This document shows positions 1 to 64,000 of a stretch of DNA of 64,000 nucleotides, piece by piece. Origin of the DNA: Mustelus asterias (Eukaryota). The stretch spans positions 97,092,001 to 97,156,000 of the forward strand of contig NC_135811.1 of NCBI RefSeq assembly GCF_964213995.1, read 5' to 3'. Positions within the stretch are counted from its first letter, which is position 1, and the number at the start of each line of letters is the position of its first letter. Both the position numbers and the translations under genes were made by a program. The notes under the pieces are model-generated. The model did not search any database. It worked only from the letters and a program-made list of their open reading frames with translations, and had not been told where the DNA came from.

Positions 1-263
1 CACTTCACCTAAATCAAACTGATTGGAATTTTACTCCTTCTCACTCTGCTCAATATCACATTAACATCTTCAACATCAATGAAAAGAGCAAAACTAGAAA
101 GACAAAGAGCCACCCCTCATTCTCTCATAATATCAGTTTCTATTTCATTCACTGAAACACTCCCAGTTCATAAAGAATCTCACCTTCCTGCACAGGCTGC
201 CTGCTGCTCGCCTGTCAATCATTAACATTGCTCCTCCCATCTGGGCTGTCACTGGCTGAGTAC

Positions 264-431
264 ATTCCAGAAGTCTCTGGAATGGCTCCAGTGGCTGTCA
301 CTGAGTCAACTCATTCTCCTTTCAGTCAAGGCTGAGATGAGACGTCATTTATTTTCAGTTCCCCTGTCAGAAACCCAGCAAAGTTGAGTTCATTCTGGAA
401 GTGTCTGGGTTTCTGCCACTAGAATATATAA
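264..431 (+). promoter_or_regulatory. Heat-shock promoter of hsp30 copy 1 (distal HSE, proximal HSE, TATA box)
   Basis: aTTCc-aGAAg-tCTCt-gGAAt at 264-283 (alternating nGAAn units); aTTCt-gGAAg-tGTCt at 392-406; TATATAA at 425-431, ~95 nt upstream of the ATG. Confidence 0.85.
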
Positions 432-524
432 GGCGTGTGTTCCGAGTGCTGCAGCAGATCAGAGACTGAAGACTGGGAGTTCACATCAGTGGCTTTGAAA
501 GAAGTGAGAGAAGAGGCAGAGACA

Positions 525-1175
525 ATGCTGAGCCTTCGGCCTTTCCACCCTTCACGTCAGTGCCAGCAGCCTGTGTACACATTGTGGCCTGTTCCACACA
601 GGCTCTGGGAGCCGCTTGGATGCAACATGTGGAATCAGGTGGAAGAAGCGAGAAAGAGCATGAACTTCACGGATCAAGTTCTTGAGGAGCTGGCAAAAGA
701 ATTTTGCGAGGAAAAGACAAGGAATCAGGAGAGGGGAGCTGAAGATAATGAAGAAGGTAAAAGACAATCAGGGGACAAGGATGGAGACGGCTTTTCTCTG
801 TCCCTGGATGTGCAGCGATTCTCCCCAGAAGAACTGAAGGTGAAAGTACTTGGAAAAAAAGTGCTGGTGACAGGAAAACATGAGAAGAAAAGCGATGATG
901 GCAGCGGCTTTTACAGCTATAAATATGAAGAGTTCAGGAGAGAATTTCAGCTGCCTGAAGATGTCGATGCTGAAGCTCTTAACTGCTGTTTGTCACAGGA
1001 CGGTCGGTTAAAGGTTCGAGCCCCACGCCTGGCACTGCTAGCTGTGAATGAACGAACCGTGCCCGTCAACGTCACCTCTGAGTTAACAACCACTCCCCGG
1101 CTAAATCCTGAGCAAGAGGCAGAGAAACAGCAGAGTGGAAAAGATGAGAAGAGAAATGAGGAGGATGGAAAATGA
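525..1175 (+). CDS. hsp30: Small heat shock protein HSP30/HSPB9-like, copy 1 (216 aa, intronless)
   Basis: Alpha-crystallin domain FSLSLDVQRFSPEELKVKV...GKHEKK...EEFRREFQLPEDVD...LSQDGRLKV and C-terminal V-P-V (IXI) motif. First ATG at 525 (MLSLRPF); AATAAA at 1366-1371. Confidence 0.92.
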   Translation: MLSLRPFHPSRQCQQPVYTLWPVPHRLWEPLGCNMWNQVEEARKSMNFTDQVLEELAKEFCEEKTRNQERGAEDNEEGKRQSGDKDGDGFSLSLDVQRFSPEELKVKVLGKKVLVTGKHEKKSDDGSGFYSYKYEEFRREFQLPEDVDAEALNCCLSQDGRLKVRAPRLALLAVNERTVPVNVTSELTTTPRLNPEQEAEKQQSGKDEKRNEEDGK

Positions 1176-4100
1176 ACAATTAAAACTCATTTTCAGTCAA
1201 GCTTTGTAAACTATAAATGTTAGTCTGTGTAGAACTGAATTACTGTGACAGTGATGTGATGTAGTAAGCTAAAAATGAATTATTGTTTTCTTCTCCTCTG
1301 TATCGAACTGTTCACTGTGTCTTCAGTATCATTCCTGTGGTTTATTTATATAAATGCTATATAAAAATAAAGATTTTGAAATTCTAATGGCTATGATTCA
1401 ATGCATTCCCATCATATAAAGACGATATTGGATATTGCAAAAACTGGCCACATACTTGGATTTCTGCTTATTGCTGGTTCTCATTTTAATGTGGTTTGAC
1501 TCAAGCCAGAAAAAAATAATATAAAAATCCCTCTCAAATTGAACTAAGGCTTGTTTATTAGTTTGAGGAAATTCTCGGATTTTCACCCAGTTGCTGGGTC
1601 AAAATCCTGGAATTCCCTCCCGAACAGCATTGTGGGTCAACCCACAGAACATGGACTGTAGTGATTTAAGAAGGCAGCTCACCACCACTCGGGGCAACTA
1701 GGGATGGGCAATTAATGTTGGCCAGCCCGCGACACCCATGTCCCACAAATGAATAAAGATACCTGGAATTCGCAACTTGTTTTATGAGGGTCAGTTCAAA
1801 AGGCTGGGCTTTTTTTCACCAGAGTTTAGACGGTGAGGGTAACTTGATTGAAGTATATCAAGTCCTGAACAGGATTGACAAAGTGGAATTGAAGGGATAT
1901 TTCCTCTCACGGGTAAGTCCAGAACTAGCGGACAATGTTTTAACATTGGACAGAGATGAGGAATTTTTATTTTACAATCATAGAGGTTTACAGCATGGAA
2001 ACAGGCCCTTTGGCCCAACTTGTCCATACCACCACTTTTTTTAAACCCCTAAGCTAGTTCCAATTGCCCACGTTTGGCCCATATCCCTCTATACCCATCT
2101 TACCCATGTAGCTGTCTAAATGCTTTTTAAAAGACAAAATTGTACCCGCCTCTACTACTACCTCTGGCAACTTGTTCCAGATACTCACCACCCTCTGTGT
2201 GAAAAAATTGCCCCTCTGGACCCTTTTGTATCTCTCCCCTCTCATCTTAAACCTGTGCCCTCTAGTTTTAGACTCCCCTACCTTTGGGAAAAGATATTGA
2301 CTATCTAGCTGATCTGTGCCCCTCATTATTTTATAGACCTCTATAAGATCACCCCTCAGCTTTCTACGCTCCTGAGAAAAAAGTCTCAGTCTATCCAGCC
2401 TCTCCTTATAACTTAAACCATCAAGTCCCGGTAGCATCCTAGTAAATCTTTTCTGCACTCTTTCTAGTTTAATAATATCCTTTCTATAATAGGGTGACCA
2501 GAACTGTACACAGTATTCCAAGTGTGGCCTTACTAATGTCTTGTACAACTTCAACAAGACGTCTCAACTCCTGTATTCAATGCTCTGACCAATGAAACCA
2601 AGCATGCTGAATGCCTTCTTCACCACTCTGTCCACCTATGACTCCACTTTCAAGGAGCTATGAACCTGTAACCCTAGTTCTCTTTGTTCTGTAACTCTCC
2701 CCAACGCCTTACCATTAACTGAGTAAGTCCTGCCCTGGTTCAGTCTACCAAAATGCATCACATCACATTTATCTAAATTATACTCCATCTGCCATTCATC
2801 AGCCCACTGGCCCAATTGATCAAGATCCCGTTGCAATCCGAAATAACCTTCTTCACTGACCACTATGCCACCAATCTTGGTGTCATCAGCAAACGTACTA
2901 ACCATGCCTCCTATATTCTCATCTAAATTATTAATATAAATGACAAATAACAGTGGACCCAGCACCGATCCCTGAGGCACACCGCTGGTCACAGGTCTCC
3001 AATTTGAAAAACAACCCTCTACAACCACCCTCTGGCTTCTGTCATCAAGCTAATTTTGTATCCATTTAGCTACCTCACCCTGGATCCCATGAGATTTAAC
3101 ATTATGCAACAACCTACCATGCGGTACCTTGTCAAAGGCTTTTCTAAAGACCATGTAGGCAACATCAACTGCATTGCCCTCATCTACCTTCTTGGTTATC
3201 CCATCAAAAAACGCAATCAAATTTGTGAGACATGATTTTCCAATCACAAAACCATGCTGACTGTCCCTAATTAGTCCTTGCATCTCTAAATGCCTGTAGA
3301 TCCTGTCTCCATCCAACCCTCTAATACTATGGCTGTCCCAGTCAATGTTGGGAAAGTTTAAATCCCCTAGTATTACCATCCTATTTTTCTTAGAGCTAAA
3401 GAACAAAGAACAATATAGCACAGGAACAGGCCCTTCGGCCCTCCAAGCCCGTGCCGCTCCCTGGTCCAAACTAGACCATTCTTTTGTATCCCTCCATTCC
3501 CACTCCGTTCATGTGGCTATCTAGATAAGTCTTAAACGTTCCCAGTGTGTCCGCCCCCACCACCTTGCCTGGCAGTGCATTCCAGGCCCCCACGACCCTC
3601 TGTGTAAAATATGTCTTTCTGATATCTGTGTTAAACCTCCCCCCCTTCACCTTGAACCTATGACCCCTCATGAACGTCACCACCGACCTGGGGAAAAGCT
3701 TCCCACCGTTCACCCTATCTATGCCTTTCATAATTTTATACACCTCTATTAAGTCTCCCCTCATCCTCTGTCTTTCCAGGGAGAACAACCCCAGTTTACC
3801 CAATCTCTCCTCATACCTAAGCCCCTCCATACCAGGCAACATCCTGGTAAACCTCCTCTGTACTCCCTCCAAAGCCTCCACGTCCTTCTGGTAGTGTGGC
3901 GACCAGAACTGGACGCAGTATTCCAAATGCGGCCGAACCAACGTTCTATACATCTGCAACATCAGACCCCAACTTTTATACTCTATGCCCCGTCCTATAA
4001 AGGCAAGCATGCCATATGCCTTCTTCACCACCTTCTCCACCTGTGATGTCACCTTCAAGGATCTGTGGACTTGCACACCCAGGTCCCTCTGCGTATCTGC

Positions 4101-4447
4101 ACCCTTTATGGTTCTGCCATTTATCGTATAGCTCCTCCCTACATTATTTCTACCAAAATGCATCACTTCACATTTATCAGGATTGAACTCCATCTGCCAT
4201 TTCTTTGCCCAAATTTCCAACCTATCTATATCCTTCTGTAGCCTCTGACAATGTTCCTCACTATCTGCAAGTCCTGCCAATTTTGTGTCGTCCGCAAACT
4301 TACTGATCACCCCAGTTACACCTTCTTCCAGATCGTTTATATAAATCACAAACAGCAGAGGTCCCAATACAGAGCTCTGCGGAACACCACAGGCCTCCAG
4401 CCAGAAAAAGACCCTTCCACTACCACCCTCTGTCTTCTGTGACCAAG

Positions 4448-5622
4448 GTAAGAAGTCTCACAACACCAGGTTAAAGTCCAACAGGTTTATTTGGTAGCAA
4501 ATACCATAAGCTTTCGGAGCTTGCTGCTCCTTCGTCAGATGGAGTGGTCTCTGTTCTCCAACAGTGCACAGACACAGAAATCAAGTTACAGAATACTAAT
4601 TAGAATGCAAAACTCTACAGCCAGCCAGGTCTTAAAAGGTACAGATAATGTGGTTGGAGGGAACATTAAACACAGGTTAAAGAGATGTGTATTGTCTCCA
4701 GACAGAACAGCTGGTGAGATTATGCAAGACCAGGGGCGAACTGTGGGGGTTACTGATAATGTGACATAAATCCAACATCCCGCTTTAGGCCGTCCTCATG
4801 TGTGCGGAACTTGGCTATCAGTTTCTGCTCAGCGACTCTGCGCTGTCGTGTGTCGTGAAGGCCACCTTGGAGAACGCTTACCTGAAGATCCAAGGCTGAA
4901 TGCCCGTGACTGCTGAAGTGCTCCCCCACAGGAAGAGAACAGTCTTGCCTGGTGATTGTCGAGCGGTGTTCATTCATCTGTTGTCGTAGCGTCTGCATGG
5001 TTTCCCCAATGTACCATGCCTCGGGACATCCTTTCCTGCAGCGTATCAGGTAGACAACGTTGGCCGAGTTGCAAGAGTATGTACCGTGTACCTGGTAGAT
5101 GGTGTTCTCACGTGAGATGATGGCATCCGTGTCGATGATCCGGCACGTCTTGCAGAGGTTGTTGTGGCAGGGTTGTGTGGTGTCATGGTCACTGTTCTCC
5201 TGAAGGCTGGTTAGTTTGCTGCGGACAATGGTCTGTTTGAGGTTGCGTGGTTGTTTGAAGGCAAGAAGTGGGGGTGTGGGGATGGCCTTGGCGAGATGTT
5301 CGTCTTCATCAATGACATGTTGAAGGCTCCGGAGGAGATGCCGTAGCTTCTCCGCTCCGGGGAAGTACTGGACGACGAAGGGTACTCTGTCCACCGTGTC
5401 CCGTGTTTGTCTTCTGAGGAGGTCGGTGCGGTTTTTCGCTGTGGCGCGTCGGAACTGTTGATCGATGAGTCGAGTGCCATATCCTGTTCTTATGAGGGCA
5501 TCTTTCAGCGTCTGGAGGTGTCTGTTGCGATCCTCCTCATCCGAGCAGATCCTGTGTATTCGGAGGGCTTGTCCGTAGGGGATGGCTTCTTTTACGTGTT
5601 TAGTGTGGAAGCTGGAGAAGTG
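4448..5622 (-). mobile_element. Penelope-like retroelement 3' part (RT thumb, GIY-YIG endonuclease, pLTR) inserted in CR1
   Basis: IPYGQALRIHRIC, C-x4-C-x2-C, NVVYLIRC...YIGET...EH (GIY-YIG); 13-bp duplication ttctgtgaccaag at 4435-4447 and 5634-5646. Confidence 0.9.
4504..4542 (-). ncRNA. Minimal type I hammerhead ribozyme motif in PLE pLTR
   Basis: Minus strand reads CCAU-CUGACGA-A-GGAGC-AGCAA-GCUCC-GAAA-GCU-U-AUGG. Confidence 0.75.
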
Positions 5623-7485
5623 GACCAAGCCAGTTCTGTGACCAAGCCAGTTCTCCACCCATCTAGCCACCTCCCCCTTTATCCCATGAGATCCAACCTT
5701 TTGCACCAGCCTACCATGAGGGACTTTGTCAAACGCTTTACTAAAGTCCATATAGACAACATCCACGGCTCTTCCCTCGTCAACCATTCTGGTCACTTCT
5801 TCAAAAAACTCCACCAGGTTAGTGAGGCATGACCTCCCTCCCACAAAACCATGCTGGCTATCGTTAATGAGTTTATTCCTTTCTAAATGCGCATACATCC
5901 TATCTCTAAGAATCTTCTCCAACAACTTCCCCACCACGGACGTCAAGCTCACCGGCCTATAATTACCCGGGTTATCCTTCCTACCCTTCTTAAATAATGG
6001 GACCACATTAGCTATCCTCCAATCCTCTGGGACCTCACCTGCGTCCAGTGACGAGACAAAGATTTGCGTCAGAGGCCCAGCGATTTCATCTCTCGTCTCC
6101 CTGAGCAGCCTTGGATAGATTCCATCAGGCCCTGGGGATTTGTCAGTCTTTATATTCTCTAACAAATCTAACACTTCCTCCCTTGTAATGGAGATTTTCT
6201 CTAACGGTTCAACACTCCCCTCCGAGACACTCCCAGTCAACACATCCCTCTCCATTGTGAATACCGACGCAAAGTATTCATTTAGGATCTCCTCTACTTC
6301 TTTGGGCTCTAAGCATAATTCCCCACTTTTGTCCCTGAGAGGTCCGATTTTTTTCCCTGACAACCCTTTTGTTCCTAACATATGAATAAAATGCCTTGGG
6401 GCTCTCCTTAATCCTGTCTGCCAAGGACATTTCGTGACCCCTTTTTGCTCTTCTAATTCCCTGTTTGAGTTCTTTCCTACTTTCTTTGTACTCCTCCAGA
6501 GCTCCCTCCGTTTTTAGCTGCCTGGACCTAACATACGCCTCTCTTTTCTTTTTGACCAGTCCCTCAATTTCCCTGGTTATCCACGGTTCTCGAATCCTAC
6601 CCTTCCTATCCTTCTTTTTTACAGGCACATGCCTGCCCTGTAGCCCTAACAACCGTTCCTTAAAAGACTCCCACATGCTAGATGTGGATTTACCCTCAAA
6701 CAGCCTCTCCCAATCAAGAGCTGCCAATTTCTGCCTAATCCCACTAAAGTTAGCCTTCCCCCAAATCCAACACCTTACCCATGGGACACCACGCATCCTA
6801 TCTGTAATCTCCTTACAGATTTGCTCCTCAATTTCCTGCTGACTATTTGGGGGCCTATATTAAAACCCTATCAAAGTGATTTTCCCCTTCTTATTTCTCA
6901 GTTCTACCCATATAGACTCAGTGGCCGAACCCTCGGATATATCCCCTCTCAGTACTGCCGTGATGTTTTCCCTGATCAAAAGTGCAACTCCTCCTCTCCT
7001 CTTACCTCCTGTTATATCTTTCCTATAGCATCTGTACCCTGGAACATTGAGCTGCCAGTCCTGTCCCTCCCTTAGCCATGTTTCAGTAATTGGTATAATG
7101 TCCCAGTCCCATGTACCATCCATGCCCTGAGTTCATCTGCCTTGCCCATCAGGCCTCTTGCATTTCCCTGACGGTTGTGTGACTTTGGAACTCTCTGCCT
7201 CAGAAAGGCGTGGAAGCAGGGTCACTGAATATTTTTAAGGCGGAGGTAGGTAGATTCTTATTTGGCAAAGGAATCAAAGGTTATTGGGGGTAGATGTGGA
7301 ATGGGGGAAGTGTGGAAAAGAATTGGAGAGGACTAGGAATAACAGGGGAGAGGAGGTGGGGAATAATGGGGTGGGGGAATAATAGGGAGGGGAAGTGACA
7401 ATAGGTTTATTTATTAGTGTCACAAGTAAGTGTACATGAACACTGCAGTGAAGTTACTGTGAAAATCCCAAGTAACAGGGTGGAA

Positions 7486-7805
7486 TAGGAGTGGCACAGT
7501 GGTTAGCATTGCTGCCTCACAGCGCCAGGGACCCATGTTCAATACCGGCCTTGGGTAACTGTGTGGAGTTTTCATGTTCTTTCGTGTCTGCGTGGGTTTC
7601 CTCCGGGTGCTCCAGTCTCCTCCCACACTCCAAAACTGTACAGATGAGGTTGGATTGGCAGTGCTAAATTGCCCCCTGGTGTCAGGGGATTAGCAGTGTA
7701 AATGCATGGGGTTACGGGGATAGGGCCTGGGTGGGATTGTTGTCAGTGCAGACTCAAGGGACCAAATGGCCTCTTTTTGGACTATAGGGATTCTATGACT
7801 CTATG
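7486..7805 (+). mobile_element. tRNA-derived SINE (HE1/V-SINE-like), tail type A (GATTCTATGA)
   Basis: A box gtggcacagtggttagc, B-box-like gttcaatacc, core gtctgcgtgggtttcctccgggtgctcc. Confidence 0.8.
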
Positions 7806-8014
7806 AATAATGAATAACTAATACATGTAGAATCACACCAGACAAAAGGAGCTATTTAGCTCATTATGCTGGTTTCAGCTCTTTCAAAGAGCTATCCAAT
7901 CTATTCTCTTAATCACAAGCCCCATAAATGATTTATTTTCAGTTCAGTATCCAATTCCCTTTGGAAAGCTGCCATTGAGTCTGTATCTTGCAAGCTTCAC
8001 ACATCCCAGTCCAT

Positions 8015-9268
8015 TTTTTGATTTGATTTATTATTGTCACATGTATTAGTATACAGTGAAAAGTATTGTTTCTTGTGCGCTATACAGACAAAGCATACCG
8101 TTCATTGAGAAGGAAAGGAGTGCAGACTGTAGTGTTACAGTCATAGCTAGGGTGTAGAGAAAGGTCAACTTAGTGCAAGGTAGATCCTTTCAAATGACTG
8201 ATGGCAGCAGGGAAGAAGCTGTTCTTGAGTCGGTTGGTACGCGACCTCAGACTTTTGTATCTTTTTCCCGACGGAAGTAAGTGGAAGAGAGCATGTCCGG
8301 TATGCATAGGGTCTTTAATTATGCTGGCTGCTTTTCCGAGGCTGCAGGAAGTGTAGACAGAGTTAATGGATGGGAGGCTACTTTGCGTGATGGATTGGGC
8401 TACATTCATGACCTTTTGTAGTTTCTTGCTGTCTTGGGCAGAGCAGGAGCCATACCAAGCTGCAAAACAACCAGAAAGAATGCTTTCTATGGTGCATTTG
8501 TAAAGGTTAGTGAGAGTCGTAGTGGACATGTCAAATTTCCTTAGTCTTCTGAGAAAGCAGAGGTGTTGGTGGGCTTTCCTAACTGTAGTGTCGGCATGGG
8601 GGGACCAGGACAGGTTGTTGGTGATCTGGACACCTAAAAACGTGAAGCTCTCGACCATTTCTACTTCGTCCCCATTGACGTAGACAAGGGCATGTTCTCC
8701 ACTACGCTTCCTGAAGTCGATGACAATCTCTTTCATTTTGATAACATTGAGGGAGAGATTATTGTTGTTGCACCAGTTCACCAGATGCTCTACCTCATTC
8801 CTGTACTCTGTCTCGTCATTGTTTGAGATCCGACCCACTACAGTGGTGCCGTCAGCAAACTTGAAAATCGAGTTGGAAGGGAATTTGGTCACACAGTCAT
8901 AGGTGTATAAGGAATATAGTAGGGAGATGAGAACACAGCCTTGTGGGGCACCGGTGTTGAGGATGATCATGGAGGAGGTGTTGTTGTCTATCCTTACTGA
9001 TTGTGGTCTGTGGGTTAGGATGTTCAGGATCCAGTCACAGAGGGAGAAGCCGGGGCCCCGGCCACAGAGTTTGGAGATGAGTTTCGTGGGAATAATGGTG
9101 TTGAAGGCTGAGCTGTAGTCAATAAATAGGAGTGTGACATAGGCGTCCTTGTTATCTAGGTGTTCCAGGGTTGAGTGCAGGATCAGGGAGATGGCGTCTG
9201 CTGTGGACCCTGTTGTGATGGTAGATGAACTGTAGTGGATCCAGGCAATCTAGGAGGCTGGATTTGAT
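8015..9268 (-). mobile_element. Rex1/Babar-type LINE 3' fragment
   Basis: ORF 8170-8970 TGAPQGCV...LYT...FAD(G)TT...FLRRLRKF...RLKNSFFP; tail read as tttgatttgatttattattgtcac. Confidence 0.8.
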
Positions 9269-9592
9269 CTTCTCAAACAGAAGCAATTCTGCTGGCCTTC
9301 CCTCTGGTTACACCACCAATTATATTAACATTGAAAAGTTTATTGATAAAATTCAGCAATGTTTTCCCCTGCATTATATTCAATTGTTAAAAATGAAGGA
9401 TGTATATTTAATGTGGATGTAAAGTTCTCAACATGATAATTCATGAAAGGCTCCATGACAGTTCACATAAAATTGCTTATCAACTGCAATATGAATCCGT
9501 ATTCCCCACTCTTTCTACTTTCCATCTTAATTGTGCATTCATTGTCAAGAGTTTACATTTCTACAACATGTAATATGTTATTAACAAATCAA

Positions 9593-9890
9593 CTGGTTAG
9601 CACTGCTGCCTCACAGCGCCAGGGACCCGGGTTTGATTTACTGCTTGGGTCACTGTCTGTGTGGAGTTTGCACTTTCTCCCCGTGTCTGCGTGGGTTTCC
9701 TCCGGGTGCTCCGGTTTCCTCCCACAGTCCAAAAGACGTGCTGGTTAGGTGCATTGGCCGTGCTAAATTCTCCCTCGGTGTAACCCGAACAGGTGCCGGA
9801 GAGTGGCGACTAGGGGATTTTCACAGTAATTTCATTGCAGTGTTAATGTAAGCATATTTGTGACACTAATAAATAAGCTTAAACTTAAAA
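9593..9890 (+). mobile_element. tRNA-derived SINE, tail type B (...gtgacactaataaata)
   Basis: Same head and core as the other SINE copies, different 3' tail. Confidence 0.8.
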
Positions 9891-10085
9891 CTTTAAAACT
9901 TGTATATTATCTGGGACCTTGTAATACGATTGTTGATGTTTCCCACTGTCCTGTACCAATCTAAACGCACAAGCTGCCTGTCACCAGTACAATAAATTTA
10001 CTGAAGGAATATAACTGCTCGCTGACACTACAAAAAATGTTACACACCTTACTGATATTGTAAGATGCAGACCTCAAGAATTTAG

Positions 10086-10370
10086 CATAGTATCCCTGCA
10101 GTGCAGAAGGAGGCCATTCAGCCCATCAAGCCTGCACTATCAACAATCCCACCCAGGCCGTATACCCATAACCCCACATATTTAATCTGCTAATCCCCCG
10201 ACACAAAGGGGCAATTTAGCATGGCCAATCCAACTAACCTGCACATCTTTGGACTGTGGGAGGAAACCCCTCGCAGACAAGATGCAACTCCACACAGTCA
10301 CACAAGGCCAGAATTGAATCCGGGTCCCTGGTGCTGTGAGGCAGCTGTGCTAACCACTGTGCCACCGTGG
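10086..10370 (-). mobile_element. tRNA-derived SINE, tail type A
   Basis: Reverse complement of the SINE head at ~10310-10370. Confidence 0.75.
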
Positions 10371-11021
10371 TTTAGGATTTAGGATTAGTAAGATTATTTA
10401 ACAGAAACTTAAAACTTGATTAAAATTAAAGAAACTTTTCTTTCCATCCCAGTTACGAATAGTGAATGGGTCACCTCATCGGAGCAGGTTTCCAACATCC
10501 AGTAAAGGAGTCTTGTACAGCCTGATGTCTATAATGGAAGACAAGCAGTTCTCACTGGTCATTGTGAGGCTGCAGGGAATCGAGGGACCTTCGCATAGAG
10601 AGCTACCTCACGTATTAATGCACAGGGTCTGTGCAATAGTTTTATTTTAATACCTTTTGGTTGGACTTGGTTCAAATAGAGGAAGATCTTGCCATATAGA
10701 ATTCTATCCCTGGGTGTGAAGTTCATCCAAATTAAAATAGTGCATTTACTGAGAGTGAAGGGACGTAAGCGGAGAGTTTTTGATGTTTAGAAAATAAGGC
10801 TTTTAAAAATAATAAATTGAATCATTGTCATTACCTTTCTAAGATATTTATTGCTTTAATACACATATATATATATAAAAATCCACATGAATACCAATAA
10901 CAACACAGTACTGACATACAAGATGAATTTTTAGAACTGTGCCATCAGATCATGTGCTGGGAAACACATTTTACCAAATAAACTACTTTGACATCTTACA
11001 AGAGTTCACTGCAATTGATCT

Positions 11022-11223
11022 TTAATTCTCCATTCCATCCCCACCAAACACCCCCTCCATCCTCTTCCCCTCATCTTTTCCACTCTGCTCTTTCTCTGCC
11101 TGTTGGTCAGGATTTAGTTCTGGAGTGGTTGGTGTCTCAGAGGTGGTGTTGACGGGCACGGTTCGTTCATTCACAGCAGGCAGTGCCAGGCGTGGGGCTT
11201 GAACCTTGAACCGACCGTCCTGT
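11022..11223 (-). pseudogene. 5'-truncated hsp30 remnant (C-terminal ~66 codons)
   Basis: QDGRFKVQAPRLALPAVNERTVPVNTTSETPTTPELNPDQQAEKEQSGKDEG; homology to intact copies stops at ~11223; no promoter and no N-terminus. Confidence 0.85.
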
Positions 11224-11574
11224 TGGTGCAATGGCTCTGTACAATAGTTTGATACATCTGTCCATGAATCTGTTTGGGGCAGATCATCGCAAAGAGAATT
11301 CTTGCTCTGGGTTTGAGGTTATTAAGTTATTTCTTTTTATGAAGGAACCAAGCAGAGTCATCATCATTTTATTCAAAAGTATTTATTGTTCCAATATACA
11401 CAGATATATGGAAATAATTCCCAGGAATGCTGAGAACATCACACTATTGACATACAAAATGGAAACAATTAATTTGCAGCATTGTGCCTTCATATCATGG
11501 TCTCAGAAACACATTTCTCTGTATAATCCATTCTTACACCTTACAACAGTTCACTGGAAATGAGTTTTAATTCT

Positions 11575-12225
11575 TCATTTTCCATCCTCCTCATTTCTCT
11601 TCTCATCTTTTCCACTCTGCTGTTTCTCTGCCTCTTGCTCAGGATTTAGCCGGGGAGTGGTTGTTGTCTCAGGGGTGATGTTGACGGGCACGGTTCGTTC
11701 ATTCACAGTTGGCAGTGCCAGGCGTGGGGCTTGAACCTTTAACCGACCGTCCTGTGACAAACAGCAGTTAAGAGCTTCAGCATCGACATCTTCAGGCAGC
11801 TGAAATTCTCTCCTGAACTCTTCATATTTGTAGCTGTAAGAGCCGCTGCCATCATCGCTTTTCTTCTCGTGTTTTCCCGTCACCAGCACTTTCCTTCCAA
11901 GTACTTTCACCTTCAGTTCTTCTGGGGAGAATCGCTGCACATCCAGGGACAGCGAAAAGCCGTCTCCATCCTTGTCCCCTGATTGTCTTTTACCTTCTTC
12001 ATTATCTTCAGCTCCCTTGTCCTGATTTCTTGACTTTTCCTCCCAAAATTCTTTTGCCAGCTCCTCAAGAACTCGATCCAGGAAGTTCATGCTCTTTCTC
12101 GCTTCTTCCACCTGATTCCACATGTTGCATCCAAGCGGTTCCCAGAGCCTGTGTGGAACAGGCCACAATGTGTACACAGGCTGCTGGCACTGACGTGAAG
12201 GATGGAAAGGCCGAAGGCTCAGCAT
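11575..12225 (-). CDS. hsp30: HSP30/HSPB9-like, copy 2 (216 aa)
   Basis: Near-identical to copy 1; ATG at 12225; intact alpha-crystallin domain. Confidence 0.92.
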   Translation of the reverse strand: MLSLRPFHPSRQCQQPVYTLWPVPHRLWEPLGCNMWNQVEEARKSMNFLDRVLEELAKEFWEEKSRNQDKGAEDNEEGKRQSGDKDGDGFSLSLDVQRFSPEELKVKVLGRKVLVTGKHEKKSDDGSGSYSYKYEEFRREFQLPEDVDAEALNCCLSQDGRLKVQAPRLALPTVNERTVPVNITPETTTTPRLNPEQEAEKQQSGKDEKRNEEDGK

Positions 12226-12318
12226 TGTCTCTGCCTCTTCTCTCACTTCTCTCAAAGCCACTGATGTGAACTCCCAGTCTTCAGTCTCTGATCTGCTGCA
12301 GCACTCGGAACACACGCC

Positions 12319-12486
12319 TTATATATTCTAGTGGCAGAAACCCAGACACTTCCAGAATGAACTCAACTTTGCTGGGTTTCTGACAGGGGAGCTGAAAATA
12401 AATGATGTCTCATCTCAGCCTTGACTGAAAGGAGAATGAGTCGACTCAGTGACAGCCACTGGAGCCATTCCAGAGACTTCTGGAAT
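12319..12486 (-). promoter_or_regulatory. Heat-shock promoter of copy 2
   Basis: TATA at 12319-12325; proximal HSE at ~12344-12358; distal HSE attccagagacttctggaat at 12467-12486. Confidence 0.85.
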
Positions 12487-14198
12487 GTACTCAGCCAGTG
12501 ACAGGCCAGATGGGAGGAGCAATGTTAATGATTGACAGGCGAGCAGCAGGCAGCCTGTGCAGGAAGGTGAGATTCTTTATGAACTGGGACTGTTTCAGTG
12601 AATGAAGTAGAAACTGATATTATGAGAGAATGAGGGGTGGCTCTTTGTCTTTCTAGTTTTGTTCTTTTCATTGACGTTGAAGATGTTAATGTGATATTGA
12701 GCAGAGGGAGAAGGAGTGAAATTCCAATCAGTTTGGTTGAGGTGAAGTGAAGTTCTGATTCTATCCCACAGAGAGGCATTAGTTCCCTTGTAAGAATGCT
12801 AATATGTATTTATAATTCAAACAGTTACAAATAAAGCTGCTGTTCCATTTATAATTACCTGTTGTCCGTTATGTGTTTTGATCTGAGATTTGCTAATCTA
12901 AAATCAATAATAAGTTGTCGATAAATCTAGTATCGCTCCTGAGAAGGAGGCCATTCGGCCCATCATGCCTGTGTCAGCTCTTTGAAAGTGCGATTCAATA
13001 ACTTCCAAATTTCCTGCTCTTTCTCCAAAGCTCTGCAAATTATTTCTTTGCAATCCCAATTTGAAAGTTGTCATTCAGTCTCCCCTTTCACATTTTCCAT
13101 TCCAGGAACAAAGAAACAGCACAAATGAAAACTGTTTGTGTTCCCTCTGGTCTCTCCACTGAGAACATCAACATTGACAACATATTCGTCATCGAATGCA
13201 GCACTGTTTCCATTTTCTGTGCTGTTAAATTAATAAAAATGGAGGCGCTGCCATTAATGTTGTTGCAAAGATCCCAACATCAGAACTTCCTCAATTGGTA
13301 AATTAGAGATTCCGTCACACACAAGAGTCTCCTGTGAACTGCAGCTTAAATCTTTATTCTCAGGTGTGTTTTGGAATCATTGCAATTAAATAGATTCCAG
13401 AATTAATATAAATAGTTTGTCAGAATTTATGTTTTTGAACCATTTAATATTTAAACCAATGGATAAGCTGTGGCATTGTTCATGTATTCCGCATTGTGTG
13501 ATACGATTGTCGATGTTTCCCACTGTCCAGCATCAACCTAAACACACGAGCTGTTTGTCTGTCAGTGTAATACAGTAAATGAACTGGAGGAATATAACTG
13601 CTGACTGACACTGTGAGAAATATTACACACCACACTGATAATGTGAGATATTGATCCCTTATTGAAACTTGTCAGATTCTTTGGGCTTTGACAGGATGGA
13701 TGCTGAGAGGATGTTTCCCCCTCGTGATTAAAGCAAGAGATAATGGGCTGTTTAAATGAAGAGGTCTCCCATTCAAGATGAAGATTCAGAGAAATGTCTT
13801 CTCTCGGACGGAGGACAGTGTTTGGAATTCTCTTCCACAGCGAGCAGTGGAGGTTGGGTCATTGAACACGTTCAAGGCTGTCAGACAGATTTCTGATTGA
13901 CAATCGGGTCAAAGGTTATGGGGAGCAGGCAGGAAGATAGAGTTAACGTCACATTCAGGGTGACCATGATCTTATTGAATGGCAAAGGAACTTTGGTTTA
14001 CCGAATGGTCTTCACTTGCTCCTATTCCCCATGTGTTTGTGTACAATGTACAGGATCACTAATATTACTCAACTTAAAATTTATGAATATTATTTACATT
14101 CCTGGAAACATAATTTATTTCCCAGTTGCTTATTTCAAACGGGTAACCCCCAGTAAATGAGTGGTCTCTAGTCTGGTATGTGTGTGCTGGAAGTCAAG

Positions 14199-15092
14199 GG
14201 GCGCAATTTTACCACCTCACCGCACCCAACGAACAGCACAGCGAGGCGGGATATTGCGTGCCAAGCCAACAGTCTGATTCACACCCGGCGCAAAACAGTT
14301 GCTAAATTTCCGTCCCCTTTCTAACAGTGTGAAACAGCATGCATCACCCTTTGAAATCTCAGCCCAGACAATTTATCAGCCTTTGAGTTCGGCACCATTA
14401 GGGCATGAATTGCTCCAGGTCGCCATTGAAGACCTCGGCATTAGTTGGGGGCATGGCGGATCTGTGCCTATCTCTCTGTGCCCACCAGACACCTTGCTCG
14501 TACCCACCAGGCACGCCAGCTGTGGCCAGCAGGCACCCTGGTGGCCCCAGTTGGGCACCTCCAGGGTGCTAGATGGGCGCCACCTGTGTATCATTTCGTA
14601 CATCCAGTGTGCCAGTTGGTCAATGTCAGTGTGGCAGGAGCAGTGCCAGTGGGTGGGGCCTGGGGGGCAGCCATGATAAGGGACTTGCGAACAGGTTTGT
14701 GCAGGGGTGGATTGAGGATGGGGTCATGCATGTTAGGGGTACAGAGGGGCACACAGCAGGAGGGCCCTGATGGCCTCATGTCGAACTGGGGAAACATGCC
14801 ACCAATGCGGGGGTGAGGGGGGTGGGCGGGGTGTGTTCAGAGGGGGGCTGGTCTCAATGTCTATGGGGGGTTGGAGGGCGTCTTCTAGTGCAGTGCGAGA
14901 TCAGGACGCTCTTGCGAAATGGGGTTTGAATTCTCTGTGACCAGATCACCGGCACATTTATGCCCTGCCTCCCCCGTATCAGCGCGCAGCTCAGCACTCT
15001 CCAAAAAAGGGATTCAGTTTGGGACGTTTGCGGTGTGGAGTGCGCCGAACACTATTATTCTCACCGAGTCTGATTTTGGGAAAATTGTGCCC
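14199..15092. mobile_element. Non-autonomous TIR DNA transposon (PIF/Harbinger-like)
   Basis: gggcgcaatttt at 14199-14210 and aaaattgtgccc at 15081-15092 form an 11/12 inverted repeat; GC-rich, non-coding interior. Confidence 0.6.
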
Positions 15093-15558
15093 GAGCTGTT
15101 GTTGCTGCTGACTGTGAGGCTGCAGGGGAATACCGAGATGTTGGCCCACTGGCTCTGTACAATAGTTTGATATATCTGTTCATCAACTAAATTCCATTTC
15201 AGACAAATCGCGACACCGAGAATTCTTGCTCTGGGTTTAAAGTTGTATAAAATGCTTTATTTTTACTGAATGTAAAGGAAGTAAGTATCTAGTTTTCAGT
15301 TGTTTAACATCAATTTCTTTTTATGAAGTAACAAAGCTGAATCATCATCATTTTATTCAAAAGTATTTATTGTTCCAATATACACAGATATATGGAAATA
15401 ATTCCCAGGAATGCTGAGAACATCACACTATTGACATACAAACTGGAAACAATTAATTTGCAGCATTGTGCCTTCATATCATGGTCTCAGAAACACATTT
15501 CTCTGTATAATCCATTCTTACACCTTACAACAGTTCACTGGAAATGAGTTTTAATTCT

Positions 15559-16209
15559 TCATTTTCCATCCTCCTCATTTCTCTTCTCATCTTTTTCACT
15601 TTGCTGTTTCTCTGCCTCTTGCTCAGGATTTAGCCGGGGAGTGGTTGTTGTCTCAGGGGTGATGTTGACGGGCACGGTTCGTTCATTCACAGTTGGCAGT
15701 GCCAGGCGTGGGGCTTGAACCTTTAACCGACCGTCCTGTGACAAACAGCAGTTAAGAGCTTCAGCATCGACATCTTCAGGCAGCTGAAATTCTCTCCTGA
15801 ACTCTTCATATTTGTAGCTGTAAGAGCCGCTGCCATCATCGCTTTTCTTCTCGTGTTTTCCCGTCACCAGCACTTTTCTTCCAAGTACTTTCACCTTCAG
15901 TTCTTCTGGGGAGAATCGCTGCACATCCAGGGACAGAGAAAAGCCATCTCCATCCTTGTCCCCTGATTGTCTTTTACCTTCTTCATTATCTTCAGCTCCC
16001 TTCTCCTGATTTCTTGACTTTTCCTCGCAAAATTCTTTTGCCAGCTCCTCAAGAACTCGATCCATGAAGTTCGTGCTCTTTCTCGCTTCTTCCACCTGAT
16101 TCCACATGTTGCATCCAAGCGGCTCCCAGAGCCTGTGTGGAACAGGCCACAATGTGTACACAGGCTGCTGGCACTGACGTGAAGGGTGGAAAGGCCGAAG
16201 GCTCAGCAT
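15559..16209 (-). CDS. hsp30: HSP30/HSPB9-like, copy 3 (216 aa)
   Basis: Near-identical to copy 2; ATG at 16209. Confidence 0.92.
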   Translation of the reverse strand: MLSLRPFHPSRQCQQPVYTLWPVPHRLWEPLGCNMWNQVEEARKSTNFMDRVLEELAKEFCEEKSRNQEKGAEDNEEGKRQSGDKDGDGFSLSLDVQRFSPEELKVKVLGRKVLVTGKHEKKSDDGSGSYSYKYEEFRREFQLPEDVDAEALNCCLSQDGRLKVQAPRLALPTVNERTVPVNITPETTTTPRLNPEQEAEKQQSEKDEKRNEEDGK

Positions 16210-16302
16210 TGTCTCTGCCTCTTCTCTCACTTCTCTCAAAGCCACTGATGTGAACTCCCAGTCTTCAGTCTCTGATCTGCTGCAGCACTCGGAACACACG
16301 CC

Positions 16303-16470
16303 TTATATATTCTAGTGGCAGAAACCCAGACACTTCCAGAATGAACTCAACTTTGCTGGGTTTCTGACAGGTGAACTGAAAATAAATGAAGTCTCATCTC
16401 AGCCTTGACTGAAAGGAGAATGAGTCGACTCAGTGACAGCCACTGGAGCCATTCCAGAGACTTCTGGAAT
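16303..16470 (-). promoter_or_regulatory. Heat-shock promoter of copy 3
   Basis: TATA at 16303-16309; distal HSE at 16451-16470. Confidence 0.85.
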
Positions 16471-17420
16471 GTACTCAGCCAGTAACAGCACAGATGGGAG
16501 GAGCAATGTTAATGATTGACAGGCGAGCAGCAGGCAGCCTGTGCAGGAAGGTGAGATTCTTTATGAACTGGGAGTGTTTCAGTGAATGAAATAGAAACTG
16601 ATATTATGAGAGAATGCTTTTCATTGATGTTGAAGATGTTAATATGATATTGAGCAGAGTGAGAAGGAGTGAAATTCCAATCAGTTTGATTCAGGTGAAG
16701 TGAAGTTCTGATTCTATCCCACAGAGAGGCATTAGTTCCCTTGTGAGAATGATAATACATATTTAAAATTCAGATAGTTACAAATAAACTGCTGTTCCAC
16801 TTATAATTACCTGTTGTCAGTTAAGGGCTTTGGTCTGAGATTTGCTAATTTAAAATCAATAATACGTTGTTGATAAGTCTAGTATCTCTGCTCAGAACGA
16901 GGCCATTCAGCCCATCATGCCTGTGTCAGCTCTTTGGAGAAAGAGCAGGAGATTTGGGAGTGATTGAATCAATCACTCCCAAATCTCCTGCTCTTTCTCC
17001 AAAGCTCTGCAAATTATTTCTTTGCAATCCCAATTTGAAAGTTGTCATTCAATCTCCCCTTTCACATTTTCCATTCCAGGAACAACAAAACAACACAAAT
17101 GAAAACTGTTTGTCTTCCCTCTGGTCTCTTCACTGAGAACATCAACATTGACAACATATTCATCATCAAATGGAGCAATGTTTCCATTTTCTGTGTTGTT
17201 AAATTAATAAAAATGGAGGCGCTCCCATTAATGTTGTTGCAAAGATCCCAACATCAGAACTTCCTCAATTGGTAAATTAGAGATTCCGTCACACACAAGA
17301 GTCTCCTGTGAACTGCACCTTAAATCTTTATTCTCAGGTGTGTTTTGGTAGCATTGCAACTAAGTAGATTCCAGGTTTAATTTAAATTATTTGTCTCAAT
17401 GTACCTTTGGGAACCATTTA

Positions 17421-17748
17421 GGGCCCCACGGTGACGCAGTGGTTTGCACTGCTGCCTCACAGCACCAGGGATCTGGTTTTGATTCCCGGCTTGGGTTGCT
17501 GTCCGTGTGAAGTTTGTACATTCTCCCCATGTCTGCGTGGGTTTCCTCCGCCTGCTCCAGTTTCCTCCCAGAGTCCAAAGATGCGTGGGTTAATTAGATT
17601 GGCCATGCTAAATTGCCCCTTAGTGCCAGGGGAACTAGTTCGGGTAAATGCATGGAGCTATAGGAAAAGGGCCAGGATAGGATTATGATCGTTGCAGACT
17701 CAATGGGCCAAATGGCCTCCTTCTGAAATGTAGGATCCGATGATTCTA
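17421..17748 (+). mobile_element. tRNA-derived SINE, tail type A
   Basis: SINE head and core; absent from the paralogous position at ~13440. Confidence 0.8.
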
Positions 17749-18356
17749 TTTAATATTTAAACGAATGGATAAGCTGTGGCATTGCTCATGTATTCCACAT
17801 CGTGTGATACGATTGTCGATGTTTCCCACTGTCCAGCATCAACCTAAACACACGAGCTGTTTGTCTGTCAGTGTAATACAGGAAATGAACTGGAGGAATA
17901 TAACTGCTGACTGACACTGTGAGAAATATTACACACCACACTGATAATGTGAGATATTGATCCCTTATTGAAACTTGTCAGATTCTTTGGGCTTTGACAG
18001 GATGGATGCTGAGAGGACGTTTCCCCCTCATGGTTAAAGCAAGAACTAATGGGCTGTTTAAATGAAGAGGTCTCCCATTCAAGATGAAGATTCAGAGAAA
18101 TGTCTTCTCTCGGACGGAGGTCAGTGTTTGGAATTCTCTTCCACAGCGAGCAGTGGAGGTTGGGTCATTGAACACGTTCAAGGCTGTCAGACAGATTTCT
18201 GATTGACAATCGGGTCAAAGGTTATGGGGAGCAGGCAGGAAGATGGAGTTAACGTCACATTCAGGGTGACCATGATCTTATTGAATGGCGATTGGGACTC
18301 AATTTACCGAATGGTCTTCACTTGCTCCTATTCCCCATGTGTTTATGTACAATGTA

Positions 18357-19037
18357 CAGAGGGACCTAGGTGTGCAACTCCACAAATCCTTGAAGGTGGC
18401 AGCACAGGTGGAGAAGATGGTGAAGAAGGCATATTGTATGCTTGCCTTCATCGGATGGGGTATAGAGTATAAAAGCTGGAGTCTGATGTTGTAGCTGTAT
18501 AGAACGCTGGTTAGGCCACATTTGGAGTGCTGCGTCCAGTTCTAGATGCCACACTACCAGAAGGACGTGGAGGCTTTACAGAGAGAGTGCAGAGAAGGTT
18601 TACCAGGATGTTGCCTGGTATGGAGGGTCTTAGCTATGAGGAGAGATTGGGTAAACTGGTCTTGTTCTCCCTGGAAAGACGGAGAATGAGGGAAGACCTA
18701 ATAGAGCTGTACGAAATTATGAAGGGTATAGATAGGGTGAACAATGGGAAGCTTTTTCCCAGGTCGGAGGTGACGATCATGAAGGGTCATGGGCTCAAGG
18801 TGAGAGGGGCGAGGTACAACTCAGATATCAGAGGGGCGCTTTTTACACAGAGATGGTGGGGACCTGGAATGCGCTGCCAAGTAGGATGGTGGAGGCAGAC
18901 ACGCTGGCATCGTTTAAGACTTACCTGGATAGTCACATGAGCAGTCTGGGAATGGAGGGATAGTTGGACCAATGAGCGGCACAGGCTTGGAGGGCCGAAG
19001 GGCCTGTTTCCTGTGCTGAACTGTTCTTTGTTCTTTG
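18357..19037 (+). mobile_element. CR1-type LINE 3' fragment with (TTCTTTG)n tail
   Basis: RDLGVQ...KKAY..LAFI...ERVQRRFTRMLPGM; absent from the paralogous position at ~14053. Confidence 0.85.
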
Positions 19038-19204
19038 TATCAGTAATATTATTCAGCTGAACATTTATAAACATTATTTACAATCCTGGAAACATGGTCT
19101 ATTTCCAAGTTGTTTATTTCAGACGGGTAACCCCAATGAAAGAGGTTTCCACTGCCCAGTAAATGAGTGGTGTCTGGTCTGGTGTGTGTGTGTTGGATGA
19201 AATG

Positions 19205-20238
19205 GGGCACGATTTTACCACCTCACTGTGCCCGACGATCAGCATGGTGAGCTGGGATACAGCGTGCCAAGCTAACAATCATGCCTGGCGCAAAACAGGT
19301 TGCGATCATCGTGGCCCCTTTCTAATGCTGTGAAATAGCATGCATCCCTCCGTTCAAATGCCAGGCCAGAAAATAAATCTCCCAGCCTTTGAGTGCGATG
19401 CCACCAGGGCATGAATTGCCACAGCTAAAAAATAAAGTTTATTTATGAGTCACAAATAGACTCACATGAACGCTGCAATGAAGTCACTGTGAACATACCC
19501 TCATCGCCACACTCCGGTGCCTGTTCCAGTGCACTGAGGGAGAATTTAGCATGGTCAATGCGCTTATCCAGCACGTCTTTCTGACTGTAGGAGGAAACTG
19601 GAGCACCCAGAGGAAGCCCACGCAGACATGGGGTAAATGTGCAAACTCCGCACAGACACTGACCCAAGCCGGGGATCGAATCCAGCTCCTTGGCACTGTG
19701 AGGCAGCAGCTCTCCCTGTGGTGGGGGCTTGGGAGCAATTGAAGACCCTTGCGCTTGTTGGGGGCATGGGTTAGCAGTGCCTATGTGGCTGTGCCCACTG
19801 GATACCTTGTCACTGCCCATCAGGCAACCTGGTGGTGCCGGTTGGGCACTGCCAGGGTGCCAGATAGGCATTGCCGGTGTATCATTTGAGTACCGCCAGT
19901 GTGCCAGTTGGACATTGCCAGTGTGGCAGGAGCAGTGCCAGAAGGGTGGGGCCTGGGTGGGGCCATGACAAGGGTCTTGCATGGAGGTTTGTGTAGGGGT
20001 TGATTGGGGATGGGGTCATGCTGGGGGTGGTACATCGGGGGTACCGCAGGGGCACACATCAGGATGGCCTGATGTGGTCAGCCCATTTCAGATCACCAAC
20101 ACATTGAGGCTCGGCCTCCCCCATACGGGCACCGACTCAGCATTCTCCAAAAAAGGGATTCAGTTTGGGACGTTTGCGGTGTGGAGTGCGCTGGACTCGA
20201 TTATTCTCACCGAGTCTGATTTTGGGAAAATTGTGCCC
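19205..20238. mobile_element. Paralogous copy of the TIR element, with an internal SINE (19430-19710, minus)
   Basis: gggcacgatttt ... aaaattgtgccc termini; colinear with 14199-15092. Confidence 0.6.
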
Positions 20239-20704
20239 AAGCTGTTGTTGCTGCTGACTGTGAGGCTGCAGAGGAATACCGAGATGTTGGCCCACTGGCT
20301 CTGTACAATAGTTTGATATATCTGTTCATCAACTAAATTCCATTTCGAACAAATCGCGGCACAGAGAATTCTTGCTCTGGGTTTTAAGTTGGATAAAATG
20401 TATTTTTTTAACTGAGTGTAAAGAAAGTAAGTTTATAGTTTTCAGTTGTTTAACATCAATTTCTTTTTATCAAGTAACAAAGCTGAATCATCATCATTTT
20501 ATTCAAAAGTATTTATTGTTCCAATATACACAGATATATGGAAATAATTCCCAGAAATGCTGAGAACATCACGCTATTGACATACAAACTGGAAACAATT
20601 AATTTGCAGCATTGTGCCTTCATATCATGGTCTCAGAAACACATTTCTCTGTATAATCCATTCTTACACCTTACAACAGTTCACTGGAAATGAGTTTTAA
20701 TTCT

Positions 20705-21355
20705 TCATTTTCCATCCTCCTCATTTCTCTTCTCATCTTTTCCACTCTGCTGTTTCTCTGCCTCTTGCTCAGGATTTAGCCGGGGAGTGGTTGTTGTCTC
20801 AGGGGTGATGTTGACGGGCACGGTTCGTTCATTCACAGGTGGCAGTGCCAGGCGTGGGGCTTGAACCTTTAACCGACCGTCCTGTGACAAACAGCAGTTA
20901 AGAGCTTCAGCATCGACATCTTCAGGCAGCTGAAATTCTCTCCTGAACTCTTCATATTTGTAGCTGTAGGAGCCGCTGCCATCATCGCTTTTCTTCTCGT
21001 GTTTTCCTGTCACCAGCACTTTTCTTCCAAGTACTTTCACCTTCAGTTCTTCTGGGGAGAATCGCTGCACATCCAGGGACAGAGAAAACCCATCTCCATC
21101 CTTGTCCCCTGATTGTCTTTTACCTTCTTCATTATCTTCAGCTCTCTTGTCTTGATTCCTTGACTTGTCCTCACAAAATTCTTTTGCCAGCCCCTCAAGA
21201 ACTCGATCCATGAAGTTCATGCTCTTTCTCATTTCTTCCACCTGATTCCACATGTTGCATCCAAGCGGCTCCCAGAGCCTGTGTGGAACAGGCCACAATG
21301 TGTACACAGGCTGCTGGCACTGACGTGAAGGGTGGAAAGGCCGAAGGCTCAGCAT
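20705..21355 (-). CDS. hsp30: HSP30/HSPB9-like, copy 4 (216 aa)
   Basis: Near-identical to copies 2 and 3; ATG at 21355. Confidence 0.92.
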   Translation of the reverse strand: MLSLRPFHPSRQCQQPVYTLWPVPHRLWEPLGCNMWNQVEEMRKSMNFMDRVLEGLAKEFCEDKSRNQDKRAEDNEEGKRQSGDKDGDGFSLSLDVQRFSPEELKVKVLGRKVLVTGKHEKKSDDGSGSYSYKYEEFRREFQLPEDVDAEALNCCLSQDGRLKVQAPRLALPPVNERTVPVNITPETTTTPRLNPEQEAEKQQSGKDEKRNEEDGK

Positions 21356-21448
21356 TGTCTCTGCCTCTTCTCTCACTTCTCTCAAAGCCACTGATGTGAA
21401 CTCCCAGTCTTCAGTCTCTGATCTGCTGCAGCACTCGGAACACACGCC

Positions 21449-21616
21449 TTATATATTCTAGTGGCAGAAACCCAGACACTTCCAGAATGAACTCAACTTT
21501 GCTGGGTTTCTGACAGGGGAGCTGAAAATAAATGATGTCTCATCTCAGCCTTGACTGAAAGGAGAATGAGTCGACTCAGTGACAGCCACTGGAGCCATTC
21601 CAGAGACTTCTGGAAT
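21449..21616 (-). promoter_or_regulatory. Heat-shock promoter of copy 4
   Basis: TATA at 21449-21455; distal HSE at 21597-21616. Confidence 0.85.
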
Positions 21617-22240
21617 GTACTCAGCCAGTGACAGCCCAGATGGGAGGAGCAATGTTAATGATTGACAGGCGAGCAGCAGGCAGCCTGTGCAGGAAGGTGA
21701 GATTCTTTATGAACTGGGAGTGTTTCAGTGAATGAAATAGAAACTGATATTATGAGAGAATGAGGGGTGGCTCTTTGTCTTTCTAGTTTTGCTCTTTTCA
21801 TTGATGTTGAAGATGTTAATGTGATATTGAGCAGAGGGAGAAGGAGTGAAATTCCAATCAGTTTGGTTTAGGTTAAGTGACAGTCTGATTGTATCACATT
21901 GAGGGGTATTAGTTGCCTGATAATTGTGTTAATAAATATTTAAATATTGAACAGATCCAATAAAGCTGGTGAATGCTTCATAATTATCAAAATCTGGTTA
22001 TATTTTCTAATTTCAGATTTGCAAATACAGAAAATTAATTCACAATATCTCAAGTAGCATTGTTTTGGAATCTTCAGATTATCCCACTCTTCTCTGTACG
22101 TAGAGTTACTGTTGTGGTCAAGGTTATAATGAAGATATCCTGTTTTGGGGAAGAAATGGGGTACACAAAGGACTGGGGAAAACCAACATGAAAGTGGAAA
22201 ACTATCGCTCATCTGAGCTAAACTAAACAAATTGTTTTTA

Positions 22241-22537
22241 AAGTTTATTTATTAATGTCATAAGTCGACTTACATTCACGCTGCAATGAAGTTACTGTGA
22301 TAATCCCCTCGTCTCCACACCCCGGCTCCTGTTCGGGTACACTGAGGGAGCATTTAGCATGGCCAATGCACTTAACCAGCATGTCTTTCGGACTATGGGA
22401 GGAGACCTGAGCATCCGGAGGAAACCCACGCAGACACGGGAAGAACGGGCAGACTTCACACAGACAGTGACCCAAGCCGGGAATCAAACCCGGGTCCCTG
22501 GCACTGTGAGGCAGCAGTGCTAACCACTCTGCCACCC
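22241..22537 (-). mobile_element. tRNA-derived SINE, tail type B
   Basis: Reverse-complement SINE head and core. Confidence 0.8.
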
Positions 22538-24917
22538 TAATCAGGTAATACATGTCAAAGGACTTAAAAAGAAAGTTATACATTCCTTAGGGAAGAATAA
22601 GGGAGACCTGGAAGCAAAAGCCATACTAGGTAAGCCACCAAGTTGTAAACATAGTTCAGCAGTTACTAGAGAAAAACTGTGAAAAATACAGATTTTGAAT
22701 GCCGACAATGAATGCCTTATTGTCTCAACTAAACCTGACCTCTGATACGAATATCTCACAAGCAAAAGAGAACCTTCAATGCCAAGACTGTGCTAATATA
22801 TATCACCTAAAATAAAGCAAACTTAACCTCGTCTGATGAAAGCCTGATCTTATAAGCTTTCAATCTAATGGAATTTAAAATGTCTTTAGTTTTATTTTGG
22901 AAAGTTATTTTGAAACTGCAATGATGTGATGTCAAAGCATTTTGGTCTTTTAAAAGTCCATGCATCTAATATCTACTGCAACTTTCATCCACCGAGTCTC
23001 TTAATTCATCGAAGAACTCAACCAGGTTTGTCGCACAACTTGCCTTTGACAAAGCCATGCTGGCTGTCCCTTATTAACCAATGCTTTCCCAAGAGACAAT
23101 TAATTTTGTCCTTGGCATTCATTGAACTTTCATTCAACTTTCTATCACCGGGACTGCTTACTTCAAACCAAGGGTATTGACTGCATCAGTGTTCCTGCTA
23201 CTAAACCCCTCTTTTAACTTCTTGTTACCTCTACTTTTATCTATTCTCCTGTTTATGGCCTCCCAGCCCTTAAACTCCGAATCATCCAAAAATCTACCAT
23301 GCATCTGACGCTACAAACCATTCGCTCATCACCATCATCCTTGCTGGCTGACACAGACTGCTTATTTCACAGAGCATTGCTCGCAAGATCCTTAAATTTG
23401 GTTCTCAAATTCCTGTGTGGCCTTGGCCCAATAGATCCCACATATTTCTGTCATTAGGCCATTGTTTCGTCTACTGTCTTCCCACCATTGAAAGCAGAAC
23501 CTGTAGCCAACTCATATAGCTCCCTCCCTAAGTTGTACTGACTCCTTATATCTTTCTCCTGTTTTTAAAATCCATGACAAAATTTACCATTTTTGATAAG
23601 CTTTCGGACACTCATGCACATCTCTACTGACCACTCCCTTTTCCCTTATCTATTATTTTATCTTGGGATGTGCCTTGTGGTGTTTATATGATGAATCCAC
23701 AATGAAAATGCAAGTTATACCTTCCCCTCACCACCTCTGTGAAATAGCAATTCAACAATAGCTTTTTTTAAATTCATTTATGGGACATGGGTGTCACTGG
23801 CTGGGCCAGCATTTATTGCCCATCCCTAGTTGTCCTTGATCAGAGGGCAGTTGAAAGTTAACCACATTGCTGTGGCTCTGGAGTCACATGTAGACCAGTC
23901 CAAGTAAGGACGGCAGATTTCCTTCCCTGAAGGACATTAGTGAACCAGGTGGGTTTTTCCGACACTCGACAATGGTTTCATGGTAGATTCTTAATTCCAG
24001 ATATTCTTAATTGAATTTGAATTCCACCATCTGCCGTGGCGGGATTCGAACCCAGGTCCTCAGAACATTAGCTGAGTTTCTGGACTAATAGTCTAATGAC
24101 GGTACCACTAGGCCATTGCCTCCCCTGGATGACAGAAGGCTCATTCTCCCTCCAATAAGGTTGCACTGGAGCCTAGACCTAATATTCTGCAAAACAAACT
24201 GTTGAAAGAATAATTGACATCTCTCTGATGTGACTGTATCTCTTCACTCTGTCAATAAAATCTCATGACTGATTTTGTTCGCAAAATGTGTGTTAGTTTG
24301 TGCTAGTGCTTTCAATATATTAATCTTACATATCTATTAACCTCCAATGTCATGCACATGAAGGAGTCACCATACACTCCAAATGGGCCAGAAGACAGTT
24401 CCAGGATTCTGAGCTAATTTCTTTCAAGTCACATGAGCAGGAATATGGTGCAATGAGTATTTGGCTGCTTGTGACATCACTTCAGATTCTGGAACTATGA
24501 GGCAACCACTTGGAAAATAAACATATAAGCTAGTCTTTGCTTCAGTCAGTACCCAGCTTTTCAGAAAACATTCCTGAAAATATGTGTAATGTCCCAACTA
24601 TGTTAAGGGTTGTGGGTTTCACACAACAAGAAAAGACGGGGTTTGCACGTGTAGATTCATACCAACACATCACAGGTTTTATTGAAAGAGATGTTCTCTG
24701 CACTGCACAGTGTACAAAACTGAGTGTAAAACAGCAGCCTCTGCAAACACCCTAATGACATCGCCATCAAATCATATGATCAGCTCTGAAAGCAACCACG
24801 CAATCTGTTTAAAAATATAACGATGTGGAGATGCCGGCGTTGGACTGGGGTAAACACAGTAAGAAGTTTAACAACACCAGGTTAAAGTCCAACAGGTTTA
24901 TTTGGTAGCAAAAGCCA

Positions 24918-24954
24918 CACAAGCTTTCGGAGCTCCAAGCCCCTTCTTCAGGTG
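24918..24954 (-). ncRNA. Minimal hammerhead ribozyme motif
   Basis: CAC-CUGAAGA-A-GGGGC-UUGGA-GCUCC-GAAA-GCU-U-GUG. Confidence 0.7.
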
Positions 24955-25152
24955 AGTGGGAATTCTATTCACAAACAGGGCATATAAAGACTCAGACTCA
25001 ATTTACATGAATCTTTGTAGAAACTTGATGTCCAAGTGGAGAGGATCTCCAAGAAGATCGCGCATATCGACACAGACATCAAGTTTCTACAAAGATTCAT
25101 GTAAATTGAGTCTGTGTCTTTATATGCCCTGTTTGTGAACAGAATTCCCACT

Positions 25153-25189
25153 CACCTGAAGAAGGGGCTTGGAGCTCTGAAAGCTTGTG
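25153..25189 (+). ncRNA. Minimal hammerhead ribozyme motif
   Basis: CAC-CUGAAGA-A-GGGGC-UUGGA-GCUCU-GAAA-GCU-U-GUG. Confidence 0.65.
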
Positions 25190-26202
25190 TGGCTTTTGCT
25201 ACCAAATAAACCTGTTGGACTTTAACCTGGTGTTGTTAAACTTCTTACTAAAAATATAACAAATGAGAACTCAACAAATCAGAAATGTCATACAACTGTT
25301 TCTATTTCCTAATTTCTGACTTTTAATTGGGACTAGCTTAGGGGTTTAAAAAGGGCAGCATGAACAAGTCGGGCCGAAGGGCCTGTTTCCATGGTGTAAA
25401 CCTCTATGACTGCTCTGCAGGATGTGATTAATTCATTAAAACTCATTCCTTTAGTACTCAAGCTCTTTCTGTCCTGCACCCAGCTGCATTTTAAGCATGT
25501 CCAATGTTGTTGCTTCCACATTCTTGCCAGACAGGTTACTGCTAACATTACTCATCCTGAATGAAGGTCGTTCTGTTTTCAATTGACTTTTGCTAATTTA
25601 ATTCCATGGCCCACCGGTCCTGATTTCCAGGTTTACCCTGATGTAATATTTTAGGTGTGCTATCAACGTAATGTAATATTTCATGGCTAACTGATCAAAG
25701 TTGATAGCTATAATCTCCTTTTGAGAACTTTATATCTTTCCCTTGCACAGATTACTCACCAGAGGTCAGTACAACGGCAAACCTGTGTCCACTTTAGCAT
25801 AAATAGGTAAACCAGGTGAGAAAGATCACAATTATTCTATTGTCAGGAAGGAATATTTTGGATACAAGTTCCAGTTGCTGATCATTATGAAGTGATAGGA
25901 TTACCCAAGAAACAGGAAGGGCAGAATTATCTCCCTCTGAGCTGTAAAATTCAATGAAATACCTGTAGCCATAGAAATGTATATATAATATTTTCACTTT
26001 ATTGAGTAGACAAATTGAATCAATACATTACTCTTCTCAAACGTCCATTTTTTTAACAGATAGAGAAAAAATAAGTAATTATCCACAACAGCTGGACATT
26101 GAATATATTATGATACCAATTTCACAGATGCGTACATCTTTTCTGTTCTTTATAACTACAAAAAAATTCAATGTAAATAAGTCTAAAGAGGTCCATTTTG
26201 TT

Positions 26203-26844
26203 TCAACCTTTCTTGTTCCCCTCATCTTTTTCACTTTGCTGTTTCTCTGCCTCTTGCTCAGGATATAACCGGGGAGTGGTTGTTGTCTCAGGGGTGATGT
26301 TGACGGGCACAGTTCGTTCATTCACAGCTAGCAGTGCCAGGCGTGGGGCTTGAACCTTTAACCGACCGTCCTGTGACAAACAGCAGTTAAGAGCTTCAGA
26401 ATCGACATCTTCAGGCAGCTGAAATTCTCTCCTGAACTCTTCATATTTGTAGCTGTAGGAGCCGCTGCCATCATTGCTTTTCTTCTCGTGATTTCCTGTC
26501 ACCAGCACTTTTCTTCCAAACACTTTCACCTTCAGTTCTTCTGGGGAGAATCGCTGCACATCCAGGGACAGGGAAAAGCCATCTCCATCCTTGTCCCCTG
26601 ATTGTCTTTTGCCTTCTTCATTATTTTCAGCTCTCTTCTCCTGATTTCTTGGCTTTTCCTCCCAAAATTCTTTTGCCAGCTCCTCAAGAACTCGATCCAT
26701 GAAGTTCATACTCTTTCTCATTTCTTCCACCTGATTCCACATGTTGCATTCAAGCGGCTCCCAGAGCCTGTGTGGAACAGGCCACAATGTGTACACAGGC
26801 TGCTGGCACTGACGTGCAGGGTGGAAAGGCCGAAGGCTCAGCAT
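26203..26844 (-). CDS. hsp30: HSP30/HSPB9-like, copy 5 (213 aa, distinct C-terminus)
   Basis: Intact ORF from ATG at 26844; ends KDEGNKKG; 3' UTR not alignable by eye to the other copies. Confidence 0.9.
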   Translation of the reverse strand: MLSLRPFHPARQCQQPVYTLWPVPHRLWEPLECNMWNQVEEMRKSMNFMDRVLEELAKEFWEEKPRNQEKRAENNEEGKRQSGDKDGDGFSLSLDVQRFSPEELKVKVFGRKVLVTGNHEKKSNDGSGSYSYKYEEFRREFQLPEDVDSEALNCCLSQDGRLKVQAPRLALLAVNERTVPVNITPETTTTPRLYPEQEAEKQQSEKDEGNKKG

Positions 26845-26937
26845 TGTCTCTGCCTCTTCTCTCACTTCTCTCAAAGCCACTGATGTGAACTCCCAGTCTT
26901 CAGTCTCTGATCTGCTGCAGCACTCGGAACACACGCC

Positions 26938-27099
26938 TTATATATTCTAGTGGCAGAAACCCAGACACTTCCAGAATGAACTCAACTTTACTGGGTTTAT
27001 TACACGTGAAACAGAAAATAACTGATGTCTCATCTTATCCTTGATTTAAACTTGACTCGTCCTAGTGACACATTTGTGTATTTTAGAGACTTCTGGAAT
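26938..27099 (-). promoter_or_regulatory. Heat-shock promoter of copy 5 (distal part diverged)
   Basis: TATA at 26938-26944 and proximal HSE identical to the other copies; distal HSE core agagacttctggaat at 27085-27099 retained in otherwise diverged sequence. Confidence 0.8.
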
Positions 27100-27694
27100 T
27101 ACCTTACACACATGGCATTTGCTGGGTGGGAACCAACAACCTGTGCTAATATTATATACATGTTATGAAGCAGTAATTAATCTTAAATTTTATTTATTTA
27201 TTGGAAGGTAAATTCTGCAAATAAAGTACTGAACAGCTCCTGGAGAAATTGAAGTGTTTAACAAGCAGTGGACAGGCATGTGAAGCTGTAGATGATAGCG
27301 CTGTGATTGACAGGGACCCCTTATCCAGATACTTGGCAATTCTTATAACTGCGTTATTGTGTGACGCATAGACACTTGTTAACCTAAGCACTCACCAAGT
27401 AATTCCAGCCAATTCCAGTCATTCATGAATTTACTCTGATAACATTTGGTCTAACTTAGTGTCTGACTATTAATTCCACTGTAAACAGCTGTAAGTCAGA
27501 AATAGACCGGTGTTCGTCACGTCAGAATGGATGTAGAACACGACACCCTGTTTCACCTTGTCGAGGACAGTGACATGACCTGCGCTTAAAATGGCTGGAT
27601 GTGGGGAAATCAAAAAGTATTCTGCAGTAATATTTCATTGAGCAGGTGATTGTCGATGGAATGGACCCTCCGAGGAGGATGGTGCAAGTGAAGG

Positions 27695-28020
27695 AGGGTG
27701 GCACGGTGGCACAGTTGGGTTAGCACTGATGCCTCACAGCTCCAGGGACCTGGGTTCAATTCCAACCTCGGGTCACTGTCTGTGTGGAGTTTGGATGTTC
27801 TCCCAGTGTCTGTGTGGGTTTCCTCCGGGTGCTCCGGTTTCCTCCCACAGTCCAAAGATGTGCAGGTTAGGTGGATTGGCCACGCTAAATTGCCCTGTAG
27901 TGTCAGGGAGATTAGCAGGGTAAATGAGTAGAGATACTGTGATAGGGCCTGGGTGGGATTGTTGTCAGTGCAGGCTTGATGGGCTTAGTGGCCTAATTCT
28001 GAATTGTAGGGATTCTATGA
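27695..28020 (+). mobile_element. tRNA-derived SINE, tail type A
   Basis: SINE head, core and tail. Confidence 0.8.
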
Positions 28021-28852
28021 AGTTGCATTTATGGAAGACCTTTCACAACCACTATATTTCTCAAAGTTCTTTATAGCTGAAAAAACATTTCTGAAGTGCA
28101 TTCATTGTTGTAATGTAGGAAATGTGGAACACATTTACACACAGCCAACCTCCACAAACAGCAATGGGATAATAATTTGTCTTTTGTGATTATGACCGAG
28201 GGCTAAAGATTGGCCAGGACACTGGGGATAGTTTCCCTGGTCTTCTTCAAAATAGTGCCAAAGGATCTTTTACATCTAACTGAGCAGGCAGGTGGAGCCT
28301 TGATTTAATGCCTCATGCAAAGGACTGCACCCCTGACCGTGCAACACTCCCTCTGACCGTGCGGCATTCCTACTGTACTGTACTGCAGTGCCAACCTTGA
28401 TTTTTGTGCTCAAGCCCATTTTGTGAATCAGAGGTATGTGATGAATATTTCGTTTATGTTAATATTTTAGAGGTAAGTTTTTGGTACCGGATAAGGTAAC
28501 TAAAATGCTGGGCTTTAGAGATTGCCAGATCGTCTAGAATAAAATGGCGGCTCAGAAGGTGACCCATATTTGTTTAGTTGAGTTGGAATAGAAGAAATAG
28601 AGTCATAAACAGCATGTGGCTTACTTAGGTGGAGAACTGGAGAAGTAATGTCTGCATTGCTTGCAAAGAGGTGCAGTCCAGAGAGATTTGTTTTGGGAGT
28701 TAGACCGAATTTAGTTTAAAAGTATTCAGTGAATCCTGTAAAGCTACATTATCATGGAGATGGGTGGAACTTAAGAATGCTCTCTGTTCTCAATTTATCT
28801 GTTTTCTGGGAGAGGGTATTGGTTGCAGTTTAGACCTTGTGTGGTTTGCAGC

Positions 28853-29276
28853 AATGATGTGGAGATGCCGGCGTTGGACTGGGGTGGGCACAGTAAGAAG
28901 TCTCACAACACCATGTTAACGTCCAACAGGTTTATTTGGTAGCACAAACTTTCGGAGTATCGCTCCTTCTTCAGGTGAGTGAGGCGTTGTGTTCACAAAC
29001 AGGGCATATATAGACACAAACCCAATTTACAAGATAATGGTTGGAATGCGAGTCTTTACAGGCAATCAAGTCTTAAAGGTACAGACAATGAGAGTGGAGA
29101 GAGAGTTAAGCACAGGTTAAAGAGGTGTGTATTGTCTCCAGCCAGGACAGTTAGTGAGATTTTGCAAGCCCAGGCAAGTCGTGGAGGTTACAGATAGTGT
29201 GACATGAACTTAAGATCCCAGTTGTGCTACCAAATAAACCTGTTGGACTTTAACCTGGTGTTGTGAGACTTCTTAC
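28853..29276 (-). mobile_element. PLE pLTR fragment with a short terminal inversion
   Basis: Same pLTR sequence as 4448-4780 and 51006-51350; inverted ~50-bp end at 29224-29276; TSD tgtggtttgcagc at 28840-28852 and 29277-29289. Confidence 0.85.
28943..28977 (-). ncRNA. Minimal hammerhead ribozyme motif (stem III variant)
   Basis: CAC-CUGAAGA-A-GGAGC-GAU-ACUCC-GAAA-GUU-U-GUG. Confidence 0.55.
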
Positions 29277-29861
29277 TGTGGTTTGCAGCTCACAGAGAAG
29301 CCCAAGTAGCTGTTATCAGGATCCGGCTCTGGCTCCCAGATGTCCTTGGGAGCTGATAAGATTGCTGGTTCTGTGATGGGGAGAGTTAGGGCTCAGGGAG
29401 AAATCCTGAGGGCCATTTAGCTTGGTGCAGCCGGGAGACTGGAGTTCGGAAAAACACAAGGTCATTGCCAGCTTAGTCTGCAGGAGTTGAAATTGTGCTG
29501 GTAATTAGAGCTGGGAGTGCAGTTTTGTGAATCCCATGTAAAGCAGCCTCGGGAAGAAATGGAACCATTGGGAGGTGAGCAGTCATTTAGGCAATCTGAG
29601 TCACGAGAGGTTTTTGAGATAATTCAGGGCCTAGATCTTCGAGAGTGAAGAGCTGAAATCCCCTGTGAGAAAAGCAGAGTTTTAACGAGATTTTCTGACT
29701 TGCTGAAGTCTGGGTGGGTTGCGGAGCAATCCATGGGATCTGTCTTGGTTGCATCTGCCATTTAGTGTTCAGTGTGCTGCGTTTGACCAGTTTGCTTGTT
29801 AATTCATATTCACCTGACGTGAATTCTGAATTGCTTTACTTTTCAAAGTGAGTTACTGAAA

Positions 29862-30495
29862 TGTTAAAGTTTGAGCCATAACTTCCTATTTCTGGGAGGG
29901 AGTCATATCCCAGGAGATGCGCAGGGAGACACCCGGATGTCCCCATGCAAGAACTGAATGGGAATTGCCCAAAAAGTTCAAACTTCCAATAGGCAATTAT
30001 TCAGCACTGGGAAATGAAAGGGTTAATAATTACACAAGTTTGAAAATGTCAGTCACACAGGGAAAGCTATGTGCAAACCACACGTCTTGATTAAAACAGA
30101 CCCAGATGACAGTCAAGGACCATTTAATTGATGATGTGTAGCTACAGCTCATGTTTGCCCATTAGAACAAGGAACAATGGAAAGGGAAGTTGATATACCT
30201 TTGGTCAGAGATATAGCTATCATTGCTTGATTATACAATATGCAAAAGTTATAATTGAACACTAGAACCTTATGTATGCATGATGTAATCTTAATCAATA
30301 GCTGTGAGTGGCTAGAGATAACTCCTATACTTTTATTGATAAATGCTCATTACTTGTAATCGAATTTGAAACTATAATTGCTTGTGTATTTCTGAATTCT
30401 GCACTCTGAGTCCTGTAGTGCTATAGTTATCAATAAATCATCTTGAACCACTCTGTGACTTTGGCTACTTGAGAGGAATGGTAGTTTTAACCACA
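29862..30495 (+). mobile_element. Candidate solo LTR
   Basis: Starts TGTTAAA, ends TTTAACCACA; AATAAA at ~30432; flanks tgaaa/agaaa (4/5 TSD match). Confidence 0.35.
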
Positions 30496-30792
30496 AGAAA
30501 AACATAGTACTAGCCCCTTAACAGGAACCATCTGAAACTCTGATTTAAATCAGAGACTTTGGATCGTTCCACTGTCTTAGCAGTTACCCAGGAATGGTTA
30601 GTCTAATCCCTGGTAACAATTGTACCAACTTCCTGCAGTCAAGTAACATGCTTCGGATAATTGTGACTTTGAATATATGGTTCCCAATGCTCTCCACCAC
30701 TTTTCTTTTGTGATCTTGTAGATTAATTGAGACTGATTTCTGTCAGCAACAGCTCCATTATCATTGTATCATGTGATTACCAGAATGAAGAA

Positions 30793-31370
30793 TTTGATTT
30801 GATTTGATTTTTGATTTGATTTGATTTATTATTGTCACACGTATTAACATACAGTGAAAAGTATTGTTTCTTGCGCCCTATACAGACAAAACACACCGTT
30901 CATAGAGAAGGAAACGAGAGAGTGCAGAATGTAGTGTTACAGTCATAGCTAGGGTGTGGAGAAAGATCAACTTAATGCAAGTTAAGTCCATTCAAAAGTT
31001 TGACAGCAGCAGGGAAGAAGCTGTTCTTTTGTCAATTGGAACGGGACCTCAGACTTTTGTATCATTTTCCTGAAGGAAGAAGGTGGAAGAGAAAATGTCC
31101 GGGGTGCGTGGGGTCCTTAATTATGCTGGCTGCTTTGCCGAGGCAGCGGGAAGGACAGGAGGCTGGTTTGTGTGATGGATTGGGCTTCATTCACGACCTT
31201 TTGTAGTTCCTTGCGGTCTTGGGCAGAGCAGGAGCCATACCAAGCTGTACATCCAGAAAGAATGCTTTCTGTGGTGCATCTGTAAAAATTGATGAGAGTT
31301 GTAGCTGACATGCCAAATTTCCTTCATCTTCTGAGAAAGTAGAGGCGTAGGTGGGCTTTCTTAACTGTAG
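30793..31370 (-). mobile_element. Rex1/Babar-type LINE 3' fragment with (TCAAA)n tail
   Basis: Colinear with 8015-8590; (tttga)n microsatellite at 30793-30826. Confidence 0.8.
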
Positions 31371-32062
31371 TGAAAGGCAAACTAAATGGGCCTTGGTCTT
31401 TTTCCATCCAGTAATTCTTGCTTTGACAGTATATTTGAGTGCAATCTCGGACCTCTGCAAACTTCTGTTGTTTGGCTAAGGCCTTCTCAGAAGTGTTTGA
31501 TTAAGCTTGAGATTTGCTGCCAGTTATGGTTAGCACACTCGGGACAAATCTGAATAATTCATTCGATCGGTCAAAAAGTACTCTTGCAGTGGCATTTATT
31601 TGATATTTAATGAGCAAAAAGCACAAGAGAAAAATCAGCACTGCAGAGGAGTGGAAAGGTTCAGTAAGGGGAGGGTGCGACTGTCAGGCAAGATAACAGG
31701 GACTTAAGAGGTCGAGAAGGTTGATCCCAGACACTGGTCCTACAATGTACTCTCTACCTGTGAGGGCAAGGCAAAAAGCTGCAGCACGACAGGGCAGACC
31801 AAGGCCCCAAGGGTCAGAAGGCTGGGTGGGAAGAATAGAAGTGTGGGAATGGTAGCGGATTCCATATTTAAAGAGGAACATAGCATCCTTCGCAGCCACA
31901 AAACTGAGTCCTGAAGGTGGAGTTGTCAAACCAGTACCAAGCTGACGTATTACATAGCAGCTGGAGAGAATTTGGAAAGAGTAAGGGAAAAACTGAGTTG
32001 TTGTGGCCAATGTTGGAAACAGGTGGAGTTCCTGCCGAAGGCGTGTTAGGAATAATAAAATA

Positions 32063-32446
32063 GGGGCGGCACGGGGGTTAGCACTGCTGCCTCACAGCGC
32101 CAGGGACCCAGGTTCGATTCCCGGCTCGGGTCACTGTTTGTGTGGAGTCTGCATGTTCTCCCTGTGTCTGCGTGGGTTTAGCTAATGACATTTGCTACCA
32201 AATAAACCTGTTGGACTTTAACCTGGTGTCGTTAAAACTCTTACTGTGTTTACCCCAGTCCAACGCCGGCATCTCCACATCATGGGTTTCCTCCCACAGT
32301 CTGAAAGACTTGCTGGTTAGGCGCATTGGCCATGCTAAATTCTCCCTCAGTGTACCCAAACAGGTGCCGGAGCGTGGTGACTAGGGATTTTCACAGTAAC
32401 TTCATTGCACTGTTAATGCAAGCCTACTTGTGACACTAATAAACTT
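32063..32446 (+). mobile_element. tRNA-derived SINE (tail B) interrupted by a PLE terminal fragment at ~32191-32282
   Basis: SINE core split at tgggttt; insert ttgctaccaaataaacctgttggac...ccggcatctccacatca. Confidence 0.8.
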
Positions 32447-32962
32447 TTTTAAAAAGTTGTCTTTATTTTGTAGTGCAGTGGGTGTTTCTTTGCATGGTCA
32501 CTTAAATGGGCTGAGTTGTGCGCAGGAACCTTTGAGATGCTGCTTAGAGGAGCTTTATCAAATAAGGCTTTGAGGGTAATAGCCTTTGGATTATTGCCTG
32601 AGCCAGTTGCAAATAGGTATACAGATCAAAGTTAACAAAAGGCTAAAGGGTTGACGTAGGAAAAGGGCAGGGTCCTTTTCACGAGATTTAGGCGAATATT
32701 GAATATGTATTCTTTCATTCAGCACTGTCTGCAACTAGCAAGAGCTAGTAATAGATAGCAGTGTCAGTCTCATGAGTAGCTAGAACAGCGTATGCTTGGG
32801 ACAGTAAAAGTTTGCAAATTTGATGCTCCACAAATGATACAGCACCCATTGCAGGTGTTTTAGTGCAAAATCTAACTGTCTGAAAACATCATCTTGCAAA
32901 GTTAATAGGAGCAATATAAAGGGAACAAAAATGAACATGAAGCAATGTCATTGATGGTTAAA

Positions 32963-33234
32963 GTAAGTTTTCTTTATTGATTAGTGTCACAAGTAGGCTT
33001 ACATTAACACTGCAATGAAGTTACTGTGAAAATCCCTTAATTGCCACACTCCAGCACCTGTTCGGATACAGAGGGAGAATTTAGCATGGCCAATGAACCG
33101 AACCAGCATGTCTTCAGACTGTGGGATGAAACCCACACAGACACGGGGAGAACGTGCAGATTCTGCACAGACTGACCCAAGCCGGGAACCAAACCTGGGT
33201 CCCTAGCGCTGTGAAGCAACAGTACTAACCACTA
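32963..33234 (-). mobile_element. tRNA-derived SINE, tail type B
   Basis: Reverse-complement SINE. Confidence 0.75.
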
Positions 33235-34139
33235 AGTAAGGAAGGAGGGAGAAATAAAAGTTTGCTGATAAGAATACACAAAAATAAATGTGTGAGGTTC
33301 AAGCCTTGTGCCTTTTTGAATTGCCAGGGTTCTTGGGGTGTCTAAAGTTTCCCATTGCAAAGCCGATCAGTTTCAACTTGCCAACCAATCAGCACCCTTT
33401 TCCCCTGGAGTATAAATTGTTGTGATTGCTTGAAATTTGGCACTCTCTCATTTGTCCTGATGAGTGCAAGAGTAGCAGCTTCAGCAACAGGCCTCACTTT
33501 TCAGTGCATTCAAAAAAATGATAATGGTTTACAGCTACCAATATGAAAAGTAGGAATGAATCTGTCATAACATAAGACTAGTCAGCAGAGTGCTTTATAT
33601 GTGCAAGTAGTGTGCTTGCAGCAATGTAATTCAATCTCTATTTTGTTGCCATACATTATCATTTCAATACTTTCATCAAATCTCTCCACCTTTAGATTGT
33701 AGAATTGCCCAAGTAAACTTGTCATATTAATTACACCTTCCTGCCTCAGAGCTTCAGCAAGGCAAGTTTACAGAGGCAGTGTCCATTATAAATATGGGGG
33801 AAAAAATCATTTATAATGTAAATTAGTTAACAGACACAAAATGTTCATTTATAAATCATGGGGCACAGGAGTGATTCAGGAAATGTGTAAACACTGCAAA
33901 GTGGAACCTCCTTCCTCCGTGACAAAGAACCATTCTGTAACTTTCAAAAGAGAACTAAATATAGATGTGAAAAGGAAGACAAGGAAGGCTATGAGGCAGT
34001 GAGAAAGAAGCAGGCAGCTCTTTCAAAGCAGCAGCAAAAACATGATGGGCTGAATGGCCTCTTTGTGCCGTGTAATTCTCACTTTCGGTGTATAGTGGAA
34101 GGTTCTGATCATTTCGCCTTGCACATACAATGTGACAAT

Positions 34140-34268
34140 AATGAAAAATACTGCAGCTGTCAGAAATCTGAAAGACAAAGAAAATGTTGGAAACTCAGAA
34201 CTGGCAGCAACGTTAACTCCATTTCTCTCTCCACTGATGCTGCCCGACTTGCTATTTCCAGCATTTAG
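34140..34268. repeat. Short palindromic dispersed repeat (centre-deleted member of the family at 41235, 44925 and 59888)
   Basis: aaatgttggaaa...ggcagca arm vs tgctgcc...tttccagcattt arm. Confidence 0.6.
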
Positions 34269-34510
34269 TTTGGTATAACAATACCCTTGGCACAGGGTAA
34301 GAAACTACCTAAATATATTGAATTTAATTATCCACAAGCTGCAAGGGAGTTTTATGTTAGAGGGACGGAAATCAATGGATGATGCAATGTAGCATTGTTC
34401 TGTTGTGTGTAAATTGCATTTGATAACAAATCAGTGTCAAATAACGCTGTGAACATTCCATATTGTAGCAAACAAAGGCCAAAATTTTCCGGCTGTTCCC
34501 AGCGGCAGGG

Positions 34511-34809
34511 TAGAATCCCTTCAGTGCAGAAAGAATCCATTTAGCCCATCGAGCCGGCACTGACAACAATCCCACCCAGGCCCTATCCCCGTAACCACAC
34601 GTACATACCTTGCTAGTCCCCTGACACAAAGGAGCAACTTACCATAGCCAATCAACCTAGCCCGCACATCTTTGGACTGGAGGAAGAAACCCACGCAGAT
34701 ACGGGGAGAATGTGCAAACTCCATACAGACAGTCACCCGAGGCTGGAATTGAACCTGGGTTCCTGGTGCTGAGGCAGCAGTGCTAACCTCTGTGCCACCA
34801 TGCCGCCCC
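34511..34809 (-). mobile_element. tRNA-derived SINE, tail type A
   Basis: Reverse-complement SINE. Confidence 0.78.
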
Positions 34810-35116
34810 AATCCCATTGATGGTGACACCCCACCCCAGGTTCCCCAGCAGCAGAGGGTGTGAACAACGGGAAAACCTGTTAACAGTGGCAGGGCCGGAA
34901 CATCTCACTATCGGCAATGGCACTGTCACCGCGAGAGTGGGCAGTAAATCCTGCCCAAGAACTTCACTATTTTGCTGAGTAGCTAAAATAAAGCTAACTT
35001 ATTAGAAATGGGGAAAATATAAACTTGTATTAAAACACTCACTTTACTCTTGCTTGGTTTTCAAATGCACTCAAATGAGATTTTTTAAAAACAAGTTTTC
35101 AAAACCCTTTGTTAAT

Positions 35117-35122
35117 TTTATT
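35117..35122 (-). terminator. Likely polyadenylation signal of RPL41
   Basis: AATAAA on the minus strand ~180 nt after the stop codon. Confidence 0.6.
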
Positions 35123-35298
35123 TTATAACATCAAGAATCGTATAAAACACATTCCAGAACAGTGTTCAGTAACTGATAAAACAAACGGGATTCCCCGAAA
35201 CGTGAAAGCATGAGCATCTTTCATTGATTACTGATGAAGCTAAAACTTAAAACACAGCCACCAGTCGTCATGGTTCCACCATCCTTTAGTTGAAGGCG

Positions 35299-35341
35299 TT
35301 ACTTGGATCTTGCTCTCATCTTCCTCCTCTTGCGTTTCAAT
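35299..35341 (-). CDS. RPL41: Ribosomal protein L41, coding exon 3
   Basis: ag|A TTG AAA CGC AAG AGG AGG AAG ATG AGA GCA AGA TCC AAG TAA = (R)LKRKRRKMRARSK*; AG acceptor at 35342-35343. Confidence 0.95.
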
Positions 35342-35457
35342 CTATATCGGAATAGAGACAGTAGGAGTTTAAAGTGAGTTATGCGCTGCTAATTGCATTT
35401 ACAAAATTGAAGCAGCTAACATGCAAAAAAATGGTTAAACTCTTTTTATAATCTAAC

Positions 35458-35740
35458 CATAGAATCTCTACATTGCGGAAAGATGCCATTCAGCTCATCG
35501 AGCCTGCACCGACAACAATCCCACCCAGCCCCTATCCCTGTAACACCACACATTTACCCTGCTAATCCCCCTGACACTAAGGGGTAATTGAGCATGGCCA
35601 ATCAACCTAACCTAAACTTCGGGAGGAAACTGGAACACCGGGAGGAAACCCACCCAGACACAGGGAGAACGTACAAACTCCACACAGTAACCCGAGTCTG
35701 GAACTGAACCCAGGTCCCTGGCGCTGTGAGGCATTGTGCT
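35458..35740 (-). mobile_element. tRNA-derived SINE, tail type A
   Basis: Reverse-complement SINE within RPL41 intron 2. Confidence 0.75.
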
Positions 35741-36218
35741 GCCCTGCAGGAAACAGGGGGAAGAATTTTCCCCCTCATTTCTATATTCCAGTATTACATT
35801 CTTTCTACACAACACTGTTCAAAAACATGAAAAAGAAAATATGTTTTACGCTGACTGTTTTAGCTGATTGACTCTGGAGTGCTGGTCCTGGTTTTCAAAT
35901 CCCTTCACGGCCTCATCCATCCCCATCTCTCTAATCTCCTCCAATCCCACAATCTTCCAAGATATCTGCGCTCTTTGGATTCTCATGTTCCCAATTACAC
36001 CGTGGTGGTGCCATGCCTCGAGTTGCCTAGATTCCAAGCTGTGGAATTCCTTCCCACATCTCTCCGCCTGTCAAACTTCACTTTCCTAAACTTTTGGTCA
36101 TTTGATCTTTTATTTCCTTATGTGGCTCTGTGTCATATTCTGTTTTGTAATGCTCTTTTGAACCGCTTTGTCATGTTCGTTGTGTTAAAGGCATTGTACA
36201 AATTTAAGTTGTTGTTGA

Positions 36219-36532
36219 GGGTGGGGTAGCGCAATGGTTAGCACTGCTGCTTCACAGCACCAAGGACCCGGGTTCAATTCCGGCCTCGGGTCACTTTGTG
36301 TGTGGAGTTTGCACATTCTCCCCGTGTCTGCGTGGGTTTCCTCCGGGTGCTCTGGTTTCCTCCCACAGTCCAAAGCTGAGCGGGTTAGGTTGATTAGCTA
36401 AATTGACCCTTACTGTCAGGGGGATTAGCAGGGGAAATATGTGGGGTTATGGGAATATGGCCTGGGTGGGATTATGGTCGGTGAAGACTCAGTGAGCTGA
36501 ATGGCCTCCTTCTGTACTGTAGGGATTCTATG
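36219..36532 (+). mobile_element. tRNA-derived SINE, tail type A
   Basis: SINE head, core and tail. Confidence 0.8.
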
Positions 36533-38221
36533 AGCCCGAATTGTCACAGATTTTCTCTGTATAAATACATTGAAACACATTCTGGTCAACATTCCTTTTA
36601 GAAATGTTAACATTGTTTTTACCATACCAATGATGTCACTATAATATGGTTTGCCCCTGATGTTTTTCAGTTCCAAGCCTGGGATTTCTATGCAGTTTGG
36701 TTACAGTCACAGTTCCATACTTGGTCACTGGGCAGCACTGTGGAGCATGAACTTTTCATGTGTAATTTTCTCATTAATAGTTTTCTCTATCCAAGCAGGA
36801 ATAGATGTGTGTGTCCTTTCAAACTGCAAGGATGAGATTCTTCAACACAAAGAGTGAATTCCCAAAGATTCATTTTTCCACAATTGTGCTCATGTTCTTT
36901 TGAGCTGTGTTGTGGACACCACAGAACACAGCAGCAGCACTTGGGAAAACAAACTGCAACTCAATATTGAAATAACCAAAACCAGTGCTTTTGGTCTCAA
37001 CACCAACTCCATTCCAGAGCCATGACTTCCTCTCTCTCTCCCTGGCACCTGTCCCAAGCTGAGTTAGACTGTTTGCAAGCTAGGTGTCATATTTGATCCC
37101 GAGAGGAGCTTCCGACTACATTTTCGCCAAGACTGCCTGTCTCCACCTCCATAATATCACCCAAACTCCTCAAAGCTCCAGCTTACCTGCTGCTGAAACC
37201 CTCATCCAAGTCTTGGTTACTCCTAGATTTGATTATTCCAATGCATCCCTGGCTGGTCTCCCACATTCTGCCCTGCATAATCTTGAAGTCATTCAAAGCT
37301 CTGCCGCCTGCGCCCTAACCCACACATGTTCTGTTCACCTCTGTACTTAGTGACTTGCATTAGAATCAAGGCATTGCTTAACTGAGAGCCTAAGTTCTCC
37401 TCTATGTTTTCAAATCCCTCCCTATCTCTGAAGGTGCTTGCCTTCAGTTGTCAAGGATCTAAGCTCTGGAATTCCCTCCTGACACCTCAACCCCTCTTCT
37501 TCCTCCTACAAGATACTTCTTAAAACCTACCTCTCCAACCAAAATTTTGGCCATCTATCCTAATATCTGGGTCAAATTTTGATAACGCCCCAGTGAAGCA
37601 CCTCGAGATGCTTTATGTTAAAGGTGTTATATAAACACAAGTTATCATTTTCATTCCAAGTTTGTTTTACTATGGGATAATGATGGTAGACAGTTTAATA
37701 ATCTACTGCGGAAAGAATAAGCAACCTGTTCGGTCTTAGCTTTGTGGTGACTGCTTTACTTCACATAGTAAAAGAGATTTAAAAGCTGCAGTTATTTATT
37801 TGATGCAATTTTGCAATTCTTTTGTCACTGCTTCCAAAGCCGGAGGGAGGAAACAACCAACATTCAAACACAATTTGTTTAGTCATATGTATGGCAGACA
37901 GTTTTGAACAAACTCTGAAAAATTCAAGTGTGTGAAACAGGTTGAGCTGGAACAGGTTAGGCCAGTTATATATGAATGACACTTTACAAAATGATTTCAT
38001 TGCAGCAGTTACAATTTTTTTTAAAAAATTGCTCGTGGGAAGTTGGCGTCACTGGCTAAGCCAGCATTTCTGGCCGTCCAAATTGCCCTTGTGAAGGTGA
38101 TGGTGAAGCTAGTCAGAAGCTTTTTCCCGGGTGGAAGAGTCAATTACCTGGAGGCATAGGTTTAAGGTGCGAGGGGCAAGGTTTAAAGGAGATGTACGAG
38201 GCAAGTTTTTTTTTAAACAGA

Positions 38222-38930
38222 GACCATAAGAAATAGGAGCAGAATTAGGCCACTCGGTCCATTGAGTCTGCTCTGCCATTCAATCATGGCTGATATTTTT
38301 CCCATCCCCATAACGCTTGATCCCCTTATTAATCAAGAACCTATCTATCTCGGTCTTATAGATACTCAATGACCTGGCCTGCAGAGCCTTCTGCGGCAAA
38401 GAGTTCCACAAATTCACCACTCTGGCTGAAGAAATTCCTCCTCATCTGTTTTAAAGGATTGTTCCTTTAGCCTGAGGTTGTGCCCTCAAGTTCTAGTTTT
38501 TCCTCCTGGTGGAAAAATCCTCTCCACATCCACTCTATCCATTGCAGTTGCAGTATCCTGTAAATTTCAATAAGATCCCCCCTCACCCTTCTAAACTCCA
38601 ACGAGTACAGACCCAGAGTGTTCAACTGTTCCTCATACGACAAGCTCTTCATTCCAGGGATCATTCTTGTGAACCTCCTCTGGACCCTTTCCAAGACCAG
38701 CACATCCTTCCTTAGATATGGGGCCCAAAACTGCTCACAATACTTTAAATGGGGTCTGACCAGAACCTTATACAGCTTCAGAAGTACATCCCTGCTCTTG
38801 TATTCTACATTGCATTTGTCTTCCTAACTGCCGACTGAACCTGCACGTTACCTTAAGAGAATCTTGAAAGATGACTCCCAACTCTCTCTGTGTTTCTGAT
38901 TTCCTCAGCATTTTCCCATTTGGAAAATAA
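38222..38930 (-). mobile_element. CR1-type LINE 3' fragment
   Basis: LERVQRRFTRMIPGMKSLSYEEQL..LGLYSLEFRRVRGDLIE (ORF 38467-38703). Confidence 0.8.
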
Positions 38931-38934
38931 ATGT

Positions 38935-39154
38935 GAGGGTGGTGGGTGCCTGGAACCCGCTGCCAGGGGAGGTAGTGGAAGCAGATACAATAGTGACTTT
39001 TAAGGGACGTCTGGACAAATACATGAATAGGTTGGGAATAGAGGGATATGTTTCCCAGAAGGGTAGGGGGTTTTAGTTCAGTCGGGCAGCATGGTCGGTG
39101 CAGGCTTGGAGGGCCGAAGGGCCTGTTCCTGTGCTGTAATTTTCTTTGTTCTTG
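38935..39154 (+). mobile_element. CR1-type LINE extreme 3' end
   Basis: gtggtgggtgcctggaa...gggccgaagggcctgttcctgtgctg...ttctttgttctt tail. Confidence 0.7.
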
Positions 39155-40420
39155 ATCCACTGCAGGCCATGTGCTGTCAGAACACCCCTAGCTCTGTTCG
39201 GAAGGAAGTTCCAGGATTTTGACCCAGTGGCAACGAAAAAACAAATTTGCCAATTCATCACGAATCTGTGGAATTCTCTACCCGGAGTGGAGTGTTGGCT
39301 CCGGAACACTAAACAAATTTGAGGAGGAGATAGATAGGTTGGTAATTAGTAGTGGGATGATGGGTAGCGGGCAGGAAGGTGGAGATGAAGCCAAGATGAG
39401 ATCAGTCACGACTTTGTTGAAAAGGTGGAACAGGCCTCGAGGAGCTGAATTGCCTACTCCTGCTCCCGGTTCTTATGTTTTTATACATCTTTTCTCTGCT
39501 TAATTTGCTTGTTAAATGTAAAATGGAATTTGAAGTTGTGACGCTCTGCTGCTTGTGACTCCTGTGAAAGATTGAATGCAGTAACTTATGCAGACGTTTT
39601 GTTCACCATCGCAGGATCACAGTCAGAAACTTACCTACCATGTGGAGGGAGGTGGGGGGGAATGTAGATATGATAGATGACTAGCTCATCACCTTCCCAC
39701 CCACCCAAGCAGGTCCCCTGCCATTTTTAAAACCAGCAACTGAACTTGTTAGCAACTGCCCCGAATATTACACTGCCCACAACATAAAATGGCTGTGTGG
39801 GCAGGAGTGAGAGGGCCTTATTTAACCTAATTGGTTAAAAGGGTAGGAGGGTGGGAATGGGGTTTACCCTGTATGTAAAAGGGCACCCACCACCCCATCA
39901 CCAAAACCTGATCCCCAACCATCTTCAATAGGCTACCAATTCTTCCCTGTAAAATACCTCTGGCTAACCTCTCGCCAGGATCCACATAGTCTTCATTCCG
40001 GGGCCTACTTGTACTCCCAGCAGTGTCCACTACAGAGTTCTGGTGCTGATAGAATTCTGATGGAGTTGCCGGCCAACAGATGGGCCAGCAGCTCTCAAGA
40101 GTGGGACTTCTCCCACTGAGGGGCAGTTTCTTCTGAGGGGGTGGGCAATACACGTTCCAACCACACTCTTCTCCGCACCCCCCCCCCCCCCCCCCCAAGG
40201 TGTAAAATAAGCTGGAGAAGCCTGAAGTATTTAAAGAAGGGCAGAAAAGTCTCAAAACAAAAACAAAACATCACCCACTACTGCACAAACCTGATTCCCT
40301 CCTACCTAGAAGATAAATAAACTGCAGAAGGAACCAAAAATTGTGCAGAAAGCAAAAAGGAGAGGATGTCACAAACTAACGCCTGTAAAAGCAATAGGAT
40401 AATACATCACTTTAAATGTC

Positions 40421-40744
40421 GGCGGCACGGTGGCACAATGGTTAGCATTGCTGCCTCTCAGTGCCAGGGACCTGGGTTTGATTCCCAGCTTTGGTCACTA
40501 TCTGTGTGGAGTTTGCACGTTCTCCCCGTGTCCGTGTGGGTTTCCTCCGGGTGCTCCGGTTTCCTCCCACAGTCCAAAGATGTGCAGGTTAGGTAGATTG
40601 GCCATGCTAAATTGTCCTTTAGTGTCAGGGGAACTAGCTGGGGTAAATGCATGAGGTTATGGGGATAGAGCCTGGGTGGGATTGTGGTTGGTGCAGACTC
40701 GATGGGCCGAATGGCCTCCTTCTGTACTGTAGGATTCTATGATT
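40421..40744 (+). mobile_element. tRNA-derived SINE, tail type A
   Basis: SINE head, core and tail. Confidence 0.82.
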
Positions 40745-40891
40745 TGATGTGACTTCTCAAAAAAGATTTAAATTAGGAAGACAATAAGTAGTCAGGAATA
40801 TGATTGGGATCGAAGTGGAGAACCAAAATGGAGGCCATCCCTCACTTCACATTTTAATAAAATGCTGAAAACATTAAAGGTTTATACAGAC

Positions 40892-40914
40892 CTTCGCATC
40901 CGTTTCTTCCTCCA
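40892..40914 (-). CDS. RPL41: Ribosomal protein L41, coding exon 2 (23-nt microexon)
   Basis: tttcttcttttaatctctag|TGG AGG AAG AAA CGG ATG CGA AG|gtctgt = WRKKRMR(R). Confidence 0.95.
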
Positions 40915-41234
40915 CTAGAGATTAAAAGAAGAAAAATAGACGATTAGAAATGTTTGTCTTTTTTTTCTAGAACATGGACAGATCTACTCTTGCATGTATT
41001 TTGGATTTATCAGAGATTAAAGTGCATCATTTACTGCAACTCAGTAATGCACAGCAGCTCTAGGTAAAAATTATGCTCAATGAAATCCAAGCCAATCTGG
41101 TTGGTTTCCAATCACTTCTTCCTTATAGCAAAGATCTTCTTTGGCTATCCTCTACACAACTCGTGTCCCAAATCTACATACCTGTCCTGTTCCCCTCAAC
41201 CATTCACATAATCTCAAATAAATAGCAAGGTAAA

Positions 41235-41447
41235 TGCAAATTACTGTGGATGCTGGAATCTGAAACAGAAAATGCTGGAAAATCTCAGGTCTGACAGCCT
41301 CAGAGAGAACAGAACTAAGTCTGGATGATTCTTCATCAGAGTGACAAAGCTCATCAGCTCTGAAGTTATCCAGACTTGAAATGTTAACCTTGTTTTCTCT
41401 CCAGAGATGCTGTCGGACCTGCTGAGATTTTCCAGCATTTTGTTTTT
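41235..41447. repeat. Palindromic dispersed repeat with degenerate hammerhead-like core
   Basis: aaaatgctggaaaatctcag...ctgagattttccagcatttt inverted arms; CTGATGA on the minus strand at ~41333-41339. Confidence 0.7.
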
Positions 41448-42489
41448 AAAACCAATCTCAAATATTAATATGCTTTCTGCTGCATTCATTGGCTTTGATT
41501 CTGCCTCGTTTTATTGTATACAGGATGGCTCTTTTGTTTTCCATCTTAAATCTTTTGCATTTAACCTCATATCTGTGGCTCCTCAATATTAACCCCCTAA
41601 GATCATCAGTAAGTGTTTCTCTCATATCCACCCAATCACCCCACAATCTCCTTCGATGATTCTGAAGAGTCAGTCCACAACTGAAACACCATTCTCTGCA
41701 CTGCCTTGGGCTTCATCAGTCATACACATTTTTAAAATCAGAGTTTATTTTAGGCATACATCCAGTGTTTAGATGTTCACAGGGAGTTGGTGATGCAATG
41801 ACATTGAACTAATAATCCAGAAATCCTGGAAAATGCCCTGGGAGCCTGGGTTTGAATCTCACCACAGCAGGTGGTGAAATTTGAAATCAATAACAAAACT
41901 AAAAAGTAACTGTGAAACTGCTGTTGTTATATCTGGTTCATTGTGGAAGGAAATCTGCTGTCCTCACCTAGTCTGGCCTACATGTGACTCCAGATCCACA
42001 GCAATGTGATTTGACTCTGAAATAGCCTCGCCTGCCACTCAGTTCAAGGGATGGGCCAGTGACACCCACATCCCCATTAAAAAAATAACATGAGGATGGT
42101 ATCCAACCAATAAATATCCCTAAACCATCAGTATCCTCCCCCCAAACAGAGAACATGGCTAAAGCAGCCACATGTTGGTGAGAGCCAGTCTGATTTACCA
42201 TTTGAATTGAAGCTCGTTCTGTCCCAACCGAGAATCTGAGTTTGTGCCCTCTTTAAACAACATTAATAATTTAAACACAATTCCCTTAATTACCCTCATC
42301 CATCGAATATGAAATGGGGGGAGGGGGATGGGTGAGGCAGCAATGTCCCAGCAGCATGGCAACGACCCTCACTATAAACATGAGGGGAGGGAGGGAGGGA
42401 CAAATAAATGCCTTCCACATAAAACATTTACCATTGCTTTGTATAAATCATGACTTTAGGGGCTGATTCACTCCCCAGACTTCACTCAC

Positions 42490-42501
42490 CTTGGCCCTCA
42501 T
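42490..42501 (-). CDS. RPL41: Ribosomal protein L41, coding exon 1
   Basis: agcATG AGG GCC AAG|gtgagt = MRAK followed by a consensus donor; the three exons join to 78 nt, [25 protein letters not shown]. Confidence 0.95.
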
Positions 42502-42509
42502 GCTTTGGA

Positions 42510-42880
42510 AGCTAAGCAACTCCCAACTGCCTCAAAGGTTCCAGCGCGCATGCGCCGTCAGACAGCAGTATGGCGCATGCACCGCCAAGCAACAGAATGG
42601 CGCATGCGGCGCCAGGCAGAATGGCGCATGCGCCACATTACTACCTTTAAAGAACGACAACTCCCACGATGCTACATGACTGGATAATAATTCACAAAAT
42701 ATTATTTTTACTCTGTTACGGTTGTGTTCGAGTTATTTCATTGTTTTAATCTTAACTGAGGTGTTGAGTTTCATTTTGATTTGATTGTGAGGAGATTGGA
42801 CTACGTGTCCCAGTGTGCTCCACGCGGCACGCCTGCGTGATGGCGGCCCTGGCCGGTTGCCATGGCAGCGGGCGGGAGGG
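42510..42880. promoter_or_regulatory. Bidirectional RPL41/KAT2A promoter
   Basis: Four NRF1-type GCGCATGC(GC) sites at 42546-42634; ZNF143-type ACGACAACTCCCACGATGC at 42654-42672 and ACTACGTGTCCCAGTGTGC at 42800-42818; RFX X-box GTTGCCATGGCAGC at 42856-42869; CpG-rich. Confidence 0.8.
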
Positions 42881-42898
42881 GTTGGGATCCTCTGGGTG

Positions 42899-43156
42899 AT
42901 GGCGGAGGCAGCGCAAGCCTCGCAGGCCCGGCCTCAGCCGCCTTATCCGTCCCCATGCCAGGCCCAGGCCGCGGCGTCGCCGTCTCCCTCCGCCGCCGCC
43001 GTTACCGCCGCCACCACCACGACTCCGAGCCCGGCCGACCCGGCGCGCCCCGGTGCCAGCAGCAGCCAGCAGCGCTCGGTCCAGCGCAAGGCCCAGGTCC
43101 GCGCTTTCCCCCGGGCCAAGAAGCTGGAGAAGCTCGGCGTTTTCTCAGCCTGCAAG
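42899..43156 (+). CDS. KAT2A: Histone acetyltransferase KAT2A/GCN5, coding exon 1
   Basis: MAEAAQ...SQQRSVQRKAQVRAFPRAKKLEKLGVFSACK|gtaag, the PCAF_N domain start. Confidence 0.93.
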
Positions 43157-43423
43157 GTAAGAACTGAGCCGCGGTGTCCGAGTGAAGCGTCCCGCCGGCT
43201 CCAAGGGGCTGCCGAGCGGGCCAGAATCCCAGTCTGACTCGGCCTGAGTCCTTTTTAAAATTTCAAACGCTAGTTTCCTAAAACAAATAGCAGGACGCTT
43301 ATTTTAGAATTAAAATGTGAGAATGGCCATCACCTCCTCTGCCTCCAATATCCCTGCACACTCATTGTCAAGACCATTGATCACTTAAGCTCAGAAAGCT
43401 GGGGGGTTGGGGGTGAGATACCT

Positions 43424-43779
43424 CTTATTTATTGTCACATGTTGAAAAGTATTGTTTCTTGCGTGCTATACAGACAAAGCATACTGTTCATAGAGTACAT
43501 AGGGGAGAAGGAAAGGAGAGGATGCAGAACGTAGTGTTACAGTCATACGGTGTAGAGAAAGATCAGCTTAATATATGATGGGTCCATTCAAAAGTCTGAT
43601 GGCAGCAGGAAAGATGATCTTGAGTCAGTTGGTACGTGATCTCAGACTTTTGTATCTTTTTCCCGATGGAAGAGAGTATATCTGGAGTGCGTAGGGGTCC
43701 TTGATGATTATGCTGGCTGCTTTTCCGAGACAACAGGAACTATAGATGGAGTCAATGGTTGGGAGGCTGGTTTGCGTGG
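43424..43779 (-). mobile_element. Rex1/Babar-type LINE 3' end
   Basis: Colinear with 8025-8390. Confidence 0.75.
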
Positions 43780-43858
43780 AACTGGAATCAGAAAGTGGGC
43801 AGAAAAGAATTGTCTTTAGCTCAGTGTTATGTTCCAGAATCTTTCACTGACTAGAGCT

Positions 43859-44449
43859 GGACTTGCGGATAACGAAGAGCAATGTCGGGCAATACAGCAG
43901 GATATAGATAGGCTGGAAAATTGGGCGGAGAGGTGGCAGATGGAGTTTAATCCGGATAACTGCGAAGTGATGCATTTTGGAAGAAATAATGTAGGGAGGA
44001 GTTATACAATAAATGGCAGAGTCATCAGGAGTATAGAAACACAGAAGGACCTAGGTGTGCAAGTCCACAAATCCTTGAAGGTGGCAACACAGGTGGTGAA
44101 GAAGGCATATGGTATGCTTGCCTTTATAGGACGGGGTATAGAGTATAAAAGCTGGAGTCTGATGATGCAGCTGTATAGAACGCAGGTTAGGCCACATTTG
44201 GAGTACTGCGTCCAGTTCTGGTCGCCGCACTACCAGAAGGACGTGGAGGCGTTAGAGAGAGTGCAGAGAAGGTTTGCCAGGATGTTGCCTGGTATGGAGG
44301 GTCTTAGCTATGAGGAGAGCTTGGGTAAACTGAGGTGGTTCTGGGAATGGAGGGATACAAACGATTGGTCTAGTTGGACCAAGGAGCAGCACAGGCTTGG
44401 AGGGCCGAAGGGCCTGTTTCCTGTGCTGTATTGTTCTTTGTTCTTTGTT
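43859..44449 (+). mobile_element. CR1-type LINE 3' fragment with 8-bp TSD
   Basis: ORF 43829-44512 with CR1 RT C-terminus; (TTCTTTG)n tail; ctagagct at 43851-43858 and 44450-44457. Confidence 0.88.
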
Positions 44450-44924
44450 CTAGAGCTCTCCTTGAATAGACAAGTAATACCATGCTTCTCAACTTGTAAC
44501 CGTAACAATTAAATAACAATTTTTAAAAATCTAGTAAAATGCTCCAAGGTGTCACCTTCAGAGGCAAAAACTGATTCTGTACAAGTTTGAGCACAAGTTT
44601 GTGAGGTGACCCAAGCATTGGTCAATGGTCGATGTCTTTTTTTTTTGGATAAGGCTGTATAAAGTTGCAGGGAGGTGGGTTAGAGACAAGAAAGGGAAGT
44701 TTAAAGTTTGAGCAGAAAAGGTTTGAAGGCTGATGTACCATGCCACAAAAGGAATACAAGCGTGAGTGGATGCAATGAGAACGGGAAGGGCATCTACTGG
44801 CCGATCGTTAGATAAAACTGAAGAGGTACGGTGCTGTTAGTGATGGATAGGATGTAAGATTTGAAGTTCTGCTAAGGATCAACATTCGACGGTCAAAGTC
44901 AGTCTGAGTGAGTAGCTGGGGAGA

Positions 44925-45170
44925 TAAAAACAGAAAATGCTGTCATAACTCAGCAGGTGAGGTAGCATCTGTGGAGAGAAAAACAGAAAACACTAGAAAA
45001 AAATCAGGGCTGGTAGCGTCTGTAGAGAGAAACAGCATCTCTGAAGAGTCAGGTGGACTTGAAACATTAACTGTGTTTCTGTCTTCATAGATGCTGCCAG
45101 AGCTGCTAAATTTTTCCAGAATTTTCTGTTATTTCAAATTTCCAGCATCTGTAGTATTTGCTTTTATTTT
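44925..45170. repeat. Palindromic dispersed repeat with hammerhead-like core
   Basis: Inverted arms; CTGAAGA-GTC-aggtg-GAC-tt-GAAA at 45041-45064. Confidence 0.6.
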
Positions 45171-45235
45171 AAAAAGAAAGGCAGAGTTAACCTTTCAGGA
45201 CTGTGACCTTTCACACTCCTGTAGATCTGGAGTGA

Positions 45236-48070
45236 AATGTAGGCTAGGAGCAGGAGGGACCACTTGGTCCCTCAAGCCTGCTCCTGATCAAGGCTGTTCT
45301 CAGCCCCACACTCCTGCTTACCCCGATGATCTTTCACCCCCTTGTTAATCAAAAATCTATCTAGCTCTGCCTTAAAAGTATTCAAAGATTCTGCTTTTGT
45401 TGGCTTTTGAGGAAAAGAGTTCCAGAGACTCTTGAAAAAAACAGAAATTCTCATCTCCATCTTAAATTTGTGATCCCTTATTTTTACTCAGTGATCAGGG
45501 GCGGCACGGTAGCACAGTGGTTAGCACTGCTGCTTCACAGCTCCAGGGACCTGGGTTCGAATCCCGGCTCGGGTTGCTGTCTGTGTGGAGTTTGCACATT
45601 CTCCCTGTGTCTGCGTGGGTTTCCTCCGGGTGCTCCGGTTTCCTCCCACAGTCCAAAGATGTGCGGGCTAGGTTGATTGGCCATTCTAAATTGCCCCTTA
45701 GTGTCCCAGGATGCATAGGTTAGAGGGGTTAGTGGGTAAATATGTAGGAATATGGGGGTAGGGCCTGGGTGGGATTGTGGTTGGTGCAGACCCGATGGGC
45801 CGAATGGCCTCTTTCTGCACTGTGGGATTCTATGATGATGATCCCTAGTTCTAAATTCTCCAAGAGGAAACATCCCTTCCGCATCCACCCTGTCAATACC
45901 TCTCACAATTTTAAAGGTTTCGACCAAGTTGTCTCTTGCTCTTCTAAACTATAGTGGATACAATTCTCACCTCTCCAACCTTTCCTCATAAGACAACCTG
46001 CCCATTCCTGATATTAGTCTAGTAAACTTTCTCTGAACTGCTAATGCATTCACATGTTTCCTTAAATAAGGAGACCAATACAGTACACAATACTCCACAT
46101 GGTCTCATCAATGCCCTGTACAACTGAAACATAACCTCCCAATTTGTGCAATCAATTCCCCTCACAAACAACATTCTATTAGCTTTCCTAAGTACTTGCT
46201 GTACCTATATACTAGTCTTTTGTGATCAATGCACTTGGACACCTAGATTCCTCTGCATCTCAAAGCTCTGCAATCTCTCACCATTTGGAGAGGCTTATTT
46301 TTTATTCATCTTGCCAAAATGGATAATTTTACATTTACCCACGTTACACTCAATTTGCCAGATTTTTGTCCACTCTCACTTAACCTATCTATCCCTCTGT
46401 AGCCTCTTCACGTCCTCTTCACAATTTACTTCCCCAACTATCTTTGTGTCGTCAGCAAATTTAGCAACCATACCTTCAGTCCCTTCATCCAAATCATTTA
46501 TACAAATTGTAGAAGTTGAAGCCCCAGCACTGATTCCTGTGGCACGCCACTCGTCATATCCTGCCAACCAGAAAATGGCCCATTTATGCCAACTGTTTCC
46601 TGTTAGCTAGCCAATCTTCAGTCCATGCCGATATGTTACCACCTACAGCTGAGCTTTTAATTTCCACAAAAGCTTTTGATATTGCACCTTATCAAATGCC
46701 TTTTAGAAATCTAAATACAGTGCATCCACCGATTTCCCCTTTATTCACAGCACAGTGGTTAGCACTGCCACCTCACAGTACCAGGGATCCAGGTTTGCTC
46801 CCCGGCTTGGGTCACTGTCCACGCAGAGTCTGCATGTTCTCCCCGTGTCTGCGTGGGTTTCCTGGGGGTGCTCCGCTTTCCTCCCACAGTCCGAAAGACG
46901 TGCTGGTTAGGTGCATTGTCCATGCTAAATTCTCCCTTCGTGTACCCGAACAGGTGCCGGAGTGTGACGACTAGGAGATTTTCACAGTAACTTTATTGCA
47001 GTGTTAATGTAAGCCTACTTGTGACACTAATAAATAAACTTTAACTTTAAAACTTCAAAGAACTCCAATAAATTGGGGCATAACTATAAGGTTCATGGTG
47101 GGAGATATCGGAGGGATGTCCGAGGTGGGTTCTTTACTCAGAGAGTGGTTGGGGTGTGGAATGCTGTGATAGTGGAGTTGGACACTTTAGGAACTTTCAA
47201 GCGGTTATTGGATAGGCACATGGAGCATACCAGAATGATGGGGAGTGGGATAGCTTGATCTTGGTTTCGGACAAAGCTCGTCACAACATCGAGGGCCAAA
47301 GGGCCTGTACTGTGCTGTACTGTTCTATGTTCTATATAAATTGATTAAACGTGATTTCCCTTTCACAAAACCATGTTGACTCTGCCTGATTGCCCTGAAT
47401 TTTTCCTAATGCCCTGCTATAATGCCTTTAATAATGGTTTCTAGCATTTTCCTTATGACATGTTAGGCCAACTGGCCTGTAGCTTCCTGCCTTCTGTCTC
47501 CCTCCCTTTTTGAATAAAGGAATTACATTTGCTATCTTCCAGTCCAGTGGAACCTTCCCTGACTCTGGGGAATTTTGGAAAATTAAAAGCAATGCATCAA
47601 CTTTCTTATTAGCTACTTCTTTCAAGACCTTAGGGTGAAGTCCATCTGGACCCAGGGGATTTGTCAGCCCACATAACCAATAATTTAACCAGTTCCCTGG
47701 TGATTGTAATTTTCTTAAGTCCCTCTCTCCCATCCATTTCCTGGTTTACTGCTATTTCTCTATAGTGAAGACCGATCAAAAATACTAAGTTATACGCCAC
47801 AGCCCAACTTTCCTTGATAAATTCCCCAGATGCATTTTCTATGACCAATGCTCACTTTAACTCCTTTCTTATTTAAATATCTATAGAAACTCTTATTATC
47901 CATCTCTATATTACTAGCTAGCTTTCTCTTGTCTAGCTTTTTTCCTTCCTTATCAATCTTTTTGTCATTCTTTGATCTTTATATTTTTTCACATCTTCTG
48001 ACCTGTTACTGCTCTTTGCACAAATATGTGCTTTTTCTTTAAGTTCAATACTGTCTTTAACTTTTTTAGT
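45236..48070 (-). mobile_element. Old CR1-type LINE, interrupted by SINEs (45498-45835, 46747-47045) and a CR1 3' end (47074-47335, plus)
   Basis: INDLDEG...VAKFADDTKI (46385-46567); GPDGLHPKVLKE...WKIANVIPLFKKG...YRPVGLT (47428-47733). Confidence 0.8.
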
Positions 48071-48429
48071 AAGGATGACAGATTTTCTCCCCTGTAGGTC
48101 ATGAGTGGACCAGAGGGTAGTTTCATGACCAGTATTAATGTGACCAGCATTTATTCCAGATTTAAATTCCCTTGCATGCTGTGGTGGGATTTGAACTTAT
48201 ATCTCCAGACTATTGGTCTGGACTTCTGGATCACTAGTCCAGTAATATTACCATACAAATATGAGGGATTATGGGAATAGGGCCTGGGTAGGATTGTGGT
48301 CTGTGCAGACTCGATGGGCCGAATGGTCTGCTTCTGCACTGTAGGGATTCTATCTATGATCATTCCCTTGAGTGAAATGGGGACCACTGAAGACACTCAA
48401 TGAGAGAGGACTTAAAATGGATGTGTCTA

Positions 48430-48712
48430 GCATGGTGGCACAGTGGTTAATACTGCTCCCTCAGCGCCAGGGACCCGGGTTCAATTCCGGCCTTGAGTGA
48501 CTGTCTGTGTGGAGTTTGCACTTCTCCTCATGTCTGCGTGGGTTTCCTCCGGGTGCCCAGTTTCCTCCCACAGTCCAAAGATGTGCAGGTTAGGTGGATT
48601 AGTTATGGGGATGGGGCGGAGGAATGGCTGGCCTGGGTAAGATGCCCTTTCAGAGAGTTGGTGTGGACTTGATGGGCTGAATGGCCTCCTTCTGCACTGT
48701 AGGGGTTTTATG
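48430..48712 (+). mobile_element. tRNA-derived SINE
   Basis: SINE head and core. Confidence 0.75.
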
Positions 48713-49649
48713 GTAGCAGAATTCCATGATAGCAGCAACAGAATTTCCTCAGGGTGAAGCAGAGTGCATGCAAGCCCAGTTGCTTTGGGAAAAGAGGAGA
48801 GAGATTCTTCAGGTGGAGTGTGGCATGGAGTGGGACTAAGCAGATAGATTTCCTGAGACAGGAAAGTGGCAGGGTTTGGTGGAATGATGTAATGTGTTGC
48901 AGAAAAACCCGAAAGGTCATATTTGGATTTTTTTTTGAGGGGCAGCCTGAGAGCAGAAATTAAAACGGGAAAATCTCCACAAAGTTGTCATAGGGCAAGA
49001 TTGGAATTGATCCAAACGAGAATAGTTGAGAGTTATTGACACTGCACAAAATAAATACACAGCAGTGAATGACAAGATAAGTTATTGAATTTGTAACTAC
49101 AGAAAAAATCCCTTGTGGCAGTAACTATATTGTTCACCATTGTCCTGGTACATTACACAAGTTTCAGCAAGATCACGTGGAAAACACAAACACTGCCTTT
49201 AGACAAAAATAAAATAAATTGTGTTTTAGAATGGATGTGCCCTGATTAGCAACATGGTGTGATAAATATGCCCACTTGGCTCTGAGGATAGCTCCCTAGT
49301 GTCTTAGTGAATTATTCAATCAGAATGCCTCTCTGAGATATTTATCGTGTTATATATAGTTGGTCACAACACTTCTATTTACTGGGTACCGCTGAAATCT
49401 GTGTCCTATAAACCCACACAAAAGTAGTGCTTTTATATTGAATTATTACCGCAAGTCCTCATCCAGACATTTATTGTGTGCAATACAGTTTGGTTAGGCA
49501 GTTCCAAGAGTTACTGCCAGGTAATATTCTACTCGCCTGTGGTTGTAAATAACGAGTAGTGTGCTTTTATAACATCAATCATCAGAACCCGAGTCAAATC
49601 TAGAATAAATAGGCCTGTGTTTAAGACAACTTGGAGAAATTCAGATAAG

Positions 49650-50013
49650 TTTCAAGTTTATTTATTAGTGTCACAAGTAGGCTTGCATTAACACTGCAAT
49701 GAAGTTACTGTGAAAACCGTGCTTTTACCATGGCTAATCCACGTAACCTGCACATCTTCAGACACGAAGGGGTAATTTAGCATGGCCACACTCCAACGCC
49801 TGTTCGAGTACACTGAGGGAGAATTCAGCATGGCCAATGCACCTAACCAGCACGTCTTTTGGACTCTGGGAGGAAACTAGAGCACCTGGAGGAAACCCAC
49901 GCAGATACGGGGAGAATGTGCAGACTCCGCACATGCGGTGACCAAGCCAGGAAGTGAACCCGGGTCCCTGGCATTGAGGCAGCAGTGCTAACCACTAAGC
50001 CACCGTGCCGCCC
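49650..50013 (-). mobile_element. tRNA-derived SINE, tail B with an internal tail-A-like segment
   Basis: Reverse-complement SINE; extra ~70 nt at 49720-49790. Confidence 0.7.
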
Positions 50014-51102
50014 AGACTGGAAATTGCAGGAGTTTTACTCCAAGATTTATCTTCAGTCTTGAGAAGTGCTGCATCTTTTTTGCATGATATTCTTACTGGT
50101 TAATATCTAAATAATAGCAATCAATTGCTAATATCATCAGATGTTGTTTAACAGTTTGTTTTGAAAGAGTGCAAGTTCCTCGAATTAAAACACATGATTT
50201 AAACTGAAGTTCTATTATACTCTTTAAGTTACAGCTTTTTGTGTTGTGTCTGCTGCTGAGAAACACACAAAAGGCCTTATTTATTTTTGTAACAATTCAT
50301 ATATCTGCATTCTTGCTTGGTTCAGCTGATTGCATGTTTTATACACTTGAATATTCATTCATGAATAGAAACTGCAGTATTATGTGAACAAATATATACA
50401 TAATCAATTGAACTTGGTTATATTCATTCCTTCTTATGGTCACAAAGTTACTAGTGACCGGTGTCAGATTGAATGGTTTAATTTTAATTTTCCCCACACA
50501 CTGAGAACCATAGAATGGTTACAACACAGAAAGAGGCCATTCAGTCCATCCTGCCCATGCCAACTTTCTATGCCAACAGCTCAGCTAGTCCCAATCCCTT
50601 GACCTTTCCTCATAATTTTGTTCTTTTTAGGTGTGCTTCCAGTTCTCTTTTCAAATTCCTGATTGAGTCTGCCCTCCCCAACGTTCTCGGGCACCTCATT
50701 CCAGATCCCAGCCACGCAATGTTTTTTTTTTTGAAAGTCACTTTAAATCGATGTCTCTGGTTCTCAACGCTCCCACCTCCCTATCTACTGCACCCCTTTA
50801 TTTCGAACAGTTTTACTAAATCTGCTCTCAGCCTTTTCTTTAAGAAAATACTTCCAGCTTCAATTTATCCTCATAACTGAAGTGTCTTTCCTGCGTCCCT
50901 TCTAAAGCCTTTCCATTTTGCCTAAAACCCAGAATTGAACACAATACTCCAGGTGAGGCTGAGCCAGTGTTTTATGCAAGTTTACCATGGGAGTTGTATG
51001 GTTGTCATGATGTGGAGATGCCGGCGTTGGACTGGGGTGAACACAGTAAGACGTTTAACAACACCAGGTTAAAGTCCAACAGGTTTATTTGGTATCAAAA
51101 GC

Positions 51103-51139
51103 CACAAGCTTTCGGAGCCTTAAGCTCCTTCTTCAGGTG
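51103..51139 (-). ncRNA. Minimal hammerhead ribozyme motif
   Basis: CAC-CUGAAGA-A-GGAGC-UUAAG-GCUCC-GAAA-GCU-U-GUG. Confidence 0.72.
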
Positions 51140-53443
51140 AGTGGGAATTCTGTTCACAAACAGGGCATATAAAGACACAAACTCAATTTACAGAATAATG
51201 GTTGGAATGTGAATACTTACAGCTAATCAAGTCTTAAAGGTACAAACAATGTGAGTGGAGAGAGCATGGTATTGTCTCCAGACAGGACAGCCAGTGAGAT
51301 TCTGCAAGTCCAGGCAAGCTGTGGGGATTACAGATAGTGTGACATGAACCCAATATCCTGGTTGAGGCCGTCCTCATGTGTGCGGAACTTGGCTATCAGT
51401 TTCTGCTCAGCGACTCTGCGCCGTCGTGTGTCGTGAAGGCCACCTTGGAGATCGCTTACCCGAATATCAGAGGCCGAATGCCCGTGACCGCTGAAGTGCT
51501 CCCGAACAGGAAGAGAACAGTCTTGCCTGGTGATTGTCGAGCGGTGTTCATTCATCTGTTGTCGCAGCGTCTGCATGGTTTCCCCAATGTACCATGCCTC
51601 GGGACATCCTTTCCTGCAGCGTATCAGGTAGACAAGGTTGGCCGAGTTGCAAGAGTATGTACCGTGTACCTGGTGGATGGTGTTCTCACATGAGATGATG
51701 GCATCTGTGTCGATGATCCGGCACGTCTTGCAGAGGTTGCTGTGACAGGGTTCTGTGGTGTTGTGGTCACTGTTCTCCTGAAGGCTGGTTAGTTTGCTGC
51801 GGACAATGGTCTGTTTTGAGGTTGTGCGGTTGTTTGAAGGCAAGAAGTAGGGGTGTGGGGATGGCCTTGGCGAGATGTTCGTCTTCATCAATGACATGTT
51901 GAAGGCTCCGGAGGAGATGCCGTAGCTTCTCCGCTCCGGGGAAGTACTGGACGACAAAGGATACTCTGTCCACTGTGCCCCGTGTTTGTCTTCTGAGGAG
52001 GTCGGTGCGGTTTTTTGCTGTGGTGCGTCGGAACTGTCGATCGATGAGTCAAGTGGCATATCCTGTTCTTATGAGGGCATCTTTAAGCGTCTGGAGGTGA
52101 CAGTTGCGATCCTCCTCATCCGAGCAGATCCTGTGTATACGGAGGGCTTGTCCGTAGGGGATGGCTTCTTTAACGTGTGTAGGGTGGAAGCTGGAGAAGT
52201 GGGGCATCGTGAGGTTATCCGTGGGCTTGCGGTATAGTGAGGTGCTGAGGTGACCGTCCTTAATGGAGATGCGTGTGTCCAAGAATGCAACTGATTCCGG
52301 AGAGTAGTCCATGGTGAGTCTGATGGTGGGATGGAACTTGTTGATGTCATCATATAGTTGTTTCAGTGATTGTTCACCATGAGTCCAAAGGAAGAAAATG
52401 TCATCGATGTATCTAGCGTATAGCATCAGTTGAAGGTCCTGTGCGGTGAAGAAGTCTTATTCGAGCCTGTGCATGAAGATGTTGGCATATTGAGGTGTGA
52501 ATTTGGTCCCCATGGCTGTTCCGTGTGTCTGGATGAAGAACTGGTTGTTGAAGGTGAAGACATTGTAGTCCAGGATGAAGCGGATGAGTCGTAAAATTGC
52601 TTCCGGAAACTGGCAGTTGTCGGCGCTGAGCATTGAGGCAGTTGCAGCAATGCCATCATCGTGGGAGATGCTGGCGTAGAGTGCCGAGACATCCATTGTG
52701 ACGAGGAGTGCTCCTGGTTCAACTGCTCCATGTGTGCCGAGTTTCTGTAGGAAGTCCATAGTGTCGCGGCAAAAGCTGGGGGTTCTTTGTACAATGGGTT
52801 TCAGGATGCCCTCGACATAGCTGGAGAGGTTCTCGCACAGAGTCCCATTGCCCGATATAATGGGACAGATGCCATCATCTCACGTGAGAACACCATCCAC
52901 CAGGTACACGGTACATACTCTTGCAACTCGGCCAACCTTGTCTACCTGATACGCTGCAGGAAAGGATGTCCCAAGGCATGATACATTGGGGAAACCATGC
53001 AGACGCTGCGACAACAGATGAATGAACACCACTCGACAATCACCAGGCAAGACTGTTCTCTTCCTGTTGGGGAGCACTTCAGCGGTCACGGGTATTCGGG
53101 TAAGCGTTCTCCAAGGTGGCCTTCACGACACACGACAGCGCAGAGTCGCTGAGCAGAAACTGATAGCCAAGTTCCGCACACATGAGGACAGCCTAAACCA
53201 GGATATTGGGTTCATGTCACGCTATCTGTAATCCCCACAGCTTGCCTGGACTTGCAGAATCTCACTGGCTGTCCTGTCTGGAGACAATACACGTCTTTTT
53301 CATCTGTCTTAATGCTCTCTCCACTCACATTGTTTGTTTGTACCTTTAAGACTTGATTAGCTGTAAGTATTCGCATTCCAACCATTATTCTGTAAATTGA
53401 GTTTGTGTCTTTATATGCCCTGTTTGTGAACAGAATTCCCACT

Positions 53444-53478
53444 CACCTGACGAAGGAGCAGCGCTCCGAAAGCTTGTG
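53444..53478 (+). ncRNA. Minimal hammerhead ribozyme motif, sense to KAT2A pre-mRNA
   Basis: CAC-CUGACGA-A-GGAGC-AGC-GCUCC-GAAA-GCU-U-GUG. Confidence 0.75.
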
Positions 53479-53763
53479 GCTTTTGCTACCAAATAAACCT
53501 GTTGGACTTTAACCTGGTGTTGTTAAACTTACTGAGTTGTATGGTTACCAAGGAACTGAGTAATCAATTAATAAATTGATTAAAACCCTTTACACTCAAT
53601 GCATCATTTCGTCCAGCCCCCTTCCATGTCAAAATGTACAGAAGTTTAAATAATACTGACCTGCATTTATTTTTATGAGAAGAATCCCTGCTGAACAAGA
53701 TGTTTATAATTAGTGCAGCTATTATTGACATTTTCAGTAATATTTCATATAATTTCTCTCTAG

Positions 53764-53887
53764 GCTAATGATACCTGTAAATGCAATGGCTGGAAAAACC
53801 CAAACCCTCCTACAGCCCCAAGGATGGACATTCAGCAGCCAGCTGCCAGTCTGAGTGAGCTCTGTCGCAGTTGCGGGCATACGTTAG
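53764..53887 (+). CDS. KAT2A: KAT2A exon 2
   Basis: tag|ANDTCKCNGWKNPNPPTAPRMDIQQPAASLSELCRSCGHTL|gtaact; the PPTAPRMD...LSELCRSC sequence is KAT2A-type. Confidence 0.95.
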
Positions 53888-53990
53888 GTAACTATTTTTG
53901 TGGACCGAGGTTTCACTGTGATGCTTAAAACTTGTAATTTGGTGGTTCAACAACTTGGCGAATGTCCCACCTATTTCTTGGACTTGGGTT

Positions 53991-54055
53991 TGAGGACGGC
54001 CTAAACCAGGATATTGGGTTCATGTCACACTATCTGTAATCCCCACAGCTTGCCT
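53991..54055 (+). repeat. 65-bp PLE fragment just downstream of KAT2A exon 2
   Basis: tgaggacggcctaaaccaggatattgggttcatgtcacactatctgtaatccccacagcttgcct matches 53183-53247 and the reverse complement of ~51312-51376. Confidence 0.85.
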
Positions 54056-54973
54056 CTACTTCAGTCCGGCGTGATGGAATGAAAGCTTTCTGTCTTCGGG
54101 TGCAAGTGCAATGAGTTTTTAATCGGTGTGCCTGGGTCCACAGTGTATAACTGTTCAATATTCAGCACAATGAGCACACAATTGTTGACCTCCCCCACTG
54201 AGCAAATAAAGGTGGCTCGTGTGAAAAGTAGGGTGGCTGGGATGGGCACAGAAGAGTCATCTTTCAAGGCTGACATTTGCTCAGGAATGATGCCCATGCA
54301 GTGATTTCTTTTCAATGTGGTAAGTTTGCCTGTGCCTGAGGGAAGGACGTGCAAACTTAATACTTTCACACAAGGACGCAGTGGAGCATTAGAAGACGGC
54401 TTACTATTGGTCAGTTGTCAACTAGCATGGTGAAAGTTTTGAGGAAATTATCGGCATTGTTCAGTTAAATAAGAAGCCATTTTGAATGTAGTTGTACTCC
54501 GCTGCACGTAAGGAATTGATATAGAAGTGAGCAACACTTCATTTTAAAATTCTCATCCATATTTTCAAATTCTTCCATGATCTTGCTCCTGCTATTTATG
54601 TAACCTCCTCCTGCTCTACAATCCATTGCAATATCTGTGATCCTCCAATTCAGGCCTTGTGCACACCTCTGATTTTAATTACTTATTCCTTAATGCCTTT
54701 AGTTACTGAGGACCGAAGCTCAGAACTTCCCTCCCTAAGACTCTCCGCCCCATTACCTTATTTTTCTCTTTCAAAATGCTCCAAGGAACACACCTACCTA
54801 TGACTTGGTGTTAAATTTTGTTTGATAATGCTTGCATGGGCCTTTTTAGCACATTAAAGGTGCTGTAGAAATGCACATGTACTGTAGAAATAAGATCCTA
54901 TTTCAAAATAATTTGCGTAGAGAGGTAAATAAATGTCTCATAAGTCTCACATTTTTTTATGTTTGACCATTAG

Positions 54974-55119
54974 CGGACCATGTTTCTCACTTGGATAATG
55001 TCTCAGAAGATGAGATTAACAGGCTGCTTGGGATGGTGGTGGATGTGGAGAATCTATTCATGTCAGTTCACAAAGAGGAGGACACTGACACAAAACAAGT
55101 CTACTTCTATCTTTTCAAG
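54974..55119 (+). CDS. KAT2A: KAT2A exon 3
   Basis: tag|(A)[48 protein letters not shown]|gtaag. Confidence 0.95.
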
Positions 55120-55499
55120 GTAAGTCTGAAAGGTACTCTGGCTGATCTAACAACCTGGGAAATTGGTGCTACAGCTTTGTATTTCCTGTGTTGAATAAGA
55201 TATTTACTAAGCATCGGTTAAGTCTAAAAAATGTCCCTTTGACTACATGTATGAGGCATGTTGCAGTGGCAGTGGTGTGTTGTGGGGCTCACTTTCCAAA
55301 TGTGAGAAACTCAATTAATGAACTTGGGTGTCCTATGGTCTTATGAGTAAAATAAACCATAACTGCTGCAGCAGTGCAATATCTCATTGCGTATCCTGTT
55401 CTCACGTGAAAATGTTTATCGCTAGTTTTGAAACTTTGAGATTGCGAAATATTGAATAGTTTTGTGTGAACATTCGTACACATACTACTTTTAAGGTTA

Positions 55500-55778
55500 A
55501 AGATTATTTATTAGTGTCACAAGTAGGCTTACATTAACACTGCAATGAAGTTACTGTGAAAATCCCCTAGTCGCCACACTCCGGTACCTGTTTGGGTACG
55601 CTGAGGGAGAATTTTAGCACAGCCAATGCACCTAACCACATCTTTCGGACTGTGGGAGGAAACCAGAGCACCCGGGGGAAACCAGCACAGACACTGGGAG
55701 AAAGTGCAGACTCCGCACAGAGTGTGACCCAAGCCGGGAATCAAACCCGGGTCCCTGGCGCTGTGAGGCAGCAGTGCT
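55500..55778 (-). mobile_element. tRNA-derived SINE, tail type B
   Basis: Reverse-complement SINE. Confidence 0.8.
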
Positions 55779-56732
55779 ATTTGTAACTATTTCAGTTGTA
55801 AGATTTCAGGAAAAAGGAAAGGAAGCACTGGCCTTTCAGGTTGTCTGAACCTGCTTACGTTACTTGTTGAAATGTAATCAATGTTATAATGTGGGGATAA
55901 CAGTGCAATTAACATGGACATAGCAAGGTGCCACAAACAGCGATAAGATAGATGACCTGACAAGTGATGTTAGTTCAGGAATAAATGGTGGACTAGGACA
56001 AGAGGTGAGCTGCCACACTGTTCTTCGAATAGTGCCATGGGATTTTTGAGAGGACAGAGGGCACTTTGGTTTAATGTCTCGGTCAAAAGATGGTCCTTCT
56101 GGAAATACATCACTCTATTGAATACCAGCTTAAGTGATATGCTCAAGTTTCAGGCGTGAGGCTTGAATTGACAACCTTCTAACTATGATGAGAATTCAAT
56201 TATTAAGCCCCAAGGGTAAAGTAATGGCATTAAATAGAAGAATTGAGAATATGCGAAGTACGTAATACATGTTGATAATGTTTGAGGTAATAGATCTAGG
56301 GTTTAGTGGATAGCTTGTTACAATTCTCTGTTCAATGTTCACAGGTGGCCTCAAAAGCAAATAGTGCATAGCTGGAGATGATGATGAATTATATCTGGAC
56401 TTGGTGAGGGCATGTTCAGTTCTTGCCCCACCGTGTGGTGGAATTACTGTTGGGATTTCAGAGGAGAGTTAGTAAATTGGCTCCTGGAATTAGAAAGTGG
56501 GCCGAACTTCACTCCCTAGAGAATAGAAAGACGAGGTGTGTTTGGTAGAATTCTTCAAGATTTTCCCAGGAATGGCAAATTTGGAAGTTCTGTCAAGCAC
56601 ATGATTTGAGGACTGGGAATATAGATTAAAATCGCGAGTGCTGGAATAAATAATGATGTACAATTTTCTTTGGAAAGGATGATAGATTTGCAGAATGAAT
56701 TTAATCAGTGCTATTGGACGATGAAATATAAT

Positions 56733-57045
56733 CATAGAATCCCTACAGTGCAGAAGGAGGCCATTCAGCCCATCGAACCTGCACCGACAGCAATCCCACC
56801 CTGGCCCTATCCCCCTAACACCAAGTATTTACCCTGCTAGCCCCCCTGACATTAAGGGGCAATTTAGCATGGCCAATCCATCTAACCCGCACGTCTTTAG
56901 ATTGTGGGAGGAAACCGGAGCATCCGGAGGAAACCCAAGCAGACACAGGAGGAAGTGCAAACTCCACACAGGCAATGACCTGAGGCTGGAATTGAATCCG
57001 GGTCTCTGGCGCTGTGAGGTAGCAGTGCTAACCACCGTGCTACCC
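56733..57045 (-). mobile_element. tRNA-derived SINE, tail type A
   Basis: Reverse-complement SINE. Confidence 0.8.
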
Positions 57046-57582
57046 ATCTGATCATGTATTAATAATAACGTCTGGTCATGTATTAAAATATCTGGATGAA
57101 TTCCTATTACTATGTAGGATATAGAACTATTAATTCCAGAATCACAGGACAGGCTCCAATAGAAGATTTGGAAGTGTAGACTAGAATCAATGATCAGTTC
57201 AAAACAATCAGTAAAAACAAAATTCTGGTATTACTCAGCAGGTCAAGTGACATCTGTCAAGTAACCTTTCCTGAGTTGGTGTTTGGTTTTTGTATGTTGC
57301 TGCTGTTTGAGAAATGTACAATTTGTCTGTTGACTTTTAGACATCAAGTGGAACAGACTTGTAAGCAATGTGCGTATAACATTAAAGCTCTCCAGACAAG
57401 TTGGATTAAGTGAAGAAAACAAGCATTTTTATAAAGTTGTGCAATGTGTACCAAGCAGCAAACCAAACATTCCAATGCAATGTACAATATGAAGCTGCAG
57501 GTACTTAAATTGCATTCCATTTGCACTGTATTTTCACACATTGTAATGAGGCAAGTAGCTGACTTTCTTTCCTCCTTGTTAG

Positions 57583-57672
57583 CTTTTACGGAAATGTATC
57601 TTGCAAATGGCACGCCCTGTGGTAGAAGGAAAGTTGGGAAGCCCTCCATTTGAAAAACCAAGCATCGAGCAG
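57583..57672 (+). CDS. KAT2A: KAT2A exon 4
   Basis: tag|LLRKCILQMARPVVEGKLGSPPFEKPSIEQ|gtgag. Confidence 0.95.
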
Positions 57673-58988
57673 GTGAGGTTTTGTGACTGGAAGTTTGAGT
57701 GTGGTTGTAGTTTTGGCTGGATTATGAGTGCTGGATCAGAATGTTCCATTCATAATCTAAATCTTAAGCATCACTGATTAAACTTCGAGGGAGTGAAAAT
57801 AGTCTTTTATCAAAAATAGCAAGGCAATAAATACTTGTGGCTAAAATGTAAAATCTTGGTTGTGACGTAGGAAGAATCTAAGAGTTGTAAATGTTGTGGG
57901 CTGAAATGTCTGAGCGCAAAGACACTGCAGTTTACCTTTAGTCTTCTGGATTGATTGTTTCATTACTAAATGTATTGATGTGCTTGCATTTTAAATAAGC
58001 CAAGGAGTATATTTTGCAGAAATTATTCATTGTTTTGCAGAAGAATTTCTCAATGTTTTCACGTTTCGAAGTTGAAACCAATGGTGAGCATAGACTTTTC
58101 CTAAACAGCACTGAGCCCCCTAGATGGAGGATCTGAACCTTTTTTATTATTCACTCATGGGATATGGTTGTCACTGGCTAAGCCAGCATTTATTGCCCTT
58201 GAGAAGGTGGTGAACTGCTACAATCTATGCAGTGCTTGTATACCATTAGCGAGGGAGTGCCAGGATTTTGACCCAGTGACAGTGAACAACCGCCAATATA
58301 TTTCCAAGCCTGGATGGTGAGTGGCTTGGAAGGGAACTTGCGGGTGGTGATGTACACATGTATCTGCTGCCCTTGTCCTTCCAGGTGGTTGTGGGTTTGG
58401 AAGGTGCTGTTTAAGGAGCCATTGGTGAGTTCCTGCAGTGCATCTTGTAGATGTGGCATGTTGCTGCCTGTGCGTTGGTAGTGGAGGGTGTGTGTCGATA
58501 ATAGAGGGAGTGAATGGCATTCTTCTCACGAACAATCTGAGGGGCTGCTGATTGAAGAATAAGTGATGCATTGAAATGTCAGCCAAATTTATGTGGTCAA
58601 TTCACTGGAAAGGTGCATGTAATTGCAACTCGACATTGTTAAAGATTTAAATGTTGATGGAAAAAGAAGTGAAACAGAGTTTCTTGCATGTTCGACTTGG
58701 GGATAAAGGAAAAAGCTGTGGCACCACTAACTTGTCAAAATTAGCATTAGTGGGAAGGGGAGAATCCTCTAAAGAGGGTGATTGCTTTCAACCCTGTTAG
58801 TGTCTGCCTGTCTCGGGCAGCATCATGCTCAAAATTAGATGACCTCCAATTGACATTTTAACACAACTGTTTGGAATATGATGTTGGTGATATACCTACA
58901 AGGCTCCGAAAAGGCAAATTTTGATTTTTTTAATGTGCTGCTTTGCTCTTACAAAAATAATCTGGGCAGTCTGCCTTGGGCTCTCCAT

Positions 58989-59301
58989 AGTAAGAAGTCT
59001 CACAACACCAGGTTAAAGTCCAACTGATTTATTTGGCAGCACAAGCTTTCGGAGTCTTGCTCCTTCTTCAGGTGAGTGAGGAGTTGTGTTCACAAACAGG
59101 GCATATACAGACACAAACTCAATTTACAAGATAATGGTTGGAATGTGAGTCTTTACAGGTAATCAAGTCTTAAAGGTACAGACAATGTGAGTGGAGAGAG
59201 GGCCAAGCACAGGTTAAAGAGGTGTGTATTGTCTCCAGCCAGGACAGTTAGTGAGATTTTGCAAGCCCAGGTGAGTCGTGGGGGTTACAGATAGTGTGAC
59301 A
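58989..59301 (-). mobile_element. PLE pLTR fragment
   Basis: Colinear with 28892-29205; degenerate TSD ttgggctctccat / ttggctctcat. Confidence 0.82.
59040..59074 (-). ncRNA. Minimal hammerhead ribozyme motif
   Basis: CAC-CUGAAGA-A-GGAGC-AAG-ACUCC-GAAA-GCU-U-GUG. Confidence 0.62.
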
Positions 59302-59661
59302 TTTGGCTCTCATGCCATGACGGAATATTGCCCAGACACTTTCCTTGCTGTTGGAAAGGCATGCTCAAGGTCGACCAGCCTGAATTGAAAGGTTCTTTTT
59401 GGCAAGCAGCTGGTAGTTCTATTTAAATGAACCCTGGACCTCAAAATAGCTCTAACCAACTCATTTAACCAGTTGGCATCGCGAAAGTTAAAATCAATCA
59501 CAATGAGGCCAAGACTTGGTAGATGTAAAATTACGGGTGGAACAGTTAAAGGTAAAAAGTCACAGGGAACAAAGGTGAAGCATCTTTGGGGAAGGTAGCA
59601 TCAATAAATCTTGGATGTAAATGTGTGATAATTTAAATCTTTGATATTTTGTTTTTACCAG

Positions 59662-59843
59662 GGAATTTTTAATTTTGTTCAGTACAAATTCAGCCACATT
59701 CCTGCCAAAGAAAAGCAGACTATGTATGAACTTTCCAAAATGTTTCTGCTCTGTTTGAATTACTGGAAACTGGAAACTCCATCTCAGTTCCGACAGAGGT
59801 CCCAGAATGAAGATGTTGACGCGTACAAAGTTAATTATACCAG
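59662..59843 (+). CDS. KAT2A: KAT2A exon 5
   Basis: cag|GIFNFVQYKFSHIPAKEKQTMYELSKMFLLCLNYWKLETPSQFRQRSQNEDVDAYKVNYT(R)|gtatt. Confidence 0.95.
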
Positions 59844-59887
59844 GTATTGGGAAACGTTACAAGTATATTTGTGAAGTCAAATACTGG

Positions 59888-60092
59888 ATAAAAGCAAATT
59901 ACTGCGGGTGCTGGAATCCAAAACCGAAAGAGAAAACGCTGGAAAATCTCAGCAGGTCTGGCAGCATCTGTAAGGAGAGAAAAGAGCTGACGTTTCGAGT
60001 CCAGATGACAAAGCTTTGACAAAGGGTCATCTGGACTTGAAATGTCAGTTCAGTTCTCTCCTTGCAGATGCTGCCAGACCTGCTGATATTTG
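59888..60092. repeat. Palindromic dispersed repeat with mutated hammerhead-like core
   Basis: tcagcaggtctggcagcatctgtaaggagaga ... tctctccttgcagatgctgccagacctgctga arms; TTGACAA-agggtc-atctg-gactt-GAAA at ~60016-60042. Confidence 0.75.
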
Positions 60093-60633
60093 GTAAGTGT
60101 TTAGTAACGTTTTTTAGTTTTTGCTCGATGTGGTGAGGGGTGTTGATATGAGAGAAGGAAACTGTTGGTGACGGCATCAAATTCTCTCAGACTAGACATG
60201 AAATGTTTTGCCTAGCAATATGTCTCAGTCTGACTTTTAGGAGAACATTTTATTGCAACATGGTGACACTTCCAATTCCTGCAGTATTTATTGAGTTTCC
60301 TTGCCAAGTAGTGGACATTCTTGTGTTTTGGCCTCTTATGCTGTCAGAAATTGTTCGAGACTGCCACAACTCGTTTTACATTAGACTTTTGGCGCAGCGT
60401 GTAAGGGGGAGCAGATAGTGTGCAAATGGACTTTGTTATCTGAAGCAGAGGCACAGTATCTTAGTTCTTTTTGATTCAATGTTTTCTTTGTGGAGTGTCT
60501 TTCTTTTCTAAGCAGATTCAGCATGAACACCAACTGAGAGGAAAGGAACGGTGGATTGTGTCATGAAGATTGATATAATTCTTGTTTCCACAGTTGTTTT
60601 ATTTTCTAATTTTTTTCTGTTGAGCATTGTCTT

Positions 60634-60926
60634 AAAGTTTATTAGTGTCACAAGTAGGCTTACATTAACACTGCAATGAAGTTATTGTGAAAATCCCCTA
60701 GTCGCCACACTTCAGCACCTGTTTGGGTACACTAATGGATAATTTAGCATGGCCAATGCCCCTAACCAGCACGTCTTTTGGACTGTGGGAAGAAACTAGA
60801 GCACCCGGAGGAAACCCACGCAGATACGGATAGAATATGCAAACTTCGCACAGTGACCCAAACTGGGAGTCGAACGCGGGTCCCTGACGCTGTGAGGCAG
60901 CAATGCTAACCACTGAGCCACCGTGC
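60634..60926 (-). mobile_element. tRNA-derived SINE, tail type B
   Basis: Reverse-complement SINE. Confidence 0.8.
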
Positions 60927-61529
60927 GATTCAGAACTGTAAAATTTCACAAGGACTGGCTGTAGGTGGTCTCCATTCTTGTTTATAAACACACATATCAC
61001 TGTCAACAGTGCTACATCCTATCTGCATAAAATCTATTCCTGTGCGAGAGGGAGGCTCTTACATTTTTGTATAGGAATGGTTTTAGCTTTCAAGACATAC
61101 AAGAAAATATAAGTTGATTAAGGTGAGGATTGTTTATGCAAGGAAATGGTACCCAGTCTGTTACCAGCGTTACCTGGCCATGATTAGCAGTTGGATGCAA
61201 AACATAAAGATCTTTCCATTCTATCCCAGTAATATACCTCAGTGCCAATCTTGGAAGAACATCTCCTTTTGAACAGTGTTTTTGTTTAATCTTCCATTTT
61301 GCTTTTTTTATGTACAGTTACATATTTCCTCATTAAGTTGGCAGTTTAAGTGCCAAAGAAAGGAAGATAATTTAGCTGATGTACTATGGCACAATAGGTC
61401 TACACTTTCTCATTTGTCACCAAACCAAAAAAAAAATTCATTTCTAAAAGTAAATCGTGCATAATTTATGCCTTGGTTTCAAGAATCAAAAGATAATTTT
61501 TTTCAAGTGTTGCTTTCTTTGTATTCCAG

Positions 61530-61721
61530 GTGGCTCTGCTACTGCCATGTCCCTCAAAGTTGTGACAGTCTTCCCCGATATGAAACCACGCAGGTCTTTG
61601 GGAGGACGTTGCTTCGGTCTATCTTCACAGTCACTCGACGACAGCTACTTGAGAAGTTCAGGGTGGAGAAAGACAAGCTGATGCCAGAAAAACGAACGCT
61701 CATCCTCACCCACTTCCCAAA
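61530..61721 (+). CDS. KAT2A: KAT2A exon 6
   Basis: cag|WLCYCHVPQSCDSLPRYETTQVFGRTLLRSIFTVTRRQLLEKFRVEKDKLMPEKRTLILTHFP(K)|gtaag. Confidence 0.95.
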
Positions 61722-62150
61722 GTAAGAGGTTAATTGCTTCCAATTTGGTGCAATATTTTCTTTGGGGCATTGGAAAAAGCGCAGAAATTGAGACCGTTGC
61801 CATAGAAAACGATTTTTTCCTTGGCATAGCTTTAGAAACTGTTCCCTCTCCTTCTTCCCCAATCCCAAATCTCCAGGATATGCATGGGCAAACCATGATT
61901 GGAAAGTGTTTTCAAATGCTGCATCCTGTCAACTGTACCAGTAACCTCAACTACTGCTCAAACCATACACCCCCATCATTCACCTATCAACGCTTTCCCT
62001 GTCAGGTTTGGTGCACTTAGTACTGCTGCAAATCTCACACCTACAGCTATTCTGCAATGGGGCTGGTACATACTCCAGGTTTGATTCAGACATTGGGAAT
62101 ATTTCTAAGATGTATGGCAGAACTAAGGAGATGTGGATTACATAACATTA

Positions 62151-62501
62151 TGTAATGACTCTGTCTACACTTCCTGCTGCCTCGGCAAAGCAGCCAGCAT
62201 AATTAAGGACCCCACGCACCTCAGACCTCCCACCTTCTTCCGTGGGGAAAAAGATACAGAAATCTGAGGTCATGTACCAATCGACTCGAGAACAGCTTCT
62301 TCCCTGCTGCTGTCAGACTTTTGAATGGATTTACCTTGCATTAAGTTGATCTTTCTCTACACCCTAGCTATGACTGTAACACTACATTCTGCACTCTCTC
62401 CTTTCCTTCTCTATGAACGGTATGTTTTGTCTGTATAGCAAGCAAGAAACAATACTTTTCACTGTATACTAATTCATGTGACAATGACAAATCAAATCAA
62501 A
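62151..62501 (+). mobile_element. Rex1/Babar-type LINE 3' end with (CAAAT)n tail
   Basis: Reverse complement of the element at 8015-8370. Confidence 0.75.
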
Positions 62502-62932
62502 TGTTCCTAATCTCCCTTGAACTAGTTGTAAGAGAAAATCTCCTCCAGTGGGGAATCCGTGCAACCTGATCTACCCTACAAGGTTAAGCTCAATTCAAAG
62601 AGGAACGTATAATACAATTTCTGGAAAGTTTAACAATTCATCCCAATCATCCAACTAGCTTAGAAATCTTTATCTTAAAGTTACTTGTATTTTTCATGGC
62701 CTTATCCTGAAAAACAACTGTTTAAATGCACTTAGAATCTTAACCTTTTGGTCCCTCTGATAGTTCTGTAATGTAACTGGCATTTGCAACCTTTGTTAGG
62801 GTTCTGATATTAAACTATCTTTTAAGACATTTCAACAACAATTGTTTTTTTTTGATTAACAATCTTTCCAATATAGTAATTTTAGTTTGCACTATTTGTC
62901 CTGTCAACTCAGTTTTGTTTATTTTCTTGCAG

Positions 62933-63039
62933 ATTTTTATCTATGCTGGAGGAAGAGATTTATGGCCAGAGTTCTCCAATTTGGGATTCTGATTTCACTT
63001 TGTCTGCTGCGGAAGGAGTGCAACTGGGACAACAGCCAG
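62933..63039 (+). CDS. KAT2A: KAT2A exon 7 (gene continues beyond the window)
   Basis: cag|FLSMLEEEIYGQSSPIWDSDFTLSAAEGVQLGQQP|gtacc; phase consistent with exon 6. Confidence 0.92.
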
Positions 63040-64000
63040 GTACCTGTCTCTAGAATCAATAGTTGCCGCAGATGTGCTCTCTCTCTGTCAGGCATCAGAA
63101 GATTCAGTGGAGAGCCCCAGCAGTGAAAGTTTGTCTGCTTGCCCTGCATTCTTTGTGAAATAAGTAGAAGCAGCTGGTGAGTTAGGCAAAAAGCTATCCC
63201 TAATTCAGAACTAACTGGTAGTCATGTTCAGTGATGCCACGCAATAGCTGGTGTTTGAGATGCAAAACCCTGTTTGCTAGTGAGAGAGGGTGCTTTTCCA
63301 AGGGTGATACTGAGAAATATTGATTCAGAATAACAAGAACTATAAAAGTGCATCTTGTAACTTTGCGAGTCCTGGTGTTGACTCTGTAAACCCAGTGTGA
63401 AAAGTCTTCATTACCCAGCACTATTTTTAGAAATTTGTTCATGGATTGTGGGCATTGCTTGCAAGGCTAGCATTGTTTACCATCCCTAATTGCCCTTGAG
63501 GTGGTAGTGGTGATTTGCCTTTGTGAACCATTGCCATTCATCTGGTACAGTGCACTCATAGTACTGCTGGGAAGGAAGTTCCAGGATTTTAATCCCATGA
63601 CAATGAAGGAACAGCGATTTAGTTCCAAGTTGGGATGATGTGTTGTACCTTGAAGGGGAAATTTATGTGGTGATGTTCCCATGCATCTGTTGCCCTTGTT
63701 CTAAGGGTTTAGAAGGTGCTGTCAAAAGAGCCTTGTTGAGTTGCTGGAGTGCCTCTTGTATATGGTATATATTGCTGCCTCTGTGCGCCAATGGCGCGTG
63801 GTGTAAATGTTTAAGATGGTGGATTGAGTGCCAATCAAGTGGGCTGCATTGTCCTGGATGGTGTCAAACTTGGGTGTTGTTGGAGCTGTACGCACGCAGG
63901 CAAGTGGAGTGCATTTCATTGCATTTCTCACTTGTACCTTGTTGATGGTGGGCAAGTTTTGGGGATTTGGGAGATGAGTTACTCGCTGCAAAATTCCCAG

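Follow-up and report, generated by a model that had tools for sequence, protein, structure and literature searches.

Minimal type I hammerhead motifs in the pLTRs of a putative Neptune-type Penelope-like retrotransposon of Mustelus asterias, and insertion junctions at their predicted cut

The window, i.e., the 64,000-nt stretch of Mustelus asterias DNA that was analysed (NC_135811.1, 97,092,001 to 97,156,000), contains seven minimal type I hammerheads, five on the minus strand and two on the plus strand, all located in pLTRs of a Penelope-like element (PLE). They were found exactly where the original prediction had placed them, each with the described layout of stem I, CUGANGA, A, stem II, GAAA-GYU-U and stem I'. 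The hammerheads, the insertions carrying them and the related fragments are the following (positions within the window):

4448–5623, minus strand: insertion A, a 5'-truncated PLE within a LINE, with a 12-bp duplication on both sides
4504–4542, minus strand: hammerhead of the U-A stem I subfamily (a tree clade), predicted cut between 4508 and 4507
24822–25249: insertion B, two pLTR arms placed head to head and 98% complementary, with a 12-bp duplication
24918–24954, minus strand: hammerhead of the tailed insertion B arm, cut predicted at 24921/24920
25153–25189, plus strand: hammerhead of the tail-less insertion B arm, cut predicted at 25186/25187
28853–29283: insertion C, a tailed minus arm and a short inverted arm (29222–29283), with a 12-bp duplication
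28943–28977, minus strand: hammerhead of the short subfamily, AGUU replacing AGCU, predicted cut 28946/28945
32180–32284, plus strand: tailed pLTR 3' remnant without core, its truncation point about 5 nt 5' of the cut
51007–53538: insertion D, a minus arm to 52865 and a plus arm at 52865–53538, with a 13-bp duplication
51103–51139, minus strand: hammerhead of the tailed insertion D arm, with N7 A and loop UUAAG, cut predicted at 51106/51105
53444–53478, plus strand: hammerhead of the tail-less insertion D arm, with N7 C and loop AGC, cut predicted at 53475/53476
53991–54061, plus strand: fragment joining the end of the ORF to the start of the pLTR, hammerhead absent
58986–59302: solo pLTR E, containing the last hammerhead
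59040–59074, minus strand: hammerhead of the short subfamily, predicted cut 59043/59042

The seven motifs derive from five insertions and not from seven: the pairs 24918/25153 and 51103/53444 are each the two arms of a single inverted insertion with target-site duplications. Insertion A holds the RT C-terminus, the C-X4-C-X2-C linker, GIY-YIG and the pLTR, without tail; an RVT_1 match in the ORF at 4750–6513 was rejected as proof of Penelope because it falls in the host LINE part. The arms of insertion B are separated by a short stretch from the 5' region of the ORF. The minus arm of insertion D holds a broken RT-EN coding part reaching 52865, and its two arms bear different hammerhead haplotypes. 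The short arm of insertion C starts about 2 nt or less from the predicted cut, inside a 3-nt overlap. Like the remnant at 32180–32284, it lacks the hammerhead core because it is 5'-truncated.

At locus L032, an ORF of 892 aa from its first ATG lies between two hammerhead pLTRs 3,021 nt apart. This ORF carries RT motifs (RVT_1 match, E 1e-8), a C-X4-C-X2-C linker and VVY...YIG, the last being read from the sequence; Pfam gave no GIY-YIG match for it, while its relatives have PF01541. Its closest named proteins are from sharks (84–93%). As in EN+ PLEs, a single ORF combines RT with a C-terminal GIY-YIG, and the copies show partial-tandem pLTRs, an inverted 5'-truncated arm and an optional tail of 30–40 nt. 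A CX2-5CxxC linker between RT and EN is a feature of the Neptune clade, shared with Nematis (PMC8557442), and the vertebrate PLEs listed in the literature are Neptune and Poseidon only. On the basis of this linker, the host element is assigned as a putative Neptune-type Penelope-like retrotransposon. The motif follows the ORF stop by about 200 nt and precedes the next ATG by about 100 nt, with two insertion ends downstream, 38 nt apart; the element has two 3' ends, near positions 313–320 and 349–356. Some subfamilies have a putative GT-AG intron of 71 nt directly before stem I; the joints listed include none that matches it, and its AG is absent in the short subfamily. In two scans of four contig sets each, presumed to be RNA, the family was also seen in other organisms; contigs give no information on ends or strand.

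Regarding the anatomy of the motif, the core C3 U4 G5 A6 N7 G8 A9 and G12 A13 A14 A15.1, with U16.1-H17, is present in all seven window copies. Helix I closes the ends and helix II, of 5–6 bp in five copies and 4 bp in two, has G10.1-C11.1, except in 25153, where this pair is G-U; the CUCU of that copy, at a CpG, probably results from decay after insertion. The extra A that had been pointed out before stem II is present but not special, as it belongs to the published consensus. The announced palindromic AGCU stem III stands for six of the seven motifs and fails for 28943, which carries AGUU and therefore has no palindrome and a UUU triplet. Likewise, the predicted CUU cleavage site is the commonest form, but position 17 may also be A or C. 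None of the 8 Rfam matches with E ≤ 1 was to a hammerhead family, probably owing to the lack of helix III. In the seven copies, stems I and II fold 1.8–6.8 kcal/mol above the minimum-energy fold, which thus differs from the active one, and the double hammerhead did not emerge when dimers were cofolded. Judged from its sequence, this anatomy (A9.1, G10.1-C11.1, palindromic AGCU helix III) is that of the PLE minimal hammerhead already described. Indeed, the accessible part of Cervera and de la Pena (2014, PMC4209133) describes metazoan PLE hammerheads of type I in pLTRs, with a short helix I, an extra nucleotide between 9 and 10.1, G10.1-C11.1, a palindromic 15.2-16.2 and many solo and opposite-strand pairs, and reports minimal hammerheads in fish Xena, Poseidon and Neptune. 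Compared with these, the present family differs by its shark-like host, by a helix II of 4–6 bp, and by at least 116,747 genome-wide pattern matches versus about 4,000 in coelacanth and 9,000 in Xenopus.

A strict pattern was matched exactly at 61,260 genomic sites versus 0 for the reversed control, and is therefore not due to chance. Among the 116,747 matches, position 17 was U in 70,831, A in 35,507, C in 9,475 and G in 934 (0.8%). It switched among A, U and C several times, whereas the sampled G17 copies were spread across the tree, with no amplified G17 clade sampled; G17 is known to impair minimal hammerheads (PMC3884650). None of the 16 core columns varied in at least 10% of 53 copies, versus 49 of 115 upstream columns (Fisher p 0.0005). 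A9.1 was A in 255 of 257 copies, and the palindromic 15.1-16.1, which forms no stable helix III, was GCU in 238 of 257. As had been stated, pairing is kept in stem II while loop II is free: the loop differs in length and sequence, and the stem haplotypes stay paired, including steps from A-U to G-U to G-C. The claim of covarying helices survives only in part. The U-A/C-G swap in stem I exists (among 125 copies, pair 2.1-1.1 is C-G in 85, U-A in 34 and other in 6), but it is a single lineage event and is not significant in the seven motifs, where 1 of 8 pairs is altered on both sides with a score equalled by 66 of 500 shuffles. Selection on the motif structure in the source lineages, as originally proposed, is supported at the sequence level by a core invariant across subfamilies, a variable upstream flank and the rarity of G17. 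The 45 nt downstream of the motif are conserved like the core, partly because they served as anchor; some of the constraint may therefore come from protein binding.

With more than 100,000 copies in the genome, insertion junctions can serve as a read-out of RNA ends. In short head-to-head insertions, 28 of 98 arms ended at the predicted scissile bond, versus 7–18 in simulations, and the exact-cut junction pattern occurred genome-wide at 2–4.5 times its null. A general set of 90 junctions showed no excess at 0 or -1 (7 and 7, versus 8–11 and 7–8 expected). Short inverted insertions had one tailed and one tail-less arm in 47 of 49 cases and a duplication of at least 9 bp in 35 of 49 (5 of 500 for random pairs), which is what the two RT start sites described in the accessible part of PMC11167929 would predict. 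Two further signals were discarded as evidence: fold-back palindromes centred on A1.1-U1.2, other sites being equally rich in palindromes, and the surplus of short head-to-head pairs, arm lengths being correlated upstream too. New insertion into an old pLTR was rejected as the origin of cut-ending arms, since 15 of 16 loci have no nearby upstream core half, as was RT pausing at the base of stem II, where about 6 of the first 100 junction matches start, close to the mean per position (by eye). For a Penelope-like element, the motif as such is ordinary; the new finding is the junction excess at 1.1, and this clustering of arm ends is possibly a trace of cleavage in living cells.

We consider it probable that the motifs are minimal type I hammerheads of a Neptune-type PLE pLTR which cut their own RNA inefficiently, as dimers, aided by an element protein. 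Two motifs would pair via AGCU, either within one tandem transcript or across two RNAs that an RT-EN dimer holds together, and would then cut 3' of position 17. The majority of templates would be reverse-transcribed uncut, so that copies run through the ribozyme. A minority would be cut beforehand; tail-primed reverse transcription would then run off at nucleotide 1.1, leaving short head-to-head insertions ending there. Dimer cleavage has reportedly been described by Lunse et al. (RNA Biol), according to the accessible part of a review. Against this reading stand the unfavoured active fold, the single-event nature of the stem I swap, the conserved 45 nt downstream and the general junction sample. 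In addition, 8 of 9 Xenopus retrozyme dimers did not cleave, and the accessible part of PMC11167929 indicates that in the anole element no RNA-seq reads start or end at the cut and that core mutants had no effect on insertion in vitro. We tentatively propose, as a more specific and somewhat doubtful version, a germ-line fossil record, in which two RNAs in one RT-endonuclease dimer would form a trans double hammerhead and be cut, and cDNAs would run off at 1.1, leaving thousands of short head-to-head insertions with arms stopping at the scissile bond. If this is true, it would constitute DNA-only evidence for in vivo cutting by PLE minimal hammerheads and for 3' cleavage products as transposition templates. 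The role of these hammerheads is still called unclear in the literature, the accessible parts of which show no in vivo cut. If the excess at 1.1 holds, ribozyme cleavage would be tied to the transposition cycle, which would help account for inverted, one-tailed insertions. The same junction tally is applicable to any PLE-rich genome.

The excess could also arise without cleavage, from microhomology and fold-back at local palindromes, the motif being a hammerhead by descent that now serves, without cleaving, as a structural or protein-binding element where RT priming takes place. This would fit the unfavoured active fold, the conserved 45 nt downstream and the general junction sample. About 44 of the first 100 junction-pattern matches are fold-back palindromes (by eye), one 4-nt microhomology is common to 5 of the 28 cut-ending arms, and Naiad elements thrive without hammerheads (PMC8557442). 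However, nulls weighting microhomology fall short of the observed excess, 5 of 8 arms of the GUGUGG subfamily stop exactly at G1.1 with an overlap of at most 1 nt, and position 17 never moved to G in the amplified clades sampled. This reading is unlikely.

Transcription might instead start at or beside 1.1; the RT would then run off at a capped 5' end, and any action of the ribozyme would fall elsewhere in the cycle. A copied cap would add a G before the start nucleotide. Such a G precedes G1.1 in 4 of the 5 exact-cut GUGUGG arms and in 2 more such junctions, and pLTRs carry promoters. This reading is nevertheless very improbable: before A1.1 there is no G excess and C is commoner (by eye), none of the six full-length copies whose pLTR continues into the ORF begins at 1.1 (four pass the site and two begin downstream), and the D. 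virilis start sits upstream of intron and ribozyme. A further reading, in which the copies resemble one another only because they descend from a recent repeat and structure is not selected, is scarcely credible. The young subfamilies with short branches and the non-significant covariation in the window agree with it, whereas the invariant core beside a variable flank, the paired stem II under a changing loop and the avoidance of G17 argue against it.

Among known systems, as far as the accessible texts go, the Anolis Poseidon element PAc (Frangieh et al. 2024, PMC11167929) likewise has two RT start sites bounding a 30–40 nt tail, extension of both DNA strands and a hammerhead upstream of the starts. 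Unlike PAc, the element described here has a Neptune-type linker, its ribozyme and tail precede the ATG instead of lying inside the ORF, and its genomic junctions are enriched at the cut, where PAc has no RNA ends. Animal non-LTR retrozymes, found also in one chondrichthyan, have type I hammerheads related to those of pLTRs (accessible part of bioRxiv 10.64898/2026.07.22.740005), but they are tandem non-coding units each with a hammerhead, whereas the window copies are dispersed or inverted pLTRs joined to ORF pieces. The inverted pLTR insertions of Adineta Penelope (PMC3846280, accessible part) share head-to-head arms, a tail on one arm, duplications of 8–10 bp and junction palindromes, and were explained by self-priming on an antisense template. 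Since the two arms of one insertion bear different haplotypes here, two templates fit better than self-priming of the Adineta type.

All seven hammerhead motifs of the original prediction were present at their predicted window positions, five on the minus strand (4504-4542, 24918-24954, 28943-28977, 51103-51139 and 59040-59074) and two on the plus strand (25153-25189 and 53444-53478). Five PLE insertions account for them, A (4448-5623), B (24822-25249), C (28853-29283), D (51007-53538) and the solo pLTR E (58986-59302), and two motif pairs are the arms of one inverted insertion each. Target-site duplications were of 12-13 bp at A-D, and shorter and imperfect at E. Searched against the 3.68-Gb assembly, a strict motif pattern had 30,633 plus 30,627 exact matches and the reversed pattern, as control, had none, while the downstream 30-mer, without the core requirement, matched 153,544 times in the genome. 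No hammerhead family was among the matches of an Rfam scan of the window. The motifs are a further case of the known PLE minimal hammerhead and have the same features as those described in the available text of Cervera and de la Pena, which also reports fish Neptune elements with hammerheads and low cleavage by PLE hammerhead dimers (PMC4209133). A literature search by title and abstract opening, whose coverage left aside most subscription papers and supplements, found no paper dealing with hammerheads of shark PLEs or with junctions at the cut.

The proposal that the ribozyme structure is under selection was supported by means other than covariation, namely an invariant core and rare G17, as judged from sequence. 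In 53 long copies, nearly all picked only by the anchor, a conserved stretch downstream of the motif, 0 of 16 core columns varied in at least 10% of copies vs 49 of 115 upstream columns (p 0.0005, the columns not being independent). Genome-wide, a loose core plus downstream anchor pattern gave U at position 17 in 70,831 matches, A in 35,507, C in 9,475 and G in 934. The G17 copies were scattered singly on backgrounds of other subfamilies, as expected from decay; according to the available part of PMC3884650, minimal hammerheads are impaired by G17. Among sampled loci, in a set enriched by searches for the core itself, 257 of 341 distinct anchors had an intact core, A9.1 being kept in 255 and GCU in 238 of these 257. 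Calling the helices covarying was overstated: stem II pairing was indeed retained across haplotypes despite its variable loop, but covariation within the seven motifs alone was not significant (66 of 500 shuffles), and the stem I swap was one event, since every U-A copy fell in a single clade (100/98) of the 114-row upstream-flank tree. Pair 2.1-1.1 was C-G in 85, U-A in 34 and other in 6 of 125 copies with upstream pLTR. The active fold was not the predicted ground state; in the GUGG and GUGUGG subfamilies, a modelled 7-bp hairpin joining G12-U16.1 to bases just beyond the cut (51095-51113 and 24910-24928, minus strand) may be an off-switch.

If cut RNA served as template, RT should run off at nucleotide 1.1, which was the premise of the junction test. 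In the AUGG subfamilies, 253 matches had a junction exactly at A1.1, vs 122 at the sole control offset, -4, and 909 at any position between N7 and G12. Relative to 909, the control (0.134) agreed with a uniform-truncation simulation (0.09-0.13), whereas the cut (0.278 vs 0.06-0.09) was 3-4.5 times too high, the excess falling to about twofold once fold-back palindromes (about 44 of the first 100 of the 253 matches, by eye) were removed. Genome-wide there were 5,770 head-to-head junctions whose anchors lay 6-36 nt apart; 49 of the first 50 were scored, one ending at -7 being dropped as identical to another. Twenty-eight of the 98 arms ended at offset 0 or -1 (20 unambiguously; a point change caused one miscall), where 7-18 were expected, and 12 at -2 or beyond, where 25-51 were expected. 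These expectations come from twelve nulls in which arms were correlated and microhomology was weighted; the P values, 0.01 to 1e-10, treat arms as independent and are optimistic. For the GUGUGG subfamily, where the cut is shifted outwards by 2 nt, G1.1 was the exact end point of 5 of 8 arms (null 2-24%). Of the 49 insertions, 47 pair a tailed arm with a tail-less one and 35 have duplications of at least 9 bp, which indicates that these head-to-head insertions are single events.

No excess at the cut was seen in a general sample that took the first 100 of 5,590 junctions irrespective of type and set aside 10 point-mutated or indel-bearing ones (n = 90; 7 at offset 0 vs 8-11 expected, 7 at -1 vs 7-8), and offset +1 had 16 vs 6 expected. 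The pattern behind this sample was built to leave out inverted flanks rich in A, so the excess seems to be restricted to inverted junctions, a reading made after the fact. None of six copies running on into the ORF begins at 1.1. The junction excess is a genuine lead, and support for it is mixed. The available text of Frangieh et al. (PMC11167929) describes protein-assisted cleavage, two RT start sites, in vitro insertion independent of cleavage, and RNA-seq without ends at the cut.

Of 39 inverted insertions in which both cores and a duplication of at least 9 bp were present, 38 had a single tail. Two different amplified loop II haplotypes were combined in at least four of the 39: L031 (insertion D), L038, L191 and L235. 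Such unlike haplotypes agree with each insertion drawing on two RNAs, or on two pLTRs within a single chimeric transcript; two templates could also offer a route to a hammerhead dimer in trans. The spacer of insertion B (25033-25074), a piece from the 5' part of the ORF, represents a template jump.

PLE sequence in the window codes for RT motifs and for a GIY-YIG domain, with a C-X4-C-X2-C linker between them. A linker of this type marks Neptune or Nematis in the available part of PMC8557442; according to the available part of bioRxiv 10.64898/2026.07.22.740005, vertebrates yielded only Neptune and Poseidon. A natural unbroken copy elsewhere in the genome (L032) has an 892-aa ORF from the first ATG (RVT_1, E 1e-8), flanked by two hammerhead pLTRs 3,021 nt apart; the closest named relatives of its protein are shark proteins (84-93%). 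The strong RVT_1 match in ORF 4750-6513 was rejected as part of the PLE, as it belongs to the LINE hosting copy A. The motif lies about 200 nt past the ORF stop and about 100 nt ahead of the ATG, and the 3' ends of copies fall into two peaks separated by about 38 nt. In every pLTR, an AAUAAA lies some 8-17 nt beyond the predicted cut (for example 4485-4490, minus strand) with a GU-rich stretch after it, possibly a poly(A) signal. In some subfamilies, a possible 71-nt GT-AG intron (51149-51219, minus strand) ends 12 nt upstream of C3, an arrangement like that of D. virilis; among the joints listed from presumed-RNA contigs, none matched its splicing. A Heptranchias epn2 isoform model (P0046) contains a piece of this PLE's protein (86% over 28% of the query), either an exonisation or a gene-model error.

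The window also holds the following features:
432-1175, plus strand: intronless ORF with HSP20 domain (domain search, E 1e-19)
11575-12318, 15559-16302, 20705-21448 and 26203-26937, minus strand: near-identical intronless ORFs (sequence likeness)
7484-7565, 9578-9785 and about 15 more: copies of a tRNA-derived SINE
8170-9249, minus strand: LINE-type RT frame, then an ALKBH8_N match (Pfam)
16927-17008: near-perfect 80-nt palindrome with weak miRNA-family matches, below gathering scores

The SINE presumably resembles shark HE1. The five near-identical ORFs, of 244-247 codons each, 95-99% alike and with the HSP20 domain on the first, form a predicted small heat-shock gene cluster.
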